Source: a virus (lineage: Duplodnaviria > Caudoviricetes). From it: a stretch of DNA of 64,000 bases. The stretch lies in the IMG/VR virus record IMGVR_UViG_2811995091_000080, positions 19,460 to 83,459 of that record, one strand, 5' to 3'. Below the pieces are notes generated by a model, which saw only the letters and a list, made by a program, of their open reading frames with translations, did no database searches and was not told where the DNA came from. Shown in pieces: positions 1-64,000 of the stretch. The position numbers and the translations under genes are program-made. How positions within the stretch are numbered: position 1 is the first letter of the stretch; every line of letters begins with the position of its first letter.

Positions 1-328
1 CGTGGAAACCACGCACCTGAAGTCGGCAAACCGCCGCCGCGAATATACCACCGGCATGATCGACGGCGGCGAACTGGAGGTGACGCTGAACTTCCGTCCC
101 GGAACGGATACGGACCAGCTCATTGAGGGCGCGCTGACTGGCGGCGATCCTCGAGCGGCCCGCTTCAACATTCCCGAACTGGGCACACTGGCGTGGACCT
201 ACGACACCACCGTTCAGGTTATCGGCTACAATAAGGGCGAAGTGACCGCAGACGGCAAGATGGAAGCCACTGTCACGATGGCCGTTAGCGGCGCTGTGAC
301 TGGCGGCGCATACGTCGAGCCTGTTTAA
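1..328 (+). CDS. Tail tube (major tail) protein, copy A, 5'-truncated by window edge
   Basis: Directly upstream of chaperone and tape measure; 'THLKS..REY..G..DGGE..V.LNF.PG' resembles lambdoid tail tube proteins; distant similarity to 42016..42468. Confidence 0.8.
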   Translation, partial: VETTHLKSANRRREYTTGMIDGGELEVTLNFRPGTDTDQLIEGALTGGDPRAARFNIPELGTLAWTYDTTVQVIGYNKGEVTADGKMEATVTMAVSGAVTGGAYVEPV

Positions 329-714
329 TGGCTAACGCGATCAAAGGCGAAACCCCGCTCGTCCTTAGCGACGGGCGGGAGTTCACCCTCGTTCTCGACA
401 TGGAAGCCCTTGTCGAAGCGGAAACGATCTACGGAAAGCCGCTTTCCAAGTTGATGGAAGACGCCATGTCAGGCTTCATGGGGGCAGCTGCCGCCATGTT
501 GCAGGGGGCCGCTGCCCGCCATCACGGGTTGAAGCGCGGCGATGCGCTCGAAATCATTCGCACCGACATGGGCGAGGTGGTTGAGGCCCTCACACGCGCA
601 AGCGAAAGCGCCTTTCCTGATGAGGTGGAGGCGGGAAACGCGCCCGCGCCCAAGCCCAAGGCAAAAAAGCCTCGTGGGAAGACCTCTGGGCGCAATGGTG
701 CGAAGCAGGGCTAG
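328..714 (+). CDS. Tail assembly chaperone (gpG-like), copy A
   Basis: Between tail tube and TMP; in-frame slippery heptamer G-GGA-AAC at 633..639. Confidence 0.8.
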   Translation: MANAIKGETPLVLSDGREFTLVLDMEALVEAETIYGKPLSKLMEDAMSGFMGAAAAMLQGAAARHHGLKRGDALEIIRTDMGEVVEALTRASESAFPDEVEAGNAPAPKPKAKKPRGKTSGRNGAKQG

Positions 715-953
715 AGCCTGACGCATTCTGGCGGGCGACCCCCCGCACCTTTGCGCTGATCGTCAGCGCACGAATGAAGGCGACGGGCGACCTCGCCACG
801 ATGATCGGTTGGAGTTCCGAGCGGTTTGCGCGGCTCCAGAAGGTCAAGTCGCTGGATGAATACCTGAAACCGGCAAAGCCAACGTCAGCAGACGAAGGCG
901 CAAGGGCTGTGCAGCGCATGTTCGCGCGCATGGCAGCGAAGCAAGGGGAATAA
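633..953 (+). CDS. gpT-like extension produced by -1 frameshift (gpGT), copy A
   Basis: -1 frame is open from GGGAAAC (633) to TAA 951..953 and reads ...WEDLWAQWCEAGLEPDAFWRATPRTF..., a typical gpT motif; no own start with RBS; ends 1 nt before TMP start. Confidence 0.75.
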   Translation, partial: GKRARAQAQGKKASWEDLWAQWCEAGLEPDAFWRATPRTFALIVSARMKATGDLATMIGWSSERFARLQKVKSLDEYLKPAKPTSADEGARAVQRMFARMAAKQGE

Positions 954-954
954 C

Positions 955-2970
955 ATGGCGCTAGGTGACGTTATTGCCCGCTTGGCGGTGAACCTCTCGC
1001 TTGAGACAGCAGCCTTCGAGAAGGGCGCAACCAAGTCCGAAAAGCGCATGAACCAGATGCGCCGCAAGTTCTCGGACTTCAGCAAGTCGATTGCCATTGG
1101 CGCGGCGGGCATCGGGACGGCCATTGCGGGCATCAATAAGGTCTTTGGCGACCTCGCCCAGAAGTCGAAGGAGATGGGCAACGCGGCGCAGGTCGCGGGC
1201 GAAAGCTTCGAGGACTTCCAACGCCAAGCCTACGGCGCGCGGATGGTCGGCGTCGAGTTCGACAAGCTGGGCGATATTTTCAAGGACGTTCGGGATCGCA
1301 TCGGTGACTTCGCCCAGACGGGCGGTGGGCCGATGGCCGACTTCTTCGAGAACATCGCCCCCAAGGTTGGCGTAACGGCCAAGGCTTTCGAGGGCTTGGG
1401 CGGTAGGGACTCGCTTCAGCTTTACTACGATAGCTTGAAGAAGGCGAACGTCAGCCAAGAGGATATGGTCTTCTACCTGGAGGCTATGGCTTCGGACGCC
1501 ACCAACCTGATCCCGCTGCTTGAGAATGGCGGCGCGGCTTGGGAGCGTTACGGCGATAAGGCTGCGGTTATCACCGAGGACCAGCGCGCCCAGCTTCAGC
1601 GTTACGAAGAGTCGATGGCGAAGCTGGACAACTCGCTCCAGCAGCTTGCGCTAACGCTGGTCGATAGCGGTCTGATCGACAAGTTCGCCAACTTCGCGGA
1701 GCAGCTTGCGGCTGTCACCGAAGGCTTTAGCGGCGTCTCTGTTGCGGCTAATGCTGCCGATGAGGAAATGAAGAAAACGGAGGGTGCGCGCAAGTTCGGT
1801 AGCGACCTCCGCGCCCTTAGCGACAGCATCAACGAATGGTATCTGGCGACCGATAAGGCGTTTGCCGATGCTGGCGCGGGCATTCGTAACTTCTTCGTCA
1901 GCGTGTGGGATGGCTTCAACCGATGGTGGACCGACCTGAAGGCCACGGCTGCGCAACTGGCGCAGGTGGGCAAGGATATGGTCGCGGGTCTTGTCAGCGG
2001 CATCAAGTCTGCCCCCGGCGCGGTGGGTGACGCACTTGTCGGCATCGCCTCCAGCGGGCTTGCGAAGGTCAAGAACTTCCTTGGCATCAAGTCGCCTTCG
2101 CGCGTCTTTATGGAGATCGGCGGGTATATCTCCGAGGGTCTGGCCATCGGGATCGAGGGCGGCATCGGGCGCGTCAATGCTGCGGTCGGCAAGATGACGG
2201 AAGCGGCAAAGCAGGCGGCGCGTGAAACCCAGGCCTTGCTCGACCGCCTGTTTCCTGAAGTGCGCAAGATGCTCGACTATGAGCGCGAACTGCAACTGAT
2301 CGGCAAGGCTGACCTGTCCGACGATGCGAAGACCGAAGCGCGTCTGCGTCTGGGGCGGGAGCGCGATGGGCGTCCAGTCGAAGGCGGTGGCTTCACGGTA
2401 TCGGATAGCGTCTTGAACGCGCCCAGCCTGATTAAAGGCATGGAAGAAGTGGGCGATAGTCTGAAAGGGCTTGGCGACAAGGCTAAGGTTCAGACCGTCC
2501 GCATTGCCGAGACGTTCAAGGACATGGCCGAAAGCACGCTTGCTGCGGTTGACCGGATGGCGAACGCTATCAAGGGCGGCGGCTTCCTTGATATCCTTTC
2601 CGGCGTGGTGGGTCTGGGTATTCAGCTCGGCAGCATCGGCGCATTCGGCAAGAGCATTCAGGCGAACATCAACAAGGGCATTCCCGGCTATGCGACGGGC
2701 ACCCGCAACCATCCCGGCGGTCTGGCAATCGTCGGTGAGCGCGGGCCGGAGCTAGTGAGTATGCCGCGCGGATCGTCGGTGTTCACCAATAGCGAGAGCC
2801 GCGCGATGATGGGCGGTCGTGGCGGCAACACCTACAACTTCAGCGGCAACCTTCTGACGCCGGAGTTCTGGGACCGGATTAACGCTGGCGATATGGCTGC
2901 TGCGCAAGGCGGCGCGCAAGCTGCGGCCCAGAACTCTCGCTTTGCTGCTTCACGGAGTTTGCGCCGATGA
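955..2970 (+). CDS. Tape measure protein, copy A (671 aa)
   Basis: Long Ala/Gly-rich helical protein after chaperones; C-terminal GYATG..GERGPEL motif. Confidence 0.9.
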   Translation: MALGDVIARLAVNLSLETAAFEKGATKSEKRMNQMRRKFSDFSKSIAIGAAGIGTAIAGINKVFGDLAQKSKEMGNAAQVAGESFEDFQRQAYGARMVGVEFDKLGDIFKDVRDRIGDFAQTGGGPMADFFENIAPKVGVTAKAFEGLGGRDSLQLYYDSLKKANVSQEDMVFYLEAMASDATNLIPLLENGGAAWERYGDKAAVITEDQRAQLQRYEESMAKLDNSLQQLALTLVDSGLIDKFANFAEQLAAVTEGFSGVSVAANAADEEMKKTEGARKFGSDLRALSDSINEWYLATDKAFADAGAGIRNFFVSVWDGFNRWWTDLKATAAQLAQVGKDMVAGLVSGIKSAPGAVGDALVGIASSGLAKVKNFLGIKSPSRVFMEIGGYISEGLAIGIEGGIGRVNAAVGKMTEAAKQAARETQALLDRLFPEVRKMLDYERELQLIGKADLSDDAKTEARLRLGRERDGRPVEGGGFTVSDSVLNAPSLIKGMEEVGDSLKGLGDKAKVQTVRIAETFKDMAESTLAAVDRMANAIKGGGFLDILSGVVGLGIQLGSIGAFGKSIQANINKGIPGYATGTRNHPGGLAIVGERGPELVSMPRGSSVFTNSESRAMMGGRGGNTYNFSGNLLTPEFWDRINAGDMAAAQGGAQAAAQNSRFAASRSLRR

Positions 2971-3536
2971 TTGAGCTTCCTACCGGCGTAGTGCCGAGCG
3001 AAATGGAAGTGCTGGCGCTCGACCAAGGGAGCGTTGTGCGTGGGGCTTCCTCGCTTCGTATCGACCGCCCCGGCAACCGCTACGCAATCGGCTTCACGTT
3101 CCCGCCTAGCGCCAAGCCCAAGCTTGCAAGGATCGTTCGGGCAAAGCGGCAGGGCATCCGTGTTTATCTGCCGCTGAAAGTGCCGCAGGGGTCGCCGGGA
3201 ACGCCTGTGGTCGATGGCGCGGGCCAGTCGGGCACCTCGCTTGACGTTCGCGGCTTCACGCCGGGGTATTTCGCTAAGGAAGACTACTGGCTGACGATCA
3301 TAGACGCCAGCGGCAACGGCTATCTGCATCAAGTTGTCGAGACGGTGGGCGCGGACGGGACCGGAGCGGCAACCCTTAGCATCGAGCCGCCTCTGCGTGC
3401 CCCGTTCGCTGATGGTGCGACTATCGAGTTCGCCAAGCCCTACATCGAGGGTTTCATCGACGGTGAGAACTGGGGCTGGAACACGCCGACTAACTGGCTG
3501 GTGTCGATTGGCTTGGTGGTGGAGGAATACGAGTGA
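2967..3536 (+). CDS. Distal tail (Dit-like) protein, copy A
   Basis: First gene after TMP; near-identical to 46536..47105. Confidence 0.7.
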   Translation: MIELPTGVVPSEMEVLALDQGSVVRGASSLRIDRPGNRYAIGFTFPPSAKPKLARIVRAKRQGIRVYLPLKVPQGSPGTPVVDGAGQSGTSLDVRGFTPGYFAKEDYWLTIIDASGNGYLHQVVETVGADGTGAATLSIEPPLRAPFADGATIEFAKPYIEGFIDGENWGWNTPTNWLVSIGLVVEEYE

Positions 3537-4147
3537 GCCGCGTTGCCCTAACCGGCCTCCTGACAATCGAGCTGCCCGAAGCAACCCTGCGCTTCACCGA
3601 TGGCGGCTTCATCGAATACAACGGCGAAACCTACCGCGCCAAGGATGACACCTTCGGCACGATCCAGTCGGTGCAGCCGCTATCCGAAGGCGTGGGCGAT
3701 AGCGTCCCTGCCCTGTCGATCACGATGCTACCGCCCGATACAAGCGCAGTCGCAGACCTGACCAAGCCGGGACACCAAACCTCGCAAGTGCAATTTGTGC
3801 TGGCGGAATACGATGTTGACGCGGGCACGATCAATTCGGCGGATGTATTGTTTACCGGACAGATCGACCAAAGCGTTCTGACGGTCGGCAAGGGCAAGCG
3901 CGAACTGGCGATGTCGGTTGTGAGCCTCGCTGAGCGGCTTTTCGAGGGCAACACCGGCAACTCGCTCAATCCTACGTTCCACAAGTCGGTGTGGCCTGGA
4001 GAAACGGGCCACGACAACGCAACGGGCCTTGCTGTTCCGGTTGCATGGGGCGTCGAGCGTCCCGGCGCGGGCACTCGCACATCGGGAAGCGGAAGCGGAC
4101 CTGCGGGGCGCGAAGGCTTCGGCACCTACAGATACGATTACCGCTGA
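3533..4147 (+). CDS. Tail tip / minor tail protein, copy A
   Basis: Synteny; near-identical to 47771..48388. Confidence 0.65.
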   Translation: MSRVALTGLLTIELPEATLRFTDGGFIEYNGETYRAKDDTFGTIQSVQPLSEGVGDSVPALSITMLPPDTSAVADLTKPGHQTSQVQFVLAEYDVDAGTINSADVLFTGQIDQSVLTVGKGKRELAMSVVSLAERLFEGNTGNSLNPTFHKSVWPGETGHDNATGLAVPVAWGVERPGAGTRTSGSGSGPAGREGFGTYRYDYR

Positions 4148-4148
4148 T

Positions 4149-4574
4149 ATGAAAAAGCTACCGGAACTTGAGCGCCGCAGGATTGCAACGGAAAAGACCC
4201 TTGCCCGCTATCGGCACAAGGAGTTCGATTGGTCGAAGGGTATCACCTGCGTTCACCTCGCGCGTTTTCACCTGCGCAACATGGGGCACAAGGTCGAGAC
4301 GTTGCCGCGCTTCCGTAGCGCACTGGGGGCCAAGCGGGCGCTTAGTGGGAAAGGCTATGGCAGTCTCGGGCGGCTGATGGACCGGATGCTCCCGCCGATT
4401 GCGCCTGCGCAGATGATGCTTGGGGATCTCGCGATGGTCCCCGGCGAGCAAGGGCTGGATGCACTGTTCGTCTGCGCTGGCCCGCTGAAGCTGTTTGGCT
4501 GGCGGGAGGACGAACCGAAGCTGGTCATCCTCGACGTGTCTTTGGACGAACTCACCGCGAGCTGGAGGGTGTAA
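4149..4574 (+). CDS. NlpC/P60-like (gpK-position) tail assembly protein, copy A
   Basis: ATG 4149; 'FDW....TC.H.A...L..MG' Cys motif; paralogue 48390..48815. Confidence 0.6.
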   Translation: MKKLPELERRRIATEKTLARYRHKEFDWSKGITCVHLARFHLRNMGHKVETLPRFRSALGAKRALSGKGYGSLGRLMDRMLPPIAPAQMMLGDLAMVPGEQGLDALFVCAGPLKLFGWREDEPKLVILDVSLDELTASWRV

Positions 4575-4575
4575 T

Positions 4576-6531
4576 TTGGCCAAAGCAGTCAAGACCATAG
4601 GGACGGTGGTCGGAACGATCGCGACCATCGCGTCATTCATTCCCGGTCCGCACCAGCCTTTCGCGATTGCAGCGTCTCGCATCGCTGCTGTTGCGGTCAC
4701 GGCGGCAACGGTTGCGGAGGGCCTTACGGCCAAGCCGCCTCCCGCGCGGGGAAGTGTAACCCAAGTCCTGATCGCGCCGGATGCGCCGCAACCTTACGTC
4801 ATGGGTGAGGGTTATTTTGCGGGCGTTCTGCGCCATGATGTCGGGTATGGCGCGACGCTCAAAAAAGTGCCCAATCCCTATCGGTTCATGCCGGTGGTGT
4901 ATTCGGGCGGCGGGCCGGTTCAAAGCATCTCGCCCCGGTTCGATTTCGAGACAATTCCAAGCTGGTATAACGGCTTCCTCTACACCGACACCCAGTTAGG
5001 CGCTTGCCCCGAAGCTGATGCGCTGTCGCCTCAATGGGCGGGGGCTACGGGGTGGAGTTCGTCCTCCAAGCTATCCGGCCAAGCCGCGATTGGATGGAGC
5101 GCGCTTTTCGATAAGGACGGCAAGCGTTTCGCGGGCGTCGATCTACGCAGCTCTATCGGTGCGTATGGCCAGTGGGTGAAGGTCTATGACCCGCGCAAGG
5201 ACAGCACGTTCCCCGGCGGTTCTGGCTCGCACCGACTGGGTGACGAAACCACCTACGAATACAGCGCCAACCCTGCCCTGCACGCGGGCACGTATGCTTA
5301 TGGCCGCTATCAAAACGGCAAGCGCACGATGGGCATGGGGCTGGCGGCGGATGCTGTCGATTGGGCCGTTATCGCCGCTTGGGCGAATGTCTGCGAAGCG
5401 AACGGTTGGGAAAACTTCTTCGGCGTAGTTTACGAGCCGGGCGACCGCTGGGCGAACCTGAAGGATATTTGCTTCGCTGGCGGGGCTGAGCCGGTTGCAT
5501 TGGGGCAGCTAACCTTCCGCTATCGCGCGCCCACTGTCGCGCTCGATACGATCACCGAAGCGGACCTTACGGATGACGATCAAAGCGTGATGGCGATGCA
5601 GTCCTTCCGCGACCGCATCAACACCGGCATTCCGAAGTATCGCAGCCCTGCCCACAATTGGGAAATGGTCGATGCGGAGCCGGTGGTCAACTCCACCTTC
5701 CTGACCGAAGACGGCGAGGAAAAGCGCGAAACGTGGCCCTGCAACTTCGTCACCGACGAGGACCAGGCATCGCAGCTTGTGGCCTACCATATCTGGGACA
5801 GCCGCGAACTGGCCCCCATCTCGCTGGTCTGTATGCCGCGACTGCGCGCCTACCGCCCCGGCGAATGTCTGCACCTCGACCTGCCGGAACTGGGGCTGGA
5901 CACGACAGCAATCATCTTGCGGCGCGAACTCGATCCGGCGACCATGAAGGTGAAGCTGGAACTGATGGGGGAAACGAGCGCAAAGCACGCTTACTGCTTG
6001 GGCCTTACCGGCACGGCACCGCCTACGCCTGCAATCGGGCAGACAGCGCAAGAGCGGGACGAACTCGCTTCCGCTGCCGCCGATCCGGCAGGTCTTGGGA
6101 CGCTTAAGCTATCGAGCAGCTACACGCGCGGCCTCGCTGGTAACATCACGCAGATCCACGATGGCACCGGGACGGGCACGGTAACGGTCACGATACCCGA
6201 CCACACCCGCGTATATGCGGACGGCACCGAGGCGTCCGTGACTGGCGGCGACTTCACGCTGAACGAAACAACCAGCTATCTCCTGTCCTATGATGACCCC
6301 GACTTCGCAGGTGGCGAGTTGGGTGTGGACTTTTCGCTGGTTGAGATCACTCCCGGCACGGGCGGGCAGACTGGCGGCGATGCGGATTTCAGCGCAGCCA
6401 ATCCGAACCGCCATTACCTCGCTAGCATCAGTACGGTGAACGAGGCTGGCGAAGGCGGCGGCGCAGGCGGCTCGTCGCCTCCCGGCGGCGGGGGCTGGGA
6501 CAATGACGATCCCGGCGGCGACATACCCTAA
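4576..6531 (+). CDS. Tail tip / baseplate hub (gpJ/Tal-like), copy A
   Basis: TTG start after AGGGTG; ~650 aa; 'VKVYDPRKDST' motif common in tail tip proteins; paralogue 48817..50766. Confidence 0.75.
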   Translation: MAKAVKTIGTVVGTIATIASFIPGPHQPFAIAASRIAAVAVTAATVAEGLTAKPPPARGSVTQVLIAPDAPQPYVMGEGYFAGVLRHDVGYGATLKKVPNPYRFMPVVYSGGGPVQSISPRFDFETIPSWYNGFLYTDTQLGACPEADALSPQWAGATGWSSSSKLSGQAAIGWSALFDKDGKRFAGVDLRSSIGAYGQWVKVYDPRKDSTFPGGSGSHRLGDETTYEYSANPALHAGTYAYGRYQNGKRTMGMGLAADAVDWAVIAAWANVCEANGWENFFGVVYEPGDRWANLKDICFAGGAEPVALGQLTFRYRAPTVALDTITEADLTDDDQSVMAMQSFRDRINTGIPKYRSPAHNWEMVDAEPVVNSTFLTEDGEEKRETWPCNFVTDEDQASQLVAYHIWDSRELAPISLVCMPRLRAYRPGECLHLDLPELGLDTTAIILRRELDPATMKVKLELMGETSAKHAYCLGLTGTAPPTPAIGQTAQERDELASAAADPAGLGTLKLSSSYTRGLAGNITQIHDGTGTGTVTVTIPDHTRVYADGTEASVTGGDFTLNETTSYLLSYDDPDFAGGELGVDFSLVEITPGTGGQTGGDADFSAANPNRHYLASISTVNEAGEGGGAGGSSPPGGGGWDNDDPGGDIP

Positions 6532-6545
6532 GAAGGAAAACACAA

Positions 6546-6944
6546 ATGACCCAGCATGGTGACTGGCTGCGCTCGCTTGCGTCAGCCGGAAAGGGCGGCG
6601 TTGAACTTCCGCCGATTGACCGGGGCTTGCCCTACGAGCTTGTCCTGAACGTCCCGATTGATGTCAGTTCGGACGCATTCAGCGCATCGCTGCGCGTTTC
6701 GCCTGACGCTTCCGGCAGTACCCTTGCAGACTTCTCGGTTTCGGTTGGTTCGTGGGACGGGACTTACACGCCAGTCACGCTCAGCCTCACCGACACGCAG
6801 GTCAATGCGCTCCCTTCGGATGGCGACGCAGACGGGCAGGTCGAGCTTGTGATGGACGTTCTGCGCGATCCCAGCGGCAGCGCCATCGAATACCGCTTTC
6901 TGGGCGGAAATATCTACGTGAACGGGAAGGTGACCAATGCCTAG
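6546..6944 (+). CDS. Conserved virion protein (fibre adaptor candidate), copy A
   Basis: Strong RBS AAGGAA; near-identical to 50781..51179. Confidence 0.6.
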   Translation: MTQHGDWLRSLASAGKGGVELPPIDRGLPYELVLNVPIDVSSDAFSASLRVSPDASGSTLADFSVSVGSWDGTYTPVTLSLTDTQVNALPSDGDADGQVELVMDVLRDPSGSAIEYRFLGGNIYVNGKVTNA

Positions 6945-9066
6945 CATTCAACTGGTTATGGACGCCAACGAGCGAGTCATCGGGCTTGGCGACGATACGG
7001 CTGAGGCTGCCCGCCAAGCAGTGAGGGCAGAAGCGGAAGCCGACCGCGCAGAAGCGCAGGCAGACCTTGCTGCAACGCACGCGAACACGGCGGGGAATTA
7101 TGCCGAGACGGCACGCTCCCTTGTCGGTGGTGCTGTTTATGAGGACACGACTGCGGGCCTCGCCGCCACTGTAGACGGCGAGTTTTTCGTAGTCGCGAAC
7201 GACACCGAACACGCCCTGTATCGCAACGATAGCAGCTCGGCGGTTTTCGTGCGCGACCTCGCACCCGACAATTACGTCACGCCGGAAATGTTTGGCGAGG
7301 TCGGCGCGGGCGCAGACGACAACGCGCTTTTCACCGCAGCGGTTGCAAGCGGGAAGCCCGTACGCGCGATGGGTAGCACCTACCAGCTAAACCCGATGGA
7401 GTTCACCAGCGCGGTGGACATTGAGTTTGGTTCGCAGACCGAAATCCAGAACCTACAGGCTTCCGGTCCGAAGAAAGCGACGATTACCGTCAAGGGCGGG
7501 GTCACAGGGCCGCTGGTCACGGTTTCGTCCTTCGATCTCATCAATGCGGGCGGCACCGTAACCGCACTAACCATTGGCCAGCTTTCGCGCATCATCAATG
7601 TTGCCGATGCAAGCAGCTTTGCGGCGGGCGATGTTGTGCGTATTTCGGAGAACGACCCGGCCACCACTTCGACCAGGAAGGGGACTGCTGGCGCGGAAAC
7701 GCAGGACCGCAACTATCGCGAGTTCGCAACGATTGACTCCATCGCCGGTAACAAGATCACGCTGCGCGAGTTTGTCCGGTGGCCCTACACTGCGGCAAAG
7801 TCGCTCAAGGTGCAGAAGGTCAACTTTGTCGAGAACCCGCGCATTGTCGGCGGCAAGTGGACCGGTGGCATTGGGGGCGGCGGCGCGCTGGCTTTCGAGT
7901 TCTGCCGCCACGGCAAGCTGTGTGATGACATTCACGTCGAAGGCAATTCCGAGGCTGACCGCTTCGGCGGCGCATCCGTCACTGTCCGCGACTGCTGGGA
8001 AGTCGAGCGCGGTTCGATCTACGCCAAGTGGTGCCTTTTCACCGCCCTGACCGAGCGCAATCAGGCGAGCATATTTGGTCGCATTCGCGGCAAGCGGACG
8101 CAGAACGGCGGCTCGATCCAGAGTGGTGATATTCTCTCCAATTTCGCAGAGATCGTGCAGGACGCCCCCGGCGACGACAATGGCGACGGTATCGGCGTTT
8201 CCAACGGGTTCCGGGGGAACACGGTCGGCTCGTTCATTATGTCGGGTGCGAATTGCTACGGAATGTGGCTGCGCCAAGGCTGCGACGACAACACTTTCGT
8301 TTCGTTCACCAGCATCAACGGCATCACGCTCGGCATTCAGGTCTACGGCAACCGTAACACCTTCAGCAACGTCCACATTCGCGGCCATGCTTCGGGCGGC
8401 CTTCTGCTCGCTGGCGACGACAACCAAGCGCACGTTGACATCGAGGTGCAGGGACAGGCGGTCGGGCTTGGGCCGAGCAGCAGAGGCAATCGCGTCACAG
8501 GGCGCGCGATTTCTACCGGTGTGGGGGTAACGTCTTTCGACCTCACAGTCTCGACTGGCGTTACCGACAGCTACGTGGACATCCAATCCGGGCCGCGCGG
8601 CATCAGTTATGCGGCGGGAGTGCTTCCGCACGCCAGCAACACCTTCTTCCTTCGCGGCCCGAATCCGCATGTCGTCAACACGCTCCGAACCGACCGAGGG
8701 TATCAATGGTCTGGATATGTGACTGTTACCGGCGGGGCCAAGATACTTGAGGTGCCCGAGCGCAAACCGGATGGCACATGGGGCACCAACGGGCTTTACG
8801 AAATCCAGCCTACGGCGGGCGATGCCGCCAATGTTTATCGCATCCGCCTGCAATTGTCGTCCACGCTGGCCGATGTGCGAAGCGAGTACGAGGTTATCTC
8901 TCGGCAGGGTGCGTTCACCATCCGCACAATCCATGAAGGTGCCGGGACTTACGCGGCCTTCGCGCCGAAACTGCGGGCAGCGACCGGCACCAGCGGGCCG
9001 ACGCTTGAGATTTACCGAACCGAGACGGGGGCTGCTCCCACCATCGTTTACGTCGAGAAGTATTAA
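6937..9066 (+). CDS. Tail spike / receptor-binding protein with predicted right-handed beta-helix (depolymerase-like), copy A
   Basis: 'YVTPEMFG..GA..DD..A...A' pectate-lyase-3-like entry motif, then G/N/I-rich beta-helix-like repeats; first ~27 aa shared with 51172..52878. Confidence 0.75.
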   Translation: MPSIQLVMDANERVIGLGDDTAEAARQAVRAEAEADRAEAQADLAATHANTAGNYAETARSLVGGAVYEDTTAGLAATVDGEFFVVANDTEHALYRNDSSSAVFVRDLAPDNYVTPEMFGEVGAGADDNALFTAAVASGKPVRAMGSTYQLNPMEFTSAVDIEFGSQTEIQNLQASGPKKATITVKGGVTGPLVTVSSFDLINAGGTVTALTIGQLSRIINVADASSFAAGDVVRISENDPATTSTRKGTAGAETQDRNYREFATIDSIAGNKITLREFVRWPYTAAKSLKVQKVNFVENPRIVGGKWTGGIGGGGALAFEFCRHGKLCDDIHVEGNSEADRFGGASVTVRDCWEVERGSIYAKWCLFTALTERNQASIFGRIRGKRTQNGGSIQSGDILSNFAEIVQDAPGDDNGDGIGVSNGFRGNTVGSFIMSGANCYGMWLRQGCDDNTFVSFTSINGITLGIQVYGNRNTFSNVHIRGHASGGLLLAGDDNQAHVDIEVQGQAVGLGPSSRGNRVTGRAISTGVGVTSFDLTVSTGVTDSYVDIQSGPRGISYAAGVLPHASNTFFLRGPNPHVVNTLRTDRGYQWSGYVTVTGGAKILEVPERKPDGTWGTNGLYEIQPTAGDAANVYRIRLQLSSTLADVRSEYEVISRQGAFTIRTIHEGAGTYAAFAPKLRAATGTSGPTLEIYRTETGAAPTIVYVEKY

Positions 9067-9068
9067 GC

Positions 9069-9164
9069 GTGTCCTCTTCGCTCAAAGCCATACTGGTGAT
9101 GCTTCTGGCATGGCCGTTAAGCGAGTGCGCGTTTGACCTTGTGCAAAGCAGGAGGCGGCGGTGA
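9069..9164 (+). CDS. 31-aa hydrophobic micro-protein (MSSSLKAILVMLLAWPLSECAFDLVQSRRRR)
   Basis: Translated by hand; same length, synonymous and conservative changes versus 52878..52973; stop overlaps next GTG. Confidence 0.6.
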   Translation: MSSSLKAILVMLLAWPLSECAFDLVQSRRRR

Positions 9165-9460
9165 CACTCCTGACGATACTGCACGGATGGGCGGCGGTGT
9201 GTGCTTTTGGCATCGCCGCTGTTCTTCAAGGTGCAGCCGCTTCCCCTGACTTCCGCATACGGATCGGTGCAAGCGAGCGCGAGCGTAGCTATAACTTCCA
9301 ACTGGTCGCGGTGTTCCTACTGGCGCTTGGCTTAGACCTCGCCAGCATTGGCATTGGGGTGGACGACCTCGCCCACCATGCAGCCATTCTTCTCGCGTGC
9401 CTCACTGGCACAATTGCCATGCTGATGTTCGCCTGGAGGCTTTTCAAATGGAGGCGATAG
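9161..9460 (+). CDS. Membrane protein (about 3 TM), holin/antiholin candidate
   Basis: Hydrophobic segments, RBS AGGAGG, position after fibre. Confidence 0.55.
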   Translation: MTLLTILHGWAAVCAFGIAAVLQGAAASPDFRIRIGASERERSYNFQLVAVFLLALGLDLASIGIGVDDLAHHAAILLACLTGTIAMLMFAWRLFKWRR

Positions 9461-9765
9461 CAGACAGCGGCATTGAATGGCTATTCCGCATCGGGACCGG
9501 GGGCGGCTTTCTGGCGCTGGTCTATGTCACGCTCAAGTTCTTTGGGTCGAGCCAGACCGAGGCGGTGAACGCCTACGCGGATCTCTACAAGCTGGTGAAG
9601 GAGGAGCGCGACCAGTTCGCTGCCGACCTTGGCGCGCTTCGGGTGCAGATAGCGGCCCTGCGGTTGGAGCTTGAAGAAGAGCGCAACGCGCGGATCGGTC
9701 TTGAGCGGCAGTTGGCAGCGTCGGGTCAAGCGGCGGCTAGCGTTTTCCAGCGCAAGCAAGACTGA
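9448..9765 (+). CDS. Single-TM plus coiled-coil protein, holin-like candidate
   Basis: ATG 9448 after GGAGG; N-terminal TM, heptad-rich C-terminus. Confidence 0.5.
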   Translation: MEAIADSGIEWLFRIGTGGGFLALVYVTLKFFGSSQTEAVNAYADLYKLVKEERDQFAADLGALRVQIAALRLELEEERNARIGLERQLAASGQAAASVFQRKQD

Positions 9766-9863
9766 GTTATCCCCGAACAAATTGAGAACAGCGTAGTCCG
9801 CGAAGGTGGGTCGCGCTAGCATGTATTTCGAGGCCTAGCAATAGGCGTTGTGGGAGGGATCGC

Positions 9864-11030
9864 TTGAAGATCGACCCTGAACTTTATTCGTATTGCACCG
9901 ACCGCCAACGCGAGGTGCTTGAAGCTTACGAAGAACACGGCACCGGCCCTGCGGCTGCGGAGGCCCTTGGCGGCACCGACCGAACCTATCCTGACAAGGT
10001 GTTGCGTGACGTTCGGAAGAGGGCGGCGCGCGAGGGATATGCCCCGGGTCACTTTCAGGACGGCGTGGCCCCGGGCTACCTTATGGGCAAGGTCACGGTG
10101 CAGCGCGGCCCCGGGGGCGTCGAGCGCGTATGGGAGCGTCAGTCACCCGACCAAACCCGCGCACTTGAGGCGCTTAGGGAGGTCGTTGAAGGCATCCAGT
10201 CGGACATCGAGCCAGCGCCCCGGGTCAAGGCCCCGGCGGTTGCTAACTCGGACCTCTGCAACCTTTTCACTTTCACGGATTATCATTTAGGAATGCTCGC
10301 TTGGCATCGCGAAGGCGGGCAGGACTGGGACCTTCAGATTGCCGAAAGCACTCTGCGCAAAGCGATGGCCGCGATGGTTTCGCAAAGCCCCGTCGCCCAT
10401 ACGGCAGTGGTCAACATTCAGGGTGACTTCCTGCACACGGATGGCCTGACTCCGATTACTCCAGGGCACGGCCATGTCTTGGACGCTGACAGCCGTTTCC
10501 CGAAGATCCGCAAGGCGGCTATCCGCCTGATCCGCGAACTTTGCCGGATGGCGCTGGAAACGCACATGGAAGTGCATCTGATCCTAGCGGAAGGCAACCA
10601 CGATCAGGACAGCATGGGCTGGCTGGCTGACAGCTTCGCGGTCCTTTACGAAGACGAGCCGCGCCTGACGGTCAACGACAGCAACCTCCCCTTCTACGTG
10701 GTGGAGTGGGGCGAGACGATGATCGGTGTCCATCATGGGCACAAGGTGAAGAACGAGCAGCTTCCGCTCCTGTTTGCCGCTCAATACGCGCAAGCATGGG
10801 GGCGCACCCGTCGCCGCGAAATCCATTGCGGGCATCGGCATCACCGCGACGAGAAGGAATACAACGGCGTCACAGTCGTCCAGCATCCGACGCTGGCGGC
10901 CCGGGATGCCTATGCAGCGCGCGGGGGCTGGATTGCCGACCGCGCGGCACAAGCGATCACCTACCACAAGCGATACGGGCAAGTGGGCCGCGTCATGGTC
11001 TGCCCTGAAATGCTGGAAGAGGCGGCATGA
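9864..11030 (+). CDS. Calcineurin-like metallophosphoesterase with N-terminal HTH-like region, copy A
   Basis: TTG start after GGAGG; motifs TDYH, QGDFLH, EGNHD, HHGH, GHRHH; N-terminal 'RQREVLEAYEEHG...AAAEALG'. Confidence 0.85.
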   Translation: MKIDPELYSYCTDRQREVLEAYEEHGTGPAAAEALGGTDRTYPDKVLRDVRKRAAREGYAPGHFQDGVAPGYLMGKVTVQRGPGGVERVWERQSPDQTRALEALREVVEGIQSDIEPAPRVKAPAVANSDLCNLFTFTDYHLGMLAWHREGGQDWDLQIAESTLRKAMAAMVSQSPVAHTAVVNIQGDFLHTDGLTPITPGHGHVLDADSRFPKIRKAAIRLIRELCRMALETHMEVHLILAEGNHDQDSMGWLADSFAVLYEDEPRLTVNDSNLPFYVVEWGETMIGVHHGHKVKNEQLPLLFAAQYAQAWGRTRRREIHCGHRHHRDEKEYNGVTVVQHPTLAARDAYAARGGWIADRAAQAITYHKRYGQVGRVMVCPEMLEEAA

Positions 11031-11158
11031 TCGTCCCCACTCCCCTACCCGCCGCCCCTACGGCTGAAGAGGTGGCCCGCAAGATCGAACGCCAGCAAGC
11101 GCGGGCAGTAGAAAAGGCACTGGTCGAACGTGACCGCCAGTTGAGAGGTGCAGCATGA
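11027..11158 (+). CDS. 43-aa conserved hypothetical protein
   Basis: MIVPTPLPAAPTAEEVARKIERQQARAVEKALVERDRQLRGAA; ATGA overlaps at both ends; orthologue 55850..55981. Confidence 0.6.
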   Translation: MIVPTPLPAAPTAEEVARKIERQQARAVEKALVERDRQLRGAA

Positions 11159-11361
11159 TACCCTCTATCTTCGACACCGGCGTAGATGCAGCGGACTACG
11201 TTGCCCCCTACCCTGTCACCTATAGCAATTGGGATCTGTGCGAGGGGCTTCCTGACGAAGAGCTAACGGAGGTCTGCTTTACACCGGACTTCTCGGCAAA
11301 GCTGCCGGAGGAATGCCCCGATATGGTTGTCATCGACGAGGAAGATTTCGGTGGCGAATGA
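11155..11361 (+). CDS. 68-aa highly acidic protein
   Basis: 18 D/E versus 1 K; RBS GAGG; orthologue 55978..56181. Confidence 0.7.
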   Translation: MIPSIFDTGVDAADYVAPYPVTYSNWDLCEGLPDEELTEVCFTPDFSAKLPEECPDMVVIDEEDFGGE

Positions 11362-11536
11362 AGCCGCCCAAGCCCTCCGCGATGCTGCCGATTGCGTGGA
11401 AGCCTGCGCCCTATCGGATGCCCAGCTATACCTAATCGAGATGATCGCCCTTCATGTGAAGGACAAGGCAACCGGAGGGATAACCGACCGATGCCGCACA
11501 ACCAAGCTGCTGCTTAGGATGCTGGATCGTGGATAG
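11351..11536 (+). CDS. ~60-aa hypothetical protein
   Basis: GTG start; N-terminus AAQALRDAADCV shared with 56174..56347. Confidence 0.55.
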   Translation: MANEAAQALRDAADCVEACALSDAQLYLIEMIALHVKDKATGGITDRCRTTKLLLRMLDRG

Positions 11537-11906
11537 CCGCTTCAATAGCGCGACAGCGAATGTTCCAAAGCTCTGTCGCCTGACAGCAATGCCCGGGTTG
11601 CCCAAATATGTCCGACACCCCGCTGGACGCGATCAAAACAGCCAGCAAGCGGGGGTTCTCTGCGATGTATTCGCGCCAAAGCCGACCATAAAGCTCGGCG
11701 CACTCCTGCTGATTGACCGCCTTCCGCCCCTTGGCTTGCCGCCAAGTCAGTCCGGTGCTGCCGTCCGCGAACCTTTTGGCCGCTTGATAAATCTCTTCAA
11801 TCGACTTGCCGCCGCGTGCCTGAATGCGGGCGCAGAACGCGCTAAACCGCTTATCCCCGCGAGAACTGCATTCCCTAAAGGGCGCGTTGCCATGTCTAAC
11901 AGCCAT
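11514..11906 (-). CDS. NADAR-superfamily (ADP-ribosylhydrolase-like) protein
   Basis: 'ECSS.GDKRFSAF...SIEEIYQAAKRF' matches the NADAR FSxF / ExxYQAxKF signature; 'ENPRLLAVL...SDIFG' C-terminus; absent from copy B. Confidence 0.65.
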   Translation of the reverse strand: MAVRHGNAPFRECSSRGDKRFSAFCARIQARGGKSIEEIYQAAKRFADGSTGLTWRQAKGRKAVNQQECAELYGRLWREYIAENPRLLAVLIASSGVSDIFGQPGHCCQATELWNIRCRAIEAAIHDPAS

Positions 11907-11941
11907 GCCCCACGGCTACCACAAAAGCGAGGACATAGCAA

Positions 11942-12526
11942 GTGAACCGCAAGATTTTGTTTGACTGGCTTGATGCGCGATTTCCCGGCCTGTGGAACCG
12001 CCCCGGTTTTGTGGCTGGCTTCGACGCGGCCATTGACGCTGCGATTGCCGATCCTATCGACCTTGGCCCATCCAAGGTGCTGACCGTAAGCAAGGCGGGC
12101 GTGGATCTCATCAAAGAGTTTGAGGGGTGCCGCCTGACCGCGTATCCCGACCCCGGCACTGGCGGGAAGCCTTGGACGATTGGTTACGGGGCCACCCTCA
12201 TCAACGGCAAGCCTGTGACGCCTGGACTGCGGATCACGCGGGACATTGCCGACAAGCTGCTGCTGGAGGACATCGAGCGCCACGCGGACCCTGTGCGCGA
12301 TATGGTGAACGGATACGCCACGCAGGGCCAATTCGACGCGCTGGTGAGCTTTGCCTTTAACGTGGGCGTCAACGCGCTGAAACGGTCCACCCTGCTGCGC
12401 AAGCACATGGAGGGCGATCACGAGGGCGCGGCTAACGAGTTCGCCCGCTGGAACAAAGCTGCTGGCCGTGTGCTGGCTGGCCTGACCCGCCGCCGCGCAG
12501 CCGAAGTCAAGCTATACCGGAGCTAA
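11942..12526 (+). CDS. Endolysin, GH24 lysozyme (lambda/P21 R-like family), copy A
   Basis: LIKEFEGCRLTAYPD, WTIGYG, QFDALVSFAFNVG, GLTRRRAAE motifs. Confidence 0.92.
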   Translation: MNRKILFDWLDARFPGLWNRPGFVAGFDAAIDAAIADPIDLGPSKVLTVSKAGVDLIKEFEGCRLTAYPDPGTGGKPWTIGYGATLINGKPVTPGLRITRDIADKLLLEDIERHADPVRDMVNGYATQGQFDALVSFAFNVGVNALKRSTLLRKHMEGDHEGAANEFARWNKAAGRVLAGLTRRRAAEVKLYRS

Positions 12527-12543
12527 CCTAACAGGAGGGGCAC

Positions 12544-12660
12544 ATGAAGGGCGCTGCTTTTACGAGCGGAATGTTTTTAACCGCAACGGGAAGCATGACA
12601 GCCTTTTATGTTGCCGCTGTAGCGGTGGGATTGGTTATTGCTTGGCGGGTGGCGAGTTAG
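12544..12660 (+). CDS. 38-aa hydrophobic micro-protein
   Basis: RBS GGAGGGG; MKGAAFTSGMFLTATGSMTAFYVAAVAVGLVIAWRVAS; orthologue 57019..57135 has the same length. Confidence 0.6.
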   Translation: MKGAAFTSGMFLTATGSMTAFYVAAVAVGLVIAWRVAS

Positions 12661-13379
12661 CGTTTGAGGTGTTCTCCGCGCGATATGGCGTCCGCTAGGT
12701 CGGCGCATAAGCGGACATTTACAGGATAGCTCTGCGACCGGAGAAAGCGCACAATCTCGCGCCGCTCATCCGAGCCGCTTGTGCGCGGGCAACCGCAATT
12801 GCGGGGCTCATCCATAAACTGCCAGTCACTCATCCTTCACTCGCTTTCTGCCGCTTATACAGCCGGTCCATGATCTTGCGCCTCTCTTTGTAGAGGGGGG
12901 CTAGTGCGGTTAGTGCCGCGTCTATCTCTGTAAGCCTTCGCTTCTCTGCTTCTGTGGCGTAGTCGCGGGGGTTAGGCATTCGCGAGTTTCGCCTTCTTGT
13001 GCGCTTCCCAATCGGCATTGCGGCGCGCATCTTTCCAAGCCTTATGCGCGGCTTCTAACTCGGTCGTGTCCTCAGGGGAGTTCAGCGCGAGGTCGAGCCA
13101 CCGCTTGTGAGCTTCCGCTTCGGCTTTGGCTGCTTCCGACATACTCAATCTCCTTTGTCGGTGGCGTAGGGGTTAGGTGTTGCGGGCGGCTTCAAGCGCC
13201 TCGACGCGCTGGCGCGACACGGCGGCAGGAATTGGACTGCCGAGCTTCTCCGCGCGCCCGACCTCAAAAGAATGCCGATACTCTGCCGACCGATTGGTGG
13301 ACGGCCACGGCGCGTCAAGATCGCGCCCGTCGCGGTAGCCTTCTGCGTGTTCGTCGTCGGCCCAATGCTCACTTTGCAT
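12657..13379 (-). other. Leftward operon of four small hypothetical genes inside the lysis region (approx. 13173..13379, 12973..13143, 12830..~12980, 12657..12833)
   Basis: Coupled starts and stops, RBS AAGGA(A/G); the MPNP.DYAT..EKRRL.EID gene is shared with copy B. Confidence 0.6.
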
Positions 13380-13400
13380 AACAACTTCCTTTCTCCACAC

Positions 13401-13428
13401 ATAATACAGAGCCACGCCCGCAAAGCAA
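13401..13428 (-). promoter_or_regulatory. Leftward sigma70-like promoter (TTGCTT-16-TATTAT)
   Basis: Conserved with its RBS at 57995..58022 although the downstream gene differs. Confidence 0.6.
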
Positions 13429-13464
13429 GCGGAAAAGGCTTGATTTTTCCAGTGAGAACGTATA

Positions 13465-13704
13465 ATGAACATCAAGAAGATTTTGAAGGACTGGTTTACC
13501 GCGCCAGACAATGAGAACTTCGAGCTTGCCCGCGCGATGTGGGCGGTCGGGTTCGTCTGCGCGATGGGGTATCAGGCCGCCGATATTTGGCAGGGGCAGC
13601 CGTTCGATCTGCGGACCTTTGCTGAGAGCCTTGGCATCATCCTTGTGGGCGGTGGCGCGGCAACGGCGGTCAAAGACTTGGGCAGCGGAAGGAGCAAGCC
13701 ATGA
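13465..13704 (+). CDS. Holin-like 2-TM protein, copy A
   Basis: 79 aa, two hydrophobic helices, basic ends, upstream of spanins. Confidence 0.6.
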   Translation: MNIKKILKDWFTAPDNENFELARAMWAVGFVCAMGYQAADIWQGQPFDLRTFAESLGIILVGGGAATAVKDLGSGRSKP

Positions 13705-13902
13705 CTGAAGGATACGTTGACATTCGCGGCGAAGGCTGGGGCGGCGACATTACCGGCGACAGCGGGACCGCGTTCATGGACAAATGGGGCGGCCTCTCCA
13801 TCGAAGGGACGCGCACCTGATGCCCATCGGTGGCATTGATGACGCATTCATCCTCCGCGCACTCTGGCGGCGCTTCAAGGCGTGGCTGCGGGAGGTGTTC
13901 GC

Positions 13903-14190
13903 ATGATCGCAGCATGGCTTGGAACGAAGGCGCTAGGCCTTCAACGGTGGATATGGCTGCTTGCCCTCCTGGCGGCAATCGCTGGCGGCATTCTGTGGCT
14001 ACAGGCCCGCGAAGAAGCAGATGACAAGGCAAACCAAGAGATCGGCGCAAAGGTCCAGCGCGAAGGCGACCTGCGCAAGACTATCGAACGGGCGGAGACA
14101 GCCAATGAAGCTGCTGAAAATATCAAGCGTGATCCTGATGCTCGGCGTGACGGGTGCCTGCGCCACTCGCGAACCCCCGAGAATTGTTGA
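13903..14190 (+). CDS. i-spanin (Rz-like), copy A
   Basis: N-terminal TM then helical periplasmic region with C-terminal Cys; overlapped by lipoprotein gene. Confidence 0.75.
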   Translation: MIAAWLGTKALGLQRWIWLLALLAAIAGGILWLQAREEADDKANQEIGAKVQREGDLRKTIERAETANEAAENIKRDPDARRDGCLRHSRTPENC

Positions 14191-14335
14191 CACCTCCTGC
14201 CTTACGTTCCGCGCGATAAGCTATGCGGAACTGGCTGCTGGCGAGATGGACGATCCCGGCAACGTGGCTGACAGCAAGCCGACCGTGAAGGAGATCGAAG
14301 CGCATAACGCCAAGTGGGATGCTATCTGCGGTTGA
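14105..14335 (+). CDS. o-spanin (Rz1-like lipoprotein), copy A
   Basis: ATG 14105, signal peptide with lipobox VTGAC, overlapping +1 frame. Confidence 0.75.
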   Translation: MKLLKISSVILMLGVTGACATREPPRIVDTSCLTFRAISYAELAAGEMDDPGNVADSKPTVKEIEAHNAKWDAICG

Positions 14336-14716
14336 GGTAGAGGCCCCAACCAAGGAATAGCGGCCAAGCAACTATGAAGGCGGCAGCGATCAGATAGCGG
14401 CAGCGCCCGTCCGGCATTCCGGTGGACATAACCATGCCGACACCAGCAACAATATAGGCAGCTAGAAGATCATCAAACATTCGGCTTGATAACACGAAAA
14501 AGTGCTTGACGCAAGGGCCGAATGCTGTAGGGTGGTTGGGCTAGAATGAAAGTTGACTGGTTTGGCCAGCGACGGTCACGAGATAGCTGCGCGGCGCGTC
14601 ATGGAATTGGCGCGGGAAAGAAGGGTTGAGGATTCCGCCCGAACCGCCCGCAGCTACCTCACCAACGCCCCAATCACCCCGCTAGCAACCCCAGCCCGAT
14701 AAGCACCTGGACTGGC

Positions 14717-15371
14717 TTAGGTAGGCGCATTGGATGCCTCGATCATGGCGCGGTAGCCATCTGCAATGCTGTTGTGAAAATCGAAGCCGGTTGCATTGCC
14801 GAACGCCTCCACCATCGCCTCCGTAGGCTCAGCAGGCACCACAACGAACCCTGCTTGCTTGATTGCTGCTAGGGCGGCATCGGTGATGGTCCCGCAGACC
14901 TCTTTCGCGGCCAGCTCGTATGACTTGCTGGTCGAGTTGCCCTGCTGATGCTCCTTGCTTGGGAACAGCAAATCCGACGCGCAGATAAGCGCGCCGATAG
15001 GATCGCCGGAAAGCGGGTCCACCTTATCCCAGATCGCGTTCTCGATCACTTCTCTAAGATCATCCATGTTTGCTGTCCTCCTTGTGGTGGTCGAGGCGGC
15101 CTAGGGCGATAACAATATCCCACCCGATTGCCTTTGCAGCGTTCCCGCGCGCGTTCACAACCTCCTGAACGGCCCGTTTGGCATCCGCCAGCGCAATCAA
15201 TTTATCTGACATTGGTGTCTCCTGTGGCTAGGCGGTGCGTCCTGCGATCCGACCGCCAATATACGCAGCGGCGATCACAAGCCCGATGGGTAGCCCGTTA
15301 GGCAGTCCAGTGGCTTCGATCAGCAGAAGGCAAACTATGCCGGTGAAAAAGGCAACCGTGAGACCGGCCAT
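14717..15371 (-). other. Small leftward genes between spanins and attP (14717..15067 and two short ORFs)
   Basis: 14717..15067 shares N- and C-termini with 59183..59473; gene junction sequences shared with copy B. Confidence 0.55.
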
Positions 15372-15384
15372 CATCTATTCTCCC

Positions 15385-15963
15385 TCACTTAAGCCACCCC
15401 CAGCGCCTTCCACACCGGATGGAGCGCACAGTGTCATAGGAAACGCCATAGGCATCCGCCGCGTCCCGGTGCCCGCGTGTGTCGGCGCGGATAGCGCGAA
15501 CGTCATCCTCTGACAGCTTGGCCGAGTGCGACTTGGTGCCGCGCGGGCTTGTGCCGTCTATGAGGGTGTCTGCCATATTGTTTGGGCGCGTATCTTCGCG
15601 AATGTGCTGCGGGTTAATGCACGACCGATTGTGGCACACCTCAGGAGCGTGGCAGGCGTCCATTTCAGGTGCCATTTTCCGCCCATTGTATAACTCCCAC
15701 GCCGCACGGTGAGCGGGCATCTGCGCGCCGCCCCAAACGAGCCGTCCGTACCCTAACCTGTCGAGCGCGAACGGCCACAGGATACAATTATCCGTTGGCG
15801 CCCCCACTGCGTGCCTAAGGAACGCTTGCGGCTCCCCCGGCAGAGCATTTCCGCCAAGTGGGTGGCCATGGCGTTTCAGCCTCCCGTGGTGAGCAAGGCA
15901 AAGGACACCGATGCGCCGGGGGTTGTCGCACCAATCAATTGAACATAACTGCTGCTGCATCAT
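15385..15963 (-). CDS. HNH homing-type endonuclease
   Basis: CILWP..GYG..AHR.AW..CH..CHNRSCINPQH motif and C-terminal KLSEDDVRAIR DNA-binding repeat. Confidence 0.85.
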   Translation of the reverse strand: MMQQQLCSIDWCDNPRRIGVLCLAHHGRLKRHGHPLGGNALPGEPQAFLRHAVGAPTDNCILWPFALDRLGYGRLVWGGAQMPAHRAAWELYNGRKMAPEMDACHAPEVCHNRSCINPQHIREDTRPNNMADTLIDGTSPRGTKSHSAKLSEDDVRAIRADTRGHRDAADAYGVSYDTVRSIRCGRRWGWLK

Positions 15964-16026
15964 CTAGCGGCTCCATCGCTGGGTGACGGGCGGCTCGATG
16001 TACCAGATCGGGTCGCCCTTTTTAGA

Positions 16027-16240
16027 GGTACGAGTGTACACCACCCCTAGAACAGACGCAAAACAAAAAGGGCCTATATTGCGCAAATCCTTGTGGGTTT
16101 GTCCGTAGAAACCGCAGATTTGCGCGGGCACCTCCTGTTTACACCGAGAAGGTCGGGGGATCGTGGCCCTCAGCGCCCACCACGTTTTCTGCGAGTTTCG
16201 GCCTGTGTACGCCCTACCCCCAAAGGTACAACGGTACACT
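16027..16240. other. attP-like site A: 3' half of tRNA-Val(TAC) at 16138..16182 with arm-like repeats on both sides
   Basis: TT-TAC-AC loop, CGAGA, AGGTC, GGGGG/CCCTC T-stem, AGCGCCC-A-CCA; no 5' tRNA half; GGTACRA..GTACAC repeats at 16027..16042 and 16225..16240; abuts integrase stop. Confidence 0.8.
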
Positions 16241-17210
16241 AAAAGTCCGTCGCGCTGCTCGCATCCCTCATAAATGACGGGGAGTACCGGGCATAAACCT
16301 GCTCGGTCATCCGCAGCGAAGTGTGCCCCAGATACTGGCTGATTAGCTGCATGGGCACATTGTCCTGCGCCATCCATACCGCGCAGGTGTGGCGCAGCGT
16401 GTGCGGCGAGAACGGTATCCCCGCGCGCACAGATAGCCGCTGAATCGCCTTTTTGACCGAACCTACCGGCTTGCCGCCATACTCCACCACATGATCGGTT
16501 AGGCGTGCCGCCAGCGCCAGTTCCAGCGCGGTCCGAACGCGGCTGTTCATCGGTACGACCGTGCGGCGCTTGTTCGTCTGCACACGCCCCGGCGGGCGAA
16601 AGTCGATTGTGCCGTGATCGAAGTCCACGCGATCCCAAGTGAGATCCAGTATCGCGCCAGCTCGCGCTCCTGTCGCCAGCCCCAGCGTCACGAAAAGCTT
16701 TATGTGTGGCGTGTCGGCAAGGTCCACGATCTTGCGCGCCTGCTCCTTGGTCAGCCAATTGTCGCGCGGCTTCGATGCTGGCGGAATCCATATCGAGGGT
16801 GCGGCAGTGCCGTACCTGTGGCGCAGGCAGGCCCGCAGCAACTCCAGGTCGGTTTTGATCGTGCTGTCGCTGTAGCCGAATTCCTTGCGTCGCTTGTGGT
16901 AGCTTCGGCAGTCCTCGCGCGTGATCGTGCTGCCTATCCGGTCGGCAAACTGCCCCGCCAGTGCATCCCAATGGGCCTTGAAGCGATCCGCCCGCGCCCC
17001 GTCCGCTATCCTGTCCGCGACATAGACCGGCCATAGGTCGCCTACCTTGTCGCTCTTTGCGGCTGTGAGGCGCTGCCAAATCTCTCTGGCGATGCTTTCG
17101 GCCTTTGACTCGTCAGCCGTGCCAGTCGTGATGCGTCGGCGCGTTCCTCCCTCGTCTCGGTAGGTAACGGCGAGTTTGCCTCTGTGCATTGTGAGGGTGT
17201 ATTCTGACAC
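16239..17210 (-). CDS. int: Tyrosine integrase A (probable GTG start 17210; ORF track extends to 17315)
   Basis: TGAR, PHTLRHT, YLGH, VYARY catalytic motifs. Confidence 0.93.
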   Translation of the reverse strand: MSEYTLTMHRGKLAVTYRDEGGTRRRITTGTADESKAESIAREIWQRLTAAKSDKVGDLWPVYVADRIADGARADRFKAHWDALAGQFADRIGSTITREDCRSYHKRRKEFGYSDSTIKTDLELLRACLRHRYGTAAPSIWIPPASKPRDNWLTKEQARKIVDLADTPHIKLFVTLGLATGARAGAILDLTWDRVDFDHGTIDFRPPGRVQTNKRRTVVPMNSRVRTALELALAARLTDHVVEYGGKPVGSVKKAIQRLSVRAGIPFSPHTLRHTCAVWMAQDNVPMQLISQYLGHTSLRMTEQVYARYSPSFMRDASSATDF

Positions 17211-17365
17211 TCGTACCGCTCGACCTCGCTGGCAGGTATGCGGATAAGCTTGCCGAGCGCGAAGCCCGCAAGATCTCCGTTGCGGTACATAAGCCGGACC
17301 TTCTCTGCCGAGCAACCCCAGCGTTCAGCGAGCGTCTTGGGCGAGTAGGGCTTGGGAGCGGTCAC
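17042..17365 (-). CDS. Excisionase-like HTH protein overlapping integrase A
   Basis: YSPKTLAERWGCS..VR...NGDL..F.LGKLIRIP AlpA/Xis-type winged HTH directly upstream of int. Confidence 0.7.
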   Translation of the reverse strand: MTAPKPYSPKTLAERWGCSAEKVRLMYRNGDLAGFALGKLIRIPASEVERYECQNTPSQCTEANSPLPTETREERADASRLARLTSQRPKASPERFGSASQPQRATR

Positions 17366-17366
17366 A

Positions 17367-17941
17367 TTACTCTCCGTTGAGGTGCTTGCGGACGGCTAGG
17401 CCGAGAGGGGATGCCTCACCGAAAACGCCAGTCAACCCTTTGTGCGAAAGCGCGCGGAGCGTTTGCAATGCTCGTGGATATTTTCGGTATTCGCCATTCC
17501 AAAATACGGTGGCATCTCGCCCGTGATCGGGGAGTGACCTTAAGAGACGTTTCTGCGCCTCGCTCAGCTTCCCGGCTATCTCAGCGATCTTATTCATTGT
17601 GTGCCTCCATCTGCTGTTCGTGGGCGTATCCTGCGCGCCAGTGTTTCCAGCGTTCGCTCCCCCACGGATAGCGGCAGTCGGATAGGTAGCGGCCATTCTT
17701 GGCGCTGGTCATTCCGCCGTGGAACGCCTCTGCAATCTGATCGTCGGTGAGTGGCTCAGCCATTGTGTGCCTCCTGTGCGCGGAGGGCGGTAAGGATGGC
17801 CGCCCATGTCGCAGCGGCGCTAAGGCTGCGCTCGGCAGACTGCGCAGACCCCACCTCTTCGGCGCGCTCATAATTCAACATGTGGTATTCGAACCACTCT
17901 TCGGCACGCTCGATACGCTCGGCCAGCTTTGTGTCGGTCAT
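17367..17941 (-). other. Three small early-left hypothetical genes
   Basis: Repeated RBS linker GGAGGCACACAATG; termini shared with copy B genes at 61793..62414. Confidence 0.6.
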
Positions 17942-18654
17942 TGTGATTGCTCCTGATTGGGGGTGGGCGATGGCCGCGCTTTCATCCGCTTCTGCCATTT
18001 CGAGGCTGTCGAGATTGAGATATTGAAGCGCCGCGCCAGCCTCCTGCCGCCAAGCCCCTCTTCCATTGCCTCTAGGAAAAGCGCCTCATCGACCTTGGTT
18101 TTTTGCTTGCCCCCAGGCGTTCTCTCCGGAGGTGTAAGTGAGGCCGTGACCCGCGCCCAATTCTTCCCCGCGCGAATATCGTCCACTGCGGACACCGTGA
18201 CCCCAAACTTCTCCGCGAAAACGGAAGCGGGTTCATCGCTCAGATAGATTTCCTTGACAGCCTTCTCGTTGAGTTTGGCCCTCGGGTGATTTTCGCCATG
18301 GGGCTTCGTACCATGGATTTGCATGTGCCGGTGGTTCTCAGCTTTGGTCACCCAAGCTAAATTCTCCGCTCGCGGGTCTGTCCGATCACCGTTCAGATGA
18401 GCGGCCTCAAGGCCTGGTAGGCTAGGCTCGCCGTGGAATGCTCGACAGACGAGGCGGTGAACAGTCTTGGCATACCGCTTCCCGTCCTTGCTCATGCCGA
18501 CAATCAGGTACCCATGGCTGTCATTGCCGTGGGCCAATATCTTGACGCCCCGAGCAGACGAGCGGACCCGCCCATAATTCGACACCTCATACCAGTGTTC
18601 GAAGTCAGGGCACGGTCGCCACACTTCGCCCTCCTCGGTCTGTCGGCTATTCAT
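17938..18654 (-). CDS. NUMOD4-HNH homing endonuclease
   Basis: EVWRPCP..YEVSNYGRVRS (NUMOD4), VHRLV..AF..HLNG..N, KLNEKAV repeat. Confidence 0.88.
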   Translation of the reverse strand: MNSRQTEEGEVWRPCPDFEHWYEVSNYGRVRSSARGVKILAHGNDSHGYLIVGMSKDGKRYAKTVHRLVCRAFHGEPSLPGLEAAHLNGDRTDPRAENLAWVTKAENHRHMQIHGTKPHGENHPRAKLNEKAVKEIYLSDEPASVFAEKFGVTVSAVDDIRAGKNWARVTASLTPPERTPGGKQKTKVDEALFLEAMEEGLGGRRLARRFNISISTASKWQKRMKARPSPTPNQEQSQ

Positions 18655-20917
18655 CAACGCCTCCTTTGAGTGCGGCAAACTCTCTGCAAATATCCTCGAA
18701 GCGCGGGAGCATCTTGCGTCCGTCCGCTTCTGCTGCCTTGCGTCCTCGCGCGGTAATCGCTGCTCGCAATTGCGCCTGTTCGCGCTCGATGCGCTTGAAG
18801 GCGACGATCTGCTCGGCCAGCGATAGCTGTGCGCCTGCTTTGACCAGGCGGGGCTTGTGGGCGCGGGTGGTCATGCGGTTTCTCCGCGTACCTTGGCGAT
18901 GGCGGCTTCAGCGATTTCGCGCAGATAAGAGCCATGCTCGGCAAGCGCCTTCACCTGCACCAGCGCCTCCAGCAATTCCGGCGCGGCTGCGATCAGGCGG
19001 GCATTGGCAATAGCCTCTATCGTGCCGTCCTCTTCGCCATCCCCCGGTCGATCCCATGCAGGCACGAATGCAGCGGGGAACATCGCGGGGTTGACTATTC
19101 GGTGGACCCGGCACTCAATCGACATGGGCTTCGGCCCATCAACGCTCCACGGCCCCGGCGTATGTGCTTCCTTCGCCATCATCAATTCTCCTGTCCTGCG
19201 ATAAGTGCCTCAGCCCGCGCTATGCTGGCCTGAATGCTGTCGATCTGAGCGATTGCCGCATCACACAGGGCGATTGCGGTGGCCTGCGATGCCATGCGGC
19301 CCCACTCGCGTTCGCGCAGATCCCGTGCGGCCCGTTCGTCGCAGCGCGCCTGCTGTGCCCTGCCCCCGCTCATGGCTGGGCCTCGTGGTAGGCTGTGAGG
19401 GCTTGGGCGGCGGTGGCATAAGCGAAGTCCAAAGCGCCTTCCCTGTCGTCCCAGCGATAGTTTTTACCAGCGTCGTCTTCTGCACTGGTCTGCGCCTTGA
19501 TAGCCTCCAACGCCTCGACCAGCGCCTTGACTTCTGGCTGTGCTGTGGAGGCGAGACGGTGGGCGGCGAAGGCTTGCTCAATGCAATCCCGGTTGTCGCC
19601 TAGCGTTTTGTCGCCTGCCAGTATGCGCGCGGCCTGCTTATTGTGGAACGCGGTCACTGCGGCCTTGTCGGCTTCAGTTACGTCGCCCTGCGTCACATTA
19701 TCATGCATGGCTGTCCTCCTTGCGGGCGAGTTCCATGCCGCGACGGAGGGCCTTGAGGGTGAAATCCTCAAAGCCGGCTTCGCTGGGCCACTCTGCAAGC
19801 AGCGCCCTCGCCTCGACCGACAACGGATCGACCGGCGGATCTTCATGCTCCGCGATGTAGCGGGCGAGCGCGTATTTATAGATCACGGCAATGTCCGACG
19901 AAAAGATTGTCTCGCAGTGGTAAAGGTCCACGGCCCGTTCCAACGCCCACTCGGCCACCTTCTTATCATCCATGATCTGTCTCCTTGGGGGTGGCGGGGG
20001 TCTCGATCTCTGCCCAGCATTTGGGGCAGTAGACGCAGCCCGTGTGCGGGTCGCTGCGCACCCAGCCTTCGGGGATCGGGGCGTCATCCAGCGTCGGCTC
20101 CTGCCAGACCCCGAAGCCGTGGCCCTTGCCGTTGAAGCTATGAAACTGGCGGTGAGGGATGGTGTGCGGGCCGGTTTCGAGGTGGCACCCGTCACAGGAA
20201 AGTGTGATGCGAACGGTCATGCGCCCACCCCCACCGGAGCCACACGCGGCGTAACAAAGCGGTCAGGCTCGCCCCTAAGCAGCCCTGCAATCGCGTGCTG
20301 GTAATCATTCAGGCACCAGCCAAGCGCGCTCTGCTCCGGCTGCGAAAGGTTCTCCAGCGTCGGCGCGCTTATCTCCATGTTCGCCTCGATAGTGCGGGCG
20401 ATCTTGAGGGCGCGGGGTGCGTCTGCGGGGTCGCGCTCGGCGTGGTCGCGCAGGCGGTCGATCAGGTGCGTGGCGCGAAGGATAAGGCTGTCCGCCTCGC
20501 TTGGCTTCGCATCGGTGAAGGTGGCAGGGGCGGTCATTTCGTCTCTCCCTGCTCAGGATTGACGAGAGAGAGGTCGCGCCCCTTTGCACCCTTGATTTGC
20601 ACCGTGCCGTAGTGCCACGGCCCCGGCGGGTCTTGGCTGAGATCGTAAAGCCAGAACCTCCGCTCGTTGTCGGAACTCATGTGGCAACCAACGATGTAGA
20701 AGTGTTCCCAGCCCGATAGCTGCTTTCCGGACGCGCTGGTCGCCGTGGTCTTGAACCAGACCCCCTGCCCCGGCCAAAACTCAGGACCGACCTTTGCCGC
20801 GCCTTCAATCCACTGCCACGCGATGTTGTTGGCCAGCGGCCCACCTTCGCATTCGTAGTCGCACGCGCGAAGCTGCTCTAGCGCAGTCTCAATCGACCAG
20901 TGCTTGTCCTTCGCCAT
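18647..20917 (-). other. Early-left cluster of small hypothetical genes (18647..18874, 18871..19185, 19182..19373, 19370..19708, 19701..19973, 19966..20220, 20217..20537, 20534..20917)
   Basis: Tightly coupled ATGA-type overlaps; the first four have homologues at 63139..64000; 19966..20220 has two CxxC motifs. Confidence 0.65.
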
Positions 20918-20951
20918 CTGTCTTACTCCTTTGCCAAGTGGCTGTGGGAGT

Positions 20952-21004
20952 GTTGTAGGCGATACAACTAGGGCTGTAAAGCGAAAAGTTGTATGTCGTG
21001 CAAA
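20952..21004 (-). promoter_or_regulatory. Leftward promoter PL2 with operator pair
   Basis: -35 TTTACA, 17 bp, -10 TACAAC; palindrome GTTGTAGGCGATACAAC 20952..20968 and partial site 20988..21004. Confidence 0.75.
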
Positions 21005-21427
21005 TTAATTGGCTAGGGCCATCGCCTCGGCAATGACCGTTTCTGGCGCGGTGTCGTTCATGAAGCGGGCGCATAACGGCGGGATCGAGGCTTGCACGAA
21101 TGCCTGGAATGCTTCGTCGTCCATGCTGGCAAAGCTGATGCTGCCGGGAACGAATAGCTGCTTGCGTCCGGTGTCGATCCATTCGCCGCACCCTGCCCCT
21201 ACCTTGGCGAAGTATAGCGCGGCGTCGGGCGTAAGGTGTGGGTCGCTGTTCTCGCTAATCAGCTTGAGAATTGCGAAATACAGGCGATGATACCGAGGGT
21301 TGCGAACGCGGGTGGGTTTGAGTTCCACCACATCGCCCAGCTTCATCTTGCCAGCTTGCTCCTGCGCCTTGTCATTGTAGGGGCGGAAGCCATCGGGGGT
21401 GTAGCGGTATAGGTGGCGGTCGCTCAA
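21005..21427 (-). CDS. DUF1367/NinB-like recombination-associated protein
   Basis: 'RNPRYHRLYFA', 'SISFASMDDEAF..F' motifs. Confidence 0.65.
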   Translation of the reverse strand: MSDRHLYRYTPDGFRPYNDKAQEQAGKMKLGDVVELKPTRVRNPRYHRLYFAILKLISENSDPHLTPDAALYFAKVGAGCGEWIDTGRKQLFVPGSISFASMDDEAFQAFVQASIPPLCARFMNDTAPETVIAEAMALAN

Positions 21428-21789
21428 AGCCCGCGCTCCCGTTTGGCGTCTCGGATCTCGCGAGCGGCGGGACTGTCCTTACAGAACGCCTCCATAAGAG
21501 CGCGAACGTCCACGCCTCGCCAGAAGGTTTCCTCGCCTATGTGGTGCTGCCGGTCATGGCACGGCTTGCAGAGACTCACACAGTAATAATCGCTCGGCTT
21601 GCGGCTTGCCCCGCCATCGGTGCCAAGGCGAACGTGTGCGACTTCGATGCCCGCCGTTTCGCCGCACTTGGAGCAAGCAAACTGGCGAACGTAGTCGCGG
21701 TGCTTGGTGGACTTGAAGCGACCTGTGCGGTTTGGCTTCTTCCAGGACGCCCGTTCGGCGTCTTTGTCACGGATGCGCTTAGGCAGCAT
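21424..21789 (-). CDS. DUF968-like Zn-binding HNH-type protein
   Basis: HRDYVRQFACSKCG..AHVR..G..KPSD..SLC..CH..QH. Confidence 0.7.
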   Translation of the reverse strand: MLPKRIRDKDAERASWKKPNRTGRFKSTKHRDYVRQFACSKCGETAGIEVAHVRLGTDGGASRKPSDYYCVSLCKPCHDRQHHIGEETFWRGVDVRALMEAFCKDSPAAREIRDAKRERGL

Positions 21790-21790
21790 T

Positions 21791-22015
21791 CTAGTCGCCC
21801 CAACGCAGCCCGCGCATCGAAGCCAGCGAGCGGGTCAGGTCCATGCTCGCGCGCTTGGCTGACGCGAATGCATTGCTTCGGTCAGTGGCGTTTTTCTCTT
21901 TAAGGTCCGCAATGGCCGCATCCGCAGCTTCAATGAAGCGCGTTGCCTCACATGCCGCCTCTTCCAGCGCCTCGATCCTCTTACGCTGAACTATGTCCGC
22001 CGTTCCTATCATCAC
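21791..22015 (-). CDS. Hypothetical helical protein
   Basis: RBS GGAG, coupled to next gene. Confidence 0.5.
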   Translation of the reverse strand: MMIGTADIVQRKRIEALEEAACEATRFIEAADAAIADLKEKNATDRSNAFASAKRASMDLTRSLASMRGLRWGD

Positions 22016-22207
22016 TCGCTCCTGTAAGTGTTTGGCGGGTATTGGGAGCGCCCGCCATCACTAGCCATTCCGCACGATTCCCCCTCTACTATTAAGGTGC
22101 CGGGTTTCAGGTCATCCGCGCCGTGAATGCGTCTGGGTCAACGCGGGCCTGCATCGTGAGCATTAACCACGCGGCCAACGTGGCAAAGGAGGTAGGCACC
22201 CCCGATA

Positions 22208-22699
22208 TTACGTTGTGCCCGCGTTCGTGATGAACGGGATGTCGTCGTCGAGATCGTCGTAATTCGATCCACCGCCGCGATTGGTATTGGGGCCAGTGCT
22301 GCCGAACCCGCCGCCGTTGCCGCTCGGGCTACCGCCCTGCCCGCTGTCGCTCGACTTTCCATCCAGCATGGTCAGGGTGCCGTTCAGGCCGCGAAGGACA
22401 ACCTCGGTCGAATAGCGGTCATTGCCCTGCTGGTCGGCCCACTTGCGCGTCTGCAACTGGCCTTCGATATAGACCTTGCTGCCTTTGCGCAGGAACCGCT
22501 CGGCAACGCCTACAAGGCCCTCGCTGAAAATGGCGACTGTGTGCCATTCGGTGCGCTCGTGCTTTTCGCCGTCCTGCTTCCAAGTTTCGGTGGTGGCAAC
22601 GCGCAGGTTGCACACCTTGCCGCCGTTCTGAAAGCTGCGGACCTCTGGGTCCGCGCCAAGGTTACCGATGAGCATGACTTTGTTGAGTGATCCGGCCAT
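22208..22699 (-). CDS. ssb: Single-stranded DNA-binding protein
   Basis: [21 protein letters not shown] fold; acidic DDLDDDIPF tail. Confidence 0.97.
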
Positions 22700-23328
22700 T
22701 ATGCTGCCTTCTTGTTTGCGTTGATGAATGCCTGAATGTCAGGCAGTTGCTCGTATGTAAGGGACTTGGTGCTTTCCGGCGTCAGGTGGCGCAGGAGGTC
22801 GGCAGGAGCCTTCCCAACCGATTGCAGCTGCGTCTCGACCCATTGGCGGGTTGCGTCCGTCAGCGGCCCGCTAGGGCGAAGCTGCGCAAGCGCCTTGCGG
22901 AATACTTCATGCGCCTCAGGCTTCCATGCCTTCCATTGCGCCTTGCCCTTGAAATCTTTCGTCTCGCATGGTGCCCAGACGTTGCCGAGATCGTAGAGGT
23001 AGCGTCCAATCCCCCACTGCACCGCCGCGCGCTTCAAGGCGTCGGAGATACCGCCCTTCTCGCCCTCAACCGCCGTGTTACCCGCGCCATCGGTCTTGGT
23101 GATCCATTCGTCATCAACGCGGATGGAAAGCTTGCACAGGACACGGCCTGTTGCCGTTTCGTCATAGTAGGTTGACCAGTTGGCAGGGCCGCAAACCGCG
23201 TCGAGGCGGTCCATAACGTCGCGCGCGTCGAGATAGGCGAGTGCAAGTGCGCTGCCATTCGCGGATACATGCTGCGCCCGCCAGTGAATGTCTTCCGGCT
23301 TGAACGGCGCGGATAGTCTGTCGATCAT
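22699..23328 (-). CDS. sak: Rad52/Sak-like single-strand annealing protein
   Basis: L.APF...[39 protein letters not shown]. Confidence 0.9.
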
Positions 23329-23330
23329 GC

Positions 23331-23993
23331 TCAATACCCCACGGCTTCAAAGCGTTTGTGGATCTCGCGGACGGTTTCGACATCGCGCTTGCAGTAATCT
23401 GCTATCTTTTGATGCTCACCGTCCGCCCAAGCCTTCGCGACCATTGAGCCGTCGAAGTCTCCCTTGCATTGCAACCCAAGGGCTTTGCAGAGATTGTCCT
23501 GACTGATGCGGTCGCGCGGACCTGCCCACGCCACCATCGTATCGAACACGCAATCATCCCACGGCTTAGGCTGGCGCGGGAATGCCACGCTCGGCGGCAG
23601 TTTCACCCCAAGGATGATTGCCCGCCGCAGGATGAAGGGGATGTCGAAGCCGGTAATGTAGTGACCGACGAACTGGTTCACGCCCAGCTCGGGTAATGCC
23701 GCGAAGAAGCTTTCGATGATAAGCTGCTCGCACTCTTCGGCCTCCGCATGAACGGCTTGCGCCTCGCCATCGCCAATCGCAAAGCCAATCGTGCAGATAT
23801 GGCCGTGCGCAGGATCGAAGCTGGTCTTGGCGACAATCTCTTCAGCCGCCGCGTCGCCATTCTCCGCAATCCATTTGTCGATGCTCTCCTGCTTTTTGTA
23901 TTGGGCAGGTGCCTTGATGTTCTTGCGAACCTCAGCGCGGTATTCCGGCGACTGGTTCGGGATCGTCTCAATGTCGAGGTAGATCGTGTTCAT
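23331..23993 (-). CDS. DnaQ/PolB-like 3'-5' exonuclease
   Basis: YLDIETIP, GHYITGFDIPF, YCKRDV motifs. Confidence 0.85.
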   Translation of the reverse strand: MNTIYLDIETIPNQSPEYRAEVRKNIKAPAQYKKQESIDKWIAENGDAAAEEIVAKTSFDPAHGHICTIGFAIGDGEAQAVHAEAEECEQLIIESFFAALPELGVNQFVGHYITGFDIPFILRRAIILGVKLPPSVAFPRQPKPWDDCVFDTMVAWAGPRDRISQDNLCKALGLQCKGDFDGSMVAKAWADGEHQKIADYCKRDVETVREIHKRFEAVGY

Positions 23994-24166
23994 GCCGCCA
24001 CCTGCACGGTGGGTCGCTGCTGTGCGTTAGCAAGGGCTTCCGATACGGTGGAACCAATTCCGCTGCGACCGTCGCGAAGCTGCACGGAAAAGCGGCCTTC
24101 GAGGTAATAACGCACCTGATAGATGCCCGCCTCGATCATCGCTTGCGATAATGTGGGGTCGTTCAT
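23990..24166 (-). CDS. First gene of PL1 operon, hypothetical 58 aa
   Basis: RBS AAAGGAG, downstream of PL1. Confidence 0.55.
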   Translation of the reverse strand: MNDPTLSQAMIEAGIYQVRYYLEGRFSVQLRDGRSGIGSTVSEALANAQQRPTVQVAA

Positions 24167-24188
24167 AACCACTCCTTTAGTCGGAATG

Positions 24189-24242
24189 GTTGTATGCGAT
24201 ACAATCAGGCCACGCAAGCCTTAATTTTGTAAAATGTGCAAC
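24189..24242 (-). promoter_or_regulatory. Leftward promoter PL1 with operator pair
   Basis: -35 TTGCGT, 17 bp, -10 TACAAC; GTTGTATGCGATACAAT 24189..24205 and TTTGTAAAATGTGCAAC 24226..24242. Confidence 0.75.
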
Positions 24243-24251
24243 TTTTCGTCG

Positions 24252-24569
24252 CTAGTCGACCTTCGCCCCTATCAAAGCGGCTACTACACCCTCGATCTGG
24301 CGGCGCTGTTCGCGGTTGGCTTTATCCCACATCGTCCAGATAGGCGGGTTATCGGTGGGGTCGCGCTCGATCAGGCTGGCGGTGTCGGTTTTCAATGCCG
24401 CCGCCAATCGCTCAAGCGTCTCCTGGTTATACTGCAACAGGCCCCGCTCCATCTTCGACAGGTTGCCCTTGTCGATGCACGCGGCGGTGCTGAGATCGTC
24501 CAATGTCATGCGGCGAAACTTGCGCCATTCGCGCACGAAAGTCGGCTTGTGAATCGGGCTTTTGTCCAT
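24252..24569 (-). CDS. CI-like repressor (XRE HTH, no S24 peptidase domain)
   Basis: VREWRKFRRMTLDDLS..IDKGNLSKMERG HTH; divergent from cro-like gene; probable ATG 24569. Confidence 0.85.
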   Translation of the reverse strand: MDKSPIHKPTFVREWRKFRRMTLDDLSTAACIDKGNLSKMERGLLQYNQETLERLAAALKTDTASLIERDPTDNPPIWTMWDKANREQRRQIEGVVAALIGAKVD

Positions 24570-24602
24570 GCGATCATATTGCGCCCGTTTACCCCCTTCG
24601 GA

Positions 24603-24656
24603 ATTGTAAAATATACCAATTTGGGGCTTGCAATCGCTAGTTGTAGGCGATACAAC
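24603..24656 (+). promoter_or_regulatory. Rightward promoter PR with operator pair
   Basis: -35 TTGCAA 24628, 17 bp, -10 TACAAC 24651; GTTGTAGGCGATACAAC 24640..24656 is identical to 20952..20968. Confidence 0.8.
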
Positions 24657-24663
24657 CTCCTTC

Positions 24664-24864
24664 ATGGAACCCAACGAACGATTGAGCGCATGGCTGAAAG
24701 CAGCCGATATGACGCAAGCGGAAATGGCCCGTAAGTGTGGCTATGACCGTGGAAACTTTCACCGTCTGCTGAATGGGAAGCTGCGCCCCTCGCTGCACTT
24801 GGCCTTTGCCATAGAGCGCGAAACGAAGGGAGCGGTCCCCGCTGATGCATGGGTGCGTCAATGA
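24664..24864 (+). CDS. Cro-like HTH regulator, possibly leaderless
   Basis: LSAWLKAADMTQAEMARKCG..LLNGKLRPS; ATG 7 nt after the -10 box, no SD. Confidence 0.8.
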   Translation: MEPNERLSAWLKAADMTQAEMARKCGYDRGNFHRLLNGKLRPSLHLAFAIERETKGAVPADAWVRQ

Positions 24865-25085
24865 CCGCCCGTTGCCCTGATGGGCAGGACCTTGCCCATC
24901 GCGAGGCGGCGTTCTTCGGTTTCGTAGTCGTTGAGCCTGCGGATCTCGGTTTCGAGGAACTTGCGGTAGGTGCTGCGACTGCATCGCCAGTGGTTCGGCT
25001 CGTCTCCGCTGCAACTGACGCCCCTGACGCCGTGCGCGTCGAAGGTGGTCTCGGGGATGTTCTCGTAGAACTTAATCGCAGGCAT
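24858..25085 (-). CDS. 75-aa hypothetical protein antisense within the early-right operon
   Basis: RBS AGGGAGAG before ATG; non-coding-like upstream region. Confidence 0.5.
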   Translation of the reverse strand: MPAIKFYENIPETTFDAHGVRGVSCSGDEPNHWRCSRSTYRKFLETEIRRLNDYETEERRLAMGKVLPIRATGGH

Positions 25086-25377
25086 GTTCTCTCCCTGTTC
25101 TCTTTTGGAACGGTAGTCAACATGCCGGATCGAGTCCGGTCAATCTGCGCAAAAACACCTGTCCCGCATCGGGATAAGCCGTTGGCGCAAATATACAAAT
25201 TTGGAGCAGCAGCATGATTTTCGCAATCATCGCCGTTGTCGCGTGGGCCTTGTTCTTCGGCCTTTTCGTGGCGCGCGACCTCTACCTCGATCAACCGCAG
25301 GATGTGCGGGAGCGTCAGTGGGACGCCCCCTGCTGCACCGATGTGGTTTTCCCTTTCCATGACAATGGAGATAGCCA

Positions 25378-25824
25378 ATGAGCGTCCGTGCAATCCACGG
25401 CGACCGCCCCGTCTATTCCGCTTCTAACGCGGCTGATGCGCTGGGGCGCGCCCTTCATGAAATCCGCCAGCAGGACGGCCTTACATGGGCCGATGTGGGC
25501 GCGGTGCTTGGCGTCTCGGAAGACCAAGCGGCCAAGTATGCCAACGGCATGGCTACCATGTCCTTCGTCACCTACGGGCGGGGCAAGCGCGAATGGAACG
25601 GGCGCTTCTGTGGCTACTTCGAGCGCCTGTGCGTCGATAGCCGCGCCGGTAGCCAGTGCGACCATCTGGCGCTGACCAACGTCCTCTCGGCGGCCACCAG
25701 CCTTAGCCAGTCGCTTGCCGATGGCGAGATTACCGCAGCCGAGATCCGCGAGAGCCGCCAGCTTCTTGAGCAGGCCCGCGACGATCTGGATGCACTCTTG
25801 AGCAAAGCGAGGGCCGTGGCATGA
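25378..25824 (+). CDS. CII-like transcriptional regulator
   Basis: Position after cro; HTH 'LTWADVGAVLGVSEDQAAKY'; C-terminal 'LADGEITAAE' typical of CII-like proteins. Confidence 0.6.
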   Translation: MSVRAIHGDRPVYSASNAADALGRALHEIRQQDGLTWADVGAVLGVSEDQAAKYANGMATMSFVTYGRGKREWNGRFCGYFERLCVDSRAGSQCDHLALTNVLSAATSLSQSLADGEITAAEIRESRQLLEQARDDLDALLSKARAVA

Positions 25825-26553
25825 CCGATTGGCAGAAAGGTGATCTGGCGCTGTATTCCGATGCCAGCCCCAGCGATGAACATTATGCGCCCCCGGAATT
25901 GCGCAAGGGAGCGGTCTATACCGTATCGGGCGTGGGCGTGGACGAGGCTGGAAACTCGGGCCTCTTCCTCTCGGAGCAAGAAAGCGACGGCTGCCTAGGC
26001 GGCTATCTCGCGTGGCGCTTCCGCAAGGTCACCCCCGACAAGGCAGACGAGTTCGACCGCGAAGTAATCGACCTCATGAACCGCAAGCCGGTGGGGGCGT
26101 AAGATGGGTGAATACACCTCCCCCGCGCAGATGCGCGCCGAACTCGCCAACGTCATCACCGACAAGGCTTTCCTTGATCGGGTCATCACTGACTATTTCA
26201 AGGCCAACCCGCCCGCGCCGGTTCCTGACTACGCGCCGGTCAAGGGCTTCCGCAAGAAGTCGCACTACGCGGCCCCTGCCAAGCAAGACATTATTCGGCA
26301 GGACGAGGACTATCATACGCACATGGAGCGCGGCTCTATGGCGCTTGGGCAGGCAATCGAGACAATGCTTGCTGGCGGCACCCCTCGCACCCCTAGCGAC
26401 CTTTGCTGGCTTCGCGCCAGTGGTGCGGACGCTGGACACGGCACAAGCGAACGCGATGCGATCCCCCAGCCCACTTACAAGCATGTCACCTACAGCACGC
26501 CCTGCATGAAGTGCGGCGCGGCCCGTTCGTGCGCTCACAGGGGCGGCGAATAA
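25821..26553 (+). other. Two hypothetical early-right genes (25821..26102, 26104..26553)
   Basis: Coupled ORFs; the second ends in a CxxC..C-H motif. Confidence 0.55.
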
Positions 26554-26861
26554 TGGGCAAGCCAAGCCGGGACAAGGGCGCTCGATATGAGCGAGAGCTG
26601 GTGCAGGACTTCGCCGCCTTCGGGCTGCGTTCGCGCCGTGTGCCGCTGTCCGGTGCCACCGAATACGCCAAGAACGATGTTGAGGTGGTCGCTGGCTATG
26701 ACGGCAAGACCGTGTTCAGCGGGGAAGCCAAGCGCCGCAAGGCCCTGCCCAAGTTCTTCACCGAAGCACTCGACGGCGCGGACTTCGCAGCCTTCCGCCA
26801 GGACCATGGCGAAACGCTCATTGTCCTGCGCCTTAAGACATTTGCCGAGCTGCTCCAGTGA
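26553..26861 (+). CDS. Holliday junction resolvase (Hjc-like PD-(D/E)XK)
   Basis: SRDKGARYERE..G.R..RVPLSGA..D..GEAK. Confidence 0.8.
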   Translation: MGKPSRDKGARYERELVQDFAAFGLRSRRVPLSGATEYAKNDVEVVAGYDGKTVFSGEAKRRKALPKFFTEALDGADFAAFRQDHGETLIVLRLKTFAELLQ

Positions 26862-27114
26862 CCGAGCGCCCCGTCATCCGCACCCGCAAGCGGTGTCTCG
26901 AAGACACCCGCCTAGCTGACGCTGCCTTCGATGCGGAGGTGTTTGGCGCGAAGTCGGCTGCGCGGTGCCGGGGGCAACTGGAAACGCTGAAATCAAAGAG
27001 CTTTCGCGAGGTGCCGAAATGAAATGGCTCACTCGCATCATCACTGCTTCCCAATGGGGCCGGGAAGCAGCTGTCCCTTCCGATCCCGGCCCCTCCACAG
27101 AAGGAATGAAAACA

Positions 27115-27984
27115 ATGGCTTCAGTTAGCACACTTTTGCCGAAAAGTAAACCGCAAGCGGGCACTGTCCACTGGCTCAACGAGGCGATCGAGCGAGGCAA
27201 GAAGGGGGTGTTCACCGAGCTTGTGACAGTAACCCCCGGCCTCGCTGGAGAGTTGCTGCGGCGCAACGGTGGGAACCGAGGAATTAAGCCCATTAAAGCA
27301 AGCCAATACGCGAGCGATATGGCGCAGGGGCGTTGGACCCTCAATGGTGAGCCCATAATTGTAGCGGACACCGGCGAGCTCAATGACGGCCAGCATCGAA
27401 TGCAGGGTGTCATCGATGCGAACGTGTCCGTGCCATTGCTCTTTGTTTTCGGGGTGAGCCGTGAAAGCCGCAAAACTGTAGATCAGGGTGCCGCGCGAAC
27501 GGCAGGCGATTACATCGCCATGGACGGCATCAGGAATGCTTCTACCGTCGCCGGGTTGATCCGCCTGCTTATGGGGTATGAGGCTTCGGAAGGGAAAAGC
27601 TTCAGCCGCCCCGCAGAGTTTTCGAACGCGGAAGTCCGTGCTCGTGCCATGAATGATGCGGATACGGTAGCTTCGGCTGATTACGCGCAGTCGGTCGCGA
27701 AGTACACAAAGGGACTTATAAACCCCTCTCTCGTCGGAACTTGCCACTACCTTTTGTCGGAAATTCATCCGGGCGATGCACTGACGTATCTCAATCAGGT
27801 TTGCATTGGCGAAGAGATAAAGCGCGGCGATCCTGCGTTCGCTGTTCGCGATGCGCTTTCTCGGCTTGAAAAAGGCGGCAACATGCCGCGTGCTGAGTTG
27901 ATTATGAGGGGGTGGAATGCGTTCCGCTCTAGCCGCCGCCTTACCCTTGCTAAGCGTCTTGGCAATCTTCCGGCCCTAGTGTGA
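27115..27984 (+). CDS. ParB-fold (DGQHR-motif) protein
   Basis: NR..K..YASDM..G.W..NGEPI...DGQHR. Confidence 0.7.
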   Translation: MASVSTLLPKSKPQAGTVHWLNEAIERGKKGVFTELVTVTPGLAGELLRRNGGNRGIKPIKASQYASDMAQGRWTLNGEPIIVADTGELNDGQHRMQGVIDANVSVPLLFVFGVSRESRKTVDQGAARTAGDYIAMDGIRNASTVAGLIRLLMGYEASEGKSFSRPAEFSNAEVRARAMNDADTVASADYAQSVAKYTKGLINPSLVGTCHYLLSEIHPGDALTYLNQVCIGEEIKRGDPAFAVRDALSRLEKGGNMPRAELIMRGWNAFRSSRRLTLAKRLGNLPALV

Positions 27985-28652
27985 TGAAAATTATTACACT
28001 TCATCCTGAAGACGTTACCGTATGGGGCAACCGTAAGCGGGGCATAGATCCCGCTGCGGTTGACCGCATAGCGGCGTCAATGGCCGACATTGGCCTTCGT
28101 CAACCGATCACCGTGCGCGTCTTGGACGAGCTAGAAATCGACGGCGAGATACTGTGCGGCGCTCCGGTCCTAGTGACCGGGGCGCACCGCCTAGCTGCGG
28201 CTAAAAAGCTTGGTTGGCAGGCTATCGACTGCATCGAGATTGAAGGCGACGAGATCGACGCCGAACTTTGGGAAATCAGCGAGAACCTACACCGACTCGA
28301 CCTTAGTAAAGAGCAACGGGACGAGCATGTGCGGCGCTACGCAGAATTGAAAGAGGCGCGGCGTGTTCAAGGCGGCCAAAGTGTCCAACTTGAAAGTAAG
28401 CGTGAGGACGGTCGCGGGCATCAGCGCAAGTCGGTCGCCACAGAAGTAGCGGAAGAAACTGGCCTAAGCGCCCGCACTGTTCGTCGTATCCTACATAACG
28501 AACCGAGCAAGGCCCCTCCCCGCGAAGTTTATGACGAACGAGAGGCCCGACGCGGGCGCGCGATGAATGCCTGGAACAAACTCGATGAGGAGGATCGAGC
28601 TTGGTTCCGGGACTGGATCGACACCCCAATCATGGACAGCCGCTATGACTGA
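27981..28652 (+). CDS. ParB/Srx N-terminal domain protein with C-terminal HTH
   Basis: IAASMADIGLRQPITV, LVTGAHRLAA, ISENLHRLDL. Confidence 0.85.
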   Translation: MMKIITLHPEDVTVWGNRKRGIDPAAVDRIAASMADIGLRQPITVRVLDELEIDGEILCGAPVLVTGAHRLAAAKKLGWQAIDCIEIEGDEIDAELWEISENLHRLDLSKEQRDEHVRRYAELKEARRVQGGQSVQLESKREDGRGHQRKSVATEVAEETGLSARTVRRILHNEPSKAPPREVYDEREARRGRAMNAWNKLDEEDRAWFRDWIDTPIMDSRYD

Positions 28653-28992
28653 ATCGCAGGTTTATTTTCTGCGCGCCCCTAGCGTCGGGCTGCTTAAAAT
28701 CGGCAGGTCAATCGACATTGAGCGTCGCCTCTCTGAAATCCGGCTTATCAGCCCGGTTAAGCTGGAGCTTCTCGGATACGTGTCGGGCGATTGGTCAGTC
28801 GAGACTGCCTATCACCGTCGATGGCACGGCCTCCGCCAGCATGGCGAATGGTTCACCGAAACAGCCGAACTGCGAGCAGCACTCGAATGCGACATCGTGT
28901 TGAACGCATGGAACCGCGCCAGCGCTGAGGCCCGCGAAATGGCCCTGGAGCAGATGGACGGCCCTGTGATGGACAATTGCCGTGCGGGATGA
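28645..28992 (+). CDS. GIY-YIG nuclease (T5orf172/MUG113-like)
   Basis: VYFLR..KIGRS.D...RL, E..H..W..R.HGEWF. Confidence 0.85.
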   Translation: MTESQVYFLRAPSVGLLKIGRSIDIERRLSEIRLISPVKLELLGYVSGDWSVETAYHRRWHGLRQHGEWFTETAELRAALECDIVLNAWNRASAEAREMALEQMDGPVMDNCRAG

Positions 28993-29121
28993 AGTCAAGT
29001 TCCTCCGCGCCGCGCTTCAAGAAATAGCGCGCTTTGGCCGTGGCGATGGTCACGGGCGCGGGTGGACGTGTGCAACCAAGGCGTTGGACGCCTTGAACGA
29101 TCCTAGGGGGATGCCGAAAAA

Positions 29122-29784
29122 ATGAGCGTCCGAGTAATGACCGCAGTGTGGGAAATAGACCTCCCGGCAAGCGATAAGATCGTTTTGCTGGCGCTTGCCG
29201 ATTGCGCGAATGACGAGGGCAAGTGCTGGCCGGGAATGACCACTCTTGCGCAGAAATGCAGCAAGGGCGAGCGCACAATCCAAGCTTCGATCAAGCGCCT
29301 AGTGGCAGCGGGGCATCTGTCCCGCAAAGAGGTTCTTGGGCGCGGCTGCAAATACGTTGTTCACCCCCGCAAAGATTGCGCCCCCGCAGAAAATGCGCCC
29401 CCGCAGAAATTGACGAAAACCCCCGCAAAATCTGCGGGCAAACCGTCAAGAACCGTCAATGGTTGTTCTAACGAACAACACGAGCGGGTGAAGGGTTGGC
29501 CTGAAATACCCGATTGGGTTCCGGTGGCCGAGTGGAACGGCTTTGTTCGGATGCGGAGGGCCATTCGCAAGCCTCTGACCGACCGTGCGGTAACCACCAT
29601 CATCCGCAAGCTAGATCGCTTCCGCGCCAATGGGCACGACCCCGGCGCGGTCCTCGATACCTCCACGGAAAACAGTTGGGCAGGAATTTTCGAACCAAGG
29701 ACAGCAGCCAATGACTACCGCAATTCAAAACCGACCGGCACAGCCAATGCAGCCCAGCGCGCCATCGCCAGCCTCGGTGGCTGA
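29122..29784 (+). CDS. Replication initiator (HTH, lambda O-like)
   Basis: KIVLLALAD.AN..G.CWPG..TLA..C...RTIQ; C-terminal W..F..MR..KP.T. Confidence 0.85.
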   Translation: MSVRVMTAVWEIDLPASDKIVLLALADCANDEGKCWPGMTTLAQKCSKGERTIQASIKRLVAAGHLSRKEVLGRGCKYVVHPRKDCAPAENAPPQKLTKTPAKSAGKPSRTVNGCSNEQHERVKGWPEIPDWVPVAEWNGFVRMRRAIRKPLTDRAVTTIIRKLDRFRANGHDPGAVLDTSTENSWAGIFEPRTAANDYRNSKPTGTANAAQRAIASLGG

Positions 29785-30360
29785 GCGTGTCTCGATCCTG
29801 TCGGCCTGCCTCGCTAGGGTTCGCCCCGCTGGCATGTCCGACGACGCGGCGCACGAATGGCTGACGGTCTGCGCAACGGACGTTGCCCACCTGCCCGCCT
29901 CGGTGTTGCAGCAGGCAGCGCGGGAGGCTGGCCGCACGGTGACGCATCACGGCCAGATTATCCCGGCGATCCTCGGCAGCTTCACGGTCAAGAGCCACGA
30001 ACAGCACGAACGCACGGTGCGCCAGTTGCAGCGGGATGGACACCAACTGCCAGGACGGACTGCGCCTGCGCTGACTGACGGGCGCGGCGGCACCAAGCAA
30101 ATCGGGCAGGTCAAGGCATTGGCGGAACATCGTGGCTGATGCCCCGGCAGACCATTCCGGCACCCGGCTACACCCGCATATCCGGCAACCGCGCCCCGCC
30201 CAAAGCATGGGGCGACAAGCTGTGGGTGCAAATCCGCAACGGTTTTACCGACGTATCGCCGTGGCCGGTGGAGACCACGCGCTGGCGATGGGAGCGGGAC
30301 GAGGCGGGCAGCGTGATCGAGCATCCCGGCGATGTGGTCGCGGTGCGCAAGGTGGATTGA
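29777..30360 (+). other. Two genes after initiator (29777..30139 helicase-loader position; 30139..30360 hypothetical)
   Basis: Synteny only. Confidence 0.45.
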
Positions 30361-30656
30361 AACAGGCGGGAAGGAATTGAGGATGGTGAAGAGTTTGCTG
30401 ATCGGCATTGGGATGGGCTTCGTCACCGGGACAGTCGGCCATTGGTTCGGACTGAATACGGTCCAGACCTTGTGCCTGACTATTCCCGCATACCTCGCCG
30501 GGGTGTCGGTCATGTGGCCCCGCGGGAGCGCCGCCTAATGGCTGAGGACATACTGAAATACCAAGCAGGCCGAGAGGCAGCAATACGCGGGGATAAGCGC
30601 GACGCACGCAAGCATTCTGACTGGTTGGAAGGCTATGATGCAGTGGCAGGAGATAG

Positions 30657-31403
30657 GTGATGGAAGAAGTGCGCGCCTTGTCGATGTTTTCCGGGTGCGG
30701 CGCGCTAGATCTCGGTCTGGAGCGGGCAGGAATATCTGTCGTCGCGCAGTGCGAGATAGAGCCGCACGCAATCGGGGTGCTTGGAAGGCACTGGCCCGAT
30801 ACGCCGAACCTTGGGGACGTCCGAACGGCACCCTTTCACGAAGTCACAGCAGAAATGGTCGCTGCCGGCTTCCCTTGTCAGGATATAAGCAATGCAGGAA
30901 ACCGCGCCGGAATTGAGGGTGAACGCAGCGGGCTTTGGTCCGAAGTCGTGCGAGCCATTAGCCTGGTACAGCCGCAGTGGGTCTTGCTGGAAAACGTGGC
31001 AGCACTGCTTAGTCGAGGATTGGGGAGGGTTCTCGGAGACTTGGCCGCGCTCGGGTTTGATGCTGTCTGGCATTGCATACCGGCTTCCCACGTTGGCGCG
31101 CCCCATAACCGCGACCGCATCTGGATCACGGCTGCTTCCCACGCCCTCGGGGGTGAACGGTGGGCGAAACCATACTGTCGGACGCTTGGACGAATGGGGC
31201 GGGAGCAGCAATCCGTTCCGTGGGACCGAGATTGGCAAAGTGCGCTGTGCGAGCTTCGAGGAATGGATGATGGGTCTGCCTATCGGGTGGACCGAATTGA
31301 TACCCTCCGAAACGCGGTTGTCCCGCAAATCGCGGAAACCATCGGGCGGGCTATAATCGCGGCTAATCGCGCGATCTCCACTGACACAGCGGGAAGGGAA
31401 TAG
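30657..31403 (+). CDS. C5-cytosine DNA methyltransferase, alpha polypeptide (lacks motif IX)
   Basis: Motifs I FSGCG, IV GFPCQ, VI ENV, VIII PH.RDRIW, X LRNAVVPQ. Confidence 0.9.
   Translation: MMEEVRALSMFSGCGALDLGLERAGISVVAQCEIEPHAIGVLGRHWPDTPNLGDVRTAPFHEVTAEMVAAGFPCQDISNAGNRAGIEGERSGLWSEVVRAISLVQPQWVLLENVAALLSRGLGRVLGDLAALGFDAVWHCIPASHVGAPHNRDRIWITAASHALGGERWAKPYCRTLGRMGREQQSVPWDRDWQSALCELRGMDDGSAYRVDRIDTLRNAVVPQIAETIGRAIIAANRAISTDTAGRE
30892..31356 (+). CDS. Nested +1-frame ORF: putative methyltransferase beta polypeptide carrying motif IX (start uncertain)
   Basis: 154-codon open frame entirely inside the MTase gene containing 'TWPRSG.M.SG..Y.LP', 'LLPTP' and 'FEEWMMGLPIGWT'. Confidence 0.7.
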   Translation: MQETAPELRVNAAGFGPKSCEPLAWYSRSGSCWKTWQHCLVEDWGGFSETWPRSGLMLSGIAYRLPTLARPITATASGSRLLPTPSGVNGGRNHTVGRLDEWGGSSNPFRGTEIGKVRCASFEEWMMGLPIGWTELIPSETRLSRKSRKPSGGL

Positions 31404-31406
31404 ATC

Positions 31407-31736
31407 ATGGCAAAGCAAACGGTAATTGGGCGATGCCTACGGCCCGCGCTGGCACGGCTTCGCCGCTCGACCCGCTACGCGGTTCTCGGCCTAGCTGCCA
31501 TCGCTATCGCGGGGTGTAGTGAGGTTGCCAAAGAAACTAAGGATGCAGTGGCGCTTGAGGACATGGGGGCAAAGGCGGCGTTTCGCGGTTTGGCGGAAGA
31601 TGAGTGGCGCGCGGTGGTGGTTTTCAAAGACCCCGAGACTGGCTGCGAATACCTCATCAACGATGGCACCCGAGAGGGCGGCATGACCATTCGGATCGGC
31701 AGTGACGGTCGGCCTATCTGTTCGGAGGGGAAGTAA
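31407..31736 (+). CDS. Predicted lipoprotein (DUF6440-like)
   Basis: Lipobox IAGC; DPETGCEYL..GG.T.R..DG.P.C. Confidence 0.6.
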   Translation: MAKQTVIGRCLRPALARLRRSTRYAVLGLAAIAIAGCSEVAKETKDAVALEDMGAKAAFRGLAEDEWRAVVVFKDPETGCEYLINDGTREGGMTIRIGSDGRPICSEGK

Positions 31737-31737
31737 C

Positions 31738-32370
31738 ATGGCAAAGCGCAAGGGCGACCCACTGGCAAAGCGCCGCGATGAAACGGACGCGCAGTGGCGT
31801 GCCCGCGTAGCACGGTCGCAGGAGACCCGCCGCAAGCAGGGCGAGGGCATCGTGACGCCTGAGACACTGGCGCAGGGTGGCTTGGTCAAGGGTAGCGCGC
31901 CCGACCAAAGCCGCGCCCCCACCTACTACCGCAAGAGTCGTTCCGCGCTCGAATACATGCGCCAGCGCGGCAGCCTCACCGATGAGCAGTATTACAGCGC
32001 CCAGCGGATCGCCCAGGTGGCCGAAATGCTGCAATCGAGCGTATCGGGTAGTTGCGCCAGCATGGAGGCTCGCGTGGACTGTTCCGGCAGCGCAAGGGAC
32101 GCCTTGAACGAAAGCCTTTATCGCGTTCGGGCTGAAGCGGCCTACACCGAATGGCGCAGCAAGCTTCCCCTGCCCCGCCGCATGGTTATCGACATGGTGA
32201 CGCAGGACGCTGGCCTAGCAGAGATTGCCGCCGAGCATAACATGGGCTGGCCCAAGGCGCGCAAGATGCTGGTGGCTGCGCTGGACGCATGGCCGGAGGT
32301 TTTCGGCAGGTATGTGAAGGGCATCGACCAAGAGGATTTGGACGCACAGCACGCGAGGTTGAGGGCATGA
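31738..32370 (+). CDS. Late-gene activator/antiterminator candidate (Q-position, DUF6456-like)
   Basis: Last early-right gene before the late region; C-terminal HTH-like 'GLAEIAAEHNMGWPKARKML'. Confidence 0.6.
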   Translation: MAKRKGDPLAKRRDETDAQWRARVARSQETRRKQGEGIVTPETLAQGGLVKGSAPDQSRAPTYYRKSRSALEYMRQRGSLTDEQYYSAQRIAQVAEMLQSSVSGSCASMEARVDCSGSARDALNESLYRVRAEAAYTEWRSKLPLPRRMVIDMVTQDAGLAEIAAEHNMGWPKARKMLVAALDAWPEVFGRYVKGIDQEDLDAQHARLRA

Positions 32371-32606
32371 ACAAAATATGCCCATAGCGCGAACAAAGGG
32401 GGTTGACCAGCAATGTGAATTAGGCTATGGGAGGAACATACGGAATTGCGCCCGCAGGGTATCCCTCTAGCCGAAAGCGAGGTGATCCAATCTACCGTTA
32501 GGTGTGAGGCGCAACCGAAACGAGATTGCTGCGGACACGGTATCCAGCCCGTCACGAAGTAATGCGCGGTCTTGAGCCGTATCGCTTCGACCGCAGTAAC
32601 CCTAAG

Positions 32607-32640
32607 CGCCCTGCCCTAACCGGCGGGGCGTTTCTCTATT
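32607..32640 (+). terminator. Intrinsic terminator after putative late promoter (TTGACC at 32403)
   Basis: 9-bp stem CGCCCTGCC/GGCGGGGCG followed by TTTCTCTATT. Confidence 0.65.
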
Positions 32641-32818
32641 GGGCCTCGGTCCAGCCCGCACCTCCAAAAGCATCAGCGGCTACGAGCATTATCGAGCAGG
32701 GTTGGTTGCGGGCAAACATACTGGCGGATAGCGGGGCTTCCGATAGGTCGCCGCCACAGCGCACCCATAGGGTCGGCACACCACGGTAAGGCGCACCCGC
32801 ACTAATACGGGGGACAGG

Positions 32819-33028
32819 ATGAACGATCTAACGATCCCCCAGCATGACGCAGAGACGGTTCGCCTGACATGCCTGGAGGCAGCCACGGCGCTAAACTGCA
32901 TGAGGGAAGAACCGAAGGACGCAGCCGGTGTGGGGGACGACGCCACGCTGTTTGAGTTCTACGTAAGCAACGGGCAGTCTGTAGCGGTGTATTGCGGCAA
33001 CGGGCTTGAGCGGGTGATTAGGGGTTAA
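32819..33028 (+). CDS. Hypothetical 69-aa protein
   Basis: RBS GGGG/AGGA before ATG. Confidence 0.45.
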   Translation: MNDLTIPQHDAETVRLTCLEAATALNCMREEPKDAAGVGDDATLFEFYVSNGQSVAVYCGNGLERVIRG

Positions 33029-33215
33029 GATACCGCATTGGCAGGATGCCCTCGCCAAGCATTTCCATGATGATGGATGCTGGCCCGCTGACGGTTCTAG
33101 AGCCGTCCTCATAGCGGCGTATGGTGCGGCTGTCCGATAGGCGAAGAACGCGGGCAAGCTGACCTTGTGTAAGGTCAGCCCGCTCGCGGATTAATTTAAA
33201 TTCGGTGGGGGTCAT
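33018..33215 (-). CDS. XRE-family HTH protein (65 aa)
   Basis: MTPTEFKLIRERADLTQGQLARVL...TIRRYEDG. Confidence 0.85.
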   Translation of the reverse strand: MTPTEFKLIRERADLTQGQLARVLRLSDSRTIRRYEDGSRTVSGPASIIMEMLGEGILPMRYLNP

Positions 33216-33391
33216 GCCGCCAGTTTCCTCTGTGCCCACCTCTGCGCACCGGCGATGGTTTTTCCGGTCCAACGGATGGTGGTTATATCAGCGTCATGGA
33301 TGCCATTGCGTGCGTTTACGTAAAGGGTAGCCCACACACGCCCATCCTGCTCATTGATGACTACCGCCCGGTTCTCGTTGATGACTATCAT
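33212..33391 (-). CDS. 59-aa hypothetical protein coupled to the HTH gene
   Basis: RBS AAGGGA; ATGA overlap with 33215. Confidence 0.6.
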   Translation of the reverse strand: MIVINENRAVVINEQDGRVWATLYVNARNGIHDADITTIRWTGKTIAGAQRWAQRKLAA

Positions 33392-33441
33392 TTCGTTTTC
33401 CCTTTCGTGGTGGGCCATTGGCCCCTTGCTTCGATAAGTCT

Positions 33442-33470
33442 GTTCTAGGACCATTGGTCCGGGCTGGCAA
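33442..33470 (-). promoter_or_regulatory. Promoter TTGCCA-17-TAGAAC with palindromic operator GGACC-AAT-GGTCC in the spacer
   Basis: Palindrome at 33448..33460 between the -35 and -10 boxes. Confidence 0.65.
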
Positions 33471-33649
33471 GAGAAAAAGTGAGGGATTGTGAAAAAAGTT
33501 CGCAACCCCCACGCAACAGCACTGATACACCACAAGCCCCAGGTAATGGGCAAGCACCGCAAGCGCAGCAGATCGCAGCGCAGGCGGGATGCGATAGAGC
33601 GGGAGCAGCGCGGTGACTAAGCGCACACGCGGTCGCAAGTGGACGGCTT

Positions 33650-33985
33650 ATGCCTAACTCCCCGCCGGTCTTCATGAAGCGCCCAGAGCGCAAGGCATGG
33701 AGGCCAGAGAGTAAGCGCGACACAAACCGCATTAGGGGCAGCAAGGGGCAAAAGCTGCGCAAGAGGCGCATGGAGCGCACTAACTGGCTTTGTGAGGATT
33801 GCTCGGCAAAGGGCCTAGTCCGCACCGCTGATGTAGTGGACCACATCAAGCCACTTGCTCTTGGCGGCGAGGATGTTGACAGCAACACGCGCAATTTATG
33901 CAATGACTGCCATAAGGTCCGCACCAAGGAGCAGTTTGGGCGTAATACCCCGCCCCCAAGCAAAGTTGACAGACTGCGACCCTAG
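33650..33985 (+). CDS. Terminase-associated HNH endonuclease (HK97 gp74-like)
   Basis: LCEDC...VVDHIKPL..GG.D..SN..LCNDCH..T directly before terS. Confidence 0.9.
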   Translation: MPNSPPVFMKRPERKAWRPESKRDTNRIRGSKGQKLRKRRMERTNWLCEDCSAKGLVRTADVVDHIKPLALGGEDVDSNTRNLCNDCHKVRTKEQFGRNTPPPSKVDRLRP

Positions 33986-33989
33986 ACAC

Positions 33990-33999
33990 CGCCGCCCCA
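33990..33999. other. Putative cos site (CGCCGCCCCA)
   Basis: In the HNH-terS gap where HK97-type cos lies; resembles the HK97/HK022 10-nt 3' overhang as recalled from memory (CGCCGCCAAA, unverified). Confidence 0.45.
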
Positions 34000-34042
34000 G
34001 CAACATTTTCATATCCCCATAATTCGTTCGGAGGTTTTGACG

Positions 34043-34444
34043 ATGGCTCGACCACGCAAACCGACGCACCTCCATGTGGTCAGCGGGGCAGCAGCAAAGC
34101 ACCCTGACAGGATGCGTGAGCGCGAGGCGGAGCCTGTGACTGACGATGACATTCGCGGGATCGAGGCCCCGGATTATCTGGACGACGAGCTTGCGGCAAT
34201 CTGGCGCGAGGTGGCTGGGATGCTTCACGCGCGGGTCGCGTCCAACCCGGACATGATCGCGCTGGAGGCCCTTGTTAGGCTGGTCGCGCGAATGCGGACT
34301 GGCGAGATGTCGGCGGCGGACTACGCGCGTTTGCAAGGCTACCTTGGCGAGTTCGGCATGACGCCCGCTAGTCGGTCGAAGGTGTCGCAGGGCAAGAAGG
34401 CGGTCGAGAAGAAGGGCTTCGCCGCGCTCAAGGGTGCCGGGTGA
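34043..34444 (+). CDS. terS: Terminase small subunit (P27-like)
   Basis: MARPRKPT.L, APDYL..A..W, EFGMTPASRSKV. Confidence 0.9.
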   Translation: MARPRKPTHLHVVSGAAAKHPDRMREREAEPVTDDDIRGIEAPDYLDDELAAIWREVAGMLHARVASNPDMIALEALVRLVARMRTGEMSAADYARLQGYLGEFGMTPASRSKVSQGKKAVEKKGFAALKGAG

Positions 34445-36117
34445 CGTTCACCGACCGCGCTAAGGCCTACGCCTTGGCTATCACGAAAGGCGAGATTGCC
34501 GCTTGCCGACTGGTTCGGCTTTCGTGCCAGCGGTTTCTAGACGACCTCGACCGTGGGGATTGGGAGTTCAAGCCCGAGCTGGTGGAGCGGGTCTGCGGCT
34601 TCGCGGAATTGATGCCGCACGTTAAGGGCAAGTGGGCGCGAACGCGAGAGTTCATCAAGCTTGAGGACTGGCAGGTCTTCATTCTCGCTTGCCTGTTCGG
34701 GTTTGTGGATCGCGATGGGCGGCGGCGGTTCCGCCAAGCCTACATCATGCTGCCGAGGAAGCAGGGTAAGTCAATTCTCGCTGCGGTGATCGGCCTCTAT
34801 ATGCTGACCCTCGACGGCGAAGCAGGTGCGGAGGTCTACTGCGGCGCGACTAGCGAGGCGCAGGCATGGGAAGTGTTCCGCCCCGCTAAGCAGATGGCGC
34901 AACAGGCAGGTGAAACTCCTGGCGAGTTCTTGGCGGAGTTCGACGCGGATGTTGCCGCGAAGTCGATCTACACAGCGGACGGATCTCGCTTTCAGCCGGT
35001 GATCGGCAAGCCGGGGGACGGTAGCTCCCCGCATTGTGCGATCATTGACGAATACCACGAACACGACACGCCCGACCAGTTCGACACGATGCTGACCGGC
35101 ATGGGCGCTCGCGAGCAACCGCTGGCGCTGGTGATTACTACAGCGGGCGATAACGTTGGTGGCCCCTGCCACGACATGCAGAAGTTTGCCGAGGATGTAC
35201 TGGAGGGCGTCATCGGAGACGATCAGTTCTTCGGTATCATCTACACGATAGACAAGACCGACGACTGGCGCGACTTCGATGTTTGGAAGAAGGCCAACCC
35301 GAACCTTGGCGTCTCGATCTTCGAGGACTTTCTGAGGGCGCGGCACCAAGAGGCGATCAACCGGCCCTCAAAGCAGGGCATCAACCTGACGAAGCACCTC
35401 AACGTATGGGTTTCCTCGCGCGACGCCTGGTTGAATATGTCCGACTGGCAGGCTTGCGCTGACGGTGGGTTGACGCTGGAAGAGATGGCAGGGTGTGAGG
35501 CATGGATCGGCCTCGACCTTGCAACGAAGGTAGACGTTGCCGCGCTGGTCGCAAAGATCAGGATGGCAGACGGGCGCTTTGCCTACTGGCCGTTCTTCTA
35601 CCTGCCGGAAGCGCAGGTTCTAGAAGGCAAGTCAAAGAACTCGGCGGCGTATGGCGGTTGGGCGGCATCGGGCCACCTGAACCTGACGCCGGGGGACGCA
35701 ACAGATTTTGAGTATGTGGCCGAAGACATTCGGAAGCTGGCGAAGCTTCTGGATGTGCAGGCTTTAGGCTTCGACCCTTATCAGGGTCATCATCTTTCAC
35801 AGCAGCTTATGAGTGAAGGGCTGCCGGTTATCGAATACCCGATGCAGACGCGCACTCTGTCCCCGCCAATGCGGGAGATGGAGGCGGCGATTGCGGCGAA
35901 GAGGCGTGTTCACCCCGGCAACCCGATGTTCGACTGGATGGCTTCCAACGTTACGGCGAAGGAAGACGGGCGCGGCAATATCTATCCGCGCAAACCGCAC
36001 GGGCAGGACCACCTGAAGATCGACGGAATAACGGCTGCGCTGATGGCGGAGGGACTGAGCATGGAAGAAACCGAAGGCCGCTCCGTTTATGAAGAACGCG
36101 GGATCTTGGTGTTCTGA
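34441..36117 (+). CDS. terL: Terminase large subunit
   Basis: Walker A PRKQGKS, Walker B IIDEYH, IGLDLA and KIDG nuclease motifs. Confidence 0.97.
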   Translation: MTFTDRAKAYALAITKGEIAACRLVRLSCQRFLDDLDRGDWEFKPELVERVCGFAELMPHVKGKWARTREFIKLEDWQVFILACLFGFVDRDGRRRFRQAYIMLPRKQGKSILAAVIGLYMLTLDGEAGAEVYCGATSEAQAWEVFRPAKQMAQQAGETPGEFLAEFDADVAAKSIYTADGSRFQPVIGKPGDGSSPHCAIIDEYHEHDTPDQFDTMLTGMGAREQPLALVITTAGDNVGGPCHDMQKFAEDVLEGVIGDDQFFGIIYTIDKTDDWRDFDVWKKANPNLGVSIFEDFLRARHQEAINRPSKQGINLTKHLNVWVSSRDAWLNMSDWQACADGGLTLEEMAGCEAWIGLDLATKVDVAALVAKIRMADGRFAYWPFFYLPEAQVLEGKSKNSAAYGGWAASGHLNLTPGDATDFEYVAEDIRKLAKLLDVQALGFDPYQGHHLSQQLMSEGLPVIEYPMQTRTLSPPMREMEAAIAAKRRVHPGNPMFDWMASNVTAKEDGRGNIYPRKPHGQDHLKIDGITAALMAEGLSMEETEGRSVYEERGILVF

Positions 36118-37385
36118 TGGGCTTTCTAACGTTCATCTCGGACTGGATTGACCCGCCTAGCGTCGAACCTACGGCAGTTGCGCCTGCGGTCCCGGTGCAG
36201 GCTTATTCGGTGATCGACCTCGCGAGCGATGCTGGCCTAGAGGACTTCCTGCGCAACGGTAGCGGCAACCTTGCTGGGGCCACGATGAACCGCAAGACCG
36301 TGATGCGGAACACCGCTGTTAAGCGCAGCGTCAACCTCATCTCGAATGTCATGGGTATGCTGCCCCTGCACCTTTTGCAGAAGGCCGATGGAGGGGATGA
36401 CAAGAAGGCCCGCGATCACGCGCTGTTCGAGATCCTTGCCGACAAGACGAACACGCAGCAGGACGCTTTTCAGTTCCGCCGCCTTGTGCAGCGTTGGGCG
36501 CTGGTCGATGGCAATGGCTATGCCGAAGTGTTGCGCTCGCGCGGACGTATTACCGGATTGATGCCGATACACCCTAGCAAGGTGCAAAAGCGCGAGAACT
36601 GGGGCGACCCGTACAAAGTCAACAACTCCAACGGCGGCACGCGGGTTATCGCGCCCGAGAATATGTTCCACCTTATGGGTGACAGCGACGATGGCCTTAA
36701 CGGCATCTCGCTGCTGGACGAGGCTGCGGATGCGTTGGGTCTTGCGCTCCAAGCGGACAAGGCGGCAGCACGGCTGTTCAAGCACGGCGCGCTAATTCGC
36801 GATGTGCTGTCCAAAGAGGGCAAACTCAGCCCCGAGGCAATCGCCAATCTGAAGGCCAGCCTTGGCGATGAATACGGCGGTTCGGACAACGCCAACCGCA
36901 CCTTGGTTCTCGAAGAGGGCCTTAAATACCAATCCGTGCAGGCGAACGCGAAGGACAGCCAGCACCTAGAAACCCGCGACCACCAGATCGAGGAAATCGC
37001 CCGCGTGTTCGGGATGCCGCGCCCGTTCCTGATGATGGACGATACAAGCTGGGGCAGCGGGATCGAGCAGCTTGGCATCTACTTCACAACCTACACGCTC
37101 GCGCCGTGGCTCAAAGCTTGGGAATCGGCAATCAGCCGCATTCTCCTGACCAACGAAGAGCGCCGAAGCGGGCTTTATCCGAAGTTCAATGAGCGTGCCT
37201 TGCTGCGCGGTTCGATGGCCGACCAGGCCGAGTTCTTTAGCAAGATGATGGGTTCCGGCGGCTCGCCGCAGATCATGGAACAGAATGAGGCTCGGGCGCT
37301 GCTCGACCTTCCCGAGCACCCGGAAGGTTCCGGGCTTAACAGCGGCGCAGTCAATGGAGGTGGCGACAATGCCCCGACCGAATAA
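36117..37385 (+). CDS. HK97-family portal protein
   Basis: GNGY, GISLL, LEEGLKYQ, EIARVFG.P, YTL.PW. Confidence 0.95.
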   Translation: MGFLTFISDWIDPPSVEPTAVAPAVPVQAYSVIDLASDAGLEDFLRNGSGNLAGATMNRKTVMRNTAVKRSVNLISNVMGMLPLHLLQKADGGDDKKARDHALFEILADKTNTQQDAFQFRRLVQRWALVDGNGYAEVLRSRGRITGLMPIHPSKVQKRENWGDPYKVNNSNGGTRVIAPENMFHLMGDSDDGLNGISLLDEAADALGLALQADKAAARLFKHGALIRDVLSKEGKLSPEAIANLKASLGDEYGGSDNANRTLVLEEGLKYQSVQANAKDSQHLETRDHQIEEIARVFGMPRPFLMMDDTSWGSGIEQLGIYFTTYTLAPWLKAWESAISRILLTNEERRSGLYPKFNERALLRGSMADQAEFFSKMMGSGGSPQIMEQNEARALLDLPEHPEGSGLNSGAVNGGGDNAPTE

Positions 37386-38202
37386 GATCCGTCTCAACAC
37401 CAGCCGGAAGGTCACGGCCCTCACTAGCGAGGGGGCGCTTGATCGCTGGCAGCCTGCCATTCAGGCGGCAGTCGAGGATGACAACACGATTAGCGTTTAT
37501 GACGTTATCGGTGAGGACTTCTGGACCGGCGAAGGCGTGACGGTGAAGCGGATCGACGCGGCCCTTCGCAAGATCGGCAACCGTGACGTTGTGGTCAATA
37601 TCAACAGCCCCGGCGGCGATGTCTTCGAGGGGATCGCAATCTACAATCGCCTGCGCGAGCATCCGGCGAAGGTGCAGGTAAAGGTGATGGGCCTGGCTGC
37701 TTCCGCCGCCTCGATTATCGCGATGGCCGGTGATGAGGTGCAGATTGGCGAAGCGTCCTTCCTGATGATCCATAACGCTTGGGTCATGGCGGTAGGCAAC
37801 CAGTTTGACCTGCGCGAAGTCGCTGACTTCCTTGCACCGTTCGATGAGGCCCTGCGCGATGTTTACGTGCAGCGAACCGGCACCGACGCAAGCGAGGTTG
37901 AGGCCATGATGAAGGCTGAAACCTGGATTAGCGGCAAGAAGGCTGTCGAAACCGGCTTTGCCGACACGCTGCTGAGCGCGGATGAAACCAAGCAAGTCGA
38001 GAATGCGGCTAACCCGCAGATCAATGCCTTGCGCCGCGCTGAAGCCAATCTTTGCAAGGAAATGCCCCGCTCGGCGGCGCGTGACCTGCTCAACCAGATC
38101 AAGGGCAAGCAAGACGCTGCCCCTGACCCCGCCACGCAGGACGCTGGCGACCCTGAACTGTCCACCGCCCTTGCTGGGTTGCTGGATACCATTCGGGCCT
38201 AG
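37369..38202 (+). CDS. ClpP-like (S14) prohead protease
   Basis: INSPGGDVFEG.AIYN, AASAAS, MIHN, ETW. Confidence 0.93.
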   Translation: MPRPNKIRLNTSRKVTALTSEGALDRWQPAIQAAVEDDNTISVYDVIGEDFWTGEGVTVKRIDAALRKIGNRDVVVNINSPGGDVFEGIAIYNRLREHPAKVQVKVMGLAASAASIIAMAGDEVQIGEASFLMIHNAWVMAVGNQFDLREVADFLAPFDEALRDVYVQRTGTDASEVEAMMKAETWISGKKAVETGFADTLLSADETKQVENAANPQINALRRAEANLCKEMPRSAARDLLNQIKGKQDAAPDPATQDAGDPELSTALAGLLDTIRA

Positions 38203-38231
38203 CGCCCATTTTTACGACAGGAAGTAACACA

Positions 38232-39479
38232 ATGACTAAGATGATCGCTGGCGCGGGTCTTGCCGCCCTCGCCGCTAACGCTCCGCGTGGCCTTGTTGCC
38301 ATGCCCCGTGCCGAAGCCAACGACCCGAAGGCTCTGGTCGCTCAGCTCAACAACGCCTTTGAAGAGTTCAAGGCCGCTCAGGACGAGAAGCTTGCCTCCA
38401 AGGCAGACGATGTTGTCCTGAACGAGAAGGTTGACCGCCTCAACAACGCAATGTCGGACATTGAGGCTGCGCTGAACGAGAAGATCGCCGCTGCGCAGAC
38501 CGTCAGCCCGCAGGGTGACATGAAGCCGACGGACCCCGAATACCTCAACGCCTTTAAGGCGCACATGCGTAAGGGTGATGTGCAGGCTGCCATGACCGTT
38601 GGCACCGACGCGGATGGTGGCTACCTCGCTCCGGTCGAGTGGGATCGCACCGTTACCAATGCGCTGAAGCAGCGTTCGCCCATCCGCGACAATGCCCAGG
38701 TCATCACGATCAGCGGAACCGGCTTTAGCCGCGTTTACAATGATGGTGTGGTCGGTAGTGGCTGGGTCGGTGAAACCGCCGCCCGTCCCGAGACCTCCAC
38801 TCCGGGCCTGTCCACCCTCAACTTCGAGACCGGCGAACTCTACGCTAACCCTGCTATTTCGCAGAAGGCGCTGGATGACGTTGCAATCGACCTTGAAGGC
38901 TGGATTCGTGACGAGGTTTCGGGCGAGTTCGCCATTCAGGAAAACATCGCTTTCCTGAGCGGCAACGGCACGAACAAGCCGTTCGGCATCCTCACCTACG
39001 TCACGGGCGCGACCAACGCTGCGAAGCACCCGTTCGGCGCTATCGAAGCCGTGGACGGCACCGGCACCTCGCTGACTGACAGCGATGACCTGCTGAACGT
39101 CATCTACGACCTGCCGAGCGAGCGCAACGGCAACGCCAAGTGGTATATGAACCGCACCACGCTGGGCGTCATTCGCTCGCTGAAGGATGGCGATGGGAAC
39201 TACCTGTGGCAGCCTTCGTATCAGGCTGACCAGCCCTCTTCGCTCGCCGGTTATTCGGTGATCGAGGTTCCGGGTATGCCCGACATCGGCGCAAGCGCGG
39301 TTCCGGCTCTGTTCGGTGATATGGCGATGACCTATCTGGTTGTCGATCGCGTGGGCCTTCGCGTCCTGCGTGACCCGTTCACCAACAAGCCGTTCGTCCA
39401 CTTCTACACGACCAAGCGCGTCGGTGGCGGGGTCCAGAACCCCGAATACATGCGCGCTCTGAAGATGGCCGCTTCGTAA
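38232..39479 (+). CDS. HK97-fold major capsid protein
   Basis: DGGYLAP.E, WVGET, GNG.NKP.GI, YLWQP, R.GG. Confidence 0.96.
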   Translation: MTKMIAGAGLAALAANAPRGLVAMPRAEANDPKALVAQLNNAFEEFKAAQDEKLASKADDVVLNEKVDRLNNAMSDIEAALNEKIAAAQTVSPQGDMKPTDPEYLNAFKAHMRKGDVQAAMTVGTDADGGYLAPVEWDRTVTNALKQRSPIRDNAQVITISGTGFSRVYNDGVVGSGWVGETAARPETSTPGLSTLNFETGELYANPAISQKALDDVAIDLEGWIRDEVSGEFAIQENIAFLSGNGTNKPFGILTYVTGATNAAKHPFGAIEAVDGTGTSLTDSDDLLNVIYDLPSERNGNAKWYMNRTTLGVIRSLKDGDGNYLWQPSYQADQPSSLAGYSVIEVPGMPDIGASAVPALFGDMAMTYLVVDRVGLRVLRDPFTNKPFVHFYTTKRVGGGVQNPEYMRALKMAAS

Positions 39480-39530
39480 GAACTGGCGGGAGGGTTTCGG
39501 CCCTCCCCCAACCCCTTTGGGAGAATACCA

Positions 39531-39743
39531 ATGACCAAGAAGAAAGACGGCGAGATGGAAGCTTCGGGCGCTATCATCGCGAAAGAAGACAAGGCAATCG
39601 ACACCAGCCATCCGGCGGTCGATGCCAACCCGCGCCAGGGCGACGACCTTCCGCCCGAGGCCAATCAGATCGACTTCAACGTTCCTTCGGCGCAGAAGCC
39701 TGCCAAGGAAGCTGTTGCGGACAACCTGAAGGCGCAGGACTAA
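39531..39743 (+). CDS. Hypothetical protein after capsid
   Basis: RBS GGAG; follows a UUCG hairpin at 39488..39507. Confidence 0.6.
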   Translation: MTKKKDGEMEASGAIIAKEDKAIDTSHPAVDANPRQGDDLPPEANQIDFNVPSAQKPAKEAVADNLKAQD

Positions 39744-39768
39744 GCGTGCGGCGGCGGAGGGCGCAACG

Positions 39769-40311
39769 ATGACTTACAACCTTCGCCGCCTCACCCCTAT
39801 TGCTGGTGAGGATGTGTTGCCGCTCGCTGATGCGAAGCTGTCCGCGCATATCACCAGCGACGACGAGGACACTGTGCTTGCGGGCTTCCGTGATGCTGCG
39901 TTGTCGGAAGTCGAGAAGCTATCCGGCTATGCAGTAGATGGCGGGCAATTCGTATGGGAGCAGCCCCGCTTCGGTCGGCACAATGTCCTGCCGGTTCGCG
40001 GTGCGACCTCGATTGATAGCGTGGCCTATATGGGCACCGATGGCGTTAGCGCGAGCTATGCGGACGCGCGGCTAGTCAACGGCGCAGCTTATCCCGCTGT
40101 CGGTGGATCTTGGCCCACGGCCTACGGCTCGGCAGCAATTACCTTCACGGTGGACGCCGCACCGGCTGACAAGCTGGCGCTGCTGATTATCGCGGCGCAG
40201 CTAAAGTTTCAGGTCTTCGAGAACCGAGGGCGCGACGACGCCAAGTATATCGAAGGCATCGAGATGGCGATTGCCTCCACTCTCAATTCGATCCGTGGCG
40301 ACGCGCTGTGA
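39769..40311 (+). CDS. Head-tail connector (gp6-like)
   Basis: LADAKL..HI..DDED..A...E. Confidence 0.8.
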   Translation: MTYNLRRLTPIAGEDVLPLADAKLSAHITSDDEDTVLAGFRDAALSEVEKLSGYAVDGGQFVWEQPRFGRHNVLPVRGATSIDSVAYMGTDGVSASYADARLVNGAAYPAVGGSWPTAYGSAAITFTVDAAPADKLALLIIAAQLKFQVFENRGRDDAKYIEGIEMAIASTLNSIRGDAL

Positions 40312-40631
40312 CCGCAGGACGTAGGGACAAGCTTGTGACGCTGGAGCGGTTCACCTCGACCCAGAACGACTACGGCGAAGAGGTTGAGACTTGGGCTGCT
40401 ATCGGCACCGAATGGGCAGCGGTTTACTACGGCAAGGGAAGCGAGCGTCGGCAGGCTGCAATGGAACAGGGAAGCCAGCCCGCTAACTTCCAGTTCCTAT
40501 CGAACGCGCAGACACGGGGGCTGACGCTAAAGGACCGCATTGAGCATAACGGGAGCTGGGATATTGTCGGGATCAGCCCCGATACGCCCGAGCGCGGATT
40601 GCTAGAGGTTACGGCAGTTCGTGCAGCCTAG
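40308..40631 (+). CDS. Head closure / adaptor (SPP1 gp16-like)
   Basis: AGRRDK.V.LE..T..Q.DYGE...W...WA. Confidence 0.85.
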   Translation: MTAGRRDKLVTLERFTSTQNDYGEEVETWAAIGTEWAAVYYGKGSERRQAAMEQGSQPANFQFLSNAQTRGLTLKDRIEHNGSWDIVGISPDTPERGLLEVTAVRAA

Positions 40632-40948
40632 GCGCAACGCTCGAGGGCTGAGCGATAAGGGATAAGCCCGTTCACCCTCCACACCTTGCCCGCGCCATCG
40701 TTTGCAATGGTGATGAACAGCGTTGTGGCATTTTCCTGCACGAAGGTAACTGTCGTTTCGCTCTCGTCTTGAAGGACTGAGGGCGCACCAATCTTCGACA
40801 CGCTTTCGGAGATGCACTGGGCAACGCGCATCGGTGGCTTGGCGGTCTGGAAGGTATGGACTGGCGGACGGGTGCGCAGGTCTGAAGCGGTTGTCGTGCA
40901 AGCTGTAATACTGGCGGCTGCGAATAGTGCGAGTGCGGTTCTTTTCAT
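40628..40948 (-). CDS. Antisense lipoprotein moron (superinfection-exclusion candidate)
   Basis: Signal peptide with lipobox ITAC, two further Cys; opposite strand within the structural operon. Confidence 0.7.
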   Translation of the reverse strand: MKRTALALFAAASITACTTTASDLRTRPPVHTFQTAKPPMRVAQCISESVSKIGAPSVLQDESETTVTFVQENATTLFITIANDGAGKVWRVNGLIPYRSALERCA

Positions 40949-41002
40949 GGCCCAGCAATAGCGGCCAAGTTTAGCAAAAAGTCAAGCAGAGGGGTTTCAG
41001 CG

Positions 41003-41194
41003 ATGACGCGAGTTAGAACCTTGCAGTGGCATCGTAATGTCCACGGCGAACACAACCGGGGCGACGAATACAACCACGACCGCCCCGCGACCGATATTCA
41101 GTTCGGCTACGTCGAGGAAGTAACGGCAGAGACGGAATCCTTCGAGCCTTTCCAGCCCTTCGGGGACGAAGAAGGCGAAGCGGAACCCGAATGA
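41003..41194 (+). CDS. Hypothetical 63-aa acidic protein
   Basis: Coupled to next gene. Confidence 0.5.
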   Translation: MTRVRTLQWHRNVHGEHNRGDEYNHDRPATDIQFGYVEEVTAETESFEPFQPFGDEEGEAEPE

Positions 41195-41592
41195 GGTTCC
41201 ACCTTGATGGCGTCGAAGATGCCCTGCGCAATCTTGAGGCTATCGAAGAGGCGGTATCTGACCGCGAATTGCAGGCGGATGGCCTAGAGGCGCTAGAGCC
41301 GGTGGTAAAGGACGCACAAAGCCTTGCCCCGGTCGATCAGGGCGACCTGCGCGACAGCATCGAGGCAACGGTATTTGAAGATGGTTCGGTCGGGGTAATT
41401 ATCCGCGACTGGAAGGGGCATTTCTTCGAGTTCGGCACCGTCCATATGCGGGCCACCCCGATGCTTATGCCCGCGTGGGATGCGAACGTTAGCGAGGTGA
41501 GTAACGCCTTTGCTGATCGCATCCGCGCTCGCATCGAGGGCGCACCTCGCGTCAACCGCAGCCGCACGGCTCTAAGGACTGAGGGGCTGTAA
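41191..41592 (+). CDS. HK97 gp10-like tail completion protein
   Basis: APVDQGDLRDSI, FFEFGTV.M.A.P.L.PA. Confidence 0.88.
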   Translation: MRFHLDGVEDALRNLEAIEEAVSDRELQADGLEALEPVVKDAQSLAPVDQGDLRDSIEATVFEDGSVGVIIRDWKGHFFEFGTVHMRATPMLMPAWDANVSEVSNAFADRIRARIEGAPRVNRSRTALRTEGL

Positions 41593-42003
41593 ATGGAAAA
41601 AGACCTTCAAGACCGCCTGCGGGATGCACTTAGCGGGACTTTAGGCGAAGCATTTAACCGCCCCGCCGTCGATTGGAACGAACGCAAGAGCAACGACCGC
41701 AGCGCCTTCCCGGCCATCGTCCTGACGACCGTTTCGCCGGGGCATGACTATGTGCAGGGCGGCACGGACGCACTGAAGCAGCCGCGCATTCGGGCTGAGA
41801 TATTCGACCTCACCCCGCTGAGCGTCAAGGCAACCAAAACGGCGGTCATCGAAGAGATGGAAACCAGCGCCAGCCAAGGCGCTACCCAGTTTAGCAAATC
41901 ACGCCTCGCCTTCGAGCGGGACACGGACCCCGAGGACCTTCCGGGGGGATTGAAGGTCTTTCGGACGATACTCGACTTCTTCGTCCCTCACTCTCCACTT
42001 TAG
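41593..42003 (+). CDS. Tail terminator (DUF3168-like)
   Basis: Synteny; FPAIVL..VS motif. Confidence 0.7.
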   Translation: MEKDLQDRLRDALSGTLGEAFNRPAVDWNERKSNDRSAFPAIVLTTVSPGHDYVQGGTDALKQPRIRAEIFDLTPLSVKATKTAVIEEMETSASQGATQFSKSRLAFERDTDPEDLPGGLKVFRTILDFFVPHSPL

Positions 42004-42015
42004 AGGATAAACACC

Positions 42016-42468
42016 ATGCCTGATTACGTCGAAGGCGTCGTCGCCATCGAAGAAGAGCTGCACCTTACGGACGGCTCGGGAACTCTCACTCAAATCCTTG
42101 GCCTGAAGGGCATCAAGGAACCCAGCTTCACGCTCGATGAGGTCGAAGACACCGACATGGCCAGCGGCGGGGTTAAGGACTACGTTGCCGGTCTGGGCGA
42201 CTGGACGCTTTTCGAGGCGACCATCAAGCACCGCCCCGGCAGCGACGAGCATGTCCTGATCGAAGAGCATCTGCTGAGCCGCGAACGGCGCGCCTTCAAG
42301 ATCGTTCTGCGCGCGGACAATGACGGCTCGACGGTCGAAGGAACCGGCGAAATCCTGCTGCTGGCTTATGACAAGCCGAACCGCGCACCGGGCGCTGTTG
42401 TGGACGCAACCCTTCGCGGTCGCGTGCGCCAATACACCGAGGGCGCAGTAACGGCACCGGGTTCGTAA
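42016..42468 (+). CDS. Tail tube protein, copy B
   Basis: I.EP...DEVE.T.M.S..KDY..GL.D. Confidence 0.8.
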   Translation: MPDYVEGVVAIEEELHLTDGSGTLTQILGLKGIKEPSFTLDEVEDTDMASGGVKDYVAGLGDWTLFEATIKHRPGSDEHVLIEEHLLSRERRAFKIVLRADNDGSTVEGTGEILLLAYDKPNRAPGAVVDATLRGRVRQYTEGAVTAPGS

Positions 42469-42469
42469 G

Positions 42470-42829
42470 ATGGGGAACCGTCTCGAAGGAACCGCGACGT
42501 TCGACTATGAGGGTCAGACCTACCGCCTGACCCTCAACAACCGCGTTCTGATGGATGCCGAGCGAGTGCTTGGTTATTCTTCGCTCGACGCGGCAGAAGA
42601 GGCGCGACAGGCGCTGGCAGTCGGGCGCAACCCGATGCTTCGCACTGTCGTCGCTATCTTTTACGGCGCGCTGCACCAGAACCACCCGGCTGTGACCGAG
42701 GACGAAGCTATCGACATGTTCATGGCTGACGATCCGGCACCGCAAACCGCGTTCAAGGAAATCCTCCTTGGCGTGGAACCGCCTAAGCCGGTGGGAAACG
42801 GACGCAAGAAGGCGGCAGCAAAGAAGTAG
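42470..42829 (+). CDS. Tail assembly chaperone (gpG-like), copy B
   Basis: Synteny; in-frame G-GGA-AAC at 42793..42799. Confidence 0.8.
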   Translation: MGNRLEGTATFDYEGQTYRLTLNNRVLMDAERVLGYSSLDAAEEARQALAVGRNPMLRTVVAIFYGALHQNHPAVTEDEAIDMFMADDPAPQTAFKEILLGVEPPKPVGNGRKKAAAKK

Positions 42830-43161
42830 CGTGGGACTGGGAGGGAATCTTCCGGTCCTACCGACAGGCTGGTTACGCGCGGGGCGACTTCTTTGAGGAA
42901 ACCCCGCGCTCGACCATCCTTGCCCTACAGGGGGCAAAAGAGCGGGCGCAAAGCGAGCTTCGCAACGTCATCACGGGATCGTGGCTGAATGGTCGCCTTT
43001 CGGGGATGATCGACCCTGACAAATACCCGTCGCTCGAAGAAATGCTTGGCGAAGAGCCGGAGCCGGAAGCGGAGCCGGAACCCGGTGCGGAGCATGTTGG
43101 GGCAAAGCTATGGGTAATGTGGCTTAACAAGAAGCAGCCTAAAGCCCCGTCTCATTCGTAG
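42793..43161 (+). CDS. gpT-like -1 frameshift extension, copy B
   Basis: -1 frame open to TAG 43159..43161; '...AGYARGDFFEETPRS...' gpT-like motif. Confidence 0.7.
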   Translation, partial: GKRTQEGGSKEVAWDWEGIFRSYRQAGYARGDFFEETPRSTILALQGAKERAQSELRNVITGSWLNGRLSGMIDPDKYPSLEEMLGEEPEPEAEPEPGAEHVGAKLWVMWLNKKQPKAPSHS

Positions 43162-43591
43162 GCGCTATGGGGGTATATAGCAGGAAGCATTGGCCGTAAC
43201 CGTTGGACACCCGCACGCGAAGATTGCGTTCTGTGCTGACGTATTCAGAGCGGCCAGCGCGGCTGTATATCCCGTCTATCTCCCGTTCGATCACCTCGCA
43301 GGCTTCGGGGGCCTCGGGGTGCAGCCGGATAGCTGACAAACCGCCTGAGAGCGGTGAGAAATAGAACTGGGTCCTAAACGTCATTCCCGACGCAGAATAG
43401 GTGCCTTCCGCGCCTAATTCTTGGCCCCTTACTTGATCGCCGCGCAGGCCCCTGACGCTTGCCGCATTGCCTTGTGCGGCTGACACTACCTGCTCCGGGG
43501 ACATGCCCCATTGAGCGTATTGCCAATCCGCGCTGGCGGGGGCGGCAAGCGAAATAAGCGCGGCGGTCAAGGCGAGGTGTGTGGGTCTCAT
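43139..43591 (-). CDS. Antisense secreted protein moron (150 aa)
   Basis: Sec signal peptide ending APASA; 'WGMSPEQV' motif; two Cys. Confidence 0.65.
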   Translation of the reverse strand: MRPTHLALTAALISLAAPASADWQYAQWGMSPEQVVSAAQGNAASVRGLRGDQVRGQELGAEGTYSASGMTFRTQFYFSPLSGGLSAIRLHPEAPEACEVIEREIDGIYSRAGRSEYVSTERNLRVRVSNGYGQCFLLYTPIAPTNETGL

Positions 43592-43644
43592 GCCTGCCGA
43601 ATACATCAAAACGAACCAACAATCCAGAACAGGGAGCTTGCCCG

Positions 43645-46539
43645 ATGGGAGCAATCGCGAACTTGGAAGCTACCCTGCGCTGGGACATTGAAGATTTCCA
43701 GCGCGGCACGACTGTTATTGAAGGCACCTTCAAGAATATCATCGGCCTTGCTGGCAAGGTTGGAGAGGCGGTCTCTAACGCGGGCCGCAAGATGACTCTG
43801 GGCATGACGCTGCCCCTAACCGGCCTAGGTGTGCTGTTCACGAAAACGGCGGCTGATGCTGCCGAGCTACAATCTGCGTTCGATTACACCTTTGGCGAAA
43901 TGTCGGCGGGGATGAATAGCTGGGCTGTAACTGCCGGTGACGCAATGGGCCGAGCCACACAAGAGATGCAGCAGGGCGCGCTCGCCTTTGGGCAGCTTTT
44001 CAAGGCGGCTGCGCCCACCGAAGCCGCAGCGGCCCGTATGTCGCAGCGGTTCACCGAGTTGGCGCAGGATGCTGCTAGCTTCTATAATACCGACTTCGAT
44101 ACGGCGATGGGTAAAATCCGGTCGGGCCTGACCGGTGAAAGCGAGCCGCTGCGCGATTTCGGCGTATTTCTGAATGAGTCGGCGGTGAAGGCAAAGGCCC
44201 TTGAACTTGGCCTGATAAGTGCTGGGCAGGAGGTCAACGAATACGGTAAAATTATGGCCCGTTCGGCCTTGATCGCTGAGGGGTTATCGGACGCACAAGG
44301 GGACATTGAGCGGACTTCTGACAGCCTTTCAAACAAGGTTCGCAAAATTAAAGGCGACCTCCATGAATTGGCTCTGGAAATCGGCACCATACTGGCCCCC
44401 TACGCGGAGGCCCTCGCGTCCACTGTGGAAAGACTGGTAGCAGGCTTCCGCTCGCTGCCGACATGGGTCAAGCAGGTCGCAGTTGGCTTCGCGGCATTTC
44501 TTGCCGTCATAGGCCCAGTGGTTGTCGTGCTCTCAACCTTGGCCACTTTGGTTCTGCCCCTTCTGCTTGTCCGGTTTCTAGCGATGCGTGGCGCGTTTGG
44601 TTTTTTGCTGGCGGGTATCACCGCCATCGTCAATCCTATTGGCGCGCTAGTCGTGGGGTTTGGCAAGCTTATAGGCGTTTCTGGGGCTTTTCGGTTAGTC
44701 GCCTTGGCGGCGGGGGCTGCAATGCGCGTCCTCTTGGGTCCACTCGGGCTTCTTCTCGCCGGGGTAGCTCTCCTTGCGGCAAGGGCGCAGACAAGTGCGG
44801 AGCGAACCGATGAGCTAAAAGAAAGCAATGCCGAACTGGCGGCAAAGCTTGAAGCTGCCGGGGTTGAGGTCACGGACTTCGGCAATCGCAGCTCTGACGC
44901 AGCCGGTGGCGTGGATGACCTCGCTGACTCTATGGACGGCGCGAATGAGGCGGGCAAACGCCTTATCCAGACCTTGGCCCGGGTCGCTGAAATCAAAGAG
45001 TTGCAGAAGGAATTGGACTGGATCGATCGGGCAAAGGAGCGGGCTGGCGGTATCGACATGGGCAACGGGTATGTCCAAGTTGAGAGCGGCGGGTTTCTTG
45101 GAGTCGGCGTTCGCAAGAAGGAGAGCTATCGCGTCTCTGACACACAGCGAGAGACCATCGGCAGCCTAGAGGCGCGCGAGAAACAGGTCGCGCTGCGGAT
45201 GCGCCTTCTCTCTGCCGCGATTGAAAACAATATAGACGCGGAAGGCGCGTCAGATGATCCGACGCGAGATTACGCGGAGCCAGACACGAAAGTCGATCGC
45301 GCCGGTCGGGGGCGGGTTTCTACGGGGCCAACCGAAGAGGAACTGTCGGCGCTACGTGAAGAAATCGACCTGGAGCAGAAGCTTTCCGTTGCACGCGCTA
45401 TGGGGGACGAGGAGGCGGTTCGCGCTTTAGAGGGGTTGCGTGATCTTCGCGAAAAGATTGCCGATTATGAACGCGCGGGCCTCAAGACTGCGGACGCTCG
45501 CATTGCCGCTGAGCGCGACATGGCCGAACTGGATCAAGCGCGCAAACGGGCGCTTGAAGAGTTCCTTTTCGAGCGGCAGGTGGAAACCGAATATCAGGTC
45601 GCCATCCTAAACAACGACTACGAACACCTGCGCTATCTGGACGATGAACTCGACCTTCAGCGCCGCATCAACGACCTGAACCGCGAGGGTTACGACCTTG
45701 TGACCGCCGAGAAGATCGCCCGCGATGAAATGCTGGCAATCGAGCAGGCAAGAGAGGCGGCAGCTTCGCGTAGGCTGGAAGACGAACAGCTTGCGCATGA
45801 ACTGGAATTGGCACGGCTGCGCGGCGATGACGACCGCAGCATTCGGATGCGCGAAGAAGAACTGCGCCGCCGTGATCGCGTCGATTACCTTATGGACCGC
45901 GGTGGAATGTCGCGCTCTGAAGCCGAAGAGCAGGCGTTGCGCGAAGCGGCTGACCGTTCGCAGGCCCACTTGCAGGGCACGTTCCGCGATGCGTTCCGCA
46001 ATGGCCTACAGGCTGCACTGGATGGCAACCTGAAGGACTTTTTCGAGGGCTGGATGCGGGAGCGCACGTTTAACGCGCTTTCCAAGGTCCTGGACAAGCT
46101 GGCTGACAACCTCGCGAACCTGATCTCGGGCAATTCGCAAGGTGGCGGGTTGTTCGGCGGCATCCTTGGCCTGTTCGGCAAGTCAGTGCCCGAACCTGCA
46201 ACGGGTTCCACTGGTGGCTGGAGTGTTCCGACTGGTGGCGGGCCAATGGGGTTGGCAACAGGCGGTAGCTTCAAGATTGCCGGCCACTCGGGCATCGACA
46301 GTAACCTCCTGTCACTCAACGGCAAGCCCGTTGCCCGCGTTACCTCTGGCGAGGTGGTGGACGTTCATCGTGGCGACCCCGGTGTGCGCGGCGGCAATAC
46401 CTATAACTTCAGCGGCAACCTTCTGACGCCGGAGTTCTGGGCGCGCATCAATGCGGGCGACGTTGCGGCTGCACAAGGCGGCGCGCAGATTTCGGCCCAG
46501 CAGTCACGGTTCGCAGCATCGCGGAGGCTTGGCCGATGA
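43645..46539 (+). CDS. Tape measure protein, copy B (964 aa)
   Basis: ATG 43645 after AGGGAG; long helical protein with hydrophobic central region; last 49 aa shared with TMP A. Confidence 0.9.
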   Translation: MGAIANLEATLRWDIEDFQRGTTVIEGTFKNIIGLAGKVGEAVSNAGRKMTLGMTLPLTGLGVLFTKTAADAAELQSAFDYTFGEMSAGMNSWAVTAGDAMGRATQEMQQGALAFGQLFKAAAPTEAAAARMSQRFTELAQDAASFYNTDFDTAMGKIRSGLTGESEPLRDFGVFLNESAVKAKALELGLISAGQEVNEYGKIMARSALIAEGLSDAQGDIERTSDSLSNKVRKIKGDLHELALEIGTILAPYAEALASTVERLVAGFRSLPTWVKQVAVGFAAFLAVIGPVVVVLSTLATLVLPLLLVRFLAMRGAFGFLLAGITAIVNPIGALVVGFGKLIGVSGAFRLVALAAGAAMRVLLGPLGLLLAGVALLAARAQTSAERTDELKESNAELAAKLEAAGVEVTDFGNRSSDAAGGVDDLADSMDGANEAGKRLIQTLARVAEIKELQKELDWIDRAKERAGGIDMGNGYVQVESGGFLGVGVRKKESYRVSDTQRETIGSLEAREKQVALRMRLLSAAIENNIDAEGASDDPTRDYAEPDTKVDRAGRGRVSTGPTEEELSALREEIDLEQKLSVARAMGDEEAVRALEGLRDLREKIADYERAGLKTADARIAAERDMAELDQARKRALEEFLFERQVETEYQVAILNNDYEHLRYLDDELDLQRRINDLNREGYDLVTAEKIARDEMLAIEQAREAAASRRLEDEQLAHELELARLRGDDDRSIRMREEELRRRDRVDYLMDRGGMSRSEAEEQALREAADRSQAHLQGTFRDAFRNGLQAALDGNLKDFFEGWMRERTFNALSKVLDKLADNLANLISGNSQGGGLFGGILGLFGKSVPEPATGSTGGWSVPTGGGPMGLATGGSFKIAGHSGIDSNLLSLNGKPVARVTSGEVVDVHRGDPGVRGGNTYNFSGNLLTPEFWARINAGDVAAAQGGAQISAQQSRFAASRRLGR

Positions 46540-47105
46540 TCGAACTGCCCGTAGGCGTAGTGCCGAGCGAAATGGAAGTGCTGTCGCTCGATCAGGGCAG
46601 CGTGGTGCGCGGTGCATCGTCGCTGCGTATTGACCGCCCCGGCACCCGCTATGCAATCGGCTTCACGTTCCCGCCTAGCGCCAAGGCCAAGGTCGCCCGT
46701 ATCGTGCGCGCCAAGCGGGAGGGCATTCGTGTCCACCTGCCGCTGAAGGTGCCGCAGGGATCGCCGGGAACGCCTGTGGTCGATGGCGCGGGCCAGTCGG
46801 GCACCTCGCTTGACGTTCGCGGCTTCACGCCGGGGTATTTCGCCAAGGAGGACTACTGGCTGACCATCGTGGACGCAAGCGGCAACGGCTATCTGCACCA
46901 AGTTGTCGAGACGGTGGGTGCGGATGGCAGCGGTGAGGCAACCCTGAGCATCGAGCCGCCCCTACGCGCCCCGTTCGCTGACGGCGCGACTATCGAGTTC
47001 GCCAAGCCCTACATAGAGGGTTTTATCGACGGCGAAGACTGGGGCTGGAACACGCCGACTAACTGGCTGGTGTCGGTTGGTTTCGTGGTGGAGGAATACG
47101 AGTGA
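46536..47105 (+). CDS. Distal tail (Dit-like) protein, copy B
   Basis: Orthologue of 2967..3536. Confidence 0.7.
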   Translation: MIELPVGVVPSEMEVLSLDQGSVVRGASSLRIDRPGTRYAIGFTFPPSAKAKVARIVRAKREGIRVHLPLKVPQGSPGTPVVDGAGQSGTSLDVRGFTPGYFAKEDYWLTIVDASGNGYLHQVVETVGADGSGEATLSIEPPLRAPFADGATIEFAKPYIEGFIDGEDWGWNTPTNWLVSVGFVVEEYE

Positions 47106-47344
47106 TGACTAAGCCTATCTACTACATTGCATTTGCGCTTATCTGGCTCGGCCTAGGTGTCTGGAATTTTATTGAGGGTCAGTCTGTCGCGGGTTTCGTG
47201 TGCTTGGCGGTTAGCAACGTTAAAATCGTCGGCTGCGGCATCATTATGAAGCTGAACGAGCGGCCCATGCAGCCGACTGTCAACATCGACGCCCTGCGGT
47301 GCGGTTCGGATATGGCATATAGGCAGGGTCGCCGCCTGTCTTAA
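47102..47344 (+). CDS. B-specific small membrane protein
   Basis: Two hydrophobic segments; absent in A. Confidence 0.5.
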   Translation: MMTKPIYYIAFALIWLGLGVWNFIEGQSVAGFVCLAVSNVKIVGCGIIMKLNERPMQPTVNIDALRCGSDMAYRQGRRLS

Positions 47345-47359
47345 TCGACCCCCAGTTTT

Positions 47360-47623
47360 TCATACCACCCCCTCATCGTCTTTCGCTGGCGGGCTTTCTG
47401 GCCCCCAAAGGATAGGCACCGAAAGCGCCTTTAAGCTGGACTCCGGGACGTTCACTTCTCCGGGCCACACGCGCTGATGAAATGGGACATCATCTTTTAG
47501 GTTCATTGTGCGATTGGGCATTTCTTGGAGCAACCGGGCCATGCGGCGCATCGCGCGCCGAGTGGGAAGCCTGCGGAAGAACTTGGGAAAGACCCGAGCA
47601 AGTAAATTGTTAAGCCAAATCAT
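47360..47623 (-). CDS. B-specific antisense hypothetical protein
   Basis: 87-aa ORF with AT-rich upstream region. Confidence 0.45.
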   Translation of the reverse strand: MIWLNNLLARVFPKFFRRLPTRRAMRRMARLLQEMPNRTMNLKDDVPFHQRVWPGEVNVPESSLKALSVPILWGPESPPAKDDEGVV

Positions 47624-47725
47624 CGGTTTCGACCATCATGTTGCGGTGAAATAACTACACCAATTCTATAGCACAGCTTCCCGCTCTGCGAAAGCATCGG
47701 GCTTAAACTGGCGACGGCTAGTTAT

Positions 47726-47753
47726 GGGCGGTTCCTCCGGGAGCCGCCCTTTT
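47726..47753 (+). terminator. Intrinsic terminator inside tail operon B
   Basis: 10-bp stem GGGCGGTTCC/GGAGCCGCCC, loop TCCG, then TTTT. Confidence 0.75.
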
Positions 47754-47770
47754 CATTTGGAGGGGCAATA

Positions 47771-48388
47771 ATGGCAAGAGTAGCCCTAACCGGCCTCCTA
47801 ACAATCGAATTGCCCGAAGCGACCCTGCGCTTCACTGATGGCGGGTTCATCGAATACGGCGGCGAAACCTACCGCGCCAAGGACGACACGTTCGGCACCA
47901 TCCAATCGGTGCAGCCGTTGTCCGAAGGCGTAGGCGATAGCGTCCCCGCCCTGTCGATCACCCTCCTGCCGCCTGACACTAGCGCGGTGGCCGAACTGGC
48001 AAAGCCGGGGCATCAAACCGCACAGGTGCAATTCGTGCTGGCGGAATACGATGTGGACGCGGGCACGATCAATTCGGCGGATGTGCTGTTTACCGGACAG
48101 ATCGACCAAAGCGTCCTGACGGTTGGCAAGGGCAAGCGCGAACTGTCAATGTCGGTGGTTAGCCTCGCTGAGCGGCTTTTTGAGGGCAACACCGGAAACT
48201 CGCTCAATCCTACGTTTCACAAATCGGTGTGGCCTGGAGAGACGGGCCACGACAACGCAACGGGGCTAGCTGTTCCGGTCGCATGGGGCGTCGAGCGCCC
48301 TAGCGGTGGCGGAAGCACCTACGGCGGCGGCGGTGGGCCTGCCGGTCGCGGGAATGTCTTCGGCGGCCCGAGATACGATTACCTCTGA
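47771..48388 (+). CDS. Tail tip / minor tail protein, copy B
   Basis: Orthologue of 3533..4147. Confidence 0.65.
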   Translation: MARVALTGLLTIELPEATLRFTDGGFIEYGGETYRAKDDTFGTIQSVQPLSEGVGDSVPALSITLLPPDTSAVAELAKPGHQTAQVQFVLAEYDVDAGTINSADVLFTGQIDQSVLTVGKGKRELSMSVVSLAERLFEGNTGNSLNPTFHKSVWPGETGHDNATGLAVPVAWGVERPSGGGSTYGGGGGPAGRGNVFGGPRYDYL

Positions 48389-48389
48389 T

Positions 48390-48815
48390 ATGAAAAAGCT
48401 ACCGGAACTTGAGCGCCGCAGGATTGCGACGGAGAAGACCCTTGCCCGCTATCGGGACAAGGAGTTCGACTGGTCCAAGGGCATCACTTGTGTTCACTTG
48501 GCGCGCTTTCACCTGCGCAACATGGGGCACAAGGTCGAGACGTTGCCGCGCTTCCGTAGCGCGCTGGGTGCCAAGCGTGCGCTTAGCGCGAAGGGCTACG
48601 GCAGTCTTGGGCGGCTGATGGACAAGAAGCTGGCCCCGATTGCGCCCGCGCAGATGATGCTTGGGGATCTCGCAATGGTCCCCGGTGAGCAGGGCTTGGA
48701 CGCGCTGTTCGTCTGCGCTGGTCCGCTGAAGCTGTTTGGCTGGCGCGAGGACCACCCGAAACTCGTCATCCTTGATGTGGCGCTCGACGAACTCACTGCG
48801 AGCTGGAGAGTGTAA
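48390..48815 (+). CDS. NlpC/P60-like tail assembly protein, copy B
   Basis: Orthologue of 4149..4574. Confidence 0.6.
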   Translation: MKKLPELERRRIATEKTLARYRDKEFDWSKGITCVHLARFHLRNMGHKVETLPRFRSALGAKRALSAKGYGSLGRLMDKKLAPIAPAQMMLGDLAMVPGEQGLDALFVCAGPLKLFGWREDHPKLVILDVALDELTASWRV

Positions 48816-48816
48816 T

Positions 48817-50766
48817 TTGGCCAAAGCCATAAAAGCTGTGGGCACGGTGGTCGGCACCATCGCGACCATTGCGTCATTCATTCCCGGCCCGCACCAGCCT
48901 TTCGCAATGGCGGCCTCGCGTATCGCAGCGGTCGCGGTAACGGCGGCTTCGGTTGTCGAGCAAATCACTACGCGGCCACCGCCAGCGCGTGGCAGCGTCA
49001 CACAAATTACAATCGACCCTAACGCTCCCCAGCCCTACGTCATGGGCGAAGGCTATTTCGCAGGCGTCCTGCGGCATGACACTGGCTATGGCCCGACGCT
49101 CAAGAAGGTGCCCAACCCCTACCGCTTCATGCCGGTGGTCTATTCGGGCGGCGGGCCGGTTGAGAGTATATCACCTCGCACCGACTTCGCGGCGGTTTCG
49201 TCATGGTATAGTGGCTTCCTCTACACCGATACCCAACTGGGAGCGTGCCCCGAGGCGGATGCGCTATCGCCGCAGTGGTCGGGTGCGCCGGGGTGGAGTT
49301 CGTCATCCAAGCTATCCGGCCAAGCCGCAATCGGGTGGTCGCTCAAGTTCGACAAGGACGGCAAGCGGTTTGCTGGCGGTCTGCCGGTCATGGGTGCTTA
49401 TGGCCAATGGGTAAAGGTCTACGATCCGCGCAAGGACAGCACCTTCCCCGGCGGTTCCGGTTCGCACCGCATCGGTGATGAAACCACCTACGAATACAGC
49501 GCCAACCCTGCCCTGCACGCGGGCACGTATGCCTATGGCCGCTACCAGAACGGCAAGCGCACGATGGGTATGGGGCTGGCTGCTGATGCAATCGACTGGG
49601 CCGTTATCGCGGCGTGGGCGAATGTCTGCGAAGCGAACGGTTGGGAGAACTTCTTTGGCGTCGTTTACGAGCCGGGGGAACGCTGGGCAAACCTGAAGGA
49701 TATTTGCTTTGCAGGCGGGGCCGATCCGGTTGCCCTTGGGCAGCTAACCTTCCGCTACCGCGCGCCCACTGTTGCGCTGGACACGATCACTGAAGCGGAC
49801 CTTACGGACGACGATCAGAGCGTCATGGCGATGCAGTCCTTCCGCGACCGCATCAACACCGGGATTCCTAAGTATCGCAGCCCTGCCCATAACTGGGAAA
49901 TGGTCGATGCGGAGCCGGTGGTTAACTCCACCTTCCTGACCGAAGACGGCGAGGAAAAGCGCGAAACGTGGCCCTGTAACTTCGTCACCGACGAGGACCA
50001 GGCATCGCAACTTGTGGCCTATCACATCTGGGATAGCCGCGAACTGGCCCCCATCACGCTGGTGTGCAAGCCCCGTATGCGGTCCTACCGCCCCGGCGAA
50101 TGTCTGCATCTTGACCTGCCCGAGCTTGGGCTGGATACCAAGGCCATCCTCCTGCGCCGCGAACTCGATCCGGCGACCATGAAGGTCAAGCTGGAACTGA
50201 TGGGCGAAACAAGCGCCAAGCACGCCTACTGCTTGGGCCTGACTGGCACCGCGCCGCCTACTCCTGCAATCGGGCAGACCGCGCAGGAAAAGGACGAACT
50301 CGCGTCCGCTGCAAGCGATCCCGCAGGCCTAGGCACGCTCAAGTTGTCGAGCAGCTACACGCGGGGCCTCGCTGGCAACATCACGCAGCTTCACGATGGC
50401 ACCGGGACCGGCACGGTAACGGTTACCATTCCCGATCACACCCGCGTTTATGCGGACGGCACCGAAGCGTCGGTTACCGGCGGCAATTTCACGCTGGACG
50501 AAACGACAAGCTATCTCCTGTCCTACGATGATCCCGACTTTGCGGGTGGTGAATTGGGCGTGGACTTCGCGCTGGTTGAAATCACACCCGGCACAGGTGG
50601 GCAGACGGGCGGCGATGCGTATTTCAGCGCGGCCAATCCAAGCCGCCATTACCTCGCTAGTATCAGCACGGTGAACGAGGCTGGCGAAGGCGGCGGCGCA
50701 GGTGGCTCTTCGCCCCCCGGCGGTGGTGGCTGGGACAATGACGATCCCGGCGGCGACATACCCTAA
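48817..50766 (+). CDS. Tail tip / baseplate hub, copy B
   Basis: Orthologue of 4576..6531. Confidence 0.75.
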   Translation: MAKAIKAVGTVVGTIATIASFIPGPHQPFAMAASRIAAVAVTAASVVEQITTRPPPARGSVTQITIDPNAPQPYVMGEGYFAGVLRHDTGYGPTLKKVPNPYRFMPVVYSGGGPVESISPRTDFAAVSSWYSGFLYTDTQLGACPEADALSPQWSGAPGWSSSSKLSGQAAIGWSLKFDKDGKRFAGGLPVMGAYGQWVKVYDPRKDSTFPGGSGSHRIGDETTYEYSANPALHAGTYAYGRYQNGKRTMGMGLAADAIDWAVIAAWANVCEANGWENFFGVVYEPGERWANLKDICFAGGADPVALGQLTFRYRAPTVALDTITEADLTDDDQSVMAMQSFRDRINTGIPKYRSPAHNWEMVDAEPVVNSTFLTEDGEEKRETWPCNFVTDEDQASQLVAYHIWDSRELAPITLVCKPRMRSYRPGECLHLDLPELGLDTKAILLRRELDPATMKVKLELMGETSAKHAYCLGLTGTAPPTPAIGQTAQEKDELASAASDPAGLGTLKLSSSYTRGLAGNITQLHDGTGTGTVTVTIPDHTRVYADGTEASVTGGNFTLDETTSYLLSYDDPDFAGGELGVDFALVEITPGTGGQTGGDAYFSAANPSRHYLASISTVNEAGEGGGAGGSSPPGGGGWDNDDPGGDIP

Positions 50767-50780
50767 GAAGGAAAACACGA

Positions 50781-51179
50781 ATGACCCAGCATGGTGACTG
50801 GCTGCGCTCGCTTGCGTCAGCCGGAAAGGGCGGCGTTGAGCTTCCCCCGATTGATCGGGGCTTGCCCTACGAGCTTATTCTGAACGTCCCGATTGACGTT
50901 AGCGGGGACGCCTTCAGCGCATCGCTACGCGTATCGCCTGACGCGGCGGGCAGCACCCTTGCCGACTTCACGGCTTCGGTCGGCTCTTGGGACGGCACCT
51001 ATACGCCGGTCACGCTGAGCCTGACCGATACGCAAGTGAATGCGCTTCCTTCCGATGACGACGCAGACGGGCAGGTCGAACTTGTCATGGATGTTCTGCG
51101 CGATCCGAGCGGCAGCGCCATCGAATACCGCTTCTTGGGCGGCAATATCTACGTGAACGGGAAGGTGACCGATGCCTAG
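50781..51179 (+). CDS. Conserved virion protein, copy B
   Basis: Orthologue of 6546..6944. Confidence 0.6.
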   Translation: MTQHGDWLRSLASAGKGGVELPPIDRGLPYELILNVPIDVSGDAFSASLRVSPDAAGSTLADFTASVGSWDGTYTPVTLSLTDTQVNALPSDDDADGQVELVMDVLRDPSGSAIEYRFLGGNIYVNGKVTDA

Positions 51180-52878
51180 CATTCAACTGGTTATGGACAC
51201 GAACGAGCGCGTCCTCGGGCTTGGCGACGATACTGCCGAGGCTGCGCGCCAGCGCGCGCTTGCGGAGGCGGCGGCGGCGGAGGCTGAAACCAACGCAGCC
51301 TTCGCCGAAGAGTTCAGCGGGCCTGCATACGCCACCCAAGCGGCGGGCGAGGCGGCGACGACTGAGGGGCAGTTCTTCCGCGTTCCCATTGGCACTACGC
51401 CGGAAACCTACACGCGCTATCAGCGGACTTCGGGAGGGTCCATCGAGGCGGCACCGCTGATCACTTCCGCCGAAGCGACCTCTGCAATCGGCTCAAATCG
51501 CGATCCGAACACCTACGCTACGCAATCGGTGGTGCTGGGCAATAATGCCGGGGCGGGCTTTGCCGCCAGCACTGAGGCGGGGCTGCAAAATACCAAGGGG
51601 CTGGTCGTTATTGGCGACGGCGCGGTCTCGGACGGCTCTTACAATCATGACTTTTCCATCTTCATCGGCAACGATAGCGGTCGGTATGCCACTGGCGGTT
51701 ATTGCACGGTCGCATTGGGGCTGCGCACGGGACAGGACCTGACCACAGGCCAATACAACACCTTCATTGGCACCGACGCTGGCAAGGACACGACCACCGG
51801 GGGCGACAACGTATTCGTCGGTGCAAAAAGCGGTCTGGTAAACACCAGCGGATATTCAAACACATGCCTAGGCACGTCCAGCGGGATCGCACTGACGACT
51901 GGTGCCGACAACGTTATGGTCGGAACGCAAGCAGGGCAAAGCATCACAGCCGGAACCCGCAACATCGCCTTGGGCACGCTCGCCCTCGGCGCGGCCACTA
52001 CGGCGAGCAATAATGTGGCAATCGGTTATTGGGCCTTGCGCCTTTCCACATCCGGCAGCAATGTCGCCATCGGCTCACAGGCAATGGGTGTCGCCACAAC
52101 GGCAACCCAGAACACTTGCATTGGCGATCAATCGGGTAGCGGACTCACTAGCGCCACGCGCAACGTCTCGGTTGGCTATCAGGCGCTATGGTCCGATCAA
52201 ACCGGCCAGAGCAGTGTCGCGGTCGGGTGGGGCGCGGGACGAAGCGCAACTGGCGGCTCCCTGACTGCCGTGGGCGATAGTGCGGGTTACGCCCTGACCA
52301 GCGGCACGTTCAACACGTTTGTCGGGCGTTCGTCCGGTGCGGGTGTGACCACCGGGGGGCAGAACACCGCGTTAGGCGATGGGGCATTCGGTGGGGCTGG
52401 CGGCGTCAACAACGGCACGGCTGTAGGGTTCCAGGCTCTCTCCGCTGCCACTGCAAGCAGCAATACCGGCGTTGGCTGGCGGGCTGGGTGGTCGGTCACC
52501 TCGGGCGGCGGCAACACCGCGCTGGGTGATAGCGCGGGTGACGCGGTGACTACGGGGGCGAACAACACTGCCATCGGTCATACGTCCGACAACGCGGCTA
52601 CGGGTTCCAACCAGACCGCGCTTGGCTTTGGTGCCACGACTACCAAGAGCAATCAGGTTGTTATCGGCAATTCGAGCGTCGAAGAAACAGTCATTCGTGG
52701 CATTACGAAAAGCACGGTTTATCTCGTCGCCAGTCTTCCCGCAGCCTCGACCGCAGGAGCCGGAGCGCGGGCTTTCGTGAGCGATGCTGATAGCGTCGGG
52801 GCCGGTAACACGGCAGTCGGGGGCGGTTCCTTTAACGTGCCTGTCTATTCCGATGGTTCGGTTTGGCGGATCGGCTGA
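51172..52878 (+). CDS. Tail fibre / receptor-binding protein with YadA-head-like (left-handed beta-roll) repeats, copy B
   Basis: Many ~14-aa 'N(T/V)A(L/V)G..A....T.G..' repeats; N-terminal anchor shared with 6937..9066. Confidence 0.75.
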   Translation: MPSIQLVMDTNERVLGLGDDTAEAARQRALAEAAAAEAETNAAFAEEFSGPAYATQAAGEAATTEGQFFRVPIGTTPETYTRYQRTSGGSIEAAPLITSAEATSAIGSNRDPNTYATQSVVLGNNAGAGFAASTEAGLQNTKGLVVIGDGAVSDGSYNHDFSIFIGNDSGRYATGGYCTVALGLRTGQDLTTGQYNTFIGTDAGKDTTTGGDNVFVGAKSGLVNTSGYSNTCLGTSSGIALTTGADNVMVGTQAGQSITAGTRNIALGTLALGAATTASNNVAIGYWALRLSTSGSNVAIGSQAMGVATTATQNTCIGDQSGSGLTSATRNVSVGYQALWSDQTGQSSVAVGWGAGRSATGGSLTAVGDSAGYALTSGTFNTFVGRSSGAGVTTGGQNTALGDGAFGGAGGVNNGTAVGFQALSAATASSNTGVGWRAGWSVTSGGGNTALGDSAGDAVTTGANNTAIGHTSDNAATGSNQTALGFGATTTKSNQVVIGNSSVEETVIRGITKSTVYLVASLPAASTAGAGARAFVSDADSVGAGNTAVGGGSFNVPVYSDGSVWRIG

Positions 52879-52973
52879 TGTCCACTCCCTTAAAGGCCCT
52901 GCTGGTGATGCTGCTGGCATGGCCGATAAGCGAGTGCGCGTTTGACTTTGTGCAGGGCAGGAGGCGTCGGTGA
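52878..52973 (+). CDS. 31-aa hydrophobic micro-protein (MSTPLKALLVMLLAWPISECAFDFVQGRRRR)
   Basis: ATG overlaps fibre stop (TGATG); orthologue of 9069..9164. Confidence 0.6.
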   Translation: MSTPLKALLVMLLAWPISECAFDFVQGRRRR

Positions 52974-53365
52974 TCGAGGGTGTCCTAACGGGCCTTCGCA
53001 TCGGCGCTTCCCTGCTTTGGGCATGGATAGCCGTGCGGGTGTTAATCGAAAGCTGGCACGTAACCGAGCAGTCGGTGTCTGTGCGCAAGCGGGCGTGGGC
53101 CTACTGGCGGCTGATGCTGCTGGTGATGGCCTTTGTGATTGTCGGGCTGTTCTCGCCTGAAAACATCCTGCGAGCCAACGGGTATATCACCGAGCAGACC
53201 GGCTTCTGGATGATGTCTGCCGGAGTGGTGGGCCTACATATATGTGCCTACCTGACCCTGATGGGGCTAGATATAGCGACCGGCAAGGGCAACCGCGCAT
53301 GGCCAGCCTACCCGCTGCTTTCAATCGTCTCTCTCATCTACGGCCTCACTAGGGGAGTTGTATGA
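52970..53365 (+). CDS. Membrane protein (about 4 TM)
   Basis: Hydrophobic segments; RBS AGGAGG. Confidence 0.55.
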   Translation: MIEGVLTGLRIGASLLWAWIAVRVLIESWHVTEQSVSVRKRAWAYWRLMLLVMAFVIVGLFSPENILRANGYITEQTGFWMMSAGVVGLHICAYLTLMGLDIATGKGNRAWPAYPLLSIVSLIYGLTRGVV

Positions 53366-53769
53366 AACCCCTTCTAGCGGGCCTCCACGAATACGGGGCT
53401 GTGATTTTCGGGCTGGTTGTCGGCACGGTGGCGCACTTCGGGCGGCTGCTGTCTGACGGGCAGATGCCGACTTGGACGCAGGCGCTGGGCTATTTCATGC
53501 AGCTTGGCATGATCGGGCTGGTGGCGGTTGTGGCTACCAAGATGCTGGGGCTTACCGATGCCGATACGCGGGCGCTTGCCACGGCGATACTTGCGATCTC
53601 GACGCAAGAGGTGGTGCGGTATCTGAAGGCGCGCGGTTGGCAGCACCTTGCCCGCTATGCCGCCCCCGGTGAAGCCGCCCAAGCAGAGCAAGAATTGCGG
53701 GCGTGGGAGCGCCAGTTGTCGAAGGGCGACCTGCAACGGCTACTCAAGAAGCTTGACGAGCAAGACTGA
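53362..53769 (+). CDS. Holin-like protein (about 3 TM, basic C-terminus)
   Basis: Class I holin-like topology. Confidence 0.55.
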   Translation: MKPLLAGLHEYGAVIFGLVVGTVAHFGRLLSDGQMPTWTQALGYFMQLGMIGLVAVVATKMLGLTDADTRALATAILAISTQEVVRYLKARGWQHLARYAAPGEAAQAEQELRAWERQLSKGDLQRLLKKLDEQD

Positions 53770-53822
53770 GTTTTCCCCGAACATTTACAGAACAACGTAG
53801 TCCGCGAAGGTGGGCCGCGCTA

Positions 53823-54440
53823 TCATAACAATATGGCGGAATCAAACTCTTTTTGCTTTATGCCTCTCGCTTTTATGCGGGAGTGGAGTTTGCCTCTCTC
53901 CGCCCCGACCTCCCTCGCAAGGGCGGCTAGGCTGAAGACTTTGCCGTTATGGTGAATGCGGTAGCAGAAGCGGCGATTGCCTTGCTGTACCTCAGGGGAC
54001 GCCCATCGGCAGTTGTCCGGCGAATAGTCCCCGTCCGGGTCAATCCTGTCTATGCTGTGCTTCTCGGAGGGCTTCGGCCCCATGTCGGAGCGAAAGTTTT
54101 CAAAGGTCGTCCATCGCTCGCAAACCGCTATGCCGCGACCGCCATAGCAATCATAGTAAGCCGTGTTCGGATTGTTGCAGCGGCTGAGAATGTGCCGCCA
54201 TGTGGCGTATTCTGGCGTTTTTGTCGCGCCATGCGTTTTGCGCCGCTTCCTAGCGCCTTCGGCCCGATGGCACCCGCAACTAACGGTTCGCTTCTGGCGC
54301 AAGGACTGAGCGAGGATTCTCTTCTTCTTGCCGCAATCACATCGGCAAGTCCAAAATACTCGCTTCTTGCGGTTGGGTGCTCGGTGCAAAACGACAAGTC
54401 GTCCGAAGCGCTGGCCTGTCAGGTCGGAAAGTATCGGCAT
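53823..54440 (-). CDS. HNH-type homing endonuclease (AP2-associated family), B-specific insertion
   Basis: DLTGQRFGRL, W.C.CDCG, SCGC, YGGRGI.VC.RW, SIDRID.DG.YSP.NCRWA. Confidence 0.85.
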   Translation of the reverse strand: MPILSDLTGQRFGRLVVLHRAPNRKKRVFWTCRCDCGKKKRILAQSLRQKRTVSCGCHRAEGARKRRKTHGATKTPEYATWRHILSRCNNPNTAYYDCYGGRGIAVCERWTTFENFRSDMGPKPSEKHSIDRIDPDGDYSPDNCRWASPEVQQGNRRFCYRIHHNGKVFSLAALAREVGAERGKLHSRIKARGIKQKEFDSAILL

Positions 54441-54495
54441 ACCCTTTTCATAAAAGAAATTGCTCGTCGCCACAAGGCTCTTCGGGAGGATTCTG

Positions 54496-55662
54496 TTGAA
54501 GATCGACCCTGAACTTTATTCGTATTGCACCGACCGCCAACGCGAGGTGCTTGAAGCTTACGAAGAACACGGCACCGGGCCTGCGGCTGCGGAGGCCCTA
54601 GGCGGCACCGACCGCACCTATCCCGACAAGGTGTTGCGCGACGTTCGCAAGAAGGCGGCTCGGGAGGGATATGCACCGGGACATTTCCAGGACGGCGTTG
54701 CCCCCGGCTACCTTATGGGCAAGGTTACGGTGCAGCGCGGCCCCGGCGGCGTTGAGCGCGTATGGGAGCGGCAGTCACCGGACCAAACCCGCGCACTTGA
54801 GGCGCTTAGGGAAGTAGTCGAAGGCATCCAGTCGGATATCGAGCCAGCGCCCCGGGTCAAGGCTCCGGCGGTTGCTAACTCGGACCTCTGTAACCTTTTC
54901 ACTTTCACGGATTACCATCTCGGAATGCTCGCTTGGCATCGCGAAGGCGGGCAGGATTGGGACCTCCAGATTGCCGAAAGCACTCTGCGCAAGGCGATGG
55001 CCGCAATGGTTTCGCAAAGCCCCATTGCGCACACGGCAGTGGTCAACATTCAGGGGGACTTCCTGCACACGGATGGCCTGACGCCAGTTACGCCTGGGCA
55101 TGGCAATGTCTTGGATGCTGACAGTCGTTTCCCGAAGATCCGCAAGGCGGCTATCCGCCTTATCCGCGAGCTTTGCCGGATGGCGCTGGAAACGCACATG
55201 GAAGTGCATCTTATCCTAGCGGAAGGCAACCACGATCAGGACAGCATGGGCTGGCTGGCTGACAGCTTCGCGGTCCTTTACGAAGATGAGCCGCGCTTGA
55301 CGGTCAACGACAGCAACCTCCCCTTCTACGTGGTGGAATGGGGCGAAACGATGATCGGCGTCCATCATGGGCACAAGGTCAAGAACGAACAGCTTCCGCT
55401 CTTGTTCGCGGCTCAATACGCGCAGGCGTGGGGCCGCACCCGCCGCCGTGAAATCCATTGCGGGCACCGGCACCATCGGGACGAAAAGGAATACAACGGC
55501 GTCACGGTTGTGCAGCATCCGACACTGGCGGCCCGGGATGCCTATGCAGCGCGCGGGGGCTGGATTGCCGACCGCGCGGCTCAGGCGATCACCTACCACA
55601 AGCGATACGGGCAAGTTGGCCGCGTTATGGTCTGCCCTGAAATGCTGGAGGAGGCGGCGTGA
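54496..55662 (+). CDS. Calcineurin-like metallophosphoesterase, copy B
   Basis: Same length as 9864..11030; 4 amino-acid differences by my reading. Confidence 0.85.
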   Translation: MKIDPELYSYCTDRQREVLEAYEEHGTGPAAAEALGGTDRTYPDKVLRDVRKKAAREGYAPGHFQDGVAPGYLMGKVTVQRGPGGVERVWERQSPDQTRALEALREVVEGIQSDIEPAPRVKAPAVANSDLCNLFTFTDYHLGMLAWHREGGQDWDLQIAESTLRKAMAAMVSQSPIAHTAVVNIQGDFLHTDGLTPVTPGHGNVLDADSRFPKIRKAAIRLIRELCRMALETHMEVHLILAEGNHDQDSMGWLADSFAVLYEDEPRLTVNDSNLPFYVVEWGETMIGVHHGHKVKNEQLPLLFAAQYAQAWGRTRRREIHCGHRHHRDEKEYNGVTVVQHPTLAARDAYAARGGWIADRAAQAITYHKRYGQVGRVMVCPEMLEEAA

Positions 55663-56347
55663 GCTGGACTCAAGGCGTCATGCTCCGCGAGGAGATGGAC
55701 GAGCAGATGATTGCGCGCCTTGAAGCGGCTTACACGCGGCAGACCGGCGAAGAGGCTAAGATCGAATTCCTGACTTGGTTCACGCTTGATGGCTCGGACG
55801 CGATTGCTCACTTCGACAGCCAGCGTGGCTTTAGGCTCGGGAGGGCGGCATGATTGCTCCCCTTCCCATTCCCGCCGCCCCTACGGCTGAAGAGGTCGCC
55901 CGCAATATCGAGCAGCGGATCGCGCGGTCGGTAGAAAAGGCACTGGTCGAACGTGACCGCCAGTTGAGAGGTGCGCCATGATACCCTCTATTTTCGACAT
56001 TGGCGTAGATGCAGCGGACTACGTTGCCCCCTACCCTGTCACCTATAGCAATTGGGATTTGTGCGAGGGGCTTCCCGACGAGGAATTGACGGTGGTTTTC
56101 GAGCCGGACTTCTGCGCCAAGCTGCCGGAGGAATGCCCCGAAATGCTGGTGGTGGACGAAGGCGACTTTGGCGATGAATAGCGCCGCGCAAGCCCTCCGC
56201 GATGCTGCCGATTGCGTGGCCGCGAGCGCCATTGGCGAGATCAAGTCCGACGAGGTTAAGCTAATCGCCTACCACATCAAGCGCCTGTGTGGCGGCGGGG
56301 ATGTTGGCGAGGAAACCCGTCTCCTAATCAGGATACTAGAGCGATGA
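55659..56347 (+). other. Small gene string: 55659..55853 (B-specific), 55850..55981 (43 aa), 55978..56181 (acidic), 56174..56347 (57 aa)
   Basis: Coupled ORFs; the last three are orthologous to copy A. Confidence 0.65.
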
Positions 56348-57009
56348 ACCGCACTCATATTTTCAACGCTGTGCGCGAGATACTCAAAGGCCGCGACCGC
56401 AAGCCCGTGTTCCGCCAATTCGAGGTTGACGCACTGGACGCTGCGATTGACGCGGCCATGCGCGAGACTGGCGAGCAACTTGCGACCGAAAGCCGGGGCG
56501 CTGATGCATTCGACCGCGCCTTGCCTATCCTGCTGGCTCAGGAGGGCGGCTATGTTAATCATCCGTCAGATCCCGGCGGCAGAACCAACCTAGGCGTCAC
56601 TCAGAACACTTGGGAGGCGTGGACGGGCCACAAGGCTACGGAAGCGGAAATGCGCGGGCTGTCGGTGTCCGATGTAGCGCCCCTCTATCGCGCCCGGTAT
56701 TGGGACGCTGTGCGAGGCGATGACCTCCCGCCTGGAATCGCGCTGTCGGTGTTTGACTTCGGCGTTAACGCTGGTCCTGCCCGCGCCATCCGATATTTGC
56801 AGATCGCGGTGGGCGCTACGCCTGACGGAAAGATTGGCCCCAAGACGCTGGCGCGGGTGAATGAGCGCACCGACGCGGACCTAGTGCGGGAGTATGCCGA
56901 GCATCGCCGCAGCTACTATCGCCGCCTCAAGACCTTTAGCGTGTTTGGCAAGGGCTGGCTGCGGCGTGTGGGCCATATCGAGGCGGAAGCACTCAAACTC
57001 GCAACCTAG
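56344..57009 (+). CDS. Endolysin, glycosyl hydrolase 108 family with C-terminal peptidoglycan-binding domain, copy B
   Basis: EGGYVNHPSDPGG.TN.GVT, YWD, FDFGVNAG, FGKGWLRR. Confidence 0.92.
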   Translation: MNRTHIFNAVREILKGRDRKPVFRQFEVDALDAAIDAAMRETGEQLATESRGADAFDRALPILLAQEGGYVNHPSDPGGRTNLGVTQNTWEAWTGHKATEAEMRGLSVSDVAPLYRARYWDAVRGDDLPPGIALSVFDFGVNAGPARAIRYLQIAVGATPDGKIGPKTLARVNERTDADLVREYAEHRRSYYRRLKTFSVFGKGWLRRVGHIEAEALKLAT

Positions 57010-57018
57010 GGGGATGCC

Positions 57019-57135
57019 ATGAAGGGCGGATTATTCGTGGGCGGTATGAGCATTGCCGCTACAGGGAATATAGCCGCCTTTTGGTGTGCCGCTGTCTCGG
57101 TGGGATTGGTTATTGCTTGGCGGGTGGCGAGTTAG
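57019..57135 (+). CDS. 38-aa hydrophobic micro-protein, copy B
   Basis: MKGGLFVGGMSIAATGNIAAFWCAAVSVGLVIAWRVAS; orthologue of 12544..12660. Confidence 0.6.
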   Translation: MKGGLFVGGMSIAATGNIAAFWCAAVSVGLVIAWRVAS

Positions 57136-58022
57136 TGGCGCTGTTGGCGCGATGCCGCTCCAGCCTTTCCAGTGCTTCGTCTTCAGCGTCGATCCGGCTC
57201 CAACCCTGCCGCCGCAGTCCATCCACTACGCTGTCGTAAAAACTCTGCTCGTTATCAGGCAAGAATTTACCTTCACTCATCCTTCACTCGCTTTCTTCCG
57301 CTTATGCAGACGGTCCATGATCTTGCGCCTCTCTGCTCGGAGAGGGCTTAGGGCAGTAAGGGCAGCGTCTATCTCTGCCAGCCTACGCTTCTCTGTTGGG
57401 GTGGCGTAGTCGAGGGGGTTAGGCATCGGGTGCCTTCGGTAGGGGCATCCAGTGCGACGGCGTGTCGGCGTGCATTCCATTGCAGGGCACGCGGTCTTCG
57501 CTCTCCATATCGCAGCAACCCGTGGGCGTTAGGTCGAAGTCTTCGACGAACCGCCATTTAAAGGTCGGCTCGCTGTCTTCCCACCAGCCTACGCTTACGC
57601 CGTGTGACGCGGCCAGAATAACAGCCCGCCCGTCCTTCGGCGCGGTATCAATCGGCTGCCAGTCCATACTCAATCTCCTTTGTCGGTGGCGTGGGGGTTA
57701 GTTGTTGCGTCCGCCGTCGATTACCTTGAGCGGGACGAGGCGACTTTTGCCGTCGCCCATGGGGATTGCCCGAACCCGCCCTTCATCAAACCACTTATCA
57801 ATATCACGGCTTTCGTCGTAACTGTCGCACCCATCCCACAGGCAGCCCCGCCATTGCTCGTCTTCATCTGGCGTAGGCGACGGACACACCGAGAAAACCT
57901 CCCCGCAGCTTTCGCAGCGATATTTCGCAACGGGAGTGCCGTATTCGTTGAGGGTCTCACCAATCCTGCTCATCACAACTTCCTTTCTCCACACATAATA
58001 CAGAACCGCGCCCGCAAAGCAA
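57135..58022 (-). other. Leftward operon in lysis region B: promoter 57995..58022, Cys-rich gene 57698..57973, DUF551-like 57419..57667, shared gene 57277..~57426
   Basis: CESC/C..GC motifs; 'WQPIDTAPKDG...PSHWMPLPKAP' is DUF551-like. Confidence 0.65.
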
Positions 58023-58068
58023 GCGGAAAACGTCATTTATTTGCTGGACAGAGGCAACGGAACATGCC

Positions 58069-58284
58069 ATGAACAAAACACCATGCGAGACGCCGTTTTT
58101 CCAATGGCTCGACAAGCTGAACCGCCCCGTCACGCGCTGGGGGTTTTCCATCGTGGCGGTCGCATACGGAGCGCGGGCTGTGCTGGGTGCTGACTTTGAC
58201 CCGATGGCCTTTGCCGCATTGGTCGCCCCCGCTGGCTTTACCTACTGGCGGCGCGGTGATGAGAAGCTGAAAGGAATTGAGTGA
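58069..58284 (+). CDS. Holin-like 2-TM protein, copy B
   Basis: Same slot as 13465..13704 but not similar in sequence. Confidence 0.55.
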   Translation: MNKTPCETPFFQWLDKLNRPVTRWGFSIVAVAYGARAVLGADFDPMAFAALVAPAGFTYWRRGDEKLKGIE

Positions 58285-58544
58285 TGCCTAGGACTGCGAA
58301 GCGGGTATCCTACTTGTGGAACAAAGAGGCGGCAGAGCGCGCGGAAAGAAACGGGACGGGCTTCACTGCAAAGCAAAACGCAAGGGCCAACAAACTGGCG
58401 GTCCAAATCCTTATGCCCGCCACGCAGATCAAAGAGCATCTGGCGGCAGGGAGGACGGTCAAGGAACTTGCGGAGATGTATCAGGTCGCTGAAGCAGCGA
58501 TGGAAATCCGCGTTCGGGGCCTAATCGAAGGGACGCGCACCTGA
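58284..58544 (+). CDS. ImmA/IrrE C-terminal-like protein lacking HExxH
   Basis: 'RANKLAVQILMP' and 'LAEMYQVAEAAMEIR' match the C-terminal half of IrrE/ImmA proteins. Confidence 0.55.
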   Translation: MPRTAKRVSYLWNKEAAERAERNGTGFTAKQNARANKLAVQILMPATQIKEHLAAGRTVKELAEMYQVAEAAMEIRVRGLIEGTRT

Positions 58545-58686
58545 TGCCCCTCGGCAGCATAGATGGCGGCTTTATCCTCCGCGCTATCTGGCGGCGCTTC
58601 AAGGCGTGGTGGCAGGCAGACACGGGTGGTTGGCCCACGGCAGCTGTCCTGTTGGCGTCCGCCCTGTTCGTGGCGGCCATGCTGTC

Positions 58687-59004
58687 ATGATCGCAGCATG
58701 GCTTGGAACGAAGGCGCTTGGCCTACATCGGTGGGTCTGGCTGCTTGCCCTCCTGGCGGCAATCGTCGGCGGCATTCTGTGGCTACAGGCCCGCGAAGAT
58801 GCGGACGACAAGGACAACCAAGAGATCGGCGCAAAGGTCCAGCGCGAAGGCGACCTGCGCAAGACCATCGAACGGGCGGAGACAGCCAATGAAGCGCGTG
58901 ACGACATTAGCCGCAATCGGGATAACGCTCGCTATGACCAGTGCGTGCGGACAGCCCGAACCCCTGCGAACTGTGAGCGACTGCGTGTCATTCAAGAGGA
59001 TTAG
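58687..59004 (+). CDS. i-spanin, copy B
   Basis: Orthologue of 13903..14190. Confidence 0.75.
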   Translation: MIAAWLGTKALGLHRWVWLLALLAAIVGGILWLQAREDADDKDNQEIGAKVQREGDLRKTIERAETANEARDDISRNRDNARYDQCVRTARTPANCERLRVIQED

Positions 59005-59122
59005 CGCAGAGCCGCATCCCGTTGGGCCTAACGCGGACGATCCCGGCAACATGTTCGACACCGAGCAGACCTTTGGCGAGGTGCTGGCGCATAACGAGGT
59101 CTATGACCGGCTGTGTGGCTAA
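58889..59122 (+). CDS. o-spanin lipoprotein, copy B
   Basis: Lipobox TSAC; overlapping frame; shares DDPGN and HN...CG with A. Confidence 0.75.
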   Translation: MKRVTTLAAIGITLAMTSACGQPEPLRTVSDCVSFKRISAEPHPVGPNADDPGNMFDTEQTFGEVLAHNEVYDRLCG

Positions 59123-59182
59123 CCGACCACCGCCCCAATCACCCCCACGATAAGCCCCAGACCGATAAGCACCTGGACTGGC

Positions 59183-60452
59183 TTAGGTAGGCGCATTGGA
59201 TGCCTCGATCATGGCGCGGTAGGTGCGAGCGAGGCTTTCGCTCCCGTCATCATCGTAGAATGCGGCGTCGCCAGCCTCCACCATAGCCTCCGTGGGCACA
59301 GCACGCACCACAACGAACCCGGCTTGCTTGATTGCTGCTAGGGCGGCGTCGGCATTGCGCGGGTAGCCTTCACTGTTCGGGATGGTTTCTCGGCTCTTCA
59401 CCTCCGGCCATCCGCCTGCCTTGCGATCATCGTTCAGCAGAGCAAGCGCTATCACTTCCCTAAGATCATCCATGTTTGCTGTCCTCCTTGTGGTGGTCGA
59501 GGCGTTCGATGCACTCTGCGGCAGCGCGCCAATATTCATATTCCCTGCCGATTGAAGAGAAGCGCGGCCCACCCGACTCTTTCCGCAGCCATTCGACAAT
59601 CGCCGCCCGCTCCCGTTCTGCCTCAGTCATGGCTGGTGTCCTCGTCATTTGCGTGGGTCGATGATCTGGAGGGCCACACTCTTGAGTGCCTCGACCACAT
59701 CGGGCCGTTCCTCGTTCACAAGTGCTCCGTAGATCACATGATAGCAGCGGTCGCGTTCTTCATTGCGAGTATCGCAAATGCGCTTGAACCACGTGATTGA
59801 CTGCATCGCCTCGTCGCTGGTCTGTTTATCTGACATTAGTGTCTCCTGTGGCTAGGCGGGCAAGGGCGGCTTTGCTTGCGCGCATCATCGCCCTGCGTTG
59901 CTGGCGCGTGGTCGGGTATGGCGGGCCAAGCGGCGAGCGGTAGCGGCGGGGCTTCGGCTTCTTTCTCGGCAGATTGAGCGTCATTGCCGCGCCAGCCAGT
60001 GCCATGCGATGCAGCATTTACTCATCCCCCTCCAATTCGTAGCCTTGGCGTTTCGCCTGCTCCTTCACGATCTCGGGAAGGCAAGCGAGGAACAAAGCCT
60101 CGCTTGCGAATGCCGCCAGCATATTGCGGTTGTCAGCGGTCCAGGCTTCCCAAGGGCAAACAGCGCGGCGGTTGAACTCGGCGGTGACGAACTGCGCCAT
60201 CATCTATTCTCCTTCACTACTGGCTAGGCGGATGAACTCGACCGCGTGCAGCGGCGCTTCATAAACTGCGCCCTCGTAGGTGACGCGTATCCACGGCTGA
60301 TCGCAGTGCATCCCATTATGGGCGATGCGCTCGAACTTGGCCCCCGCCAACCTGTCGAACCGCCTGTCAACGGACGCGAGCTTGACCGCCTCGATTGTGC
60401 GGGTGTCCTTTTCCCAGATGCAGGGGAACTGGTTTTCCGGTTTACAGTCCAT
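59183..60452 (-). other. Six small leftward genes between spanins and attP B
   Basis: Coupled ORFs; junction sequences shared with 14717..15371. Confidence 0.55.
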
Positions 60453-60620
60453 CGGTAAGTCCTTGAGCAGTAAAGGCCGACACGGGCCGTTCGCTACCGC
60501 CAAGTGACTGTTCTGCCGAAAATACCGTTTGATTTGTAATCATCAGGTCATCCGTTCGAATCGGATAGTCGGCACCGCAAAACAGGGACTTAGCGACGGC
60601 TTGCTTTAGCGGTTTACACC
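60438..60620. other. attP-like site B: 3' half of tRNA-Thr(TGT) at 60533..60576 with CGGTTTACA repeats at 60438 and 60610
   Basis: TT-TGT-AA loop, TCATC, AGGTC, ATCCG-TTCGAAT-CGGAT, AGTCGGC-ACC; no 5' half; abuts integrase B stop. Confidence 0.85.
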
Positions 60621-61634
60621 CTACCCAGTAACGGATGGCCCCGCAAGGCGCACCGCTCGGGCTTTCGCAACCCGCGCCCGGTCCACATATCGAGCGCGAA
60701 TTGATGCGACGCGCTCGGCTGTCCAACCGATAACGTCTGCAATCTCGCTGTCCGAAAAGCCCGCTATCGCAAGCCGCGTGACAAAGGTGCCGCGCAGGTC
60801 GTGAAACTTGCGGTCGAAGCCCTCGGGCATTGCCTTGCGCCAGGACGACTGGAACCCACTTGAGGTCCACGGCTGCGCCCTGCTGTTCAACAGGACACGC
60901 CCCTTCCCCGGACCCATCAATGCCCGCGCCAGCTCGTCGTGCATCGGTATAACCGCCTCCCCGCCCGTCTTGGCGGTCGTGGTCGCTATATATGCCGGGT
61001 GTATCTGCTCCCATCGCAGGTTGAGCAAATCCCCTTGCCGAAGCCCGGTAAGGCTGGCGAGGACAAGCGCCCGCTTTATGTGCGGCGCTATGTCCTTCAC
61101 CGCTTGCCAGTGGCGCGGCTCCCATATCAGGTCCGCCCGGTTCGTCTTGTGCAGGTGTTTGATGCCCTTGGCGGCGTTCTGCGACACCAGCCCACGGTCG
61201 TATGCCCAGCCAAGCACGGTTGCCAGCGTCCCGATTGCTCGATCTGCAGCGCGCGGCGTGTCGGCCATGCTGTCCCGCCATGCCACCAGCGTTGCCCGCG
61301 CATCCGGTGCGTTGAATGCGCGGATGGGGGCCATGCCCCACTTCTTCGAGATACGGTCTAGCCATATTCGGTAGTCCCGCTGCGTTCCCGGCTTGAGCTT
61401 GGCGAAGTCGGGGCTTTGCCGATAGAGGTTGAGTATGCGGTCAAACCCGTCCGGTGATCCCCGCTCGCGTCGGGCAGCATAGGCAAGATCGAGCAGGGCA
61501 GGCGTAATTGCGGGCTTAGCGCCATCCTGAACATGGATACGCGGCCCGCCTCGGTATGCATAGACGAACCAGCGATCCTCACCGCTGGCCAGCCTTTTGC
61601 GGACTATGTGAAGGCCGGTCGAGATAGTCGGCAA
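60621..61634 (-). CDS. int: Tyrosine integrase B (different subfamily from A)
   Basis: TGLRQGD, KT, FHDLRGT, IGW, RY catalytic motifs. Confidence 0.93.
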   Translation of the reverse strand: MPTISTGLHIVRKRLASGEDRWFVYAYRGGPRIHVQDGAKPAITPALLDLAYAARRERGSPDGFDRILNLYRQSPDFAKLKPGTQRDYRIWLDRISKKWGMAPIRAFNAPDARATLVAWRDSMADTPRAADRAIGTLATVLGWAYDRGLVSQNAAKGIKHLHKTNRADLIWEPRHWQAVKDIAPHIKRALVLASLTGLRQGDLLNLRWEQIHPAYIATTTAKTGGEAVIPMHDELARALMGPGKGRVLLNSRAQPWTSSGFQSSWRKAMPEGFDRKFHDLRGTFVTRLAIAGFSDSEIADVIGWTAERVASIRARYVDRARVAKARAVRLAGPSVTG

Positions 61635-61791
61635 GGGAATCGCCCGCGTTCGAGTTGGCTGGCGGCGAAACCTTTACGTAGTCGGGGCCAATGTCAACGC
61701 CACACCGGGCCACGTCTATGCCCTGCTCGCGCAGGAACTCGAACATTTCCTTCACTTGGGCAACGGGGACAAGGCGGCGGGGCGCGGTCAC
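61579..61791 (-). CDS. Excisionase-position small protein, copy B
   Basis: Overlaps int B start; shares only MTAP with xis A. Confidence 0.5.
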   Translation of the reverse strand: MTAPRRLVPVAQVKEMFEFLREQGIDVARCGVDIGPDYVKVSPPANSNAGDSLADYLDRPSHSPQKAGQR

Positions 61792-61792
61792 A

Positions 61793-62558
61793 TTACTCTC
61801 CGTTGAGGTGCTTGCGGACGGCGAGGCCGGTTTCGTTCAACTGCGCCGAAAGATACCATTCCGTGCCAACCGGCTTGTCGGCCTGTGCGGAGCCGAGCCA
61901 TTCTTTCCTCCCGTAGTAGACCGGATAGTGGTAGCCGAGTTCGTATTCGTCGGGTTCCATCTGCACATAGAGCGGCGGCATCGCATCCCACTGTTCCGGC
62001 GAAAGCGAGGTGGGTATCGTGGGCATCGCCAGCACCCAGTCCCGCTGCGCCTCGGTCAGCTTCCCGGCTATTTCAGCGATCCTCTTATCCATTGTGGGCC
62101 TCCTGGGCGCGGAGGGTATCAATGTGCGCGTCAATATTCGTAATGGGTTCGGCACTTTCGAGCGCATCGGCAATGTCGAGGTGCAGTTGCGCCCGATCCT
62201 CACCGCTCGTTTTAGCCCCATCCGGACCATAATCGACGTGCATAAATTTGATGCCCTTCGATGACCACATGCGCTCAACTTCGCGCGCCTTCGGCCCCAG
62301 CATCGGCAGGATGTGTTCAAGCCGGTTGGCAAGTTGCTTCGCAGTATCGCGCCAAGCATCCCGTTCTCCCTCCAGCGCCTCGATCCGCTCGGCCAGCTTT
62401 GTTGTGTCGGTCATTGTGTTACTCCGGTTGGGGGTGGGACCATATCGAATAGTCAGGCTCGGGCGCGGCGCAGTGGCGGTGGACCATCGGGTTTACCTCC
62501 CGCCCCGTCGATGTCGGCTTGCAGATGTTCCGAAGGCTTTGCCCCTCCTCGGTCTGTC
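61793..62558 (-). other. Small early-left genes B (61793..62092, 62085..62414, 62419..~62568)
   Basis: Termini shared with copy A genes, cores different. Confidence 0.55.
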
Positions 62559-62560
62559 GG

Positions 62561-63139
62561 CTATTCATCAACGCCTCCTTTGAGTGCGCGGATGGTGGCG
62601 GCACATTCGCGGGCCTCTTTCCATGCAGCTTGTCGGCGGGGTCCTTGGTCTTGGTCGCCGTGATAGCTGGCGCGCTGGTCAATTTTCTTCGCAGCCTCTT
62701 CCAGCACTACATCCCTATCGGAGAGGGCGGCGAGGGCATCGGCTGCTCTATTCAGCGCAAGCGCGGCCCCATTCCATGCACCGACTGCACAGCCTTCGGA
62801 CGGCCCGCTCGGACCGCTGGCCGCGCAATCTGGGTTGCTACAGGCGATGCGAAAGTTTGTGCCTGTAGGCTCAAGATAAGGCTCGGTATCACCACAAAAC
62901 GGGCACGGAACCAACTCCCCCACCAGCGCGCTATCGGCCTTTGAGGCGGTGCGGGACACGCGCAAGACTTCGCCAGCCTTAAGCATGAAGCACGTCGGGC
63001 AGAGGACGCCGCCGGGATCATCCGTTGCCCCATCACCGCCCATGACGGCGTTCCACAGTTCATTGTCGGCGAACCATATCGGGTTCGGGTGGCCGCAATC
63101 GGCCTTGTCGCCGGGGCCGCTAATGTCATCCGCCATCAT
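62561..63139 (-). CDS. Protein with Lar-like (restriction alleviation) zinc finger
   Basis: LVPCPFCG...IACSNPDCAASGP...AVGAWN, plus an N-terminal CGH...CPTC motif; ATG 63139. Confidence 0.6.
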   Translation of the reverse strand: MMADDISGPGDKADCGHPNPIWFADNELWNAVMGGDGATDDPGGVLCPTCFMLKAGEVLRVSRTASKADSALVGELVPCPFCGDTEPYLEPTGTNFRIACSNPDCAASGPSGPSEGCAVGAWNGAALALNRAADALAALSDRDVVLEEAAKKIDQRASYHGDQDQGPRRQAAWKEARECAATIRALKGGVDE

Positions 63140-64000
63140 CAATCTCCAAACTCTCTGCAAATATCCTCGAAGCGCGGGAGCATCTTGCGTCCGTCCGCTT
63201 CTGCTGCCTTGCGTCCTCGCGCGGTAATCGCTGCCCGGAGTTGCGCCTGTTCGCGCTCGATGCGCTTGAAGGCGGCGATCTGCTCGGCAAGCGATAGCTG
63301 TGCGCCTGCTTTGACCAGGCGGGGCGCGCTGCGATGGGTGCGCTCGTAGGTGCTGGCGCGGGTCATGCTTCACCTCGTGCTTTGGCGATTGCTGCGCGGG
63401 CTTTAACCACGCACTCTGGCTCGGTGGGATCAAGACCGCCCGTGAAGTCTGGCAACAGACCCTCCAGCGCCTCAAGCAATTCCGGCGCGGCTGCGATCAG
63501 GCAGGCGTTGGCTTCTAGATCGCCGGGAACGTCGTCCGATCCCATGCGAACATCAGCGATAGTATCAAACTGGCCTAGCCCGATCAGTCTATGCTCTTCG
63601 CCATCCCCCCGTTCGTAATAATAAGGGAAGACCGCCCAAGGCCCCGGCGTATGTGCTTCCTTCGCCACCATCAATTCTCCTGTCCTGCGATAAGTGCCTC
63701 TGCCCGCGCTATGCTGGCCTGAATGCTGTCGATTGCTGCTATCTGCGCGTCACACAGGGCGATTGCGGTGGCCTGCGATGCCATGCGCCCACACTCCCGT
63801 TCGCGCAGATCCCGCGCGGCCCGTTCGTCGCAGCGCGCCTGCTGTGCCCTGCCCCGGTTCATGGCTGGGCCTCGTGGTAGGCTGCGAGGGCTTGGGCGGC
63901 GGTGGCATAAGCGAAGTCCAAAGCGCCTTCCCTGTCGTCCCAGCGATAGTTTTCACCAGCGTCGTCTTCTGCACTGGTCTGCGCCTTGATAGCCTCCAAC
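63139..64000 (-). repeat. Early-left genes homologous to 18690..19510 (63139..63366, 63363..63674, 63671..63862, partial ORF to window end)
   Basis: Long near-identical stretches with 18690..19510. Confidence 0.85.

Follow-up and report, generated by a model that had tools for sequence, protein, structure and literature searches.

An 83-kb virus record resembling a heterodimer of two marine temperate phages is very probably an assembly chimera of at least three

Can two different temperate phages be carried head to tail on one molecule? This question is raised by IMG/VR record IMGVR_UViG_2811995091_000080, a single 83,459-bp virus contig, of which positions 19,460-83,459 make up the window, the 64,000-nt stretch analysed here. 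Coordinates below are those of the window unless the record is named. The original prediction read it as a heterodimer of two phages, A and B, each with an unsplit attP for a different tRNA, and offered three explanations: joining at cohesive ends, recombination between co-infecting circles, or a chimera of assembly or library. The record contains most of phage A, whose sequence takes up the 19,459 nt between the record start and the window, and the whole of phage B; GC content is flat across the window at about 60%. We conclude that the record is very probably a metagenome assembly chimera of at least three related temperate phages and not a heterodimer. The phage parts are real, but the heterodimer is in all likelihood not a real biological feature.

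The gene cycle is indeed seen twice. Self-BLAST of the whole 83,459-bp record placed the two copies at an offset of 41.5-44.8 kb, where about 42-44.6 kb had been noted, and B can be aligned with 42% of the A part, at about 90% identity, in agreement with two genomes rather than a duplicated contig. The head modules of A and B are 95% identical, the A copy lying upstream of the window. The tail tubes show 31% identity over 83 amino acids, the tape measures (671 amino acids in A and about 960-990 in B) have only 52 residues in common, and the fibres share only short stretches. No BLASTP pair was found between the two endolysins or between the two integrases; the endolysins belong to different families (phage lysozyme in A, a GH108 enzyme in B), and both integrases match PF00589. 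The differing tail, lysis and integration genes, together with distinct att sites, identify A and B as two different temperate phages. Their main features in the window are as follows.

1..18803: segment of A, comprising tail, lysis, attP, integrase and the start of the early-left arm; 99.9-100% identical to standalone A contigs (L112, L118 and L119)
955..2970, plus strand: A tape measure, 671 amino acids, with PHROG tape measure matches
6937..9066, plus strand: A tail fibre or spike, 709 amino acids, called from weak PHROG fibre/spike matches and position
11942..12526, plus strand: A endolysin, phage lysozyme (PF00959)
16239..17210, minus strand: A tyrosine integrase, 323 amino acids (PF00589)
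19512..64000: complete circle of B, 44,489 bp, tiled by independent B contigs at 99.9-100%
19512..23697, minus strand: B early-left recombination module (NinB, HNH-like, SSB, Erf and the 3' part of the exonuclease gene), single copy in the record
33650..39479, plus strand: B packaging and head module, HK97-like (HNH, TerS, TerL, portal, Clp protease, capsid)
43579..46539, plus strand: B tape measure (PHROG)
51172..52878, plus strand: B tail fibre or spike, 568 amino acids
56287..57009, plus strand: B endolysin, glycoside hydrolase 108
60621..61634, minus strand: B tyrosine integrase, 337 amino acids (PF00589)

Several other genes were also seen. Between tail fibre and lysin, at 9864-11030 and 54484-55662, lies a 388-amino-acid metallophosphoesterase/exonuclease-like gene (phrog_704); it is present in A, B and a third phage introduced below, and its A and B copies are 98.7% identical despite replaced neighbours. 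Phage A has several HNH endonuclease-like genes (15385-15963 and 17938-18654 in the window; 2681-3187 and 16318-16869 of L001), and the start of the frame at 15385-15963 is called differently between assemblies. The start codons of Erf and of the A integrase likewise differ from the called ones in exact-protein look-ups. Within the head-tail operon of both phages lies a 106-amino-acid gene on the opposite strand (40628-40948, minus strand, with its A paralogue at L001 18084-18404; 90% identical).

Both A and B are uncultured marine phages, HK97-like temperate siphophages with a unit size of 43-44 kb, and Pfam finds the HNH-TerS-TerL-portal-protease-capsid module in both. They are like the HK97-like, cos-packaging temperate siphophages in the order and families of the head genes (HNH, Terminase_4, TerL, portal, Clp protease, HK97-type capsid), in a unit genome of 42-45 kb, in a tyrosine integrase beside a tRNA 3' half, and in a lambdoid early-left recombination arm. 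The nearest named capsids, at 51-53% identity, are those of the Burkholderia phages Bcep176 and phiE264-like, with genomes of 44-45 kb. No close named relative of A or B was found among GenBank phages, and scans of JGI metagenomes and IMG/VR returned distant relatives only. A GTDB scan with the B integrase gave matches at only 37%, so it identified no host. The one match to a named organism among relatives of this integrase, Alteraurantiacibacter at 63%, is a weak hint from protein sequence that the host may belong to the Erythrobacteraceae/Sphingomonadales.

Each phage has an attP-like site next to its integrase gene.

16138..16182, plus strand: attP-like site of A, 3' half of tRNA-Val(TAC)
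60530..60576 (approximate limits), plus strand: attP-like site of B, 3' half of tRNA-Thr(TGT)

As predicted, both sites have phage DNA on either side and only a tRNA 3' half, and ARAGORN found no tRNA in the window or upstream of it. The target of A is backed by a relative (L093) whose integrase is 74% identical and adjoins a full tRNA-Val(TAC). For B, the half-site points to tRNA-Thr(TGT) as the putative integration target; no integrated close relative of B was seen. Since both phages are temperate and carry tRNA-targeting integrases, one might picture a tandem double lysogen in a host chromosome. The record, however, has neither host DNA nor a full tRNA, standalone phage contigs have both att sites in identical form, and the seam lies 2.5 kb from the nearest att. 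The position of the seam and the absence of host DNA exclude a tandem lysogen, to which we assign next to no probability; the original prediction had also argued against it.

The tRNA-Val half in the attP of A keeps the T stem but has the unusual T-loop ATCGTGG, compared with TTCGAGC in a relative's full tRNA. The bases at 54 and 58 have changed places (T54 to A, A58 to T), and the relative L091 has ATCGTGA. A hybrid of the A half with a relative's 5' half could still be folded into a cloverleaf by ARAGORN once the threshold was relaxed. Should integration exchange the host's half for the phage's, the resulting lysogens would have a tRNA-Val whose T-loop is altered. The third phage (L123; ERZ2772627 NODE_177, 42,006 bp) has another integrase followed by an apparent tRNA-Pro 3' half at about 13227-13380, suggesting that this group of marine phages uses at least three tRNA targets (Val, Thr and Pro) on one chassis.

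The first explanation placed the join at cohesive ends near 33990.

33990..34000, plus strand: candidate cos of B, between the HNH and small terminase genes; identical in A

As a cos, the site is plausible because it is identical in A and because an independent A contig starts directly after its equivalent, as do three relatives; these are contig ends and not read termini. A second candidate cos, for which the original prediction had proposed to inspect the flanks, lies upstream of the window, and the two sites are 42.7 kb apart. As a junction, the site at 33990 does not hold. Although A and B have the same candidate cos, which speaks for joining at cohesive ends, the site at 33990 has B alleles on both sides: one B-only contig (L133) spans 32016-52468 at 100% identity and another (L104) reaches 33993. 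At the upstream cos, both flanks carry A alleles (L112). With alleles of a single phage flanking each cos, cohesive-end joining is refuted for this record, and its probability is negligible. The B recombination module at 19512-23697 is single copy, and repeats lie at the record's start and end, which places the join near there and not at 33990.

We located the parents by exact-protein look-ups in Tara Oceans and other marine assemblies. In independent assemblies of the Tara Oceans type, each phage was recovered by itself as a unit-length contig, with an identity of about 99.9% or better. A standalone B scaffold measures 44,532 bp, which is 44,489 + 43; the 16,024 bp of it that were compared run across the point where the record's end joins its middle and differ from the B circle at one base. 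Standalone A contigs of 43,282 and 43,347 bp were found, the latter equal to an A circle of 43,292 bp plus a 55-nt overlap. The records were compared in part, and it is from this length arithmetic that we infer the standalone A and B records to be circular. Standalone A matches the record's first 3,377 bp exactly and window positions 6239-18803 at 99.9%, with at most four SNPs; record positions 3378-10413, upstream of the window, fall outside every A contig compared. Standalone A also has an arm of its own, 4,979 bp long, that is missing from the record. The join in the window is absent from the standalone contigs: all four A contigs examined carry A's arm, and the B scaffold carries B's arm. 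The samples from which these independent contigs came may differ from that of the record.

The exact A tape measure occurs on 12 contigs and the exact B integrase on 17, none of them of 50 kb or more, and no contig of that size carries the A integrase or the SSB, exonuclease or fibre of B. A single contig of 50-200 kb, known to us from the size table only, has the exact tail tube protein of B. It could represent a further chimera or a prophage together with flanking host DNA; a second copy of the dimer seems unlikely, as no 50-200 kb contig was counted for the A and B proteins just listed. Population variants were also seen: an A variant (L113) has a 33-bp in-frame deletion in the fibre (698 against 709 amino acids), a B variant (L096, 12757-13163) has a different left arm beyond 19944, and variants of the third phage (L127-L129) diverge after 19232.

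Where, then, is the true seam? It lies at 18676-19464, where the sequence passes from A to the third phage within 128 identical bases and then from the third phage to B within 68.

18676..18803: seam 1, 128 nt identical between A and the third phage
18804..19396: third-phage segment of about 0.6 kb, neither the A nor the B allele
19397..19555: seam 2, 68 nt (19397-19464) and 90 nt (19466-19555) identical between B and the third phage, with one SNP between them

The first 88 nt of seam 1 are also identical to B at 63147-63234; a pattern taken from within seam 1 had no match in IMG/VR. The segment at 18804-19396 is absent from standalone A and B and is found exactly within a 2,858-bp contig (L126), a variant of the third phage, for which the related standalone contig is the 42,006-bp one named above. 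B and the third phage co-occur in run ERR594312. At the SNP in seam 2, standalone B has T and the third phage has C, while the record has T at 19465 and C at 63954. A 46-nt terminal repeat (19466-19511 = 63955-64000) closes B as a full circle, and the record ends 46 nt past this swapped SNP. At the other end, the record's first 137 nt equal window positions 23698-23834; the base just left of this identity differs between standalone A and B, and the record starts at its first base. When the seam and the record end were painted with k-mers, the order was A, third phage, B, round B, third phage, and every k-mer up to k = 68 occurred in some parent. Three other assemblies stop at exactly 63223, within the stretch common to all three phages, which indicates a real branch point of assembly graphs.

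Only part of the head-to-tail dimer survives. The two distinct temperate phages and their unsplit attPs stand, whereas the junction involves a third phage, which supplies 18804-19396, and an A that lacks 4,979 bp. A real heterodimer with two integration specificities is left unsupported, since unit-length A and B exist alone and the seam is not at cos.

Lambdoid concatemers and cointegrates are replication intermediates joined at cos or by recombination. Like them, the record has two unit genomes that follow one another head to tail and point the same way; it is unlike them in that its junction is off cos and non-reciprocal, three parents are involved, and one genome is incomplete. Recombination between circles of A and B, the second explanation, does not fit and was rejected. 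An A x B cointegrate would have two reciprocal junctions and keep both genomes whole, whereas the record shows no reciprocal A/B junction, B closes on itself, the 4,979-bp arm of A is absent, and a third parent has to be invoked.

A more elaborate recombinant can be proposed, in which a B circle crossed over through the 68-nt stretch into a mosaic consisting of A with an early segment from the third phage; the record would then show the product during replication in a co-infected cell. Formally, a single crossover would yield the arrangement seen: third phage, 68 nt, all of B, another 68 nt, and third phage again. These phages encode Erf, NinB, SSB and an exonuclease, and the group is highly mosaic in its early-left arm. 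Against the chimera, moreover, it must be said that a real recombinant would likewise switch parents inside identical stretches. However, such a molecule would require three parents and would have to dominate the reads in order to be assembled; the ends of the record are not natural, one falling 46 nt past the SNP and the other at an exact edge of identity; and neither junction occurs on any independent contig. In addition, an HK97-type terminase cuts at cos to unit genomes during packaging (PMC9410871), and with two cos sites 42.7 kb apart the recombinant would be cut in this way and would be short-lived. We consider it improbable.

A real unit-length hybrid could instead have been present in the sample and been merged by the assembler with A and B. 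It would comprise the head, tail and integrase of A, the third-phage segment, and the recombination, immunity and replication arm of B, running 42.7 kb from cos to cos. This is a packageable length, and B variants with a different left arm do exist (L096). Every A-integrase contig inspected, however, has A's own arm and none has the hybrid, and the 83-kb record would remain a chimera even then. Such a hybrid seems to us more improbable still.

An assembly chimera, the last of the three original explanations, is thus the one favoured by the evidence: the parents exist separately at unit length, the switches fall in exact shared stretches of 128 and 68 nt, and the record ends at graph branch points. 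The parents, the points of switching, both ends of the record and the absence of A's own arm can each be observed directly, and from them we infer that the join was almost certainly made by software rather than in a cell.

We suggest the following course for the chimera. A, B and the third phage would have coexisted in one marine sample, and short identical stretches of their early-left arms would each have become a single collapsed node in the assembly graph. Starting at the 137-nt node shared by A and B, inside the exonuclease gene, the assembler would first have gone round A. Its path could then have left A for the third phage in the 128-nt shared node, entered B through the 68-nt shared node and circled all of B. 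On its return, it would have taken the SNP branch of the third phage and ended where that branch rejoined sequence already used. The end, 46 nt past the SNP, fits a branch rejoining at k = 47, but a k of about 47 is only a fit, as the record's assembler is not known; MOCAT/SOAPdenovo picks a k near half the read length (PMC3474746). A first model, in which a 4.2-kb repeat common to A and B had collapsed completely, was ruled out by standalone A's own, different arm. Chimeric contigs from coexisting viruses with similar regions are a known error, affecting fewer than 5% of contigs of at least 10 kb in simulations (Roux et al. 2017, PMC5610896). Compared with those chimeric virome contigs, the parents, switch points and third donor are here mapped to the base.

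As a matter of housekeeping, the 83-kb record should be split: B is window 19512-64000 and complete, and A runs from the record start to window 18803, without 4,979 bp. Comparisons of a 'prophage A' with a 'prophage B' within the record concern two separate phages and not one genome. If the recombinant were true, one molecule would carry two integrases, two att sites and two immunity regions, module exchange would have been caught in the act, and the formation of phage mosaics in nature would be open to direct view, which is rare. As it is, the join carries little biological weight, being that of two temperate phages connected by software; A and B themselves are real, and are two ordinary marine phages.

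Follow-up and report, generated by a model that had tools for sequence, protein, structure and literature searches.

The closest described counterpart of the locus presented here is M.EcoHK31I (E. coli HK31, YGGCCR; Lee, Kam and Shaw, 1995), which, according to two published accounts, needs both an alpha polypeptide and a beta polypeptide that is nested in the alpha gene and read from an alternate frame, with the predicted target-recognition domain in alpha and motif IX alone in beta (PMC2836561; PMC3404938). M.AquI (CYCGRG; Karreman and de Waard, 1990) also consists of two subunits, split within the variable region (PMC3404938). The specific DNA contacts of cytosine-5 (C5) enzymes are all made at the small domain (PMC3404938), which in M.HhaI and M.HaeIII (PDB 1mht family, 1dct; 324–327 aa) is part of the same chain as the large domain. 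A literature search, with subscription journals outside its coverage, returned no family-wide description of overprinted phage C5 methyltransferases beyond M.EcoHK31I and M.AquI.

The locus lies in a 64,000-nucleotide stretch (the whole of which is referred to as the window) of an 83-kb IMG/VR viral contig, and is likely to encode a two-polypeptide cytosine-5 DNA methyltransferase in which a nested beta frame would supply the recognition half together with motif IX, and alpha the catalytic half. Compared by published description, it is like M.EcoHK31I in being a C5 enzyme of two polypeptides with beta lying wholly within alpha in another frame. The original prediction had drawn this parallel, describing the beta polypeptide of M.EcoHK31I as being read from an alternative frame of the alpha gene, which agrees with the two accounts cited above. 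The division of labour appears to be unlike that of M.EcoHK31I, however, because the phage alpha is without an ordered domain between motifs VIII and X. Where alpha of M.EcoHK31I holds the target-recognition domain, the phage alpha has a 47-residue disordered-looking linker, and it is the phage beta that carries a conserved segment at the position of the variable region. The phage gene also differs in looking like an orphan, with no endonuclease among the neighbours screened. When beta was searched against plasmids with tblastn, six weak matches were returned, of which four fall within dcm genes and two where no gene is listed; none was a named EcoHK31I.

As with M.AquI, the locus would specify a C5 methyltransferase of two subunits divided within the variable region, but the M.AquI split is sequential and its small subunit has both motifs IX and X, whereas the phage gene keeps motif X in alpha and has its beta nested in another frame. 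A split of the M.AquI type was rejected for this gene, as motif X lies in alpha (31305–31325) and beta ends at 31356 in the other frame; an AquI-like partition, with beta-like sequence, IX and X in one frame, is seen in a relative, P0334. The large domain of M.HhaI and M.HaeIII superposes on alpha and the order of motifs I–VIII is the same, but alpha covers only about half of these enzymes.

The gene and its two reading frames

The features of the locus, in window coordinates, are as follows.

30660..31403, + strand: alpha coding sequence, C5 DNA methyltransferase large-domain polypeptide, 247 aa from ATG 30660
30687..30716, + strand: alpha motif I, FSGCGALDLG, AdoMet binding; F10, G12 and G14 invariant
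30867..30890, + strand: alpha motif IV, GFPCQDIS, with the catalytic Cys; P72 and C73 invariant
30880..30883, + strand: AGGA, Shine-Dalgarno-like, in the PCQD codons of alpha, 8 nt 5' of the beta ATG
30886..30888, + strand: TAA in the +1 frame, two codons ahead of the beta ATG; upstream limit of beta
30892..31356, + strand: beta coding sequence, nested +1-frame ORF, proposed small-domain polypeptide, 154 aa
30990..30998, + strand: alpha motif VI, ENV; the beta reading of the same bases is W-K-T
31101..31118, + strand: alpha motif VIII, PHNRDR, with H for Q; invariant in the clade
31132..31293, + strand: beta conserved core, residues 81–134, LLPTPSG ... GRLDEWGG ... FEEWMMGLPIGWT; 17 invariant columns in 43 beta homologues
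31155..31295, + strand: alpha linker between motifs VIII and X, residues 166–212; conserved, modelled as disordered, overlapping the beta core
31255..31293, + strand: beta motif IX-like segment, FEEWMMGLPIGWT, assigned by pattern; an equivalent stands before motif X in P0334, L121 and L155
31305..31325, + strand: alpha motif X, LRNAVVP, with Arg for the usual Gly; read from the sequence

The alpha frame keeps the order I, IV, VI, VIII of C5 cytosine DNA methyltransferases, and all five of the motifs that had been predicted for it (I, IV, VI, VIII and X) are visible in the sequence itself. Pfam PF00145 covers residues 6–163 (E 7.5e-38), TIGR00675 scores 106 bits (cut-off 100.65), phrog_363 (PHROG 363 'DNA methyltransferase') aligns to alpha from end to end (E 1.4e-67), and M.HhaI is matched over its residues 12–172 by a profile built from alpha plus 45 homologues (E 6e-29). 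A pseudogene reading was discarded, as alpha is intact and is matched along its whole length. In the ORF list the start is GTG 30657, which would make 248 codons ending at 31403, but ATG 30660 seems the more likely start; AGGAG can be read at 30648–30652, 7 nt 5' of this ATG, which shares bases with the TGA of the preceding small ORF (TGATG). This upstream ORF, of 72 codons (30442–30662), thus ends in a TGA overlapping the alpha ATG, and the next ORF downstream begins at 31407, three bases past the alpha stop (window 31401–31409). On this layout, alpha seems to be coupled in translation to the ORFs on both sides.

According to the ORF list, beta lies wholly inside alpha (30660–31403) in frame +1, and the 154-codon ORF that had been predicted at 30892..31356 is indeed open. 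Four +1-frame stops are found 5' of 30892, at 30658, 30706, 30757 and 30886, so that a beta start upstream of ATG 30892 is impossible. This ATG arises from the alpha codons AAT GCA (Asn-Ala), and beta would most likely initiate there independently, behind the AGGA within the PCQD codons. The same CAGGAT...AATGC arrangement at the beta start is also found in the closest relatives, among them L006, L172 and L176.

Across the family, the first beta ATG falls at alpha codon 2 in some members, at codons ~44–62 in most and at codons 75–85 in a few, including the window. As four +1 stops precede 30892, beta in the window is an N-terminally short form, and the first ~78 codons of the long-form betas are absent from it. 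Beta of the Pseudomonas and Vibrio phage relatives is about 232–242 aa long and almost co-extensive with alpha. In Pseudomonas phage phPA-G (L001:1245-1977) and Vibrio phage 1.291.O (L003:1254-1961), whose products have 235–242 residues, the alpha and beta ATGs are four bases apart (ATGAATGAGC), and therefore one ribosome-binding site may serve both frames. The deposited annotation of these two phages contains the beta frame alone, as a 'hypothetical protein', and the methyltransferase frame is left out.

An antisense ORF of 237 codons (30705–31418, minus strand) also spans the whole methyltransferase gene. As a gene it was rejected: the antisense frames are interrupted in an AT-richer Vibrio phage relative, and the ORF is therefore most likely an effect of GC content.

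With regard to genome context, the gene is preceded by a ParB-like gene and one for an O-like replication initiator, and followed by those for terminase, portal and major head protein. Ten neighbouring ORFs were screened and none matched an endonuclease family, two of them being without any match. The gene looks like an orphan phage methyltransferase, judged from these neighbours. A second, diverged two-frame methyltransferase is present in the same 83-kb record (L005:1215-1964, about 7754–8503 of that record), upstream of the window. Its alpha is 48% identical to the window alpha, its motif X reads GN, and no stop interrupts its +1 frame over the beta core, although the wider beta match includes one TAG.

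Selection on the second frame

The GC content of the DNA is 62%, and long ORFs occur in several frames. In the window alone, the beta core was stop-free in 19% of shuffles of the alpha synonymous codons (P0 0.19), which is not significant, and the case for the +1 frame as a selected coding frame therefore comes from the comparison with homologues and not from the window by itself. Searches with beta (tblastn) gave matches in phages of Pseudomonas, Vibrio, Microcystis, Synechococcus, Sulfitobacter and Mycobacterium, where the annotated features under the matches are either a C5 methyltransferase gene or a 'hypothetical protein', and at the tblastn loci that were read the same DNA also encodes alpha, with beta in +1. 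A protein database holds 495 beta homologues, mostly unnamed. Among ~200 loci gathered from viral, genome and metagenome collections, 262 of the 266 beta-profile matches (191 loci) were in frame +1 of alpha.

For the stop test, 69 non-identical genes with full-length alpha were used (34–82% identity to the window, GC 38–77%), stops were counted over the span of the beta core without each beta's own stop codon, and in the null model synonymous codons were shuffled within each gene, such that alpha and the codon content were kept. The +1 frame was without stops across the beta core in 66 of the 69 homologues, against 7.9 expected from synonymous shuffling; these homologues are mutually related and the counts are not independent events, though their composition and host spread are wide. 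The +2 frame contained 2–15 stops in every one of the 69, and in AT-rich relatives alpha and beta are the sole long frames kept. Two-frame conservation in homologues, which had been proposed as a check on the nested gene, is thus borne out.

Identity of the window to its relatives was also compared, region by region, with the shuffled expectation. Over the first 70 alpha codons, where the window +1 frame is broken, +1 identity equals this expectation (z about 0). Over the N-terminal half of beta, which overlies alpha motifs IV–VIII, alpha is the better conserved frame and the +1 reading is moderately above expectation (z 3–10), with the +2 reading roughly as conserved as the +1 reading. Over the C-terminal half, which overlies the stretch from alpha motif VIII to motif X, +1 identity exceeds that of alpha itself, with 0.94 vs 0.72 in L007, 0.67 vs 0.47 in the Pseudomonas phage and 0.62 vs 0.42 in the Vibrio phage (z 8–9). 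Synonymous sites were assessed from codon pairs with the same alpha residue, as the fraction using different codons. This fraction is 0.61 in the alpha N-terminus, 0.52 in the beta N-half, 0.16 in the beta C-half and 0.73 after the beta stop, meaning that by this measure the extra constraint in the beta N-half is weak. Regional conservation and synonymous sites together therefore indicate complementary constraint, with alpha constrained over the catalytic motifs IV–VIII and beta over residues 81–134. The comparison of homologous sequences shows both frames to be under purifying selection and, by the same comparison, the nested +1 ORF to be a real coding frame.

Structure, motif X and the part played by beta

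AlphaFold modelled alpha confidently at residues 1–165 and 213–247, with pLDDT <50 over residues 166–212, yet this is the best conserved stretch of the alpha alignment. A stretch that is conserved but unordered fits the reading that it is a passenger whose sequence is dictated by the other frame. In Foldseek, the alpha model aligned with M.HaeIII (1dct) and M.HhaI over ~161 columns at an rmsd of 1.9 A, with a TM by target of 0.45, and therefore matches the large domain only. As modelled, alpha is the M.HhaI/M.HaeIII large domain only, with no small domain in the chain.

The prediction for beta alone was poor (pLDDT 54, pTM 0.24), and this could be because beta folds on binding or because the alignment is too shallow. 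Residues 7–92 of beta match PHROG 1008 'DNA methyltransferase' (E 4.3e-17). No Pfam or NCBIfam family was found for beta, nor for its relatives P0005 and P0334; the beta profile returned nothing from the PDB sequences but chance glycolipid-transfer-protein matches (E 0.15 or worse), aligned with E. coli Dcm in hhalign at a probability of 0.04, and a search of the ESM Atlas gave only unnamed, mainly viral clusters. As profile comparison with Dcm and with PDB chains yields nothing, the assignment of target recognition and motif IX to beta draws on pattern, on position and on relatives in which the segments are in frame. The motif IX-like sequence that had been predicted in the +1 ORF is present, as FEEWMMGLPIGWT at 31255–31293. 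In P0334, the beta-like protein continues in the same frame via WMMGLP into a GN-type motif X, and in the actinomycete genomes L121 and L155 the WMMGLP segment and motif X are both in the alpha frame, with the L121 stretch weakly colinear with E. coli Dcm motifs IX–X (34% identity, E 0.38).

The LLPTPSG...GRLDEWGG segment of beta is placed where monomeric enzymes have their variable, target-recognising region. Given that alpha has no ordered domain there and that C5 enzymes make their specific DNA contacts at the small domain, we infer that beta is the recognition half. Hence, whilst the original prediction assigned motif IX to the nested gene, and the motif IX-like pattern is found there, beta seems to supply more than this, namely the whole small domain, with target recognition as well as motif IX.

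A further part of the original prediction concerned the Arg of motif X, LRNAVV having been read as a trade-off between frames or as an inactivating change. This is not upheld, because R217 and N218 do not vary among 46 homologues of 54–82% identity. The codon detail given with it is correct, in that alpha CTC CGA AAC is read as TCC GAA in beta and a GGA codon would give TCG GAA, a change that is silent in beta; the beta frame does not force Arg in motif X. In the wider set of 69 genes, motif X has RN in 12, always with a DEWGG-type beta core, and GN in 56, always with other cores, a co-occurrence that may reflect shared descent. The motif X helix is modelled with high confidence, pLDDT being high from residue 213 on. 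On the evidence of these alignments, RN is a conserved trait of the clade and apparently no lesion, though Arg at the place of the canonical Gly may bear on AdoMet binding.

Partition among relatives, rival readings and wider meaning

Several relatives distribute the motifs over their frames differently. In L202:783-1655 (P0247 metagenome contigs), alpha motif I is in frame with beta in one 284-aa ORF, and motifs IV–X are in the -1 frame behind a stop, which could represent either a three-way re-partition or a gene that depends on frameshifting. P0003, P0010, P0022, P0253, P0258 and P0260 look similar to this arrangement. P0257 (381 aa) begins with an N6-adenine Dam domain (PF05869, E 1.6e-24), which is followed in the same frame by LPTPSG...GRLDEWGG...WMMGLP, and may be either a true fusion or a dam gene that continues into the beta frame of a C5 gene lying downstream. 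L121:592-1671 and L155:592-1668 have an LLPTP-repeat region that is open in +1, with their IX-like segment and motif X read in the alpha frame, and a single frame of P0334 runs through the beta-like N-half, the LLPTP repeats, IX and X. The partitions of P0334, L121 and L155 therefore indicate that the frame of IX and X is not fixed in the superfamily.

Three other readings of the locus were weighed against that of a two-polypeptide enzyme. If no beta were made, the open +1 frame would be a by-product of alpha conservation, of GC-rich codon bias, or of a nucleotide or RNA constraint. The open frame is unremarkable in the window alone, as described above, several of the beta 'motifs' are forced by alpha motifs (ENV giving W-K-T, for example), and +2 is about as conserved as +1 in the N-half of beta. 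This reading is nevertheless hardly credible in view of the number of stop-free loci, which far exceeds that predicted by shuffling and includes genes of 38–50% GC, the conservation of +1 over the beta C-half, which beats that of alpha itself, and the +2 frame, which is interrupted in all cases; in addition, the beta frame was called independently by gene callers and annotators in Pseudomonas and Vibrio phages. It is also very improbable that the locus specifies a single chain, whether through a programmed frameshift that joins the frames or as a frameshifted pseudogene of a monomeric enzyme, since alpha of the window is uninterrupted and is matched throughout by phrog_363 and by 46 close homologues, a TAA stands just ahead of the beta ATG, and two shifts would be needed to restore I–VIII, TRD, IX and X. 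What speaks for a single chain are the database proteins, P0003, P0010, P0247 and others, in which the alpha N-terminus (motif I, or I–IV) runs in frame into beta, the P0247 arrangement being found in seven contigs, for one of which four samples are recorded; by inspection, however, there is no slippery heptamer at the L202 junction.

The remaining reading accepts beta as real but takes alpha alone to be a sufficient methyltransferase, with beta tuning specificity or stability, or acting in regulation or counter-defence. Such an accessory role would be in keeping with the lack of profile similarity between beta and any solved methyltransferase or Dcm, with the beta-like C-terminal segment on the N6-adenine Dam domain of P0257, which suggests a portable module, and with the very variable N-terminal length of beta. 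It is considered unlikely, as alpha models as a large domain only and has no ordered target-recognition segment, at a position where C5 enzymes make their specific DNA contacts, and as in relatives the beta motif directly adjoins motif X.

The preferred reading is thus that of a two-polypeptide cytosine-5 DNA methyltransferase, probably belonging to a temperate phage. Alpha would form the Rossmann-type large domain, with motifs I–VIII for AdoMet binding and catalysis and a return through motif X, and beta would provide what monomers place between motifs VIII and X, that is, the target-recognition segment LLPTPSG...GRLDEWGG and motif IX, FEEWMMGLPIGWT. The two polypeptides would assemble into an active orphan methyltransferase, which may mark the phage or the host genome and so shield it against restriction. 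We infer from the foregoing that beta is translated, binds alpha and reads the DNA, and that both chains are needed for activity, as well as this biological role.

More broadly, the chances are about even that the locus represents a very large group of C5 methyltransferases, borne by phages and prophages and mostly unannotated, in which the whole small domain is overprinted in +1 on the catalytic domain and the partition between frames has been repeatedly reshuffled. If this is true, M.EcoHK31I would be the only studied example of a common design and no oddity, and many annotations of a 'short orphan Dcm' would describe half an enzyme. Should beta be the recognition subunit, annotation pipelines that keep one frame give half an enzyme, as with the beta frames deposited alone and with the genomes elsewhere in which alpha alone is called. 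Cloning of alpha alone would then fail, and assignments of phage methylomes to genes would be incomplete.

With ~460 doubly coding bases, conserved in phages with hosts from Vibrio to Mycobacterium and at GC contents of 38–77%, this would be among the more extensive conserved overprinted pairs in bacterial viruses, and the complementary constraint on its two halves makes it a natural system in which to study two proteins that share one sequence. A naturally split family of this kind would also extend the few heterodimeric C5 methyltransferases that are used for targeted methylation (PMC2836561).
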